This document shows positions 1-64,000 of a DNA stretch of 64,000 nt, piece after piece. The notes beneath the pieces are model-generated. The model did not search any database. It was not told the origin of the DNA and saw only the letters and a list, made by a program, of their open reading frames with translations. The translations under genes were made by a program, and so were the position numbers. The stretch spans positions 62,001 through 126,000 of the forward strand of contig NW_026921153.1 in assembly GCF_032062105.1 (NCBI RefSeq), given 5' to 3'. This stretch comes from Saccostrea cucullata (Eukaryota). Positions within the stretch are counted from its first letter, which is position 1; the number at the start of each line of letters is the position of its first letter.

Positions 1-2339
1 TTTCTAAGCTCATTCAATATCTGTGGTCTAGGATTGAAGACCCTTTCCTTAAGAACCCCTCAGAAAAGAGCCCCAAAATTGAGATTGTCAAATGAAGAGG
101 TCAAACTCTTTCCTTGCATTAATTATTGATAATTTGTATACTGATTAATTCAAATCATATTTTAAAGTTCATTATATGCTGAAAATGCTGATATTGCCAG
201 AATAAATTTCTGAAAATATCTATCAGACACTTTTCTCAGAAGTTTGCTACACTAAGAGCCTCGACTTCACCAATAACATCTCCGCTTCTTAATGACTTCT
301 GGCTTTCTGAAATACTGTGTCATTTATCGCATACTGTCTGTCCCTGTCCTTTACCCTTGTTACTACCCTTCTGATAAGCATCCTAGAAAGCTTCTATTTT
401 ATTTTGGAAATTTTATTTCATGAACTAGTAAATGAATAGAATGAATATTAGCGACATAATCTGAAAATAAAAACAGCTTTACAATTCTTACAATTCAGCA
501 CTGAGTGGATTAGTCAAGTCAATCTCGAGAAATATCCAAATTATGACATCAACGTTTATAGCACATTTAATCATTTCAAGACCACGATTTCCTTGACTTT
601 TTCACATGGAACAAAAATGCAGGATTCAATGTTTAAAATGATATAAAGTTTGTAATAGAAGTATGACAGGTAAGAAAAATAATTAGGTCTCAAAATGTAA
701 CATATATTATGAAACACCCTGTATATGCTCTTGAAATTTAAAACATAGAAATTTGATAATCTTTTCGTCATATTTTTTTTTAATTTTTATATAAATTCTT
801 TGTATGCGTCATATTTCGTAGTACTCTATAAAAACAAGGCAGTAGAATTGTGTGGTTCGGTTCTTACATATACTTTACATTATAGTATTACTCATTCTAC
901 GAATATATTATAGTTTGAGCAAAACGTCTTGAGTAGTATTTGTATGATTTGCTTTAAAGTGAGAAAAACTGGTCCCATATAATCCTATAGTAAATATATC
1001 TGTACCTGCATTTTGAGATGGTCCCTCAATAAAATTACCTTGGCGGTTGAGTTTCCCCAAACTTCGCAAGTGCACTGAAGTCGATGTAAGTTATATATGG
1101 TATAAATCAAAGAGCTTCTCTATTGTAGTTTTTAACTCAAGAAAAACCAAGTCGGCCCCCTTAAAAACTATTTAGATTAGAGACATTTAGATATTTTTAA
1201 AAAGTGTGTTTCTCATAGATGGAACAATTTCCAAGATCAAAATCCCCTAAACAATATTTTAAATTCATTATCAAAACATTGCAACATTGAGTAGAGAAAT
1301 TATCTTCGATATTTTTTAATAAACAAGAAGAAAACTCTAGTCAATAAATTACATATATTAATACTGTCAAATGTCCATTTCCCTGCATATGTTAATAAAT
1401 ATTACATTTTAAATATACAAATACGTTATTTATCTCACTCATATAACTTAATTAAAAATTATACGGTGAATATCAAAAAGGTCCACAAATAATGCAACGA
1501 ACTCAATTTTCCTTTTTTTCTTCACAATGCAGATTGAATAATTTTTTTATTTTATAATTTTAATTTTGTTTGTTCAACTTTTGCTCTTAATTGAAATTTC
1601 AATTACATAATATGTAGTTCAAAATGATAATTATTTAATTAACATCAAGTTATGAAATTTATATTCTAGACTTCCAGATACAATTCAACATGAGTACTGT
1701 AAAGGATTATGGAATATTTATGAGATATTTAGTTTGCCTACGTATATACATGTCAATAGGAACGTTCAAGCTTATATATAAACAATTACAAAAATGATTA
1801 AAATAAGGGATAAATAAAATGTGTAAAATGATTGGTGCTGTTTTTTAATCATATGAAATACACAAAGAAAATTTATTTATATTATTTTCCTTATTAAGCT
1901 TTTCATGAAGTATAGATTATCTAAGAATAACTCTTTAAATGAACATAAATTTTGCTGAGTAATAAGAATTGATCATCTAGACTCAGCATTGTCAATTGGT
2001 TCAAGGATAATAATAAATAATATCCCTAAATTTAGTTTAACTTTTTCACTGGATTTTATCCTTAAAAAGATCATGAAGATGTCTCCATATAGTTTTATTC
2101 AATTATTTTGAATTTTTTACTAATTTTTATGGAAATATTTCGAGTTGTCAGCCTAACGATTTAAAGGCATTTGTCTCCTTTTTAATTTTTATAAATATGT
2201 ACTCTGCCAGTTTCTCAATGTCATTTTCAAATCATTTCCCTTAAAGGAAATTAAATAAATTTCTCTCTATAATAATACTCATAAATGCAATTTTAAAATT
2301 CTTTAGATGTTGGTTTCTCTAAAAATATTATGAATGTTG

Positions 2340-2558
2340 ACACTCAGAACCATTGAGCATTGAGGTTTTTTTTTTATTGTGCTCGAACCTATTGAAAGAA
2401 TGAAGTTTCGGTTTTGGGGATTTCATCGGATAAAATCACAACTTTCTGTTTAAAGCATCAGGCGTTTTGGTATACAGTTATTATCCACATTTATCGAGGT
2501 TCGAACTCACAGCTTTCCTGTCACAGAGGGAACGTTCCGTCGATTGAGTTACCATGAC
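2340..2558 (-). mobile_element. Degenerate tRNA-derived SINE
   Basis: Minus strand reads GTCATGGTAACTCAATCGACGG (A-box-like) ... GTGAGTTCGAACC (B-box), followed by a body resembling the SINE at 44091-44381. Confidence 0.55.
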
Positions 2559-3217
2559 AATCAGTTCGATTTGAAACATTTTTCAAAATATATAAATTTG
2601 ATATCAGATAATCTGAGTGTATGATATGCGGATTCATTCATGAATACACATGTCTTCAACTTCTTTTCAAGTTATAGACATTTAAGTCAAGTTTAATTAA
2701 ACAAGGGATGTTTCCTAATCCTTGACACCTAATCCCGTGGAGATTTATTGTATAAAATTCAACTAAAAAAAAACTCAAAAGCATTTAAGGATATCGCCCT
2801 GAAATTAAAGTTTTATTTACACACTCACAGAATGTACGAATTTACGCCATTGACCCTTTGACCCCAAAATCAAGAGAGATCTTTCTTAGACCATAGGGAG
2901 ATATTTCATTACAAACGCACAAAGGCTTTTTAAGATATCGCATGGAAACGAAAACAATACAGAAAGATAGAACTACAGACGGACAGAAAGACTCGTATTT
3001 ATATCCTCCACGTTTAGTGGGACAATGTGGGGATTTGACTCGCGTTATTGTCATCAATTGGTTATGAAATAGTATGTTGGACTGCGTTCTGAGCAGGGTT
3101 TATTGATTTAAAAAAAGGGTTCGTGATTTTTAAGAAATAAAGAAGATACATGTAATATTTAGCAAAAACATCATTAGATATACGAGAATACATGAAAAGG
3201 AATAAAAAAAATAAAAA

Positions 3218-3758
3218 AAGAAGGTTTGGTTTTAGCTTTATTGTGCCCTAAAAATGTAATGCCATCAAAAAGTTTTGAAACTAGGTTAAATATTAGTTAA
3301 ATAAATGACTCTGATAAATCAGGAAAGTATATGGCATGAAGGTTTACCATTCTGCAAATATGACGTCATTAGTGTGAAGCATTTCTCTATTTTCAACAGA
3401 AGAAGCCTCAAAATGGCTCATTTCATGGGTGATTTTCCTTTAGAAAACAGTGTTCAGAGCCGTCGCCCACGTTAATTTTTTGATATTTTGTGCAAAATTC
3501 AATAACAAATCACATTTCTCAAGATCTATCTGAAAGATGAAAATTGGTGTCTTCTGCAACTTTTTAAGAAAATACGGGAAAGTGCACATGTTTATGACGT
3601 CATAATTAGCATTTAAAAACACATGTGAGAAAAATGACTTGTGTGATTTTTTGTTTTTTGCATTAAATTTCAATTATTTAAAGTTTTCAACTTTTACACC
3701 AGTTTCATTTTTTAGAAAATCACAGGGCAAAATTTGTATGGAAAGCATACCTTCTTCT
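3218..3758. mobile_element. Non-autonomous DNA transposon (MITE, ~550 bp), copy 1
   Basis: Terminal inverted repeats AGAAGGT(T/A)TGGTTT ... AAAGCATACCTTCTTCT; a highly similar inverted copy lies at 47501-48068. Confidence 0.8.
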
Positions 3759-4799
3759 TACATTTCATATTTACTGTTGCAAATTTTGTGGCGATCTGAC
3801 TGTCTAAAAATTATTCTTATCTAGATTATTGCAGCGAAAACAATCTACAGGCTGCAATTGAAAATCAAGATTTCAGTTATTTCTTTCTATATATGTGCAA
3901 GCATTCTATGATAATATATTTATCGGCAATTATTCGCCATACATATTTATATTATTACCATAATTAAACAATTGTAACATAAATTCAAGAATATTTCTAT
4001 AAATTAAATGTTAACATAAACAGCATTTTACTTTCTTATAAAACACATGTAAACATTAACATTAGAACATTCAATAAATCATATTTTCGATATATTTCAA
4101 AGTTTCTAAAAATTAATTTTGATAATGATAACTATAATGTCAATGAAAGTACTTGTTTGTATCTTATACCTCATACATGCTGAGAAAATAAAATTTAAGA
4201 GTTTTTCATTAACCCTTAAAGATATTTCAATACAATGTTAACGTCTACTAATACATGTATTTGTTTTTTAAATATCCCTACGTTTCTGCGTAACAAGTCA
4301 AAATCTGATTCGGTTTAAACATGCTTTACAACTACATACATTGTACGTCAGTTCGCAAGCATAACCATCCTGTGGAAGTTTGGTATTTTTGGCTAATATT
4401 CATTAAATCATATGATATATCTGCGGAAGAAATTGTTTAGAACAACACGAGAATGTTTATCCGTTGATTTTTTGAGTGACATGATTATATACAGAAGAAA
4501 AAATTGAACTTGTTCCTTATAAAAAAGTGGTCAAGATAATGAAATATTAAGATGTCAAACACAGTTCATGTTAAAGTCAAACGCTGCATGATAGACCTTT
4601 TCATATGCATTGTTATTAGAAAAAAATATATACAAACTGAATTATCTACAGATTTTCCCGTTATTTTCCAATCACGACAAAGACACACGGAAGGTGCGAC
4701 AAATCTGAGCAGATGCTTAATTATCCAAGGCATCTGATCCAACCTCTGATGCTTCAGATGTATGTGTTTGTCCTACCGGTGGTTTCTATTCTTTGAATT

Positions 4800-7525
4800 A
4801 ATTGTTGAGCTGAGACAGTTCATTATTCTCGAAAAGAATTATTACCGCACAAATACCGGGTAGTCAGTCGCTGGGTACACCTTTCCGTAGACAACAAGAA
4901 GAATTTTGGATTAGAAAACTGGAGACAGCCTTTCCTATGGATGTAATGACAATGTCGATAGTGTTGGAAATCTTTCCATTCCGCAGTTAATCATTATAAT
5001 GTAAATGTGATGGGACTTTTAACCATACACAGAGACGTAAGCGTAGTCATGGGCATCGTCGTACAATAAACCTGCAATACACGACGTCTCTTTTGATTCA
5101 TTACTACCTAATGTAAATCAACAGTTAGGTCTACATCATGTTCGCACCAAACTTTACTCTGTCCCTTTGAAACTTAGTCTTCTTGAAAAGGCCAAGACGA
5201 GTCCAATGTTTGATTCCTCAACACCAGGCCTGGTGGCCATAAAACTTAGACGAGCTCACTTTTTGATCTCAGTCTCACTTTTCCACCTTATATTCCTTTG
5301 GAAAAAGTGAGACTGAGATCAAAAGGGAGCTCGTCTAAGTTTTATGGCCACCATGCCAGCATATAGGCTCGGTTCTGAGATTATGGATATTGCAAATCAT
5401 AGGCTTTTTAAATCCGCAAGTTTTACAAAAGAAAATGCAACTAAAACTATCCGTTTTTTCCTTAAACTTCAATAGGCCAATAAAGGAATTGACGCGGTTA
5501 ATATAAGTAATATTCTTAATCACAAAAGGGTTCAGTCTTGTATTCCACCATATTTCAAGTTAAAGACTACACCTTGTATTTCCTACAAATATACATCGAC
5601 AATTGCTTCCAAACTTTTCAATTACAAAAAAAAATTTATATGGCCTGGATACCGAGTATCTGAAACATAATCCTCCATCGTGTTCATGTTCTTCTTCGCC
5701 CTTTAACTATAGTCCTGCAGGAATATAGTCCTGCAGGACACGTTATTATAGGGGAAGTAAATATAGTTAATAATGAGGACCTTAGATCACTTATTTTAAA
5801 AGGTCCTAAATATAAGGAACCCCAATCCTTCAAATAGTGTCGGAATTTCATAAATATTATGCATTCTGTTGACAATTTCGCAAGACGATAAGCCAGATAT
5901 GAAAAGAAAACGTTGACACCTTGTCAGAATGGATTAAATGTATCAGATCCATGTTAAAGTCGCGTATTAAAAGATTTGGGGGCAATATGAAAACCATCTA
6001 TCCTTCTGTGTTCAGTAATCCAGAAGTGAAAACAGAATTAGATTACATGATCAGTACGCACTGGTCCCTGCCGACGAAGTAGGTAACAACATTATCTTCA
6101 TTTGTAAGGCTCATTATATGAATTGTATTTTAGAAGAACTTGGATTTAATTCTACAAGTGGTAATCCTACTTATACTCATACTTCCCTTTCTATGGAAGA
6201 AATTCTTCAAAATCATATGTCAGTTTTGAATATCTTTAATATTCCACAGAGCCAAAATGAATTTGAACTACCCTATATATATATTGGATTCCGAAACTTC
6301 ATAAAAATCCGTGAAAAGATACATTGCGGGTTCCAGTAAATGTACAACCAAGCCTCACTAAGATGTTGACAGTAGTGAAGGAAAAACTTCAATAGTACTG
6401 TGCAAAAATATATTCAAGAAGTGGTGTGAATCAATGGATACTCAAAAATTCCAAAGAAATTTTGGACAACTTGAAATCACAAGATTTTTACCAAAACCAA
6501 CAGCTTAAAAAAATACGACTTTTGAACAATATACACAACCATTAACCACGACAAATTAAAGTCCAGGCTTTTTGATATTATTGACAGCTGCTTTCAATAA
6601 AAATGGAACTTGTAAATTTACTTTCTTGGTCATTGTTCATTTGCAAAATTATTTTGTTAAAACACATTCTGATTGCACACACAAGTACTCTGAAGTTGAC
6701 ATCAAAGAGATGCTTGAGTATCTGAATGACAATATCTATGTGGTTTTTGGAGACCAGGTATTTTAACAATCTGTTGGAATTCCCATGGGTACCAATTGCG
6801 CTCCGTTAGAAGCAGACCTATTTTTATATTCATATGAAGCAGAATTTGTGCAAAATCTTATGTGTGAAAAGAAGAAAAAACTTGTTGTGGCCTTCAACTC
6901 GACACTTACATATATCGACGACGTATTGTCAATTAACAATGGTAATTTCCATTCCTACGTCGATACGATATATCCTGGCGAGCTTGAGATAAAAGATATC
7001 ACGGAGTCTGATACATCTGTTTCATACTTGAATATTTTACTTGAAAAAGATGTTATTGATAATCTATCAACCAATCTATATGATAAACATGATGACTGCA
7101 TACGGAGTATATATATCTCAGTTGATTCGATACGCAACAGCATGCTCTAAGTATGAACAATTTCTAAAACGAGGTTAATTATTGAAGACATGTTGATGAA
7201 ACTAGGATATCAGCAGTATCGTTGAAAATCATCATTTCGTAAGTTCTATGGTCGATACAATGACCTTGTCAGCAAATACAATTTATCATTGAGTCAATTG
7301 ACGTTTTTCATACAAATTGTTAGTTCATTATTTATACACTGAATTGACGACGGATTTTTTCCGTTATTTCCCGATCATGACATGTAGCACACGGCGGGGG
7401 ATGCTCACTCCTCCATGGCACCTGATCCCACCTCTGATGTTTCGGAGGTCCGTGTTTGCTTTGTTCCTATTTTGTATCGTTTATGGACTTTGATATTGAA
7501 TACTGTTCGTTATCTCCATATCCTT
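4800..7525 (+). mobile_element. Decayed Penelope-like retroelement with permuted domains (Naiad-type: GIY-YIG endonuclease, CxC linker, RT)
   Basis: Frameshifted translation gives the end of the endonuclease, QQEEFWIRKLETAFP/YGCNDN (~4890-4955), before the linker PPSCSCSSSPF..GHVIIG..LILKGPKYKEP (~5670-5823). RT motifs follow: YWIPKLHK (~6280), MGTNCAPLEADLFLYSYE and YIDD (6785-6925). Many stops and frameshifts. Confidence 0.88.
5227..5357. mobile_element. Fold-back MITE (~130 bp) inserted in the Naiad element
   Basis: Near-perfect ~60-bp inverted arms, GGCCTGGTGGCCATAAAACTTAGACGAGCTC...TTTTTCCA and TGGAAAAAG...GAGCTCGTCTAAGTTTTATGGCCACCATGCC, around a short loop. Confidence 0.8.
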
Positions 7526-7840
7526 CTTCCAAATATATGACACAAAATGAACAGAACAAACATTTTATTACTGAACCTAAATAATACTGTTTACAAGGAA
7601 ATCTCCCTATTTTCGTCCCTGTCGCCCTATTCATAAGTGAGCGAATTTAAAACGGATCGAATTCAAATAACACAGTATAAGTTCTGAAATATGGTTATTC
7701 TTACTCCATTAGCACCAACGTACGTTTCAGACTGCCACTAGAGAATTAATTCACATCCAAGAAAAACTGTTACAAAGAAATTGGTTCAATCTCTCCATCA
7801 GAGTCTCTGCAACAGATTCCATTTTCTCGGTAGAAAACAC

Positions 7841-8505
7841 GTTGGTAGAATGCCGTTGTTACTCCATTGGATATTCATTGTTGGTAGAATGCCGTTGTTA
7901 CTCCATTGGATATTCATTGTTGGTAGAATGCAGCTGTTACTCCATTGGATATTCATTGTTGGTAGAATGCAGTTGTTACTCCATTGGATATTCATTGTTG
8001 GTAGAATGCAGTTGTTACTCCATTGGATATTCACTGTTGGTAGAATGCAGTTGTTACTCTATTGGATATTCATTGTTGGTAGAATGCAGTTGTTACTCCA
8101 TTGGATATTCATTGTTGGTAGAATGCAGTTGTTACTCCACTGGATATTCATTGTTGGTAGAATGCAGTTGTTACTCCACTGGATATTCATTGTTGGTAGA
8201 ATGCAGTTGTTACTCCACTGGATATTCATTGTTGGTAGAATGCAGTTGTTACTCCACTGGATATTCATTGTTGGTAGAATGCAGCTGTTACTCCATTGGA
8301 TATTCATTGTTGGTAGAATGCAGTTGTTACTCCATTGGATATTCATTGTTGGTAGAATGCAGTTGTTACTCCATTGGATATTCATTGTTGGTAGAATGCA
8401 GTTGTTACTCCATTGGATATTCATTGTTGGTAGAATGCAGCTGTTACTCCATTGGATATTCATTGTTGGTAGAATGCAGTTGTTACTCCATTGGATATTC
8501 ATTGT
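7841..8505. repeat. 39-bp minisatellite, about 17 copies, with degenerate copies to ~8640
   Basis: Unit GTTGGTAGAATGCAGTTGTTACTCCATTGGATATTCATT repeated head to tail; it explains four repetitive ORFs. Confidence 0.97.
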
Positions 8506-9974
8506 TTAACTGGTAAATTGTTATTTTTCTAATGGAGATTCATTTTTTAGACTGATTGGTAGAACACAGTGATTATTCCATTGGATATTCATTTGCTTAA
8601 TTAGTAGAATGCAGTGGATATTCCATTGAATATTTGTTGTTTTAAAGATTTGAATGTGTGATATTTTTTAATGAGCTTTCGTTTGTTTCCCTGACATTGG
8701 AAGCCATATTAATGAAATATGTAAATATCGAATTTTGTTTCGGTGCGACATAATTATTTTAATACTATTTTTTTATAACAAGGTCAAATGTCACTAGGAC
8801 GTGACTTAAAATGTCATGTTATCAGAATTAGTAATGTGTTCATGATCCAACATGCTTATTTCCTTGCTTATGTATAAGTTTAAACTTCAATCATGCATGG
8901 TATTCAAACTATACTTCAATAAAAAAGATACATATATGTTAGAATTTTATAATCATGTTATGCAATAAAAAGTTTTATAACTACATACTGACGGGAATAT
9001 TTATATTTGAAGAACGTTTCAGACAACTGAAACAATTAAAATATTGATGGGGCCCCAATCTCATAAATATTTAATATAGAATTATCAATTTCAAACTTGA
9101 AAAAACAAAGATTAAAGTTAGAATTACGACTTTTCAATGTGTAAAAACAACTAAGATAAAAGTTGGCCTTGTTCATTTCCTCCATGGCACCTGATCCCAT
9201 CTCTGATGTTTTCGAGGTCTATGTTTATATACTCTGCTCCACTTTGTATTGTTTTATGGACTTGCCTGTTCGTTATCTCCGTATGTTTCATTGATATAAA
9301 AATCGGATTACAGTTGGAAAAACCAACTTTAAAGCTCAAAATTCCAAATTTAAAACAAATTACTTACATGTAGCACTAATACGCTTTCCGAGCAATCACC
9401 TTTATCACCAACATTAAATATATATGTTTTTCCTTCTTATAATATTTATTTCTCTATTTCGATATCGCCGAAATATGGCTGAAATATTGCCGACTCGGCG
9501 TTGATATACCCCCGGTATGTAAGACTCCAAAGTCCGAGTGTAACACCAAACCCCGATGGTCTGCGCGAAACAAGTAACGTTTATGACGTCACAATATTTA
9601 AACGTCAATCATTGACGCCGCTGTCCTGCATTCAAAATCCATCATTTCTGAATTCGTCCTCGCAATCAATTTTATTGCTTATGCTTATTGCTTGCATCTT
9701 CCAAAGATATTAGGATTAGTTCTCGCATACCACTCGACTGATAGGGTTTAGTCCTTGCTTCGCACCAACTCGAGAGATTAAGGGTACGTCGATCCTCATA
9801 CACAATCCGAGTGATTAGGGTTAGTCTTGCACCAACCCAAGATATCTAGCTAGGTTATATTCGTTACACACTTTTCGAGCGATATGGGTTAGTTTGGCAC
9901 CTATCCGTGAGATTAGGAATAGTTTTCGTATAATTATATTTATTTAAACTTAGAAAATAACTATCTTCTAATTT

Positions 9975-10470
9975 GGTATTTGCGACCGTTAATGCTGATT
10001 TAACGGTCGTAAACTAAGTTGTCTTACTCGAGCAACGGACGGCTGTAACGTATAACGTATAACTTAGAAAATCCTTTGAAATATCTTAAATTAATTTGTA
10101 CAAGGTTTATGAAGACAAAAGACTTTCCAGACGTTCAATCATAAATTGGATTGATTGTTTATGTGAAGGGGGGGGGGGGGGGCATTTTTAAAAATTGGGT
10201 TTGTTTTGTTGTCCAGCGAAAGTATGCTTGGGAATAGATGTGTATTATGTCAGGTAATTTGTTATAAAATATTGCGAAGTTACAGCTAGAAAAATGGTTG
10301 AATATTTTTACAGTAATATTATTATTAAATCCCTAAAATATCTTTGAATTTAGACTTTTAACAAATCGAACATCATAAAAAGAAGGGCCCTACAACTATA
10401 ACCATATTGGACAAACGACGTTCCTAAGACAGAGGACTCGGGTTGCGATGGTCACCGTGTTCTTTCTAGA
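9975..10470 (+). mobile_element. Probable Helentron/HINE-like non-autonomous remnant
   Basis: 5' hairpin TTTGCGACCGTTAA..TTAACGGTCGTAAA, short microsatellite-like core, 3' GGTTGCGATGGTCACC...TTTCTAG. Confidence 0.4.
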
Positions 10471-11505
10471 AAAGGATATCCTTATTCAACCATCCTATTT
10501 CCGAAATTTGGTTATTTCTTACAAATGGACTGTTCTTGTTATAAAAATCAACTTGCATGGTATGAAATATACTGACACGCAAAAGAAACGCAACACCTTA
10601 CTTTAGGGGGAAATAATTATATATAGTAACGAATTTCATTTCTAAAAAGTATGGATATCTTCAATTTTGTTAATATCGGTAATTTAACGGTTGAACGACT
10701 TTCATATCATTACCGGAAGTCAAGTTTGAGTCTGCTTAACAGAAATAAAAAATTGCATGTTTAATTAACAAAACAATTGACAATATTTTGGAGTTTTAAG
10801 GGTTGGTAACTGTTCATGAGCATTAATGACAGTACTTGGACTAGAAGTCCAAGGTTACTACACTGCGCTAGGTTAGAGAAAATTCGACCTAATCATCTGA
10901 AAAACAGGCATTTAAAAATGGCAAAGAATTATTCCTTCAATCAGATCTCGATATTGATGAACCTACTGTATCGTAGAAATTAAGCTGCGATTGTTGTGTA
11001 GGGCAGTATTGCACGTTTTAATTGAATGACTGGGAAGGGGGTGTTATAACAGTCATATGTTACTTTCTAAAGTTAAAAGATAATCATTTAACTTTTTTTT
11101 TTTATCAAATCTCCGATGTTTTGAAAGGTGAGTTTAGCCTTACTGTATTCATTTTTGAAAATCATACGACAAAAAATTCAAAATTTGTAGATTACGGCTT
11201 GTTGCGTTTCTTTTGTGTGTCAGTATATAAGACTCGGAAAAATATTTTAGCATCCATGAACAGAATACTTCAGAGCATGTCACGTGACCGCCTGGATCAC
11301 GTGATTAGCGCATGGGCAGAACGGCAGCAGATATGCATTAAAACCAGAGAGTGCTACTTTGAAAAGTAATGAACACTTAAACCTAATTTTATTTGTTTTA
11401 TGGAAATTATTTGTTCGCGAACTTTTTGATCACTCCTCGTAAAGCGTTAACTGACCGAAACCATGTAATACTCGAATGGTTTGGGCAAGAATTAGATTTA
11501 TTTCT

Positions 11506-11898
11506 TTTAATTTAATTTTAAAATCATTCAACAACTTTGGGGTAAAATTTCGTTGTTATTCATTAGTTCAAATGTGCCGCTCATTTAAAAACAACTGTAG
11601 TAACGGGAGTGTCGGGAGGAAAGGGGAGGTAATCACTGAAACATATAGAGCTAGCAGCCATGATGTTTGCTTACATGTGGTAAGATCGAGTTCTGTTTGG
11701 AGTTAAAGGTACATTAATTAAATCTTGAATCTTCCACGAATCCCAAGGACTGGAAATGAGAGGATGGCATGGATACAGATGATTCAACTGGTTGTCAGGA
11801 GGTGTGTCCAAATACCAAATCAGGTTATACAGAAATAGTTTTATGTTACTTTAGGATATTAACCAATCAGGGGCTAGAATACAAACAAAACTAATTTA
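11506..11898 (+). repeat. Dispersed repeat: solo copy of the body that follows the palindrome at 31673-31828
   Basis: Colinear with 31829-32215 (shared CTAGCAGCCATGATGTTTG, GGACTGGAAATGA, AACCAAT, GAATACAAA). Confidence 0.8.
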
Positions 11899-14800
11899 TT
11901 TTGTGTTAAACTCTCATTGCCATATGATTAACAAAAAGTAAATCTGTTAATTCAAATTTGACATAAACATATTATTCAACGATAAAAGTTTTACCTTATA
12001 TAAATATTCAAGCAGAGAAAAAAGTATATGGATGCTCCGAGCTTAATAAAAGCTCAAAGTATGTCAAATGTGAAAACACAACTTGTTAATTTAAATCGAG
12101 CTTGGTGGTAAAATCCTGTATAAACGGACATAAAATATTTTTGTAATCTGCAGAAGCAATTCAAATGACTTAAATGACATTGACTATAAATAAGATGGTG
12201 TACTCTGTTTATCCAATCAATACATACGGATCATGTTGGGGGTGACATGTCGATAAGACACCTAATCCCAACCCTGGAATACCCGGGCTTCCCTATTTTA
12301 GGCCCTGATGACAGATTTGTCTTTTTTTCGTTTTACATTGTTCACTTTACTTATTTCATATAAATAATTACTATGAAAATAAAAAAAGACTTTTTAATAC
12401 TTGTTTCCATTTCAATTTTAGTGCAACAGGTTTAATATTGTTGACACTTGCTCTTCTTAGGAAACCACAACGAGCGAATTATTTTATTGGAAAAATATGA
12501 TACAAAACACATGATAATATGAATCATTTCACAATTTTTTTTTCACGTGCTTGGAAATCCCAAGAATGAAAAACAGTCAAGCAACCATGCAAAGTAAATC
12601 TAAAGAAAACTTCGCTAATTTACATTTAGAAAAATATCTTTTTCCTCTTGTTTACGGAAAAAAAAACATTCAGAACAATTCATAGTGGAAAAAAAGTTCT
12701 AAAGTTGATATGCCCTGTGCCTTGAGTACTACATCCGAATTAATCAAATAGAGATATTTTTAGAAACTCATTTTTTGTGATCATTTTATAATGGAACTTA
12801 AGAATTTAAACATTTCTAACGTGTATGTTCAAAAAGAAAATTAAATAGTTTAAAAAGACCAAAATGAATGAAAAGGAATATGAAAGATAAAAAAGAATGA
12901 AAATCACTGGAAATGGACAAAAGGAATTTTAAACACATAATACACTTTTTAAGAAATCGGTCATGTTTCTAATAGATTTATATTCAAATATGATTTTAAA
13001 TGGAAAATTTATAATATTTATTAATAAGGGCAAAACATGTGTTTGAAACTGTATACAGAAAAAAAAACCAAAGTCGTATATTTAAGCACCTTAGGAAGCC
13101 TACGATTTATTCATTTTAGGAATTTATTTATGTAAAAAAGTCAAAATTATATACGTAGCAAAATCTCAAATTTATTTGTCTTAGAATTTCTTAAATCTAG
13201 TTTATCATTTGACAATGTGATTTTTTTAAATATGTAAAATGTTTAAGAACATTTTTTAGATTGCCTTATAATTTCTTTTGTTTTACAGGTGCACACACGT
13301 AACATTAAATTCTTTATAAAAAATGATAGAATCCTATATTTGTCCAATAATACGTGGTACGTATCATGAATAAAACAACAGACTGTCCATTTACACATAT
13401 TATTAAGAAATTAAATGACTTAATTTGTACAGAGATTCTGCCCTTTTTGATCTAAGCTCTAAACCTTTACAAGATTCTTGTAAACACCTATTTTAGCGAG
13501 GCATTTAATTAATTATTTTTATTAGCACTCAGGAAAGAGTAAATACCATTTCAGCGACTTACATTCAATCTACACACCAGGGGGTTTATATAGTTTATAA
13601 GTTAATTTTCTTTGATAACGGTCTTATGTTTTAAGAAATTAAAAGATTTAAATATTATTTTTTTGCAAAAAAAGGTGAAATGAAGTTTATCCTTATTTAA
13701 GTATTTGTAATGTGTATAAGTTGAAACCCAGCTAAAAACATGTAATCTGATTTATAGTAGTATTTTAATTAATAAAGTGTCAGAATTCATAATTAAGAGA
13801 GATGAAGGTGCGTTACGGAAACGTCAAAATGAATGCTTGATAACACATGTCGTGTTGACAGGGCTCTGTACATGCCATGTAGATAAAAACCTCACATCCG
13901 ATATATTGGCTACTTATATAAAAGTATACATAAAAGTGCAAAGAGGTAAAGTCCTTCTGGTATTAAGAAACTTTTAGAAGGCCGTTCCAACATTAAAACA
14001 AATTTGTAAAATATGGTAAAACAGAATTATGTACAAAGTAAGTGTAAGTAAAAATAATATTTGTGTTCTTTTTTGTAAACCTACAATAGTATATTGAAAT
14101 ATAAAAACTTATAAAACGCATATTGTAAAACACCTTACGATTGTATATTATGTTATTTTATTTAAGCTTCATTTAAATTGACAGGAAATTTAAAGTGTAT
14201 TTCTCACATTCGATTTTTTCCCTTTCAAATATACTAGATTCATGTCTTCAAAAACTCTTTAAATGTATTTTTTTTTTTATTTATTTATGCAATATGTGCC
14301 GTTATATAAAGCTATAAATACGTATATATTTATATAACATTCGTCTATCATTCATATTTTATGGGAGTAACCATATTCTTCAAATTTCTATGTAAAGCTT
14401 AAGAAAATTAACATCAAATGTTAATTCTTACTTATTGATCATCTCTTTCTTTCTGTTTTTTAAAAAAGCTTTATACAAAATTAAATGATAATGAAAACAA
14501 TGAATAAACAAACAATCAAGAAGATCAAATGTTCATTGAAACATAAAAATTGAGACATAGCAAATTATTTTTGGTGGCATATTTGGTATTTAGCAAAAGA
14601 AACATTTTCCAATCATTTTTTCAATGTTGAAATCCCCTACTTTTTTGTCAGACATATGTATCAAGATCGATATACATGCATATGCTTTTTATGATTAAAA
14701 AAAAGACATTACCAATTGTGCCCAGACATTAGCAGACCTATTTCCCAATCATTACATGGAGCACACGGTCTGGCCGATCGGCAGGGAATGTTCACTCCTC

Positions 14801-15269
14801 CATGTTACCTGATCCCACCTCTGATGTTCGGAAGGTCCTTGTTTGGTCTGCTCCTATTTTGTATTATTTTATGGACTTTTGATCTTGAATTCTGTTCGTT
14901 ATCTCCATACGTTTTTTCCATATAAGGCAAAATTTGTCCAAACTCTTGTACGTGAAAAGAAACCATTGCTGTGACCTTTGACTTTTAGATATAATAATTG
15001 ATATTAAGGATAAAAATATTAAGACAATTATTATTGACAATTAAGGATATACACAACACACCTTACCTACTGATGAATTTTTCAAGATAATTTAAATTCA
15101 AAATTATATTACTTTTGTATGCTCTTAGACAAAAAAAAAATACTTTACCAGGGTGTTAGAGCAGATTGTAAATGAAAAAATTCTTGCAGCATTCGGAGCA
15201 AAATATGCAAAAATTACTTAGCATAAATTGCAGATTTTTCCCCATCAAAATTTGTTTTTTAAAGGAGGG

Positions 15270-16350
15270 GGACAATGGTTATTTCCATTCTTATGTCGAT
15301 ACGATATATCCTGTTGAGATTGAGATAAAAGATATTACCGCTTCTGACACATCGGTTTCATATTTGGATACTAGTAGTATTTTACTTGAAAAAGACATTA
15401 ATGGTAATCTTAAAGCCAAGACTAATGAAAAACCTGATGACTTTATTTTTTTCAATCGTCAACTTCCTTTACTCGTGCAGCAATATGCCTTCATCACTTG
15501 CACACGGGGTATACATGAAACCTATGGAGATAACAAACAACAAACAGTATTCAATCTCAAAGTCCATAAATCAATACAAAATAGAAGCAGAGCAAACACG
15601 GACCTCTAAAACGTCGGAGGTGGGATTAGGTGTCACGGAGGAGTGAGCAATCCCTTCCGACCGGGAACACCCGCCGTGTGCTCCTTGTCATGATTGGGAA
15701 TGAACGGAAAATCCGTCGTGAATTTAGTGTAAACAATGAACTAACAATTAGTATGAAAAACCTTAGTCATTTGATTCACTATGATAAATTGTATTTGTTG
15801 ACTTTGATTGAAATAAGATTATCCCTGCCAACCGGTTACGCTGGCCATGTAAACCTTAACATGATCGGGAAATAATGTTTAAAATCCATCCACAACTCAG
15901 TGTGTATACAATGGCGCAATTTGCACCTGTCGGAATTCAAATTGGATTGTTAAAAGACATGGTCTCTATAAAGAGAATTCATACTGTCAATGAGAAACTA
16001 AAATCTTTTTGATGTCAAATTCAGATTACTTGTGTGTAGAATCAGTATGTTTCCAACAAAATAATTTTGCAAATGACCAATGACAAGGTAATTAAATAAA
16101 ATTCCGAGTTCCGTTTTTCATTCCAAAAGCAGATTTCAATGGTATCAAAAATCCTTGACTTTAATTTATCGTGGGGAATGGTTTTACATAAAGTTGAAAA
16201 GTTATAATGTTGATTTTGGTAAAATTGTGATTTCAGATTGTCCAAAGGTTTTTTGGATTTTTTAATCATCCCCATCTGATTTATACTACTGCTCGACTGT
16301 TGATTTTAGTTAAATTTGTGATTTCAAATTGTCCAAAGGTTCTTTGGAAT
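15270..16350. mobile_element. Naiad-type PLE fragments in opposite orientations
   Basis: Plus-strand RT piece FHSYVDTIYPVEIEIKDITASDTSVSYL (15270-15530) matches 6945-7100. A minus-strand 3' module (15575-15695) and an RT piece (TIPHDKLKSR, 16040-16290) follow. Confidence 0.8.
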
Positions 16351-16410
16351 TTTAAGCATCCCCATCTGGCTAGGGGGAGTAAGTATCCTCTGGATCCATT
16401 CTGAGTCATA

Positions 16411-16564
16411 TACTGTGGACGTGGAAATTTTGACGATTTTTTGTTTAAGAAAATTGACGAGTGTGAATTTTGACGAAATATTGGATCAAGAGGTATGTAT
16501 CTTTGAATTCACAAAGTTAAATCGTCAATTTTTCAACTCGTCAATATAACCACGTTTACAGTAT
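16411..16564. mobile_element. Small Tc1/mariner-like MITE
   Basis: TACTGTGGACGTGG ... CCACGTTTACAGTA termini (TA-flanked) with internal TTGACGA/TCGTCAA repeats. Confidence 0.6.
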
Positions 16565-19500
16565 ATCAATCAGGTCGATGGAGCGTTCCGTTGTCAAATT
16601 CATTATGAAATTAAAAGCTCAACAATAGGTTAGAAAAAAGTCAGCTATAATCACCCAATGATAGATTATATTTTACTTTTAATGTCATTATATAAACTTT
16701 AATATACTGCTCCACAAAGCCTCTTAGCTTCTTAACGAGTTTTTGAAAATAGAACACATTGATTAATTAACACTTCCAGAAATCTAGAACAATAATTTTC
16801 GATAAAATTTATGTTTAACACACATCCTTACTTTATTTCCGCAGATAGCGGAAAGAAAAATGTTTCTAGGTCTCATTGGTCACGTGATAGGGTCAAAGGG
16901 TATGTCATTAATCAATTTATTTCAGACTGCAAATTAACTAATGTAATTCTTTATAATGATTTTTATAGTTAATATCCTCGAAGAATCGCCATAATTTTCT
17001 CAATATTTTTGTTACCTCACCCCAATCAAGTCAAAATTACCATATATATTAATTTTAAGGGAAAAAAGTCGAATTTCTTTTTTCTAAATATCAGACTAAT
17101 TGCGCAATGCAATTTCCTCTTGAAATGTATGGAAAAAAACTCAAATGTTAGAAATTATCTATTATCATGGCTAAGTTTGAAACCTCTTTTTTGTGATTTA
17201 ATTATTCTTATTTTATTCTCATCATTATAATTATTGTTGATTGTCCTGATATCCTTTATGAACTTTCACTTTGTCACTGTGTTCTATCTTTTCATAAAAT
17301 TCTGATATCAAAGCACGAGTTAAACATTTAATCTTCAGAATTACAACTCTTAACAAATATATAGCAGTTTACGGCAGCTCAGTGAGTAGAGCGCTCGCTG
17401 CGTATCTTTCAATATGACTTCATAATTTAGGGTAGCTGACGAAAAAAATCATAATATTTGTCATAAAATTAACTCTGGATACGTCTTGTTTTTTGTACAA
17501 TATTTAAGGTAATAAAATTTGATAGAAATACTGTTATACCTACAAAATACGGTCCATATTGACTATCCAATACTTAGTTTAATTACATCCACATTTCAAA
17601 AATAGAATAAATGGCTAAAATAACTTTTGGTGACCGATGCTTAATTATCAATGATATTGATGTTGTACTTATTGACCAATATTTCGAATGCAAATCATCC
17701 ATGTGGTTGTTCAAATATTTACAAAGTGACACAACAGAAATTTGTACTACGAGCAAGAATTACCTTCTATTGCTTTTGTGATCATCTGATTAAAGCCTTG
17801 TATTGTAAACACTTTCATTGAATTTAGGTTTGCATATCATCGGTACACGTCAAAGGCAGGTACATATTGAAAGTCATTTTTAGATTGGTACAAATGTATA
17901 AGTTATACAAAATAAAACAAAACCATACACCCGCCATAAGTGGGTGTATTGAGGAGGTAGACGGTATATTTAACATAGAAAACAATTAACTATCTAATTG
18001 AATGAAATGTGTCAAAAAAAAAATAAAATGGCATTTTTATTTTTTAATCAAGTCATTATAAGTGTAACAACCTAGAACTTGAGAGAGAAAAAAAGCACAA
18101 ATAATACAGGAGCTAAAAACACAAGTAATTGTTTAGTAAACATAATACCTTTTTACCAATAATATGAAAGTTGCAAAAATAATCTATGTCTGTTTATGAA
18201 TATGGTTGAAAGTCTTTCATTTGAAGTGATTTATATCCTATATAAAGTTTTATTATGCTGCAATGATTGTAGCAATGGTAGTACATGTAATCATAGACCT
18301 TTTCTAAGCAGGGAACTTTTCAAGCTAGTATATCAGTTGAATTTTAAAATATATTTAATATTTCCATCCATGAAATTGTACTTCATTTAGAATTTCCTAT
18401 GTATTAAATACCTCATGCAAATACATAAAAATCCTTTCAAGCAAACAAAGACGCATAGTAGTTCAAGTAAATGCTCTAACAAGTCTCTTTCCTTACAACT
18501 CACTTAAATATTACTAGCAGTTTGTATTTTTGTTTGACGGACGGTCATGACAAGTACACACGGCGGGCGTGACTGGTCGACGGGGTATGTTCGCTCCTCC
18601 ATGACACTCTGTTCCCATTTTTTTGCCCTTGATTTCTGTTCTTTATCTTCATAGTTAATGCTCCTAAGGTAACATTTTATTGTTCATGCAAACCCTTATT
18701 TGTAATTTAATTATACCCTAAAGTACATTTTATTAAACTGTTTACAATTAAAATGTGATAATAAGATAATAATGAAAATTTACACTTCGTCATTTGAATT
18801 TTTTTAAATAATAGATTCCATGTGAAAAAGTAATAAAGTTTGACATTTTACATATTGATGTCAAGAGAGGATTTCTATATTGATATCTAGGTATCGAAAT
18901 GGAGATAGGGGATTATAATATACCTTAAATTAATGTCCAGAAGTTAAGCTTGTTCGTGTACTGTGTTCAAATGTACTTAAGCAGACATTGCTATGTGCTA
19001 TTCGTATCAAGACAAATTCTTTTAGTTTTTTTACATAGTTTATTTCTATTTTTTATAATCGTAAATTGTCTCCTGATATTTAAATATTATATAATATCTT
19101 ATTTGCAAAATAAAATTACACTGGTCAGAAGACACTACAAGTCTAGTCTAATTTATCATCTCAAGGTCGATCTATTGTCTAGATGGTCTAGAAAATTAGC
19201 TTAAATATCATTTAAAGGAAAAAACCTAGTAATTGCTTTAGTTAATCAGATCTTATATTGGTCAGTTCAGAGTTAAAGAAAAAAAATATTAAATAAACCA
19301 AGTACACTCATAATATATGAAACAATGAATCTGTTTGAAAAATTGATATACAGGTATGTAATAAGTAAAACTAAAGAAAATGTTACATAATGATTAAAAG
19401 TTATTTTCATCAATTAGTTGATGACAGGGATATATTAAAAAGGAAAACTAGCCAGTGTGAAGTCTTATGCCACTATCTAAAGAGCAATAAAGATAATTTG

Positions 19501-21249
19501 ATTAAGACATACCGTATTTAATACAAAAATTAATTTACGATGACTGACAGACTGGCCTGAAGGACATTATTTTTGTAATTTAATTTCATTTAAAAACTAT
19601 TTATACTTAAAAAATCAAAGAAAAGCTTCACAATTATCAATTTAAAATAATATACTAGTGATATAAAATTTTAACACAAACTGCATCGGTAGATTTAAAT
19701 TTGAAATTTTATTACAAAATCCAAAGGAACAGCTGATTATAGAATGAGAAGAGATGAAGATATTTGAATTATTAATGGTCATTTCTTTCACAATTGAGAG
19801 AACGTGTTCCCACAAAATATTATGGATTTTGACTCCGATCTGAAGACTCAATATCACTGCCATGAACCATAAAAACAAGCACCATACTCATGTCAACTTA
19901 AAACAAATAAAAGTGCTGATGATGCTTTTTGATACTAATGATTGGATGGATTTTAGTTGAAAAATAATAAAATACAATTTTATTGATCTATCTTTTTTTT
20001 TCATTTAGCAATATAAATATTGACTCTGTTTTACGGCAACATAGACTTTGTAGGCCCCCGAAAATATTTCCGACGCGAATCGAAGGGGAATCCTAATGGG
20101 CGAAATGTCATCCAAAAGGGCTAACATATCAATGTTGACCGCCACCAAAGTCAATATCTGTGTTATATTGTCTCTAGCCAAATAATATTTTGTGTAGTAT
20201 AATTATTTTGACTGTTTTTCTATACTAATAGTGAAAATACAGTAAGTTTTTCACTTCTGAATAAATCAAATAAAATAATTCATTAATATAACTTTTTATA
20301 CTCTAGCTCGGTACAGTAATATTGAGATAGGGTGGGGTCAGAGGTCTTTGTAAATAAACGCGTTTTCAAACTTTATTTTGTAACTGAAAAATGTTACTGA
20401 GGAATTTATTCCTATAAATTAAACGATACAGAAATAAATTTTTAAAAATCTAAAATTAAAGTTATATATGTTTAAGCATGTTCATGTGAAATAATCAACA
20501 TTTTTACAAAATCAATGAATTATAAAAATTGTAATAAAATGTAAACATCGAATTTTAAGAAAAATTGTCGTGGATGGAAAAGGAAAATTAAATGATACCA
20601 TAAATTTCTGTTTTCAGTGATAAGCAGAATGACCATATCTCTTTTATCCCCAAAATATGTGATGAAAATATAGTTCCTCAAAGTAACGCACAATTAACTT
20701 AAGTTAGCAATTCAAAGTTTTAGCACATGTACTAAAGTTTAAAATTATACTTATAAAATGTGTATAATTTCATTTATATACTTAAGGAGTTTCATTTTTC
20801 CTTCTTTCCTTTTTTATGTGTCTCCCTAAAACATCTCTTATAAAATTTAGGAATAAAATGCTCTTAAAGGCAAAAAATATCACAGATGAAATAATTATAG
20901 CATTTTTTTAAAATCTAAATTTCATTTCAATTATTTATCGAATGCATGTTAACCGATAATGACAAAATATCTTAGCCTTTTGCAGGTGCGTACTACTTTA
21001 AAAATATGTAGAGAGTATAATATGCATGAAATAAGCATAAAGAGTTTATTACATATCACTTTTCTACATTGACTACATGTATTTATAACAATCCTAATAA
21101 AAAAAAAATAACTTTAACATCTTTCAAAATGGCATCAAGTATTTACTTTAACAGTATTTCTTTAACAGATTATGTAAATACCTGTACGTGTAAACTAGTT
21201 TGAACCTTATTTAAATTAACACTTAGTGCAGAAAAGTAACGTGCCTGTC

Positions 21250-21552
21250 ATTGGTCGGCTGAGAAAGATAAAAGGCCACGAGATGGGAAAATAAAGACAA
21301 GTCGATCACAGAGTTATCATGGTCAGGAAGGCAGGCGTAAAACAGATTATAAATAAATTTTCTGAAATATTTTAAGGTAAGAATTATTTTGTACCTTTTA
21401 CTTCTGAAAACTATATGTTAATCGTTAAGAAAACATTTCAGTTATTTTGTTTTTTCGTGCATTTTATTCATATTCTTTAAATTTAAAAATTCGTTTAAAC
21501 TCATCCACGAATGAAAATGCGTAATTTTATATAGTATTTTTTTTAATTTCAG
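21250..21552 (+). promoter_or_regulatory. Putative promoter, non-coding first exon and 5'UTR intron of the cystine-knot gene
   Basis: Inverted CCAAT (ATTGG, ~21250), TATA-like GATAAAAG (~21267), donor AAG|GTAAGA at 21377, acceptor TTTTTTAATTTCAG ending at 21552. AATAAA at 22537 lies downstream of the CDS. Confidence 0.5.
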
Positions 21553-21589
21553 ATTTTGAAAAGCGACATCAAGTTTCAAGTTAAACAAG

Positions 21590-22111
21590 ATGCTGGTCAG
21601 GCTTTTCCCTGTTTTATTGTGCATATCATCCCAATGTTTGACAGTTAGTTTAGCGAGATGCAGAAAACGTCCAGTTCGTGAAATCATACAACAGAAAAAT
21701 TGCATTCAAAAAATGACTTTAAACTTTGCTTGCCAGGGCACCTGTGATAACAGTCTTTCTAACATTCTGAGTGCAGACGGTGCATCGTCGCGTTCTTGTC
21801 AGATCTCAGCCAGCCGACAAAAAATAGTCCGGCTCAGGTGTTTCGAAAAAGGAGATTTAAGGAAACTGAGATCACGAGACATTGTTGTGTCGGTGGTAAC
21901 GGGGTGTTCATGTAGTTCTGGACTTAGTACGACAAATACTGACACAGAAGAACGACAGATTGCACCGACTCATGCGACAAGAAGGTCCCGATTTCAGAAT
22001 TTTTTGCAAAGACTTGCATCAGGAAGGCGTCGGGGTGCGTCCGGAAGGCCTCGGGGTTCGTCTGGAAGGCAACGAGGAAGACGTAGGGGTCTTGCCAATG
22101 CGCAAAACTGA
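21590..22111 (+). CDS. Secreted cystine-knot protein (DAN/sclerostin-like or bursicon-related), 173 aa
   Basis: Hydrophobic signal peptide (aa 1-22) and eight mature-region Cys spaced C-x13-C-x9-CQGTC-x17-C-x13-C-x21-CSC, containing the CxGxC and CxC knot motifs. Arg/Gly-rich C-terminal tail; GC-richer than the flanks. Confidence 0.85.
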   Translation: MLVRLFPVLLCISSQCLTVSLARCRKRPVREIIQQKNCIQKMTLNFACQGTCDNSLSNILSADGASSRSCQISASRQKIVRLRCFEKGDLRKLRSRDIVVSVVTGCSCSSGLSTTNTDTEERQIAPTHATRRSRFQNFLQRLASGRRRGASGRPRGSSGRQRGRRRGLANAQN

Positions 22112-25100
22112 GCAAGAGATGATGGTTGATTGGTTCAGTGCAATTACGGGTGTTTAAATGAGAATCTCAAAGAGGCAGTGAACTAGTTCAGTACTCCTCT
22201 GACTGCTGGGTGAAGTAACTACATTTATTGCTGTATTTTCTCTAACTGAATCTGTGTATCTAGATAATTTTATTGTTTTAGATATTACATTTCTCATCTC
22301 ATTAACATTAATTATTTATGAATCATCTTTGCTTCTTTCATGTTTATTTATAGAATTCAATTGTTGTTTCACGTTCCATTTTTTTATTGTAACATTGAAA
22401 TGCTACTCATGCAGATTATTGATGCCTATCCGTTGTACATTACATAAAACTTTACAGCAGTTTCACATTTTAATTTTGCTTTATTTGTTGTCCAAGTGTT
22501 TTGTTTTACATTAATTTAAAATGTTGTAAAAAATCCAATAAATATTATTTTTAACTGTCATGCTTTTCAATTACGTTTTCATCGTTTATATCAACAACAT
22601 ACTCGTGATGATAAAGTACTTTTCACAATGAAATTGAAACAATCTGTGCTATTGCATATATTATGATATACACCGAGAACATTCACGTTTATGGATTTAT
22701 ATAAGGTATGGTTATACAGCTAATAAGGGATCGGTATATTTACAAAGAAGAATACAGTGTTTCTATACTCATAGATATGAAATTTTTAATGTGAGCACAC
22801 TATCTTTACATGATTTTTTTTTCTAAAGATTGAAATATACAAAGATCATTTACATTTGTAATCCGTCGGTTCCAAAAAGGATTTACCTCAATATCGGTAT
22901 TTGTCTTTATAGGATTTGCATCTGGCTTCGTCAAATATTCATTTCATTATAATATTTCTCCATTTTATACTAATATTCAAATCCTACAGATGTTAGAGAT
23001 GTAAAAAAAACTTTAATTAGATTGCTAAAAAGATTTATACAAGAATTATTAACAGTAATAGAAGCACTGTTTTCTCATACGTCTCCTATCTGTTTGTTTA
23101 TGCTAAGTTAAATACTTTTTCTCCACTTGCTGCATTGAAATCAGCTAAAAAATTTAAAACCATTTTCATAGGCCTGTTAAGTAAAAGTACACAAAAGTCA
23201 AGTTAAAAAAGTCATATTTTGAGACTACACTCTCTCTGGTCTATATTGTACACTTCTTCATATCACTATATAATTCAGGTAGAGCTGGATTATATCCTTG
23301 AATCACAAGTCATTCTTGAACGTAAATAAATTAATTAACACAAGTAAGACTTTCTTGTTAATTATGAATATATTGACGATATAATTTTATTGAAACGTGT
23401 TTTATGTCAACAGGAATTCGCGATAATGAGCGCGAAATGTGAATGTATGGACAACAGAAAATGGGAAATACTAAAGAACCAATTATAACATTAACTTTAT
23501 TCAATTCGTTCATTTGAGTAAATTGGAAAAGTTTTTAATGCTGATTTACGGCTTCCTGTAAAAATATTAAAGATCTAAATATAACATTAATTTTATACAA
23601 TTATTTTATTCGGGGAAATTAGAATAATTTTTATTATTTTCCATAGAGTTGATGCCGATTTAGGGCTTCCTTTTCAATAATGACTTAAATAAAGTGAAGA
23701 ATATATTACCTTGTTTATTCAGAATATTTCTGTTATAGAATCTTCATTAGTCAAGCAACACACACACATAAAATATTATGTAATATAATTATGTAATATT
23801 ATGTAATTCTTTTGGCCTATTCCCCCCGTGTGTTTTCGTGTTTTCTAAATAAATTCTAACCTTTATTCCTTTTTAAGAAATATATTGAATCTGCATCCAA
23901 GGCAAAATGAATTTATGAATTTATGAAAATTTGAAAAATAACTTTAGGTGTAAGCTTCATATAATACAATTAACAAAATTTAAATTATTGAAGCTAATTG
24001 TACTTTAAGGGCAACAGTAAAAAAAATAGAATTGAGTCATGCTTTTAATTTAAAAGCATGTCTTCTTTAACATCTAAAATGCAAACCCTATAGAAAATAT
24101 ACAAGTTAACAATAGAGTTTTGGCTATAAGATACCTTTGGAATTTTTCTATAATTCAGGTTGTAGCCTCTCCGACCTCAACTGTAGCGGTTGTTCATTCA
24201 CAAATTCCCTGTACTCTTATTACAGTTCCACTATCTGTACTCGGGCTGTTGACAAGGAATCTATATATGGAATATAGTAGTACCGTGCTTAATCTGTGAG
24301 TCTACAAATGGATTTCTTTATCAGAAGTAATCTAAATAGAGAACAGAGAGACCTAAAACAGATTCATAGTCATTCACAAATATTTCCTAATAATCTAGAT
24401 GCTTGTTATCAATTTTCAGTGAATATTGACCTTGATCACGTGTTTAACCTAGTAGTAATTTAATTGTTGCTGAATAAAACTTTTAGTAAACAGAGGCATA
24501 TGAGGTAGTCCTTCGGTCATTTAACTAGAAGATTCCTTTAATTGTATACTGTCCTATTTTTTATTGAAATCGCAAGGTCGGGACATGTTTGCTGAAACAC
24601 CGTCTAACGCCATTCATTCAAATTAAGGAAAAGAATTTCTTAGCAACTGTTTATGTACGCTTTATAACGTACTTAAAGCAATAAGTAATTATCTGCAGTA
24701 TTATAAATGCTTTACTACTTTTGATATCAGGGTTCTTTTTGCGTTTAATTTTAATATATGTATATATTAAAGAAAAACATAATAAGTAAAAGCAAATTTT
24801 TTTTTACATATTTGCCTTTGTTTTGCACATAATAATAAACTTATATTAATATTAAAAAGTATTATTGTAAACAGCAAGTTAGTGTTAAGATGAGAAATTT
24901 CAATTCTCAACAACTTATGAAAATTTTGCAGATGTCAATAAAAATATGTTCTTCATATAAAAAGGAAATTCAATTTGAGACAATTTCGTCTTAAATATAA
25001 TTCATATAAATAAAAACTATATTTTCTGCAATAAATACATAATAAACATGTCCAAGATAGTGTTACGTAATATGATACATAAAAAAAGTATTATTATTTT

Positions 25101-27720
25101 GAAATAGATGAAGACTACCTTTCCCCTGTTTTTATTAAATATGAAATAAGGACATGACATTCTTATCTCTTTTACTTTAAATAGATAATAAACAATACCT
25201 GAATAGAATATAAAGATGGGAAATTCCATTTCAACTCAAAATAAACAATACCTAAATAGAATAAGGTGATAGGAAAATCCTTATGAATGGTTGAAAAGTT
25301 TAAGATAAACGTCGGGAATGTAGGAGGACTCTAGATTGACTTAAAATAGATGAACTATTTTAGGATACAAATGTATTCAAAAGCATAGACGTATGATAAA
25401 GAAAGTGGCATTTCAAATTTTAACTCAAAGTCTATATAATAGATTGATATATTTAGCATTAATTTAATGGGTATTGTTTTAAAAAAAAAAGCAAATCCAG
25501 GTATTTTAAAACAGTCAACCATAAAATCAAAAAGATAAAAACAAAACGAAAACGAAATAACCACCCTTGAAATGAAAAATATGTTTCAAAACTTTCATTT
25601 TGAATAAAAAAAAATTTAAGTTCTAAAAGTACATTAGTAAATTTTTAGTTCTAAAGTACATTGATAAATTTTTAAGTTCTTAAAGTACATTAATAAAAAT
25701 ATATTTTTTAATATTCCGTGAGATTTTATTTTTTCACTTCTTTTTATTATTTAATTTTTGTATGTACAGTTGATATTTCATTTCTTTCATGTGTTTATTA
25801 TAACTTTTTTTCTCGAAAAGAATATAATGAAGAGAGAGACCTCAAACGTCATAATTGTAATATATTTTAATATGATTAACAATGATGTTATCAAATGACA
25901 AGACATTCAAAAGATGGAGATATACACAAAAATGGCAAAGCTGTTCAATGTACTTAAGGTTTCAATGGTTTATAATTGATGAATTATCCAGATAATAAAT
26001 TTTATTTATTCCGTCCTTCGGGACTGATTTCCATCTGGTGTGTTTGTAACAACAAAAGGCTATTTTTATGGTCAAAACAACATTAATACATAAGAGACTG
26101 CTTACAACTGATTGAATTCAGCTAATAATAGAATAGTACCATTTGCTCATTGTTTAGTTCTGATAATATTTAGAAATTTGAAAAGGTCACAAGCAATTAA
26201 ATGATTTTTCCCTGGTACATTTTACAAAAACAATTTAATTTTGGAGGACATAAGACCTTTTAGAACTGGGATGTAAGGGCATAAGGACTAAATCTATAAT
26301 CATGATGAAATCAGTTTTTGAAAGAAAAAGAAATATTATAAATATTTTGAAGCGTAAATGATAAAATTTTCTCAACGACATGTTGTAGGCCATAGCCCTA
26401 TCTCATTATAATTACGAAAATTAATATGCTCAAAAATAACCATTTCCCATCAATTTCGGATTTTTTTTAAGTAATCCATATATATCTGTCTACATAAACA
26501 GCAATTTAGGAAATAAAAGCCAGTGATCATTAAATAAAGTACTCACGTGGGAGTGAGGTCATTTTAATGTCTACGTATAGACTGCATACACCTCACCAGA
26601 GACAAGTGTCTTCTGTTATACCCAAACCTTAGAATTTATATATTTAGTGTCGAGCGGCAAGGTTTATCAATATATCAAATGACTGAAGGCACAGGTAATT
26701 TATGACAGGTTTCGTATAGAAATTATACATATGTTAAATTATGTTTTTTTAATGGAAAAAATAAAAAAACAAAAAACAAAAAAAAAACAACAAACAATCA
26801 ACCAAATAAAAAAACATAAATATATGCATCAGGGTACTCGGGAGGTTATAATTAACTTACGAAAAACAACTCTTACACATCAATAACGATTTTTACAGGA
26901 TTATCTTTCCTAGTATTAGAGCAAACCTGAATTTTTGAACTGAACATTTGAAAGATTTTGTTTATCCCAAAATTGTAAAAGATTGCAAGTATTTTTTTTT
27001 TCTTTTTCTTTCTTTTCTTTTTTTTGTACAAATGAATGTAATTTTAAATTTAAAAAAAATGAAAGTTATTCCATATATGTACATGCTCTTGATTCCGCCA
27101 ATCCACGTGCTCTAAGCCCAGCGACTGTTTCTACATTTGTCCCGCCCCACACGTGATCTTTCTTAACCGCGCCTATCGATGAACCAGTACATTCATGAAG
27201 ATACTGGCCAAAATAATCTCTGTATCTTGTTTAATTTTACATATATTTTTACTTTTTTTAATTGCGCGCTGCATGCTTTTTCTACGAAGACTACTTTAAA
27301 CTTGAAATTTGCCATATTAACATGTGATATCAACTTACTGAATATGTATATTTCATTTTGTATCGCATCACTGAAATAAAACAGTACATCAGTATATTTT
27401 ACTGAATTTTAGAAACAAATATATGCTTTCGTAAATGAATCTCACAAGTCTGGAATGGAAAAATAAGTAATCTTTAATTAATTTCCGTTTAACCCACAAT
27501 AGGATTATATATTTACATCCACTGAATATTTTCTCCTTTATTTCTTAAGAAACCCCATTGCGTTCATCACTGCATAAACTACAGTCAGCAGGTCGCCTGG
27601 TACAGATTTCTTAATCAGTGGCTGTTCCATCAATGAAACGTATAAAGACGTTCGCATCATTAATACAATAATTAATCTTTTTAATCCTACTTTAATTGAT
27701 TATTTAAACAGATATAAATA

Positions 27721-27828
27721 TAAACGATAAAATGCTTTAATTCTTTGTTTGTTGTTACTGGAATGAACGGTCGCAGCTGCTTCCGTTCATTCCAGTAACA
27801 ACAAACAAAGAAAGCATTTTATTGTTTA
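27721..27828. repeat. Palindrome (~108 bp)
   Basis: Arms TCTTTGTTTGTTGTTACTGGAATGAACGG and CCGTTCATTCCAGTAACAACAAACAAAGA, extended by AAAATGCTTT / AAAGCATTTT. Confidence 0.85.
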
Positions 27829-27844
27829 AATAAACTGCAGTCAT

Positions 27845-28440
27845 CAAGATCTGAAGGTATAAATAGATGTAAATGCAGAGTCTGACGCTTCTGTTTCATA
27901 TTTAGATATTTTACTTGAAAAAAATCTTTATGGCAATCTAACAACCAAGCTTTGATTCACGTGATGACTTTAACCTTTCTTTCGTCAACTTCCCTTACGT
28001 ATACAGCAATAAACCTTCTTCACTGCATACAGGGTTTATATCATATATCTTAGTTGATTCGTTTCACAAGAGCATGCTCTACGTATGAATAATATCTAAA
28101 AGAGGTAAAATATTGACAAACAAGTTGATGAAAGAGGATATCAGCAGTATTGTTCTAAATCATCATTTTGTTATTTCTATGATCGATAAGGTGACCTTGT
28201 CAGCATATCCAATTTATCATTAATTCAAATGCTGATTGATGTTTTCATACCATTTTAGGCCATTTACACACTGAACAGCCGACAAGGTTATTCCGTTTAT
28301 CCCAAACATGGCAAGGGGCACACATCGGGTGAGACCAATCGGCAGGGTGATTCTAACTCCTTCTTGGCACCTGATCCCACCTCTGATGACTTCTGATCCG
28401 TGTTTGCTCTGCTTCTGTTTGTTTAATTGACGTTTGATCT
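27845..28440 (+). mobile_element. 5'-truncated Naiad-type PLE copy (RT C-terminus plus 3' module)
   Basis: Colinear with 6985-7500 (ESDASVSYLDILLEK; GGCACCTGATCCCACCTCTGATG). Confidence 0.85.
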
Positions 28441-28677
28441 TAAAACTTTTTGTTCTCTTTCTATGTTTCAGGCTTCAATACGATGCATTTTACCTTCATA
28501 TTCTGTGGAATGACGTTGCTCAAAACTATGAAAACCTGTTTTTGTGCCTTACCGATTATTTTTTTAATCCTTTAACCTTTTTTGATTGCATTGACTTCTT
28601 ATTTTTTAACTTTTCATTTTTGTGCCCAAAATTTATTTATAAAATCCACAAATGTATTCAGAAAAATACAAGTAAAA

Positions 28678-30599
28678 TCAAAAATAAATCCATAATATAG
28701 AATTGTAAGAAGACAATTCAAAAACTGTAGGTGCAATTGAGAATATTGTCTTTTGAAGAACATTCTTAGTCAATGACTCTAATATATCATAACAGCTTCT
28801 TTCAATAATGTTAATGACAGTATGAACTATGATATTGCCACCTTCTTCAAAGCAAGCAACAGCGATTGCAGATTTAATCTTAACTAATTTATCAGTGCTT
28901 GGTGGTAGAAGAGATGTTTCGTTTGCTTTGCATTTATTTACAATGTACAATAGCTTTTCAATTTGATCTTTTTGTTGCCTTTGCGTTTCAAAATTGTTTT
29001 CAAACACTGCTATTCTCCGTTCAACAGCTGTATATATATTGTATAACTCTTCTATAGCTTTCCAATTGAATACACCTTCTGCATTGTAGTTCTTGCCTTT
29101 CGTAATTATGATAAAACTTCTTTTATGAAAATGTCTTAAATGTTTCAAAAAAAGTCCGATACTTGAAATCACTTCCACTTGCATTCTTTGCGCAGGAATA
29201 ACAAAACCTATGATGTCATTTCCTGCAAGTGCTCGATGGATTTTCTTGGTCACCGGTTTTCTTAATGCTGGCGTGTCCACTAATGTAATGTTGAGATCCT
29301 TCACATGATACTCGGTAATGTCTTTTGTCGTAGATTCAGAACTGAGGCCTGATGTTGATGGAGCCACCTTCTCTCCTAATATGGTGTTAATTGTTGCACT
29401 TTTTCCAGCTCCTCGAGGTCCAATTAAAAACACCTTCAGGGGAAGTGAATCTAAAATGAGATTTTCTGGTTAATTCAAATGCTATAATGCTTTATTTTGA
29501 AGGGCTTTACCCAGGGATTCCGAAAAAATAATAATTTAAGACCTATTTAGCATTTGGCATTTTGAAGCATTCATTTGAAAAAAAGGTAATGTTCCTTTTG
29601 GTTAATTTCATCAGATTAAGTTGTGCCCAGAAAAAACTGGCCACCGAATGTGTACTTTTTTAGGCAATTTGAGCAGAGTTTTAGACGGAGGGAAAGATTA
29701 TATGATCTTCGTCGAATAAATTAAAGAAGGCATCGATATGTATATGTATCTCATTATTTTCAAAAAAAAGTAGTTAATTGTCTTTGATAAGGATAAATAT
29801 AAGATTTGTTACCGACTGAGGACAAACTACACAAAACCTTATAATGATGAAGGGGCGCCACAACTGTACCGTTATTTAGTGGTCTTTTATTTACTTTCAT
29901 ACATGTACGTCATTGAATCCAATGAATGTCTCCTACCTTCCGGTTCATGAATGTTAGAAAAAAAGGTATTTTCTGATCATGAATTATAGAAGTTTGCAAG
30001 GTGGAGAAATTATTTAGTTAAAAAATAAAACACAAAAGAAAAAAAAAAAACATTTCCCGAAATTTTGTCAATCATTTTCAACACAAAAAATGATAAATCA
30101 AAACTAAGCTATGTAGCTTAACTGTTCTATAATAGTAACTTGATCATTTCGATTTGACAGGCGCGGGTCATCAGATCAAAAAATACCACGAATCCAATAA
30201 ACAAAGCATTTTTACGACATGTTTCTGTGTACTACTTCATTAGAGTATGGTGGATTGAATTCAGAAAACCTCAATGTAATGAACAGAAAAGTCTGATCAC
30301 CCCGTAAAGTGATCATGCTAAATCAAAAGTAAAATTTAGTGCTTAACGGTTTGGTTTTTCATAATTTTTTGAGCAAAAAAACCCCCAGGCAGTTTTGTTC
30401 CCTAAAATGCTTCTGTCTGATAACTGTACTTAAAATGTACCAGTTACATATTGATGTATTAGTACACCTCCTCTGTCCACCAAGGGTAGATCGAAACCTT
30501 AGTCCGATATTACACATAAAGGATTTTTATCTGTCATCTCGACACTCTCTATATGGTTAACAGAAACTTACCCGAAACATGTGAACTCCCGCTATCCAT
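28678..30599 (-). CDS. AIG1/GIMAP-family GTPase-like protein, type A copy 1 (exons 30599-30572 and 29450-28678; ~266 aa)
   Basis: G1 GPRGAGKS, G2 SESTT, G3 variant DTPA, conserved box GFVIPAQR, G4 variant TKGK. A 28-nt first coding exon (MDSGSSHVS) with a GTAAGT donor splices in phase to the CATTTTAG acceptor; the paralog has the same structure. Confidence 0.85.
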
Positions 30600-31302
30600 T
30601 TCTCTAAATGTGTTAGCACTGGTTGTAGATGATATCATTGTCTTTCATCACTAATGATTTGCGCAAAATGTAGGGAAATTGTTTTAATAGGGTTTTCCTG
30701 TGTACATTGAAATACTTGATAAATAATATATGTAGATAACGAAGTGTGTAATCAAGCCTAACGTCCGTGCATGATTTAACGATAGAAATCGTGAGGAGAT
30801 CAAACACAGACCTCCATAACATCAGAGGCGGATCAGCTGCAGCGGATCGAAAAGACATTTTTTTAAGATTCAAAACTGATTTTTAACAGAATCGAAAATC
30901 TTTTTGAAGCCCGTTTCTTTTCTGTAGGCAATGGCCGAGTGTAGGGGTGAGATTGGCATGATTGGAAATAAGGTTTCTTAGTACTACCATCTATTCATAT
31001 TGTACCTTAATTGAACAGCGCTTAACATTGCGTAATTTTATTAATTAGTAATTTTTGACTTAACATTTACTACAATATCTTTGGGTTAATTTATGCAGAA
31101 TTATTTGAAGATACTTTTTTGAGATAAAAGAAAAAGTTGTACATTTATCATAAGTCTTGCTCAATGAAAAGTTAAAGTCATCACATTTATTATAAAGTTT
31201 GGTTGTTCAATTACCATTAACGTTTTTTTCTAAGTAAAAAAAAAATATCCAAATATGAAACTAATGTGTCAGACTCTGTGATGCTTTTCCTTCTAGTTCA
31301 CT

Positions 31303-31462
31303 TAAGGAATGAAGCTTATTTCAACTTATGTTATCCGATATAACATAACTTGGGGCAGTTTACGCTTTATAAACCGCGAAGCGGTTTACATACAAAAAAG
31401 CGTAAACTGCCCCTAGTTTTGTTATATCGGATAACATAAGTTGAAATTAGCTTCATTCCTTA
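31303..31462. repeat. Near-perfect 160-bp palindrome with CCGCGAAGCGG apex
   Basis: TAAGGAATGAAGC...GGGCAGTTTACGCTTT...CCGCGAAGCGG...AAAGCGTAAACTGCCC...GCTTCATTCCTTA. Confidence 0.92.
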
Positions 31463-31672
31463 TAATTTAATTCCAGTGTAGACAATGAGACAATATTTCC
31501 TCCGGAAAATGACTTCAAATTGAGCATTATTTTAAAAGTAACGTCAAGCGGAGTAATACATTTTTGACGTAACCCATTGTGACGTAGGCAAGTTATGTTA
31601 TCCAAAATATTATATGTTCCTCTGAATGATTCAGCCAATGAAATTGCTTGATACAAGTGAACTTAAATTATT

Positions 31673-31828
31673 TAAGGAATGACTCTAATTCTTGGCCATA
31701 TTATCGAGTATAATCTGGTTTGGGTCAGTTTACGCTTTATAATCCGCGAAGCGGATTATAAAAAAGCGTAAACTGACCCAAACCAGATTATACTCGATAA
31801 TATGGCCAAGAATTAGAGTCATTCCTTA
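31673..31828. repeat. Near-perfect 156-bp palindrome with the same apex and ends
   Basis: TAAGGAATGACTC...GGTCAGTTTACGCTTT...CCGCGAAGCGG...AAAGCGTAAACTGACC...GAGTCATTCCTTA. Confidence 0.92.
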
Positions 31829-34800
31829 TAATTTAATTTTGAAATAATTAAACAACTTTTGATGTAAAATTATGTTGCTTTTTATAAGTTCAAATTTACC
31901 GCGCAATAATACAACCGTAGTAACGGAAGTGATTTGAAGAGAGGGGAGGTAATAACTGATCTAGATCTAGCAGCCATGATGTTTGTTTACATGAGGTAAG
32001 AACGAGTAATTGTTTAAAGTTGAAGGTACATTGATTAAATCTGGAATTTTCCATGGATTCCGAGGACTGGAAATGACGGGATTGCATGGATATGATGATT
32101 AAGCTGGTCGTCAAGGGGGTGTGTCCCCATACCAAACCAGATTATACAAAATGTTATGCGTTCCTTTTTGGAAATCAACCAATGAGAGGCGAGAATACAA
32201 ATAAAATTAAATTATTAGGATATAACGTGTCAATATGTGAATGAAAAGAACTTTTGATAATTGATATACCTGAATTTCAAACTGAAGGCCACAGTAAGTG
32301 TTTTCTTTTCTCGTGTAGAAATTTACGAGGGGTGCTCAAACAGTTCGCGAACTATCTCTATATTTACAAAACCACGATTCAGATCAGAATGAAATTTGAC
32401 AGACATAGAGTCATACACATATAAATAGCATATGTAATGGAATATTTTGCTCCAAGTTTGTGACGTCACAATGTGAAAATGACGTCATAAGGTAGATCAC
32501 TTGTGACAAAAAATGGTTGACTCAGTCGTATTCGAGAAACGAACGGCTGTTAAGGTTAACATCATGACATTTTTCCCGATTCGATTTCAAGTACATCAGG
32601 AATCTATAAAAAGTCAAAAATAAGTATATTTCTCACTTGTGTCGTTGTGTAACATTTAAATTAAAATACTTAAATGTCAAGTGGTAAAGGACGGCATGCG
32701 ATTTCACTACAAATATCTAATTTAAAAAAGGAAACCTCTTCATAAACTGGCTAAATCTCCATAGCAAATTGAAATTAAAACCAACATTTACAATGTTTTA
32801 CACACATTTCAGAAAGTTTATGATAAAGATTCTTATGATATTTCTGAATTTTAGAATCCTGAACAAAATATCGATCAAGGTGAAGCTTTGCCATTTCTTT
32901 CCTTAAGTGTTTCTTGCAAGAACATGGGGAAATCTATCTTTGATTGATAACTTTATTATTTATTTGTCACGTTCATCTATCATAATGTTCCACTCATTTC
33001 TCGAGAAGTTTTGTCCTTAAACCTCGAAATTTTTTAATAAAAATCTCAGTTTTCGGAGTCTTTTGTTTCGTTGACAGATATTTAATTTGCTGGGTTTATT
33101 TCTATTTATAACGTGATGGTTTATAGATTACATTAGAGTTTCTCGACTTGATCCATTACTACGAAAGGTAAATAAAAAAAAACCCCATATATTTTGATTC
33201 CCTGTTTACACACCTTCATTTATGGTTTTGCTTTTGGTGTACATATACATATGAGGGGGTAATTGTTGTGATTATAAACACTATGATAAATTCAGAGATC
33301 TTGGTGTTTTTGTTATAATAATGATTAACACAACTTGACACAGACCATTTTCACTAATGCTTTGACCTAATACTCTTGTGTTACATCATACTCTTGTACA
33401 TGTATATATAGCAACGGCTTTTAATGTGTGTGTGTGTGGGGGGGGGGAGGTCCGACAAAAAATCTGCGTGCTAAAGAGCTGTGATACATGTGTACCATCA
33501 GATCTATGTTTCCCCCTGATAGATTTCTTCCGCATAAATCCACAACAGGTGTCACATCCTAGCCATTATGTGTTACATGTATCAAAGTAGCCAAATTTTT
33601 GAAACTGACAAAACTAAAGGCCGCTAATCGGAGATAAAATTTAACAATATTGCATTGAGACTACAATCAGTCATAAGTAGGCAGATCATTGTGGAAAATT
33701 TGAACAAACATACATAAGTATTCATTACACCCTATTAAAATTTCTTAATTGAATTTCGTTTAGACAAACATGCATATAGTCCACGTATAGCAGTCCTTTT
33801 TTAAAGGACAGCAACTTGTTTGTTATATTTGTGTTGCTTTCTGATGAGTTACCACAACTTACGCCATTCAACTGTCATTTTTAATGCAAAACAGTTTGCA
33901 CTATAGTTTTGACGTCAAGTACGGTGTTATCCATGGTAGTTCATGAGAACATGAACAAAATTCAAATTTGTAAGAAATGGCAAAGACAAATAAATAGAAA
34001 ATTAAGTATTAGACAATTAACTAAGATTGACCAAAGTAATGCCATTATAATTAATACCAATTCTACGTAAATATCAAAATGACGTGGCCACGCGATGTCT
34101 TCGATTCAGCTAATTTTTTTATTACTGAAACTTCAATGAATGAAAAGATTGACTATATGAAAGAAAGCATGGTAGTTTATCCGGTTGCCATGGAAACGGG
34201 ACTAGAAGGTGTAAATTATAGTGGATTTTGCTATTTATCAATAATATCAAAAAAATATTTACTAGACAAAGCTGTTTATGTTCATATTTTTTTATATCCT
34301 TCATGACAATCAAAACTATGTAAAAAATAGCCAAGGTCACAAAAATTTTACAATTTCTAATTTTCTGATGCCCAAAAAGTGAATAATTAGTCCTCGTTAC
34401 CTCCCTTGTTAGACTTAATATTTAAAGACTTTGACAAGTGATGTGAAAATTCTAGTAGGGAGATTTAGATTCAAGAAATGTTATTTTGCAAATATCATTT
34501 AAAACATTTATGGGTAAATGAAAAATAAACGTTTTATTACACTATAAAGTTGGTCTAAATGTGCTTTTTCTCTATCCGAGTTATTTCCCTTGTTGGAGCT
34601 CTTCGGCATTGAAGAATACAAAATGTGTAAATTGTAAACAAGATGGCAGACAATGAAATCTGCAGTTTTTCTTCTTGTTTTGAAACATCTTGTTCAGGAA
34701 AATTCTACCTCAAGAGACTCAGAATTTGATGAAAAACAGTTGACAAAGTTGGGATAATCTTTAAGAAAAGCCATAGAGTTGATCTGGACATGATGAGTAT

Positions 34801-35034
34801 TACACGTATAGCTACTCGTAGAAAAGAAAATATGAGGAAATCAGGGTGGAATGGGGGCGAAGGCCGAGAGGATTTTAGCTGTTCCCTTCAAGATGTCTTT
34901 GAAATAGAGATCGAGAGATACATGTAGTGGTGTGGTAGTCCCTGACCGATCCCGATTACAATGTGTAAGTATTTTTTTATTCATAATTCTATTCAGGTAT
35001 CACATGTACCTGTGTGCACCTGCATGGTAACTGA

Positions 35035-35138
35035 TAATCCGAGATTCCTCTGACTCTAACCCCCGCTTTTATATTGTGACTTGTGCGCACAAGTTACAAT
35101 ATAAAAGCAGGGGTTAGAGTCAGAGGAATCTCGGATTA
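35035..35138. mobile_element. Fold-back MITE with 9-bp target-site duplication
   Basis: 104-bp palindrome TAATCCGAGATTCCTCTGAC...GTCAGAGGAATCTCGGATTA flanked by direct GGTAACTGA (35026-35034 and 35139-35147). Confidence 0.9.
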
Positions 35139-38100
35139 GGTAACTGACTGTATAATGAAATATAAGACAATAAAAACAAACAAAACCATGAAAACTTGGA
35201 TGCACAGTTGAGTTGCACATATTACATGTACATGACATTGAATCAAATACTACTGTGCAATATATGTGCCCGTTTTGGGTACTGGTATTTTATTTTCTAT
35301 AAAATTCAGTATATTTGAAGAAAATTGTTTGTATGAATTTATTTTTCTAAATTATAATATGCTTGTGTCCAATCTATTTTTACAAACAGGATTTGTAGAA
35401 ATCATACCTCGGAAATATTAAACCTTTGACTTCTGACAATGATAACTGAATAGTGTGTTAGATTTTTTGAAATTTTAAGCAATATCAGGACTGTAGAATA
35501 TTTTAAAGAATTGATTAAAAAAAGTGTAAGTGTAAAATTATGAAAGTACATGCAGACACACAGATTTACAAATGCTAATTGTGTTCTAGATCTATGTACA
35601 TATACTTTGTCATACTATTGTGAAATCACTTTTGGGACCTTGATACAATGAATTTATTTGCTCTGCAAGGTGATGTATTGTAAAGTAGGAAAAGAAATCT
35701 ATCCAAGGGTGTTAGAATATGGCAACTCCATTTGTACTTTCCAAGATGCAGCTTTCTGTCTCATAATTTTATTTTACTGATCACAGTTTTTCAGCTATAT
35801 ATTGCAGGCATATCAATCTTGCACACATTTTAAATATGAATAGTTTTAGTTTGACAATATTGATCTTTACAGATGAGATCAGTCTGATGCTGTGTACTTA
35901 ACGTGTCAAGGACATACTGTACAAATTAAAAATAGTCGCATTAAAGAACAAAATAAATTATACCACATTACGTTAGTATCCATAAAACATGTATGTTTTT
36001 ATTACAATTAATTCATGATTATATAAATACATTTTATTTTCCACTTTAGAAATTAATTGTTGTCAAATTCATTTCTACTCTTAGTCTCTATATCTCTGGC
36101 AATTTGTCCAAACTGCAGAAAAGCTTTATAAGTAAATTGAAAAAAAAAAATGCTTGATGACAACATTAAATCCACTCCTTTATCAATCATTCCTCTTGAT
36201 TCAGAAAATTTTCAGGATAACATGTAAATATAAGGTACATGTAATATATATATGATGTTCAGGATTTTAACCCAAACTTTCAAATTAAAAAATAATTTTA
36301 AATTGATCATTGCAGCCCTTGCAAGATTTTCCTAATGAAGATTCTCAGGATTACAGATCCTCTAGCAAGGAGACCACACAGGTACATGTAGTGTGTATTA
36401 AGTTGCATGGATTCATGGTGACTTAAGACATATGATTGCCACAACAATGCATACAGGGAGATAATAATGTTTATAGGTTGAAAATGTATATGTTTTATAT
36501 ATAGCAAAATTTTAAGATTCCAGTTTTAAGTTTTTGAAACAATTTTTAAATGAATTTTTATCCACAGTGACCAAAAATTAATGTTATTTTTTTTTTTATT
36601 TTCATGTGAACAGATAGAGATGACCAGAGCAGAGGACATACAGCCCCCCCCCCCAAAAAAAAATTTCACAGTGGACTGGAAGTAAATCTTACATGAATAA
36701 TACAAAGTAGGAAAAATAACAGAAAGAAAAGAGGATCCAGTAAAAGTTGTCACTGGTGCAAGATGGACATAGAGAGGGTTTTCTAATGATCATTACTAAA
36801 ATCCACAGCAAATCAATACTGCAAGGCTGAGCTACTTTTCAAACTTACACAAAAGGACATAAAGAAATGTGAACTCGAGGAAACCAAGCTTACATCAAAT
36901 GAGAGAATATGAAGGAACACATTTTAGCAAAAATTTTTTTAAGCAGGGCATCTGTTTTCCTTAGAGAATATGTGTATTCTAAATTGATTAATTCTTGTAT
37001 TTTCAAAAAATGTCACTGTTTAAGTGAAGCATACATTCCAATTTATGTCTTGTTTATTTTTTTCTATAAAAGCAGTTTTATGCAAAGCAGTTTCTTCCCT
37101 TTTTATATCCCCTATCTGCAGGAGAGGTGGTATACTGATTTATTATATACCCCCACATGGGCTCACAAATTTAGAGTTTTATATTGGCAGGCTTCACACA
37201 GTATGTTATGTATGTTTAGAATATATATGAATACATTTTAACAAAACTGAGAACAAGATTAATTGTGAAACACTGATTCCCCCATACATTTCAGCTTATG
37301 TCAAGACTCCCACGAGGTATCCCAAGAAAGGTCTTGCCACAAGTAAAACACCTGTGAAATATGAAAATCTAGTCCAACTTCAAAAGTTGTGGTTAAGGTT
37401 AAAGTTTTTTTAAGTCGGTCAATGTCTAAGGTCAAGGTCAAATGGTTAAAAATATTTATACCCATTAAAAGAACATAGTATACATGTAACTGATCATCTG
37501 AATATGCTGATAAGCAATGTGGTAATAAAAATTAATTCCACAATATTTAGCATATAAGGTCATTTAAACAAATTTGGCTGCCTTCCCCCAACAGACTAAC
37601 TAAAATTCAAAACTTTTTTTACATTGCAAGACAGGATGTTTTTTTTTTATCCATCTCATCTCATCAACAAATATTATGAAATTTTCTGGGAAAAAGATTT
37701 TACAACCTACCTAACGAGGCAACTTAATAATTTTACCCTGAGCTGGGAGAGGGCAAACAAACATTATAATCAAGATGGTCTTGCCAACTTGTTTTGACAT
37801 AATATTGTCTGACCTACTTTCATATTTTCATAAAATACTTTCATATCATTTATTAAATATGAGTTTTCCTTTTTACTTTAATTATACATTTTAAAAAATT
37901 AACCATGAAACAATTGTTTTGAATTTGAACATATTTTAGTGAATAAATCAAAAGGATTGGACACAATTACAGGCCATTAAAAGATTTGTAAGAATTTTTG
38001 GAAACTCACTTGTTTTATTTCATATTTACATTAAAATAACTAGAAGCCTGATTTGTTTCCATGGCAACATTTTAATTTACCTGTCACTGAGTTAATTTCA

Positions 38101-38247
38101 GAAGTTCTATTTAATTATTGAAAAGAAATTTAAATACTTGACATATGTTCATACTACATAACAATTTGTTCAGTTTGGTAAAACATGTTGTTAGATGATC
38201 TTCTCTGTTATTTGTGATTAATGGAGGGGGGGGGGGGGGGGGGTCAT

Positions 38248-38964
38248 TCATGCAATAATTTCTAGAAAGCTGTACATTTACCCATTAATTTATTAATTTT
38301 TTTTTATTCTCACAAAACATTAGAATATAAAGTTTATTTAATGATACATGGTTACAAATATATCGGTTGTCAAAATGGTGAATAATTCCATTGAATATGA
38401 CTAAAAAAGTCAATTTTGGCAAATTGCCAATTTTCATGCAATAATTTCTAGAAAGTTTTTGATTTACCCATTAATTTTTTTTATTCTCATAAAACCTTAG
38501 AATATATAGTTTATTTAATGATACATGGTTACGAATATATCAGTTGTCAAAATGGTGAAAAATTTCATTGAATATGACTAAAAAAGTCAATTTTGGCAAA
38601 TTGCCAATTTTCATGCAATAATTTCTAGAAAGTTTTTGATTTACCCATTAATTTTTTTTATTCTCACAAAACCTTAGAATATATAGTTTATTTAATGATA
38701 CATGGTTACAAATATATCAGTTGTCAAAATGGTAAAAAATTTCATTGAATATGACTAAAAAAGTCAATTTTGGCAAATTGCCAATTTTCATGCAATAATT
38801 TCTAGAAAGTTTTTGATTTACCCATTAATTTTTTTTATTCTCACAAAACCTTAGAATATATAGTTTATTTATTGATACATGGTTACAAATATATCAGTTG
38901 TCAAAATAGTGAAAAATTTCATTGAATATGACTAAAAAAGACAAATTTGGCAAATTGCCAATTT
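38248..38964. repeat. 177-bp tandem repeat, 4 copies
   Basis: Units start TCATGCAATAATTTCTAGAAAG at 38248, 38434, 38611 and 38788; a poly-G tract precedes the array. Confidence 0.95.
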
Positions 38965-40223
38965 GCTAACAACCTTAATGCTGCAATGAAAAATCGCTTA
39001 ATCTTCATTCAAATATCTTTGAATGAAATTAATTTCTCAGATTTAAGTAATATGAGCTCACATAATATAATTTTCATGTGAATTTTTACTAATTAATTGA
39101 ATGTGCACAAATTTAATTTAAAACAGAGCAAAATTTGCTTAATCAGAGGGTTCTAAATGTAACATCCCTGTTACCATGGCAACCAAATTGAAAAGTTAGA
39201 CTTTAACATCATATTTATTAAAGACATACCAATTGTAGTAAATGGTGTGAATTTCAGCTAAATCGGAGATATGTCATGTCCACGACCCTATTTAAAATTT
39301 TGATTTTTATAGAGAATTGATATTAAAACATTACTATAGGGTAGGCACTTGGTAATTTAGGGCTTTCCATGGCTATGCTTATGTGCTTTTGATCCTCATC
39401 ATTTTTTCATTATAAATAACCTTTTTTTCAGATATAGTTTGTGCACAGTGTGAAATCCAGGAAGAAAATCAAGAAAGCAAGTATTTCTTCCGTCCTTTTT
39501 CCAGTTTTGAAATAATATACTAAACTAATTAGAAACTCATATAAAAAGTACATGTACACAAATGATGAAAAATTTATGATTATAAATGTTCATCGTCATT
39601 TCAATTTATGTTTTCTAGTTGTAGCTTTTTTTCTTATGGCTATTTTTTATTAAGTATAATGAAAGCATTCATATCCTTTATTGAATCTCTTTCAGCAAAA
39701 TTTACATGAGAAATGTTGATTTTTTTGTAACAATGCTTTTTTCTAATGTGTTGATCTTATTCCAGTCCATACGATCCTCTCTTCCTATATCTTTGTTTGA
39801 TATTTGATTACATGTCTAATAAGTTACTAGAAAGTTATTTTCAACTCGGCCTAGGGCGCTTCTTATCCTAATGCTTCACTGCTCCCGGTAAGAGGAAACT
39901 GTTGTTTTTGAAAATATTTTAAGATGTTGGATTGATTATTTTTGTCCAAGTGGCTCTTAAGAAGATCCTTTAATGACCCCGTCCTTGCCTTTCCTTGATT
40001 ATCTCCCTTTTTAAAGGGGATTTGGTCCTTCAAGTTAACCCTAAAAAACACAGTTTGCTCTCAATAGCTTGGGATCAAATGCTTTTCAAGTTTGAAATAT
40101 TGAAAAATACAAATCTTCGCCTATACCCATCATAATTAAGATGAATGCATAGAGCCTGTAATTTTTTTTCTGTAGGTACTAGATCAGCATTTGTATTGTT
40201 ACTAAACTCTGATGTAATTTTAG

Positions 40224-42919
40224 GCTCGCCTGATTGCTGGGATGCAAGTTCAAAGATTGTCGCCTATTCCTCAGTTAGCCGTGATGATCGTTCAAAACAG
40301 CGTAAGTGTTTTCTTTTCACTGTTCTGTTTTATCTTGTAGAATAATATCATGGTGTACAAGGGGTCACAAAAATACCATAGAGTACTTTAATAAAAATTA
40401 AAACAAACAATGACTATCGAAGAAATCCGCAAAATTGTATCTCGCGGATTGATTAAAAAATGTGTTTCTTCAAAATTATAATTCTAAATTAATCTTGTTA
40501 GTGATATTTATTCTATGAGCTATTTTAAGTAGGATGATCACAGACCTATAATCTCAGAGGTCGAATCAGCTGCCATGGAGAATAAACATCCTCTTTTAAT
40601 TGGTTACACGATTCTACCTTTTTATCATGATAGGTTAAATCTTAATTACATAAACTAGTATATTAATAATTACAATGAATCTTTTTATGTAGGAAAAACA
40701 TTTGTAAAAAAACCAGGTTTAACTTACCTTTTTATGAATTAACACGTAGCCAAAATCTCAAGGCAATTTTTCAATTTTCTAGTATTGTGGAATGTGGGTA
40801 TTTTTTTCAATTCTGTGTTTTTATGGCCTAAATCAATTTGAATAAGATATCATTTACAAATAACAAACTATACTTATTCAAAATGTGTCATATGATTTTC
40901 AAATAGAAATAACGATGAACTAAACTTATTTGAAGCTAAATCTTGTCCTTTTCATTTTTTTTTCTCCAGAAAATGAAGATCACCACACGCTGCCTTCAGG
41001 CGATTCCACAGATATACAGGTTGATGTATTAGACGGTGTGTGAATAAAGATTTTGTGTGTATCATGTCTTTTCAATCGAGTTTATTCAATTATTCATTGA
41101 TATGGGTTTTTTTCCTTTTTGTTTTATAAATTGACTAAATGTGTAACATTACAGAAAATATAAAGTATTCTATGAATTTTTAGGGAATTATTTAGTCGAA
41201 TCCTCATATGCAAGTTGTAATAATTACACTTTTTCACTCAAAAATCAAATGTTAGGGAGTAGAACATAAGGGGATAATTCATATATTTTTTCCTATTTTT
41301 TTCACTTGATGTATCATTAAAATATCTCCCGATAAGTCAGAAACTGAAATGTATGGAGATAATGAACGGTATTGAAAGTCCATTAAATAATACAAAATAG
41401 GAGCAGAGAAAACATAATAAAAAATGGAAGATGAGGTTCTGATAAAAGTGTCTACATCGTCTAATTGCACTGCTTGACATATTCCACGAATTCTTATTAC
41501 CCTTCCCATAAAACCACGAGTTTTTTGATGTCTTTGTTCGTAAAGTCGGTAATTATTATTTACCATCTGCTTTTTTAGTAATAATATAAATAGGATGACC
41601 CCCAAAGGGAGTATTTGATTGGTTGAAAGTGAAAGGTAAGTTAAGACCTGTATTAAGAAATAGAGCATTGCCCTATTCTTAATACAGTTAAAATTACGAG
41701 ATTCGAAAAATCTTATGATACACTGTATTAAGAGTGTATACACGGTAAGATTTTGTATTGATTTATAATACAAATTTTATAATAAAAATCTTACCGTGTA
41801 TACCGGCCTAAACACACCTGGCCATGCAGAATAATTATCATACCGCGCTAAAAATCGGTATTCAATTTGTCCGCACAGTCAGGTGTGTTAAAGGACAGAC
41901 GAAATTCCCAAATATGAATTCATTGCTTAAATAATGACTTTTAATTCAGTATTATTTTAGCTTTAAGGTCAGATGACACGTTCCTGGCCTTAAAAATGAT
42001 CATTATGCCATTTTCCCCTGATTTCTTTTTGCCTTTTCCCTGTCTTTATACCTATATTGTTTTCGCAATAATTTGATACTAAGGGCCTTCGATTGTGGGA
42101 TATGAAACTATTTTCGGTATTGGGAAAAAAAGACTGCACTTATTCTTTATATCAATACAAAATATATCTCTAATACATTGTATCATGATTTCAGATGATG
42201 ATGAAAATTGTCGAATGCTGATAGCTGGTCTTACAGGTGTAGGCATAAGCGCCCTAACCAACTCTATTGCCGGAAGTGAAGTTCAAGTATCTAAAAGCTC
42301 ACCGAGATCTGTTACTCAAAAAGCCTCTCAAATAAAATGTAAAAGAATGGAAAGATTGCTAGTATGTTTTGACACACCTGGAATGTCTACGATTGATGAC
42401 ACAAAAATAGTTCAGGAACAATATGAGAAATGTTTGATCAAAGCCGCTCCTGGATTTCACGCCATATTAGTCGTGCAAAAAGCTACAAGCTTCTCAGATC
42501 ACAACGAAAAATTCCTAAACAATATCACAAAGATGTTTGGGGAGGACCTATGGAAATTCGTTGTGTTTGTCTTTACTCATATTGATCAAATAGGGGAAAA
42601 TTTGGAGGAAAAAATAGCAAAGGGAGACAAGCGCTTGCACTACTGGCTTCACAAATGTGAACACCGGTACGTGGGAATTAATAACAGGGCAAAAGGGGAA
42701 GAAAATGAGCAGCAAATTTCAAAACTGCTCGACGTTGTGGAGAAGATGAAACGGGTGAATGTTGATAAGATATACACCAATGAGGACTTTAAGAAAACCT
42801 ATAATATGCTGAAGATTGCTGCACGTGACTTAAAGGTGTCCGTTCAAAATATCCAGGACAATCCAGGAAAAATATTAGGATTTACATTAGAAGTATTAAA
42901 ATATTTTAATAACCCTTGA
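40224..42919 (+). CDS. AIG1/GIMAP-family GTPase, type B copy 1 (exons 40224-40301, 40970-41035, 42195-42919; start exon not located); Walker A Lys replaced by Ile
   Basis: G1 GLTGVGIS, G2 SVT, G3 [14 protein letters not shown] box, MFGE, G4 THID, GINN. Two symmetric phase-1 upstream exons have canonical AG/GT sites and are conserved in copy 2. Confidence 0.85.
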
Positions 42920-42944
42920 GGCCGAAAAATAGAGGGAAATAGAG

Positions 42945-43060
42945 AGAAGAAAGAGGGGGGAGAGCGAAGAGAGAAGGAAAGGAGAAAGCAAAATAGTGAG
43001 AGCGGGGAGAGAGAGCAAGAGACAGAGACGCAGAGAGAGAGAGAGAGAGAGAGAGAGAGT
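42945..43060 (+). repeat. Purine-rich (GA)n microsatellite in the 3'UTR of GIMAP B1 (paralogous tract at ~63000-63150)
   Basis: Direct reading. Confidence 0.9.
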
Positions 43061-44090
43061 GTGTTATTTTCATAATGATCTCTCGTGAGCCATATGTTAA
43101 AATACATATTTTTTTTCTTTTATACTGTAATTGTTTACTGTATCATATATGAACATTTATCAGCTTTCACTAATAACGCATCGTTAGAGACTGCCTACCG
43201 CAACTTTATTTGTCACGGGATAAAATATGAATTTTCCGGATTCAATATACATTATTGTGTAGATTTTTGTTATTAATCTTTGTTCTATTCTATATTTTGT
43301 ATTAAATTTTGTCAATAATGTGAGCCTTATTCCAATATTTGAAACATTAAAAAAGATTTAACTAGTTCCATTGATACTTATTGCTCCATCACTGTTTCTT
43401 TTGTTCATTTTTAGTCTGAACATTCTTATTATAGCTGGTGTTAGTGTTTACTAAGGACAACTCACAAAATTATACATATATTCATACACTTTTCAATTTA
43501 TTTAAAACAAATTCTAGACTAAAATCTAAAAAAAATATTTTGAACATTGACGTATTAAAGGTTTTAAGAGTTTTTCCTATCAACAATACGAGAAACAAAA
43601 CACTAATGGCTAAAGATAAAGAATTTTCAATCTTTTTCATGGGTCAATCGAAAACATTTATTCACAATAAATAAAAGTCTTTTCACAAAGAAAACACAAA
43701 TGTGACAAATGAATACCTTAGCATTGAAGTAAACATTTCAAATTCAGTGTTATTTTTTATATAGATAAGTTTAACACCAAGGTCAAGGTCAAAGTGTCAC
43801 AATTGTTTGCTACCAAGATAAGGACATATCCAAAGAAATACACATGAAATTGGAAGTCCTAGCACAAACAGATCAAAATTTAGTGCCAAGAACGTACAGA
43901 TCATTTTTTTCAAAAGTAAATTAACTTTCAAGGTGGAAGCCAAAGAGTCAAAAAAGGAGATTCTTTTTAAACACAAAGCTTTGAATATCTGGCCGATTCA
44001 GTATCCATATTGATGTGCAGACATTTCAATTTCCTTAATCAAGAACGTAAAGATCATTTATTAGAAATTTTTTACAGGTTTTGTCTTAGC

Positions 44091-44381
44091 TTGTTTGTTT
44101 GATAATGTTGTATAACGTCCCTCTGAAGTATTTTTTACCTGAAATGGAACGACACCTCTTGCCAGTGCAGAGCAGCAATTTTTTCATATACTTGACACTG
44201 AAGAGCACACAACAATGAGGGATCTTTTTCGTGCTAGCACCTACTGCGACACGGGATCTAGGTTATACGGTCTCATCCGCAGAGTGTCCTCGTCCCACAG
44301 TGGGATTCGAATCTGCGACGTAATGTTCAACTCCTAACTTCACTATTCTAAATCAGACGCTCTAATCACTGCGCCACACGT
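44091..44381 (-). mobile_element. tRNA-derived SINE with Deu/Nin-like central domain
   Basis: Minus strand: TGGCGCAGTGATTAG (A-box), GATTCGAATCCC (B-box), CGGATGAGACCGTATAACC..ATCCCGTGTCGCAGTAGGTG core, (CAAA)n tail. Confidence 0.8.
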
Positions 44382-44840
44382 ACAAATCTTTAGTTTTGTA
44401 ATGTATAAATCTCATTCACTTGTCTGCAAAACAATAATTTTTTCTCATTTGTACATTTTGACGTTATGAGATTGGCTCAAAGTGCACATTAAAATTAATT
44501 ATATCAAAGAAACCTTCAAACATCAGCTAAATATGGGATCAGTAATAAATGTATATTAGGATTCAATTCATGAACCTGTCCCTGCCAATCTTTCTTTACA
44601 CCATTATTATAAAAGATGTCATATTCTTAAAAAGCTGAAATTATTATTCCATTTCCAATTGTTTTTTAATTATAATAAACTTATTTTGACACAGAGATAA
44701 AAGCTTAAAAAAATATTAGGAGTATTTCTTGTTACTGGCTAAATTTGCATTTTATTTTCTGCACGCTCAAAACATCTTTAAAATTTATAATTTTCTATCA
44801 TAACTTAGCTGTTTTTTAAATATTTTATTATACTTCTTCC

Positions 44841-46941
44841 CTAAAATCTAAAGACATCATCACTGATAGGACTATAATAAATCCATGATGTAGGAAGTAA
44901 AATAGCATACTCGAAAGGTTTGCTAGAAGGTAAGATCTTCTGTAGAACATTAATTAACACCGGCTCTAAAGAAACAGAATTAATACGTTCAAAAGCAGTG
45001 CAAAGTATGACTTTGCAAATTTCATTTATAAAAGCTACAATATGAGGTTCAATTGCAGATTTAAAGCTAACTAACATGTCAATGATTGATGGTGGAGGGG
45101 TATATTCTTTGGCTTTACATTCATTTACAACAGACATAAACCTTTCGATTTGATCTTTTGTCTGCTCTTGCGTTTCAAAATCGTTTTCAAATACCACAAT
45201 TCTCTGTTCAACAGCTGTATATAGATTGAATAGCTCTTCTATAGCTGTCCATTTGAAAAAATCCTCTTCACGATAGTTTTTTCCTTTCGTAATTATGATA
45301 AAAGTTTTTCCAAGAAAATGTTTAAATTTCGTAAGAAAAATCCTGATGCACGATATTTCTTCCTCCTGTATTCTTTGTGCAGGAATAACAAACCCTATGA
45401 TATCACTTCCTACTAATGCTCGATTCAGTTTCCTAATTACAGGTCCTCTCAATGCTGGGGTATCCAATAATGTAATGTTGAGTTCTTTCACAGGATATTG
45501 AGTAATGTCTTTTGTTGTCGATTCGGAACTAAGACCAGTCGTAGATCTGGCCACATTCTCTCCTATTATGGTGTTGATTGTTGCACTTTTCCCAGCACCA
45601 CGTGGTCCTATCACAAAAACCCTCTGGGGAACTGAGATGGAAAGTAGAATAATTGTTTTATTAATTAAATATGTATTTCATCTGCCATGTGCCATTTCGG
45701 TTGCAACCTCCATAAAATACAAAACAAAACCTTCATAAAAATGTTTCTTGACAGTGGATTACAATTTATTAAATATTTTGCCATGCAATTAAAGTTTTCC
45801 CATAACACAATGTTGTATAAATATAATACTTTACATACATTAATCGTACATGTATATACATTTTATATGATGCATATAGACTTTTTTATATATATAGAAT
45901 AGAAAGGGCTTTACTTATCCAGGGGGAAAAGATGTAGAGCTTAAGAGCATGATGCTTAAAAATACATTTAAGGGTAACATCTGTCAAAACACATTTAAAT
46001 TATGGGCAAAACTTGCATAAATTGAAGATGTTCATATCCGCCAAAAATAAAGGTTTTTTATATGACTTCTATAATGTTGAATCTCAGTCAATTCAAGAAC
46101 TTAAAATCATTTTATTAAACATTTGTTGATTTCTCACTATAGAGGTCAAATATGTGTTTACGGAGTGGTATTAAATATCATATCGCAGCGAGACGTTCGT
46201 TTAGTTACCGTTCTTTACTCACACTTGTTAACTCTCATAGCTCTTCATGTAAGAATGTCACATTGTTTAGTAAAAGAACATATTATGTAATGATTTTATG
46301 CAAATTATTTAAACACAATAATGTATCTATATTTTTTAATTAATATTGAGATGGATTAAATGAAAAGAATGCAGTCCTCGTAAGAGGAACATTGTAAAAA
46401 TATTAAATACATTGTTTTGCAAATGTGGACGATGTCCTGATAAAAAACGAAGTAAAATTATCTTATAAACTTATAAATTTTTTCAATATCCATATCAATA
46501 TCATCTTTAGCGTTTGTTGTAAATCACACAAATATTTTGTATCATCTTTTGTAGGAAGAAATTTTGAAGCCATTTCCCTTGCCTATTAGATTACTTCAAT
46601 AACTAATTATTTATTGGTGTGCAGTGAAATGAAAGGAGCCATTCTTGCACAACAGATTTATGTGAAATATGAATAAAGGGAAATTCAGACAATTCATCTG
46701 TAAGCAAGGTATTTGGATCTTGTCGTGTATCAAACTTCATACTAGTAACTTATAAAGAAGAAGGGTAACATTTAACGGTTTGTTTGAAAACAATTTACAT
46801 TTTTTTGCTTAACGGGTCTCAGAACCCAATACATGTTCAGCACACTTTCCCCTGGTCCCCAGCAGAAATAAATAGGATTCTTATTTATTCCTCACGATTT
46901 ATCAAAGACTTACCCAAAACATGTAAACTCCCGGTATCCAT
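44841..46941 (-). CDS. AIG1/GIMAP-family GTPase-like protein, type A copy 2 (exons 46941-46914 and 45631-44841; ~272 aa)
   Basis: Same motifs as A1 (GPRGAGKS, DTPA, GFVIPAQR, TKGK). A 28-nt first coding exon (MDTGSLHVL) with a GTAAGT donor splices in phase to the TCCATCTCAG acceptor. Confidence 0.85.
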
Positions 46942-47500
46942 TTCACTGAAAGCATTGGTAATTATTCTAGATACCATTGTAGTATTTATCACGTGACTCT
47001 GTACATAGCTTTAAATATGGAGAAAATATGAAATATGCCCTGTGCTTATTGAATCACTAAGTAAATATTTACTTGTTAGTGTGCAACGAAATCAAAGGAA
47101 CTGTTTTGGCGCAACAAGCAAACTTGTTTTTGCTTGCATAAGACCCAAAACGGAATTTGAATAGCATATTTTTAATTTGAAACCGCTTCATATGTTTTAG
47201 GCCATGGCTGAAAGTAAAGAAAATAAAGGTGAGTTTATGGAAGGAATGGAATGGCTTCTAATTTATATCTAATTACTCAAAATGTCTTTCCAACAAAAAA
47301 GAATTGATAGTATTTGATACAAACGTCCATCTATCTCATTATGATTTTGAAATATTTGCCTCCTAGCGGATAACCATGAATTTAATATTTTCCTAATACT
47401 CATTTCACAAAGGTTTTTTATATTGTGTACTGAAAAAAACGTTCCAATGCATTGTCGCTTTGCACTAGCACGTTGAATGGTAATTGTAGATAGTTTTGTA

Positions 47501-48068
47501 AGAAGAAGGTATGGTTTCCATGCAAATTTTGCCCTGTGATTTTCTAAAAAATGAAACTGGTGTAAAAATGGAAAACTCATGCTTTTTAAATAATTGAAAT
47601 TCAATACAGAAATATCATACAAGTCATTTTTCTCACATGTGTTTATGACGTCAAAAACATGTGCATTTTCCCGTATTTTCTTAAAAAGTTGCAGAAGACA
47701 CCAATTTTCAATGGAATTTTCTTTCAGGTAACATTGTCCACAGGCATCGCCCACAAAGATCTGTAGATATGTGATTTGTTATTGAATTTTGCACAAAATA
47801 TCAAAAAATTAACGTGGGCGACGGCTGTGGACACTATTTTCTAAAGGAAAATCACCCTTGAAATGTGCCATTTTGAGCCTTTTTCTGTTGAAAATAGAGA
47901 AATGATTTACATTAATGACCTCATATTTGCAGAATGGTAAACCTTCATGCCATTTTCTTTCTTGATTATTCAGAGTCATTTATTTAACTAATATTTAAGC
48001 CAGTTTCAAACCTTTTTGATGTCATTACATTTTTAGGGCGCAATAAAGCTAAAACCATACCTTCTTCT
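47501..48068. mobile_element. Non-autonomous DNA transposon (MITE), copy 2, inverted relative to 3218-3758
   Basis: TIRs AGAAGAAGGTATGGTTT and AAACCATACCTTCTTCT; the interior is the reverse complement of copy 1. Confidence 0.85.
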
Positions 48069-48385
48069 TTATATTCAATTTAATCAATTAAATTACTATG
48101 AAAATTTGATTTCCAGATTTTTCATAAATTCTGCTTCATACTTTTAGGCGCCGAAACTTTTTGCTGTCCGATTTTCTTTTTAGACCGAGCACACTTCATT
48201 CTTCATTTTAATACATATTCTGAATATTTCCGTTTATTAATATCATGAACTACTATTCACACAGAAAGACAGACAAGATAAGCATTTTTTAAGAAATGTA
48301 CATTACTGACTTTTCAAACAATCAAATGTTTGAATAAGTAAAATTAATGGTAAATGGCATTCATTTAAAAAGGAGTCTTGCACAA

Positions 48386-48597
48386 TACTGTGTACAGTTT
48401 TATTTTCGCCCCGTTTTATTTTCGCCCTTTCACACTTGCAGACAATTTTGCCCCGTTTTAAATTCGCCTTGTCAAAAAATTAAGCTAAGTACTAATACTG
48501 TATTATATGTATTCGCCCCGATTTAAATTCGCCCAAATGAGGCTAGGGCGAAAGGGGCTAAAATAAAACCAGGGCGAAAATTTCCCCGTATACAGTA
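48386..48597. mobile_element. Tc1/mariner-like MITE (TTCGCCCC-rich family; relatives at 61674-61851 and ~7585-7678)
   Basis: TACTGT...TTTTCGCCCC and GGGCGAAAA...TACAGTA termini. Confidence 0.7.
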
Positions 48598-50693
48598 TGT
48601 TAATGGTGACATATACTGAGTATTTGGCACATACTCTTCATGCAATATTTATATTAAATAAAATGCTTAAAAAGGAAAGCTATTTTGTAATCCATTAATA
48701 CTACGATATAGTATTTTTTAAAATTCAAATGTACACTAAAAGTTTATGATTAACACTTTATTTGTCCATTGCAAGAATTATCTAGATATCATTGTCACTT
48801 TCTTTAATATGTAGAATAAGCAATTAACATGAATTGTTCTATCAATATGCCTGGAAACATTATTTTGAAATAAATTATCAAAAAATGAGTACAGAATGTA
48901 CCCCTGGGAGCAGAGCATTTTTAAAAAATATACTAATTAGAGAAAGGAGAAGAAAACAAAAGTTCCATTATGGGAGTAATACTACTGTCTCCATAAAAAA
49001 TTACAAAAACTGTTCACCTTACAGATGTATTTCATAAAAGCTTTATTCATGTTTAACTTAATTTAATAAAATGTATGCCTTAATACTTTGGCAAGGATAC
49101 TGAAACTCAATCGAGATTCTCCGCTGTTTTGCGGTCGTTAAAAACCTTCAACCTCTTCAATTAGTCAGCATTGAACCCCTCATCCCTCCGTCCAGTGCTC
49201 AATAACATAATTAGGTCAAATATTATTTGTTCATGAGGGATACTGTATAATTAATGCAAATCGTTTAACTAAAAAAACTGTTTTATGATTATAATCAGCA
49301 GTGCGTCCTCTACCAAAATTGTGAAATTCATGGCCTTGGGGTCAGGGGTTCCTAACCAGTTGATAAATCGCGATCGCAGGATTTACAGAGTATATACCGA
49401 GGACCTAATCCCTTTATTTCTTTGACGTTATTGTTCTACGTATTGGCAATGTTTTGGTAAATAATTTTACTAATAAGAATTCGACATAACAGCCACTCTT
49501 CATAAACAGATACACTGCATTTTGTGAATTTCTTACCAGAGGGCATATTATGCCGAGTAATACTAAACAAATCATTGGCAGCGCTTTGTTGAAGTTTCCA
49601 TTGTCGATAGCTAGCGCCTTATGAAGGATCCGGTGTCGATATATATTGCGTTAAATCGTTGGTTACGTGACATAAAGCGATAAGCAAATGCCCTAACCGC
49701 TTAAAATGTGCTTCGATTAAAGTCAACAGAGCTTTAAAAGACTGGTAAAATAGTCCAAGGTATATCGAGATTGTCTGATCTCCTCCTACAAGTCGACAAA
49801 AGAAAGAATTGTTTAAGGGCATGAAATTTGTCCCACATTACTAGTGTAAAAATTCAAATTCAAAGTTGCATAGTTTTTCACAATCCTACAAAGATAAGAA
49901 TCGTTTAAAAGTCTAGAATAACAATGCACTGAACACGTGGCTACACTTGATTCCCTTCCATGTATTGGAAACCGTACTCAGTGTCAGGTTTCAATTTTCT
50001 CCAAAACCTTTTCGAGCAAGTTGTGAAACTTTTCGGAATAACAGCATTAGACAAATATTTCTTTTCTGCACCCTACAATTACTACAGGAATTTGATACAA
50101 ATGTTTGTCGTTTATTTAAATGCAAAGGCACAATTCTGTGTTTCTTAAGACTGTTGAGAGATCGACTCAGAGATAGAAAATTTTTAGGGAAAAAAAAGGT
50201 GTTAATAATGCAATTATAAAAATATGCTTGAGTTTCTGATTGACAATACCTATGTGGTTTTTGGAATCTGATGATTCGGAGTACCGTGTTTGCTCTGCTC
50301 CTATTTTGCATTGCTTTATTGACATTGATATTGAATAATATTAAACATCCACGTAAATAAGTTGAATATGATTGGTCGAGATTTGTTTAAAAATACTCTT
50401 ACCTGCTGAATCCTGAAGCCACGCCCTTCAGCGTAGCAAGAGTTAACAATGCTTGACGACGGACGATATTCCAAAAAATAACGACTGTGCAGAATTTATG
50501 CGCGCAGGGTTCACTGTTATATGTATTTGTATAAAATATTCAGTATTATACAATAAATATTCCAGTAACTCAACTACATGAAATATTTATATACTGTTTG
50601 TTATCTCCATATCTTTCCTTTCCCATTTCATAGACACATAATAGGTAAAAGGTGAAAAGAGGAACAAGTATGCATTGTTATAAAGATTCATTC

Positions 50694-50694
<1 letters not shown>

Positions 50695-50752
<58 letters not shown>

Positions 50753-50880
50753 AGCACAAAGAAATTCACTTTTACATGGATACCCACTTCCGCCTTAGCC
50801 CGGGGTTGAACTCTCGACCTTCGGAATCTGTCTCCTAGCAGTGCAGGAACAGCGCGCTAGACCGCTCGGCTATCTAGGCA
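50695..50880 (-). mobile_element. tRNA-derived short element abutting a (TA)n microsatellite
   Basis: Minus strand GCCTAGATAGCCGAGCGGTCTAGCGCGCTG (A-box) ... GAGTTCAACCCCGGGC (B-box), then a ~50-nt tail ending GTGCTTTC(TA)n. Confidence 0.65.
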
Positions 50881-51932
50881 AGTTAAAAAAACTTGCTTTC
50901 GATGCCGATGGAACTCTCGCGGCGCTGCCCTACACTACACGGTCATTGAGAATAGAAGTGAGATACAGTTATTTGGACATTAGTTTTTACAGAGGATTGT
51001 TACCAATACATGTTGTAATGAAATTAATTATTATTTATAAAGCACATTTTACAACAACTCTTAATTGTTAGTTTAAGAGTTGTTGTAATAAATATATGTC
51101 ATTTTTTGATATTAACAAATCGAATATCTGATATCAAAAAGAAAACCCCGAACTTCAGTGCCAGATTTGCTTTCTACTAAAATATGTTGATTTCAGATGT
51201 AAAGATTATCATTTAAATGAAAGAATTAGATAAGTGTTCTCGATATTGTGGTCATATTTATTTGCATGGACTTAATATATTAGTTTCTGGGGGGTAAATT
51301 TGAGTAACTAATCTAGGTGTGCTGTAGGTCGGGCTTTGATAGAGAATTTCTCTGTAACCAGTATCAAAAGCAGCCTTTAGCTTCTCCAATTGCATATTTG
51401 TGTAGGTAATGTTACGTCATATCTGATCAGCAAGAACTCGGTGTGTGGTTGCAGAAGTTTATTCTTCAATGTGAATTATATGATCGAGCCTTCCATAAAC
51501 TCATTAAGATTTTGCTCAAGTTATGTGTGTACAATTAATTGTTAAAAATACAGTCAATAGTGCAAAAGAACGACGGCAATCTAACATCCGGACGATTCTT
51601 GTTTTTATATATCAGAAAATACCTCAAAAATATTAAAACGGCGCCTCATATAGTTAACGACAACACCGTTCGTTAGGAAAAAGACAGGGATCAAACATTT
51701 TATAGAAAAAAAAAACTATTTCAAGGCATTACCAGTTCATTTTCTCACTAATATGACCCCAAAGGCAAGAGATTGTTCTCAAAAGCTTTAATTCGGAACA
51801 AGAAAAAAGAAGAAATAAATGTTTTGGAATGCATCTAATTTCCTCTATCCATAAAAAATAAAATTCAAATGCATAAAACTGATTCTTGTTTAAGGAGGAA
51901 TTGTTGATAAACATGTGTATTGTTATTTTTAG

Positions 51933-52798
51933 GCCCATCAGACTGCTGGGATGCAAGTTCTAAGATTGTCGCCTATTCTACACAATCAAATCAGCATAAG
52001 CGGTTTTTTTTTTATTTCAAGAGGTTGGTATTGAGAATGTTTTGTTAAGTATACATTCAGTATCTAATCAGATAGCATAATAAACAAGAGGCACATGGGC
52101 CACATCGTTCACCTGAGCACTGTGGCTAGGAAAAAAGCAGAAGTCAGTTTATTATTGAAAAGTTTAATCCCAAAGGTGGTCTTAACCAATCCTCAAAGGG
52201 AAGAGGGTATGATTTGAACAAACATGAATCCATACTAACTGAAGATGCTTGCATATTTCTTTGACAACCTGTGGCTTGATTGCCCTTTACATTTGAAATT
52301 ACATTGTGGCCCCGCCTTGATCACGGGGGTCATCATTTGACCTAAATCTACACTACCTGAGGAATCTTCCATATAAATATGATCATTAATGTCTTTGCTA
52401 TTTTTGTGAAGAAGATTTTTAAAGAATTTCCCTATATATTTCTATATAAATATTTGACCGGCCATTAAGGCACCGCCCTACCACCGAGGGTCATGATTTG
52501 AATAAGTGTAAATCTACACTACCTGAGAATGCTTCCCTATAAATTTCGTTTTTCCTGGCACAGTGGTTCTTGAGAAGAAGATTTTTTAAAACATACCACC
52601 AAACTTTCACCATTTCAAAATTATCACCCCTTGAATAAGGGCGTGGACCATTATTTGATTAAATTTGAATCCCCTTGACCCAAGGATACTTTGTGCCAAG
52701 ATTGGTTAGAATTGACACAGTGATTTTAGAGAAGAAGTCAAAAATGTGAAAAAATTACAGACAGACAGACTGCCGCCGGAAAAAATGTGATCAGAAAA

Positions 52799-52832
<34 letters not shown>

Positions 52833-55441
52833 TCAAAACAAAAGGGGGTCGGTGCTCTTCTTTTAGCGCTACGGAGAAATTACTATGACCTTTTAGCACT
52901 GTAATTACGTCTAACACATAAATGAATTTTTCAAACTTTTTCCTTTAATTTTTTTATCGTAATGAATAATTGGAACAAACACACTGTCAGTCTTGTTTCA
53001 TTTTGAATAGTCACATTAAAATTTGTGACAACGGAAATAGTTTCTTTAAATCATAACACAAAGTCACTTGTTTGACCTTTATGCATTCTAAAAATGTTAT
53101 TTCCTGGCGTTAAAAATTTTAAAAGCAAGAAAAACATTTGAAATTTTTTTTTCTGAATTTAAACAGAATGGATACATTTATCTTAGATAGTAAGAAAATG
53201 AAATAAAAGGTGGGGTCTCTGATGTTAATTTTAGATATATCTAAAATAATGTTAATTTTAAGGTTAAATTGGGCTATTTTTACACCAAGACTTTCACGAT
53301 AAATCCTATATATTTGCCTTTGATGATAGAATTCATGACACTTAATTTAGTATATAATTTAGGAGCAGCACAGAACATTTCACTGCTCAAAATTAGCCTG
53401 TATGCAGGCTGTATGTAAAAATAGGAATCCTAACTTCACAATATTTAATACTTTGAAAAAGAAAAATTGATTTCCTTCCGCCTCAACATATAATTCATCG
53501 GTAAATGTTTTTGGTATGGAATTTAATCGTTGGTGTTAAGGTCAAGATCTAGTAAATAACTGGAGACTCATTTTTTGGTGCTAGATCCATTATGACGTCA
53601 CAATCAATTTCAACTTTCTTTTTCTCGTACTTGACGGCTTTAAAAGAATCATGTAGAAAATTTGGTATTTTCATGTCATTCAATTTGAAATCAAATGAAA
53701 AGTAAACCGGATACCTATATCAAATTTGATTTTGATTTAAAGAAGAGGCCATGAACATAACTAATTACCGTTTTCTGAGAGTCTGTAGGCAATCTGAATA
53801 CATCTCCTTTGTCGAATACGAAAAATTTCCCATATTCAAGACTGGTTTTCTTAATTTTTCTTTGAAAATGACAGTTTAAAAGTCAGTTTTTCATCTTGTT
53901 TACCTACACAGTATGCCCCCAGAAACACCTTATTTGACCAAGCTAAAGTTGTAAAGCATCAATAAATTAACATATTTCTCAAGTTTAATAAATCTGTAGG
54001 CATCTTTCATTTTCTAGATCTTGACCTTAATGTGATATAGTTTAATTAGCATTATAGAATCCAAATTTATGTTAAGAACTAAAACATTATGTATAAAGGT
54101 CAAGACAACAATTTTCGCAAAAGCTGAGGATTGAGCCTATTTAAATTCATCAAAAACAACATTTTTATTAGCATATTTTAATAAGCTGCTAATTCTGAAT
54201 TTGGACCATCTTGTCTGTTCTCATTGCTTAAGCTCAAGAATGATACATTGTAAACAAGAAAATTATATTTTTAAAATTCTGAAAAAGTCTAGATTCCATT
54301 ATCTAAGTTAATATACAATAAAGTTAAATGGGAGGATAATGAACAGTGAATATTTTCAAATATCGTATAAAAAATAAGATTGTGAGGCAAAGCAAATATG
54401 GACCTCTGAAATAGAGGCGAGAAAAGGTGCCATTGAGATTAAGCAACCCGCGTTGACCGGTCGCACTTGCCATGAGCTTTTTGTCATGCATAAACGGTTA
54501 AACGTGAAGTTATAAAATATATTTAAATTTACGAAGTATGCAGAGATGAGGTTCGGTACAAGTATCAGGTTCATCTTGTATATAAAATATACTGGCTTAC
54601 CTTTTGTGAATTTCGATATGAAACATTGAGGAAAGTGGATATTTTTTTTTAAATACATTGTTAGGCCTTCATATCTAGGAATCAAAATCAGTGCTTGTTT
54701 TAAATCACAAATCATATCAATTTCTAAATCAGACATTATTCTAGTTCAAAATATGTCTTGAAGTTTGGCTCATATTTTATCTTTTTTTCCTCTAGAAAAT
54801 GCAGACCAACAGCAGATGCCTTCAAGCGACACCGCGAATATACAGATCAATGTTTTAGATGGTGTGTAAATGAAAATTTATTTCTAGTTGTGTTTAGCGT
54901 ACACATTATACACCATTAACTTAACTGACAGCATGATGAAAACACCAGATTATATGAAAGAACAATACAATAAAACATGTTAAAGGTCACTTGTATCATT
55001 TAAATGACTATATACTATTTATTTTTTTACGACGATTCATATACTTGAAGTAAAACATGTTAAAGGTCACTTGTTTTTTCCTTTGAATCGTGATCACAAT
55101 TGCAAGATGTTCCATTTTTCTCCTCGATGGTATAAGAAAGTTTTACACACTCTTGCATCCTTTTTCACCACTAGATAATTCCCAGTGTATATGCTTGACA
55201 CTGTGGAATTCATCTTCGTGCATTTTAAAGAGTCATTTTTGTTCTACTTCTTTAAAGATTTCTTAAGAAACAAACGACAGCTTTGAAGGAAATTGCTGTC
55301 TCAATGTTTATATCAAATTAAGTCTCAGTGCAATATTTCGCTCCACCTCCTCCATCCGCCTTTATGTTGTCTTGGGACGGTCTCGCTTCCTCCTCCTCAG
55401 CAATTTGTTGGGTCCTTTCTCAGCAAATGATCAATCAATCA

Positions 55442-55504
<63 letters not shown>

Positions 55505-58500
55505 CACTAAAATGACCAACGACACGAACAATAAAAATTGTCAAATTTTCGGGACGCCCTGTCCCTTCCTCAGGACAAAGAAAAAAGTTAAAAAGTCATA
55601 AAAACAAAGGAAAAAGAGAAACAAAAAGAACTAGCACTACTACTAAACTACTAAACACTAGATATTTACATAATTACATGTTGAATAGGAAATATTAAGA
55701 AAGAAATCCGGACCGCTTTGAAATGCGTCCGGTCTATCGGGTATACTCGGGTGAAGTGCGATTTACATAATTGAACGAATTAATTATGCTAATTATTACG
55801 ACAATCAGTAAATCGTACATTGTTTCATTTTCTCAAAATGGCGTAACTATACTTGATAAAGAATAATCAAAGAAAAATAATATAGAAGGGGCATTATAAC
55901 ATATGAATTATGATCTATTATAAATTTTAATTTGAAATGTTTTAGGACTAATTATCGGTAAAAAATAATTAATTAACAAAAGCGTAAGGAATACATAATT
56001 ATGTGGGTTGTTCTAGAGTTGGTAACGCAAATTAACTGTAGAGTTTACACTAAATTGAGAGATTAATCTTGTTTGGTATCATCAGGAATCGGGTCTAGTT
56101 TACTTGAGAACCCCAAAAATCAATAAAAACTGATCACCGGGTCTCCAATTTACACACCTACTTAGAGTGTAACATTATACCGAAAGGCTTTCAGATAAAT
56201 GTTACACCTAACATAGGGCCAATCTCCAAACGCTTTCAGGAACGCTGGGACGTTATTACAGAGATTTTCTGAACAATTGATGTCACTCTGTCTTTCTTAG
56301 GATATCCACAAGTTTGGACAATTGAAGAGTGAGATCGAGTCCTTAGAATCATCCCTCAACGATATCATGTCCAAGACCGATCTTGATGAAGCCCATAATA
56401 TTATAGACACCTATAATATGGCCCTAACAAATAAAGTCAACAAGACTCAAAGAGAGAAATTTCTCCGCGACAGTGTTCCACAGTCAAGGAACAACTGGTC
56501 AGAGGTCAGAGTTAACAAAACACGTAAACCCCGCTCGAGACGCTTCAAACGCATGAAGACAATCGCGAGGGACGGACCCATACAAACTCCTGACGTCTGC
56601 CCAGTGCTCGATAAATCCAGTGCTCCTCTCTCCGAATTGGAGACCTCACTTCTTTCCAAGGGGCTGAATTTCTGCCCCATGCCACAAGAGGTCGACGAAA
56701 AACAAGTCAGAGAGGACACCCGAGCATTCTTCCGGAGACATCGTTTGAAGGAGCACGTACTTCTCTAGAAAAGACTCCGACGAAAATTCATACGACTCTT
56801 CCAAGCCAGATTTAAACGATCTAGAGGAACACAAACTCTATAGACCCAAGAGTGACTGGGAACCTGCACAGGGCAAGTGTGGCGCGCTTGAGTCGTATAT
56901 TGACGCCGTTGAGTCAGACATAGAGAAGCTCCTTTCAATGCCAGACAAGATTCCCGACAATTTGAGTAAGGAAGAGAGATCTGCCTTACAATCATTAAAA
57001 AATCGGGATGACATTGTAATCAAGAAAGCAGATAAAGGCTCTACAGTTTTTACTGGATAAAGAGACTTACATGGTGGCGGCCCAAAGACAACTCTCAGAC
57101 GAACGTTTCTATAAGAAACTGGACTCTGACCCTACTAAAGAATTCTCCACCGCCATTACCAAAACTGTTGACGATATGTTTTTAAAAAATGAGATTGGTA
57201 TCAAAGTCTATGAGACCTTAAATCCTATTGACTGTAGACCAGGACAATTCTATCTGCTTCCTAAAATACACAAAGAAGGCATGCCAGGTCGCCCCATAGT
57301 CTGCGCAGTTGGACACCCCACGGAGAAAATTTCTGAATTCAATGATTTCCATCTCCATCCACACGTAGAGAATTTGCCATCCTATCTCAAGGACACCACG
57401 GACTACATTAACAAGACGCCCTCTACTGGCCTACCAGATCATACCCTCCTCGTGACTATGGACGTGAGTCACCAATTTTCCGCACGATGAGGGTATCGAA
57501 GCCTGTAGAGAAGTCTGGGATAGTAGGTCCATACAAATTCCTTCTACCGAGTCCCTTGCCAAGCTCCTTGAACACGTTCTCAAGTTCAACATCTTCATGT
57601 TTAATGGAGAACATTATCTACAGGTTAATGGCACTGCTATGGGTACGAAAATGGCACCGTCTTATGCCAATGTCTTCATGGGCAGACTGGAATGCAACAT
57701 GTTACTTCAAGCACCATTTAGGCCCCATAGCTGGTTGCGTTTCATTGACGATATAGAGATGAAGTGGGTGGAATGTCGGGAGAGTCTCGAGGCATTCATT
57801 ACTTTTGCCAAACACCTTTCATCAGTCGTTCAAATTTACAGTAGACGTATCTAATTCGAAAAACGTATTTCTAGATACCACATCTACCCTGATTGATGGT
57901 GAAATCGAATTCAGTCTCCACACCAAACCCACAGACTCCCACTTGTATCTTATACCCACTAGCTGTCATCCCCCACACACATTTAAGGGAGTGCCTAAGG
58001 GTCTAGCCACCAGAATTCGACGCATCTGTTCGTCCCCTGGCTTATTTCAGGAGCGAAGTGGTCTTCTTGAGTCCCACCTATGCAAAAGAGGCTACAATGC
58101 CCGCAACGTACAAACAGGTATTGATGAGGTGGCGGGACATGACAGGCAAAACCTATTACGTTACAAGGAGAAAGACAATAGCGGCAGGGTCCCTCTGGTT
58201 ACCATATTCCATCCCGTCCATAAGAACCTAAGCGGTATCCTTCAAAAGAACCTACCAATTCTCCATTCAAACAAACGAATGGCAGAGGTCTTTCAGGAAC
58301 CCCCATTGGCTGCATACAGACGCCCTAGGAACCTAAAGGACATGGTAGTAAGAACCAGACTGGACAACCCATTACATAACGGGGGCTTTAAAACTTGCTC
58401 TGACAGAAGATGTCTTCTTTGTAAGCACAGCACTGACACAGATGATTTTAACAGCCCTGTTACAGGCCGCAGCTACACAATACTAGGAAATTTGTCCTGT

Positions 58501-61500
58501 CATACTGACAACTGCATTTATCTCATCAGTTACAAAGGTTGTTCCAAACAGTATATTGGTGAAACAGGAGATCTCCGCAGGAGAGTCAACAACCACCGTT
58601 CGACCATTAGGACCAAAAAACTCACTGAACCCGTTGGGGAACATTTCAACCTTGACGGTCACAAATAGAAGGACATGACAGTAGTGGTGATTGACCATAA
58701 CCCAAGATGGACAGACGCTCAGAGAAAAAGCAAAGAAAAGTTCTGGATGCACAGATTGAAGTCATTCCGCCCCAATGGTATTAACAAACTGAATGACTTC
58801 ACCAGAATGAACGTAAACTAGACCAGATTCCTGATGATACCAAACAATATTAATTTCTCAATTTAGTGTAAACTCTACAGTTAATTTGCGTTACCAACTC
58901 TAGAACAACCCACATAAATATGTATTCCTTACGCCTTTGTTTATTAATTATTTTTTACCGATTATTAGTCCTAAAACATTTCAAATTAAAATTTATAATA
59001 GATCATAATTCATATGTTATAATGCCCCTTCTATATTATTTTTCTTTGATTATTCTTTATCAAGTATACTTATTTATATGAATAAAAAAAAATCAAGTAT
59101 AGTTACGCCATTTTGAGAAAATGAAACAATGTACGATTTACTGATTGTCGTAATTAATTAGCATAATTAATTCGTTCAATTATGTAAATCGCACTTCACC
59201 CGAGTATACCCGATAGACCGGACGCATTTCATAGCGGTCCGGATTCTTTCTTTAATAGTGTTCTTAAAAATTTCCAAATCATGTAACTAAGTAAATATAT
59301 AGTGTTTAGTAGTTTAGTAGTAGTGCTAGTTGTTTTTGTTTCTCTTTTTTTTCCTTTGTTCTCATGACTTTTTAACTTTTTTCTTTGTCCTAGGGAAGGG
59401 ACAGGGCATCCCGAAAATTTGACAATTTTTATTGTTCGTTTCGTTGGTCATATATTAAGTGCTTTATATAAATTTCCATCCGTGACCTTGTATCTACTTG
59501 GTAGATCCGACATTTAGGATATACAGTGTTGTTGGTTTAATTTAGTGCTTTATGTATATATATTCCTCCTCACCTAGCAAAGGAAGCTTTCTGCATCTGT
59601 CATCTCCAGAACTGTCTTGTTAAGGATATGCTGCTGCCATTTGACCTCGAGAATTCCTCTGAGGCACTTGGTCTGAGAGATGTCAATTTCTTTTCTTTTC
59701 AATTGGTAAACTTCCAAGTCTTACATCTGAATAAAAATACAGAGAGGACCAGGCTCTTGAAGAGTGAGACTTTTATCTTTCTACTGATGTCTGTGATCCA
59801 GATGTTGGCTAGAACTTAAGGGATGCAGCGGCCAGTGCTATCCTCTTCCTGATGTACGCAATACCTCCAACATCCTTAGTGACAGTGAACTTGTCCACCT
59901 CGTCAGTTTCACTGTTTCCGACTTTCAGACCGGCTTCACTCTCGTTGTTTATCTCCATCACTTTGCACTTTTTGGCATTCAGCTTCATTTCAACTACTTT
60001 TGTTTGGACTTCTTCAAAATTTGTTGACTTGGACTGAAGACGGTTAATTGCTGATGAAAGTAGGGCAATGTCGTCCGCAAAGTGAAGGTCTTCAATCATA
60101 GTGGTGAGGTCCCATCAATTTCATGTTATCTTTTCTCTAACAGCCTGTTGCATCACCCAGTCTATCACTAGGAGGAACAAGAAACCTGACTTACAGCATC
60201 CTTGTTTGACACTAGTCATCACAGGAAAAGGGTTGTGGTTTCATTGTCATCAATCAAAGGATACTCAAAATCGTGTTATAGGGCTTTGACCAACGTAATC
60301 AGTTTTTGGGTATTCCAAATTTCGTCATGATGACGCAAAGGCTGTCTCTGTGATTATAGTTGAAAGCTTTCTCAAAGTCCACAAAATGAATTTACGGGGT
60401 AGGAATCCACTCCTTTGCTTGATCCTGGATGTTCCTTGGGAAGTAGATTTCATTCACGGTCCCTCTCCCGCTCCGGAACCCTGCATGCTTTTTCCTAAGT
60501 GTTTGTTTTTATCAAGGGATGGAGTTGCTGTAGTCCTGTAAGTTGCTACCCTTGGGAATTTTGCAGGTGAGTCATTTGGTCCATACTTTGGGCACCTTCT
60601 CATCCTTCGCTATGGGGTTAAAGGTGTGCTTGAGTTTCTGGCTTGTATAATTCTGGTCTGTCTTTAACATTTCTGATGTTATTTGATCTGTTCCAGGGAC
60701 TTTCCCCTTCCGAAATGTCCTCAGTGTAGCCCTTATTTTTCTGTGTGTGGGGTGGATTAAATGAGATGTCCAGCACTTCTCCCTCCTCCTGTTTATTTGT
60801 GGTGGTGACTTTGGAGTGTCCCTGTTAAGCGCTTCCTCAAAATATTTCCTCCATCTGGCAAGCCTCGCTATATTTTTCAGCAGCTCTCCTTCTTTGCTCT
60901 TCACCGCTGCTGTTTATGTATTGATCTTTATTGTCAGCTGTTTTTCTATGTTGTACAGTTCTTTCTGCCTCTCTATGCTGCTCCCTGTGCTCAGCTTTTT
61001 CTGCCTTCAATCTCCTATTGTCCTCTCTCACACTCTTCTTGGTCTTTTTGGATTTGTCTCTGTAATTTTCCTTCAATTTAGTCTTGATTCTTTCTGATCT
61101 TGTCTTGTGCTCTCTATTTTTGTCTTGATGTATTTTCCTTCGTCTATCAACTTCCAGGTGTTTTTGCTGATGCAATGCTTGCCTTTCCTGAAGCCAAGTA
61201 CTTCCTCTGCTAAAATCAGAGAAAATCCTTCTGCTGCTTGTACTTATACTTGTGTGTTCCGAGGCATAGACTTATTCGGGTCTTCCCAAGGTAGTGGTTG
61301 CAACTGGCATCCGCTCCACTCTGGGCCTTCAAGAACAGATGATCTCCACTGATGAGAAGGTTGTCAATCTGGTTTTTTCGTTGTTCCAGTAGCAGACACA
61401 CAATGTTCCTGTGATTACAAGCCCGTTGGTCTGACAAAATTCACAGTCTTTCTCCATTCTCGTTTGTGTTCCTAGTCCATGGATACCCATATTTCTTTCA

Positions 61501-62987
61501 TACCCTTTATTGTCACTTCCTACCTTGACGTTAAGTTCCCCCATCAAATGATGTCTTTTTGGTGCATCCATCCAAGGTCGTTTGTAGCTTCTGGTAGAAT
61601 TGATCTTTCTCCACCTCTTCCTTTCACAATGTGGCGGATATGTTCTCCTGTATTATATAAAGAATCGTGCTACTACTGAATACACGGAAATTTTCGCCCC
61701 TAACGTCCTTGCCTGACGGGGGCAAATTCAAGGTAAACTGTATAATATCTTAAACAAAAATCTTTTTGGGTGAATTTAAAATGGGGCAAACTTGTTTTAA
61801 GATGTGAAAGGGCGAATATAACACGGGGTGGAAATAACCCTGTATACAGTATTAATCTCACGCTGATGGGTACTGTACAGCAGGAAATTAACTCGCAGAG
61901 TTAATTTTCGCTAGTATCCATTCCATGGATGATTCCCTTACCTGCTGGCTGATCATTAGGGCAATTCCTCTCTTATGCAGTTCTTCATCCCCGCGGTCAT
62001 ATACTTACATATAACAATACTTACATGTAACCTTAGTAAATGATAACGTTTAATAATGCAGTTCTTTATATACTAGAAACGATCCCTAGATTTTTTAAAA
62101 TTATTATTATTATTTTTTTTTTTTTTTTTGATAAAGATAAAAAAGAAAAAAATTTTAAATTTTATGTTCATTCGATTTAAATATGCCCTGATAGAGGAAG
62201 ATAGAAATAATTTGTATCATTTCTCCATTGAAATGTAGCCTTATATTTGTTTTTCATGATAGACGATGAGGATAACTGTCGAATGCTGATAGCTGGTCTT
62301 AGAGGTGTAGGCAAAAGCGCCCTAACCAACTCAATTGTCGGAAAAGAAGTTCAAGTATCTAATAACTCACTGGAATCTGTGACACAAAAGGCATCTCAAA
62401 TAAAATGTAAAAGAAAGGAAAGATATCTGGTATGCTTTGACACACCTGGTTTGTCCACAATTGATGACACAAAAATGATACAGAAACAATATGAGAAATG
62501 TTTGATCGAAGCCGCTCCTGGATTTCACGCTATCTTAGTCGTGCAAAAAGCTACAAGCTTCTCAGATGACAACGAAAAGTCTCTAAACAAGATCACAGAG
62601 ATGTTTGGGGAGGATCTATGGAAATTTGTTGTAATTGTCTTTACTCATATTGATCAAATAGAGGAAGGTTTGGAGAAAACAATGCTAAAGGGAGACAAGC
62701 GCTTGCACTACTGGCTTCACAAATGTGAACACCGGTACGTGGGAATTAATAACAAGGCAAAAGGGGAAGAAAATGAGCAGCAAATTTCAAAACTGCTCGA
62801 TGTTGTGGAAAAAATGAATCAGGTGAATGGTGGCAAGATATACACCAATGAGGACTTTCAGAAAACCTATACTATGTTAAAGATCGCTGCACGTGACCTA
62901 AAAGTGTCCGTTCAAAATATCCGTGACAATCCAGGAAAAATATTGGGATTTTCATTAGAAGTATTAAAATATTTTAATAACCCTTGA
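51933..62987 (+). CDS. AIG1/GIMAP-family GTPase, type B copy 2 (exons 51933-51995 with mutated donor, 54796-54861, 62263-62987)
   Basis: G1 [26 protein letters not shown]. Exons are paralogous to B1, with identical 66-nt and 725-nt lengths. The last intron is 7.4 kb and filled with retroelements. Confidence 0.85.
52082..52832. mobile_element. HINE/Helentron-associated non-autonomous element with satellite-like core
   Basis: AAACAAGAGGCACATGGGCCACATCGTTCACCTGAG start, internal ~160-170-bp related units (AAATCTACACTACCTGAG), (ACAG)n microsatellite, and CTCACTTGAGCTTTCAGCTCAGGTGAGCTAAAA terminal hairpin. This architecture is typical of oyster elements. Confidence 0.8.
53540..54026. mobile_element. 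TTAA-target MITE (Kolobok-like termini)
   Basis: TTAA|GGTCAAGATCTAG ... CTAGATCTTGACC|TTAA. Confidence 0.75.
55328..55440 (-). mobile_element. 3' fragment of the RTE LINE, separated by the Penelope insertion
   Basis: Minus strand encodes [12 protein letters not shown] and [13 protein letters not shown], matching the RTE C-terminal motifs WIGHVLR...GRPKxTW. Confidence 0.7.
55501..59560 (+). mobile_element. Penelope-like retroelement (Neptune-type; RT then C-terminal GIY-YIG), frameshifted, with ~600-bp inverted arms
   Basis: RT motifs [47 protein letters not shown]; Zn linker CSDRRCLLC; endonuclease NCIYLI..YIGET..H..EHF. Arms 55501-56103 and 58813-59465 are inverted. Flanked by (TA)n. Confidence 0.93.
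55538..55578 (-). ncRNA. Minimal type I hammerhead ribozyme-like motif in the PLE arm
   Basis: Minus strand TTGTC-CTGAGGA-A-GGGAC(AGGGC)GTCCC-GAAA-ATTT-GACAA: stem I, CUGANGA core, stem II, GAAA and a palindromic AAUU stem III. The second copy (59385-59425, plus strand) has a mutated core, CTAGGGA. Confidence 0.65.
59561..61640 (-). mobile_element. Decayed RTE-clade non-LTR retrotransposon (APE endonuclease plus RT)
   Basis: [16 protein letters not shown] and NQIDNLLIS (APE); [14 protein letters not shown]; [14 protein letters not shown] (RT). Many frameshifts. Confidence 0.9.
61674..61851. mobile_element. Tc1/mariner-like MITE, same family as 48386-48597
   Basis: TACTGAATACACGGAAATTTTCGCCCC ... 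CCCTGTATACAGTA. Confidence 0.65.
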
Positions 62988-63095
62988 GGCAGAATAATAG
63001 AGGGAAATAGAAAGAAAAAAAAGAGGGAATGGGCGAAAGGGAGAAGGGAAGGAGAAGGCAGAAGTGGGAGAGGGGGAGACAGGAAGAGACGGAGA

Positions 63096-63129
<34 letters not shown>

Positions 63130-64000
63130 AAAAACAAGAGAAAGACAGAGAGTGTGATTTTAATAATGTTCTCCAAAGAACCATTTGTTCACATTCATAT
63201 TATTTTCTTTTATATTGTAGTTGTTTACTGTATCATATATGAACATTTATCAGCTCTCACTAATAACGCATGGTTAGGAACTGCACGACGCAGCGTTATT
63301 TGTTACGGGATGAAATATGAATTTTCAAGATTCAATAAACATTATTGTGTACATTATGTTATTAAAAATGGTTCTATCTTACAATTACATTTACATTACA
63401 TTATAATTACATTTTATCAATCTGTAGAGCCTTATTCCAGCATTTGGAACCGTTATAAGGATATTTTAGTTTCGTTGATACTTATTGCTCTATCACTGTT
63501 TATTTTGTTCATTTTTAGTTGGAACATTCTTATCATCTGGTGTCAGACTTGGCTGAAGAAATACTAGTACTGTAAATGTATTATATTTTGCGTTTGCGAT
63601 TTTTGGCGGGTATTGATTTTTGAACGAGTTGGCGTAGATTTGATTAAGCGCATTTCTCAATGTTCTTATTTGTTTATATATGTGCAAGACATTTAGCGTT
63701 GTACTTGAATTAGCAAAAGCTCCTTTCCGCCAAAAGTGCTAAAAAGAATACACAGCCAAATGAAAAACGTTTATAGTATCTCTGAATCATACAATATATT
63801 CATACATTTTTTTTTCTATTTATTTAAAATAAATTCTAGACCAAAGTCCAAAATCTAATTTAAACATTGAGATATTAAAGGTTTTAAGAGTTTACTATCA
63901 ACAATACAAGAAACAAAAATCAAATGGTTAAAGGTTAAGATTTTTCAAAGTCAGACATTTTCATGGGTCGATTGAAAACATTTATTTACAATTAATAAAG

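What the first reader, a model, noticed from the sequence alone, without database searches (positions are those of the whole stretch)
28678..62987. Head-to-head GIMAP pairs with reciprocally complementary catalytic motifs: candidate obligate heterodimeric GTPase switch
Seen: gene order is <-A1 B1-> <-A2 B2->. Aligned without gaps to the GIMAP conserved box (PGPHxLLLVxxLGR), both A proteins keep the Arg (xGxDIIGFVIPAQR), while both B proteins have Ser there ([14 protein letters not shown]). Conversely, B keeps G3 DTPG and G4 THID, while A has DTPA and TKGK. Established: in human GIMAP7/GIMAP2 the conserved-box Arg is an arginine finger acting in trans across the G-domain dimer. Inference: A is a pseudo-GTPase that donates the finger as a dedicated GAP or sensor, and B is the nucleotide-binding partner that cannot self-activate. 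They would be co-regulated from a divergent promoter and duplicated as a unit, reminiscent of paired plant NLRs. I am not aware of this split being described.
Basis: partly seen in the sequence, partly recalled or inferred. Interest (0 to 1): 0.88.

Follow-up and report, generated by a model that had tools for sequence, protein, structure and literature searches.

The report
Head-to-head oyster GIMAP gene pair
In oysters, two very different immune GTPase genes sit back to back about 200-370 bases apart and have been copied together repeatedly; one usually keeps the 'trigger' arginine that the other has always lost, which suggests but does not yet show that they work as a two-part switch.

Summary
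The window (Saccostrea cucullata) holds two A-B GIMAP units. An overlooked micro-exon puts each B start codon 292 and 226 nt from its A start codon. The same layout occurs in Crassostrea virginica (3 units) and Magallana gigas (2 units), 215-367 nt apart, and spliced Magallana transcripts confirm both first exons. Copies group by genus, so the unit expanded separately in each lineage. B lacks the conserved-box Arg in 51/51 sequences but keeps the G4 Asp; A keeps the Arg (50/51) with DTPA and a variable G4 acid position. A keeps G1, G2 and the G3 Asp, so 'pseudo-GTPase' is over-read. B1 itself has a broken P-loop (Lys to Ile), two A copies elsewhere have lost the Arg, about 80 other GIMAP domains could donate one, and both clades share an unusual P-loop Arg. 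Heterodimer control is known (GIMAP7-GIMAP2, GIMAP6-GIMAP7); I found no report of a linked, motif-split pair. No dimer, co-expression or activity was tested.

The parts
28678..29450 (-). A1 exon 2: AIG1 G domain and moderately hydrophobic C-terminal extension; G1 GPRGAGKS, G3 DTPA, G4 TKGKN
   Evidence: matches annotated protein P0002
29185..29187 (-). A1 conserved-box Arg codon (putative trans arginine finger)
   Evidence: register from the A2 alignment to GIMAP7
30572..30638 (-). A1 exon 1 with start codon
30639..30930 (.). 292-nt interval between A1 and B1 start codons (putative bidirectional promoter); holds a ~115-nt interspersed repeat at about 30725-30841
30931..30946 (+). B1 exon 1: 16-nt coding micro-exon with start codon and GT donor, orthologous to the first exon of Crassostrea/Magallana B
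   Evidence: orthologous exon is spliced in Magallana mRNA contigs
40224..40301 (+). B1 exon 2 with a WDxS..I/V..YS motif resembling that of Crassostrea/Magallana B
40970..41035 (+). B1 exon 3
42195..42919 (+). B1 exon 4: AIG1 G domain; conserved box has Ser (42488-42490) for Arg; G3 DTPG, G4 THIDQ
42227..42250 (+). B1 degenerate P-loop GLTGVGIS (Lys to Ile at 42245-42247; Arg to Thr at 42233-42235)
44841..45631 (-). A2 exon 2: AIG1 G domain; conserved-box Arg at 45372-45374, G3 DTPA, G4 TKGKN
46914..46977 (-). A2 exon 1 with start codon
46978..47203 (.). 226-nt interval between A2 and B2 start codons (putative bidirectional promoter)
47204..47228 (+). B2 exon 1: 25-nt coding micro-exon with start codon and GT donor
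51933..51995 (+). B2 exon 2 homologue; the position homologous to the B1 donor reads AT, so it may be skipped (phase 1-1, frame kept)
54796..54861 (+). B2 exon 3
62263..62987 (+). B2 exon 4: AIG1 G domain; intact G1 GLRGVGKS, G3 DTPG, G4 THIDQ; conserved box Ser at 62556-62558

Best explanation
A and B are two distantly related GIMAP subfamilies held head to head on one short bidirectional promoter throughout the sampled oysters (shown for layout; co-expression inferred). They most likely form a G-domain heterodimer that works one way (inferred). B binds GTP with an intact cis site but has no finger, so B-B dimers would stay GTP-loaded, as GIMAP2 and GIMAP5 do. A, probably the membrane-associated partner through its hydrophobic tail, inserts its conserved-box Arg into B's site and turns B off. 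B cannot return the favour, so A's own nucleotide is not hydrolysed in the heterodimer. A is better read as a nucleotide-binding partner with a stiffened switch II (DTPA) and relaxed guanine read-out than as an empty pseudo-GTPase. Pairing is between subfamilies rather than within one unit: recent duplicates that lose the finger (two A copies) or the P-loop (B1) would act as inert or inhibitory variants.
For: Layout: start codons 215-367 nt apart in 7 of 7 called units, three genera; spliced mRNA contigs begin within that interval on opposite strands in Magallana. Copies cluster by genus with 99-100% bootstrap support, so the pair expanded together in three lineages. Purifying selection between genera, dN/dS about 0.1-0.3 with saturated dS. 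Asymmetry: B has seven different non-Arg residues at the finger column and an invariant G4 Asp (51 sequences, 16 non-redundant); A has Arg in 50/51, invariant G3 Ala, a variable residue at the G4 acid position and a near-invariant Asn at the next position. That next position matches GIMAP6 D167, needed for heterodimer contact (PMC9111091; spacing checked in two other mammal GIMAPs). Sister paralogues of B mostly keep the Arg and most sister paralogues of A keep G3 Gly, so both changes are derived. Both models are GIMAP folds (A1 Z 20.1, rmsd 2.8, 175 aligned; B2 Z 28.0, rmsd 1.9, 206 aligned, to GIMAP2). GIMAP7 is reported to activate GIMAP2 by supplying an arginine finger.
Against: No dimer model, binding, activity or co-expression data. 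81 of 97 GIMAP domains sampled in this genome keep the Arg and could serve B; 16 lack it, so loss alone is not special. B1 lacks the P-loop Lys. The finger is lost in C. virginica unit 1 A and M. gigas unit 2 A, and the latter is linked to the B most often seen in transcript assemblies. A and B share only about 25% identity, and A lacks part of the switch II helix, the PGPH part of the box and the helix after the G domain, so the interface may not be compatible. Human GIMAP6 keeps its conserved-box Arg yet inhibits GIMAP7, and its R134D mutant still inhibits. Both clades carry an unusual P-loop Arg that offers another route to catalysis.
Confidence: 0.42

Rival explanations
1. Regulatory heterodimer of the opposite sign or a scaffold: A and B bind each other, but A caps, inhibits or anchors B (or B caps A) without lending a catalytic residue, like GIMAP6 on GIMAP7 or the GMS-type IRGM proteins on GKS-type IRGs (the IRG comparison is from my own knowledge).
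For: Same linkage evidence. GIMAP6 does not bind GTP, keeps an Arg and inhibits GIMAP7 through the G interface (PMC9111091). Finger-less A copies arose twice with open G-domain frames and a P-loop-dead B arose once. In septins, loss of the finger after duplication is proposed to go with hetero-oligomer assembly rather than with a dedicated GAP (10.1101/2024.03.25.586683).
Against: Retention of the Arg in A across saturated dS, while the neighbouring box residues and G4 drifted, is easier to explain if the Arg is catalytic.
Confidence: 0.23
2. Co-regulation only: an old inverted arrangement left two GIMAPs sharing one promoter, which cannot be split without losing expression. They act in the same response but do not depend on each other; B is a slow GTP-bound scaffold or is triggered by any of the many canonical GIMAPs, and A homodimerises.
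For: Bidirectional promoters are commonly conserved (general knowledge; literature listed). About 80 other Arg donors exist in the genome. Unequal copy numbers: an orphan third A in M. gigas, a double-domain A in C. virginica. Discordant dS between A and B duplicates. A promoter this short forces duplicates to carry the neighbour's 5' end.
Against: Whole B genes span 8-22 kb yet were copied intact with A in three lineages. Both clades gained Arg at the same P-loop position, rare elsewhere in the family (6 of 97 domains, four of them A or B), which hints at joint evolution.
Confidence: 0.22
3. Relocated finger: the Arg at P-loop position 3 (GxRGxGKS), present in both A and B, has taken over transition-state stabilisation in cis or in trans, making the conserved-box Arg dispensable in B. 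B would then be self-sufficient or need a partner only for positioning, loosely like the P-loop Arg of GBP1 and atlastin.
For: This Arg is conserved in nearly all A and B sequences and absent from both sister paralogue groups. B1 lost it together with the P-loop Lys.
Against: In GBP1 and atlastin the catalytic Arg is one position later (own knowledge); position 3 corresponds to Ras Gly12, where a large side chain hinders catalysis (own knowledge). One M. gigas B and one transcript variant lack it with the Lys intact.
Confidence: 0.13

Closest known systems
Human GIMAP7-GIMAP2 heterodimer (Schwefel et al. 2013, as cited in PMC9111091, PMC8201404, PMC8066113)
   Same: Same fold and G-interface; an otherwise silent GTP-bound GIMAP is switched off by a partner that supplies the conserved-box Arg.
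   Different: GIMAP2 keeps its own Arg and has the deviant G3 (DTPD); here the presumed acceptor has lost the Arg outright and the presumed donor has the deviant G3 and G4. I found no report of the human pair sharing a bidirectional promoter or duplicating as a unit.
Human GIMAP6-GIMAP7-GABARAPL2 complex (PMC9111091)
   Same: A degenerate GIMAP regulates an active one through the G interface.
   Different: GIMAP6 does not bind GTP and inhibits; its Arg is not needed. A keeps G1, G2 and the G3 Asp.
Septin R-finger loss after duplication (10.1101/2024.03.25.586683)
   Same: Homologous Arg in a sister GTPase family; species with several paralogues often have one with and one without it.
   Different: No gene linkage described in the passages read; the proposed outcome is heteropolymer assembly.
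Paired head-to-head plant NLRs (RRS1/RPS4, RGA4/RGA5, Pik-1/Pik-2; own knowledge)
   Same: Two diverged paralogues of one immune NTPase family on a short shared promoter, inherited together, with unequal motif conservation.
   Different: Different protein family; no integrated sensor domain was found in A or B (for a B N-terminus); sensor-helper roles are untested here.
Lineage-specific mollusc AIG/GIMAP expansions (PMC7053062)
   Same: Large, clustered, birth-and-death family; divergent neighbours are common.
   Different: The passages read report no conserved two-subfamily unit or split of catalytic motifs.

Membership tests
GIMAP/AIG1 GTPases | AIG1 domain above the Pfam cut-off | tested here: met
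   A1 55.1, A2 58.6, B1 138.1, B2 150.7 bits against cut-off 27
GIMAP/AIG1 GTPases | GIMAP fold closer than Toc34 or other GTPases | tested here: met
   top nine matches are GIMAP structures for both models
GIMAP/AIG1 GTPases | G1 Lys, G2 Thr, G3 Asp | tested here: inconclusive
   met in A1, A2 and B2; not met in B1, whose G1 Lys is Ile
GIMAP/AIG1 GTPases | Conserved box with Arg | tested here: inconclusive
   A has the Arg but not the PGPH part; B has the PGFH part but no Arg
GIMAP/AIG1 GTPases | C-terminal coiled coil (required by the strict definition of PMC7053062) | not tested
   no coiled-coil predictor run; B2 model ends in three short helices, A tail is low-confidence and moderately hydrophobic
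Pseudo-GTPase (A) | Loss of residues needed for nucleotide binding or catalysis | tested here: inconclusive
   G1, G2 and G3 Asp kept; G3 Gly to Ala fixed; G4 acid position variable (Ser, Asn, Asp, Lys)
GIMAP7-GIMAP2-type trans-activating heterodimer | Physical G-interface heterodimer | not testable with these tools
   the structure tool folds single unaltered chains only
GIMAP7-GIMAP2-type trans-activating heterodimer | Arg-dependent stimulation of the partner's GTPase | not testable with these tools
   needs biochemistry
Head-to-head (bidirectional promoter) gene pair | Opposite strands, 5' ends under 1 kb apart, conserved | tested here: met
   start codons 215-367 nt apart in 7 units; mRNA contig 5' ends fall in that interval in Magallana
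Head-to-head (bidirectional promoter) gene pair | Co-expression | not testable with these tools
Paired NLR-like sensor/helper system | One partner carries a sensor domain and represses or licenses the other | tested here: inconclusive
   no extra Pfam domain in A, B or a B N-terminus; functional relation untested

The most novel reading that the evidence does not exclude
A and B form a dedicated, co-transcribed, one-way GTPase switch: a GIMAP that has specialised as the GAP (and membrane anchor) of a finger-less partner, with both having co-evolved a P-loop Arg, inherited and amplified as a cassette like paired NLRs, and spawning finger-less or P-loop-dead variants that tune the response. It would be, as far as my searches reach, the first genetically hard-wired GTPase-GAP pair within the GIMAP family.
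Probability: 0.3. Interest if true: 0.82.

Novelty: new variant of a known kind. Interest (0 to 1): 0.62.

Why it matters
GIMAP function is poorly understood even in mammals, and the idea that the family is controlled by which member dimerises with which rests on a few human pairs. Here the genome itself nominates a partner pair among about 140 loci, conserved across three oyster genera, with natural loss-of-finger and P-loop-dead variants as built-in controls. That makes the heterodimer model directly testable with two small proteins, and it points to a paired architecture for invertebrate immune GTPases in farmed species. It was easy to miss: the database proteins identical to this window's B genes lack the 5' exons.

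Tried and rejected
So expression in Saccostrea is untested. Spliced models were not searched as joined sequences; exons were joined only in a local script to check reading frame. No human sequence was fetched; human GIMAP registers come from the alignments printed by the PDB search. The primary GIMAP2/7 structure papers were not held, so the Arg-finger mechanism is cited second hand. Ostrea edulis A-like gene context was not on record. No true A or B orthologue was found outside Saccostrea, Crassostrea and Magallana; the searches are length- and word-limited, so this is not proof of absence. Flanking synteny with Crassostrea was not found in the DNA held. Rejected: tail-to-tail B1-A2 (1.9 kb) as the real unit, because the orthologous units are all head to head; misalignment of the box, because HMMER and the 106-sequence alignment agree; pseudogene status of the clades, because frames are open and dN/dS is low. 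Paper searches for a described pair or for these accessions found nothing. Earlier scan findings held nothing on this pair.
Full report
Source and observation. Database proteins identical to the A genes are named Saccostrea cucullata; the assembly is 1.17 Gb and has about 140 AIG1 matches. HMMER alignments to solved human GIMAP chains place the A Arg and the B Ser on the conserved-box Arg column with no gap in the box. One fact was left out: B1's P-loop is GLTGVGIS, with the Walker A Lys replaced by Ile and the third-position Arg by Thr. Only B2 has an intact set of G motifs.

Gene structure. A1 and A2 each have a short first exon 1.1-1.3 kb upstream of the G exon, with start codons at 30638 and 46977 on the minus strand. 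The database proteins identical to B1 and B2 cover only the last exon. Comparison of the two units and of orthologues shows three further B exons, all phase 1, and a coding micro-exon at 30931 (B1) and 47204 (B2). The start codons of A and B are therefore 292 and 226 nt apart. B2's exon 2 has no GT at the position of B1's donor and may be skipped in frame.

Conservation of the layout. C. virginica has three tandem units, each with A and B starts 215-223 nt apart. M. gigas has two units (367 and about 265 nt) and a third A with only a decayed B first exon; in unit 1 the partner is a called AIG1 gene with the B-type first exon, but its G exon lay outside the DNA fetched. M. angulata has the same first exon beside its A, without a called gene. 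Transcript contigs from Magallana are spliced from these first exons and start inside the interval on opposite strands. A third Saccostrea B lies on contig C8509, which ends before its first exon, so its partner is unknown. In codon trees the A copies and the B copies each group by genus with 99-100% bootstrap support: the pair expanded separately in three lineages, or copies are homogenised. In this window dS is 0.69 for A1/A2 and 0.23 for B1/B2, so a single clean duplication does not fit without later conversion of B. Between genera dS is saturated and dN/dS is about 0.1-0.3, so both genes are old and constrained.

Motifs. Among 97 G domains sampled from this genome, 81 keep the conserved-box Arg, 92 keep G3 Gly and 95 keep the P-loop Lys. 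B-type sequences never have the Arg (51 sequences, 16 non-redundant; Ser, Thr, Val, Ile, Glu, His, Ala) and always have the G4 Asp. A-type domains have the Arg in 50 of 51, DTPA in nearly all, a variable residue where the G4 acid should be, and Asn one position later in all first or single domains. In human GIMAP6 the residue 33 after the box Arg, D167, lies at the heterodimer interface (PMC9111091); that spacing lands on this same G4 position in two other mammal GIMAPs. So, by inference, A conserves residues that act across the dimer and relaxes one that reads its own base, and B does the reverse at the finger. A and B are distant clades. A's sister paralogues (C3727, C13053) mostly keep G3 Gly, and B's probable sister group (GIPG P-loop) mostly keeps the Arg, so both changes are derived; the B-sister link is weakly supported and flagged for long branches. 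Both A and B have Arg at P-loop position 3, which neither sister group has and which only two other domains in the genome share.

Evidence that limits the claim. A keeps G1, G2 and the G3 Asp; GIMAP2 has DTPD and still binds GTP (PMC8201404); a Gly to Ala change at this place in Ras-type proteins uncouples switch II rather than abolishing binding (own knowledge). The finger is lost in two recent A duplicates that remain linked to normal B genes, C. virginica unit 1 (Thr; annotated as a 107-residue product, though its G exon is open) and M. gigas unit 2 (Ser, also seen in transcripts). With B1, this suggests that recent duplicates often shed catalytic residues, either through relaxed selection or as inhibitory variants. 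About 80 other domains could donate an Arg to B. GIMAP6 shows that a degenerate GIMAP with an Arg can inhibit instead.

Mechanism. Shown: linkage, conservation, repeated expansion, transcription in Magallana, motif asymmetry. Inferred: co-expression (likely), A-B heterodimer (about 0.6), A as one-way finger donor (about 0.4). Rivals: inhibitory or anchoring heterodimer, co-regulation without contact, and a finger relocated to the P-loop.

Comparison and novelty. Both genes are members of the GIMAP/AIG1 family by domain and fold. Trans-activation between GIMAPs is known (GIMAP7 on GIMAP2), and finger loss after duplication is known in septins. I found no description of a linked GIMAP pair with split motifs, within a library that lacks most subscription papers. 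It works like the GIMAP7-GIMAP2 pair by hypothesis and is arranged like paired NLRs by observation; it is not shown to be either. Verdict: a new variant of a known kind, real and well suited to a direct test, with the mechanism still open. Interest 0.62.

Noticed in passing
window 55493-59473: Penelope-like retroelement remnant in the last intron of B2: GIY-YIG endonuclease ORF (57805-58668), upstream ORF pieces, and long inverted flanking repeats about 89% alike.
   Followed up: partly
window 21590-22111 +: Single ORF with a hydrophobic N-terminus, a DAN cystine-knot domain and an Arg/Gly-rich tail.
   Followed up: no
window 7781-8516: Tandem repeat of a 33-nt unit that gives long spurious ORFs on both strands.
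   Followed up: no
window 38247-38964: Tandem array of a unit of about 180 nt in the first intron of B1.
   Followed up: no
window 30725-30841: A short interspersed repeat with at least 39 other copies in the genome sits inside the A1-B1 promoter interval.
   Followed up: partly
G000 contig C3727 (L003, L004, L040, L107, L114): Sister paralogues of A (two) and probable sister paralogues of B (three) share one 188-kb contig; most members of both groups end in CaaX-like motifs. The one B' start codon located (35631) has no A' G exon nearer than 40 kb, so a head-to-head pair is not shown.
   Followed up: partly
L027 (G000 contig C16717): A GIMAP with the P-loop GKSGCGMS, the Lys to Met change typical of regulatory IRGM proteins (IRGM comparison from own knowledge).
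   Followed up: no
L061 (C18424), L081 and L101 (C8332), L113 (C1544): Another clade of Arg-less GIMAP domains, some lying 2-7 kb from an Arg-bearing domain on the same strand, possibly multi-domain genes with a similar split.
   Followed up: no
L124:11810-13659: C. virginica unit 2 A has two tandem A-type G domains, the second with altered G1 and G4.
   Followed up: partly
P0098 / P0233 (Ostrea edulis LOC125662370): An A-like G domain (DTPG, Arg kept) behind a long acidic N-terminus; genomic context not retrievable.
   Followed up: partly
G000 contig C10461:12857-13428: Broken A-like paralogue in two frames.
   Followed up: no
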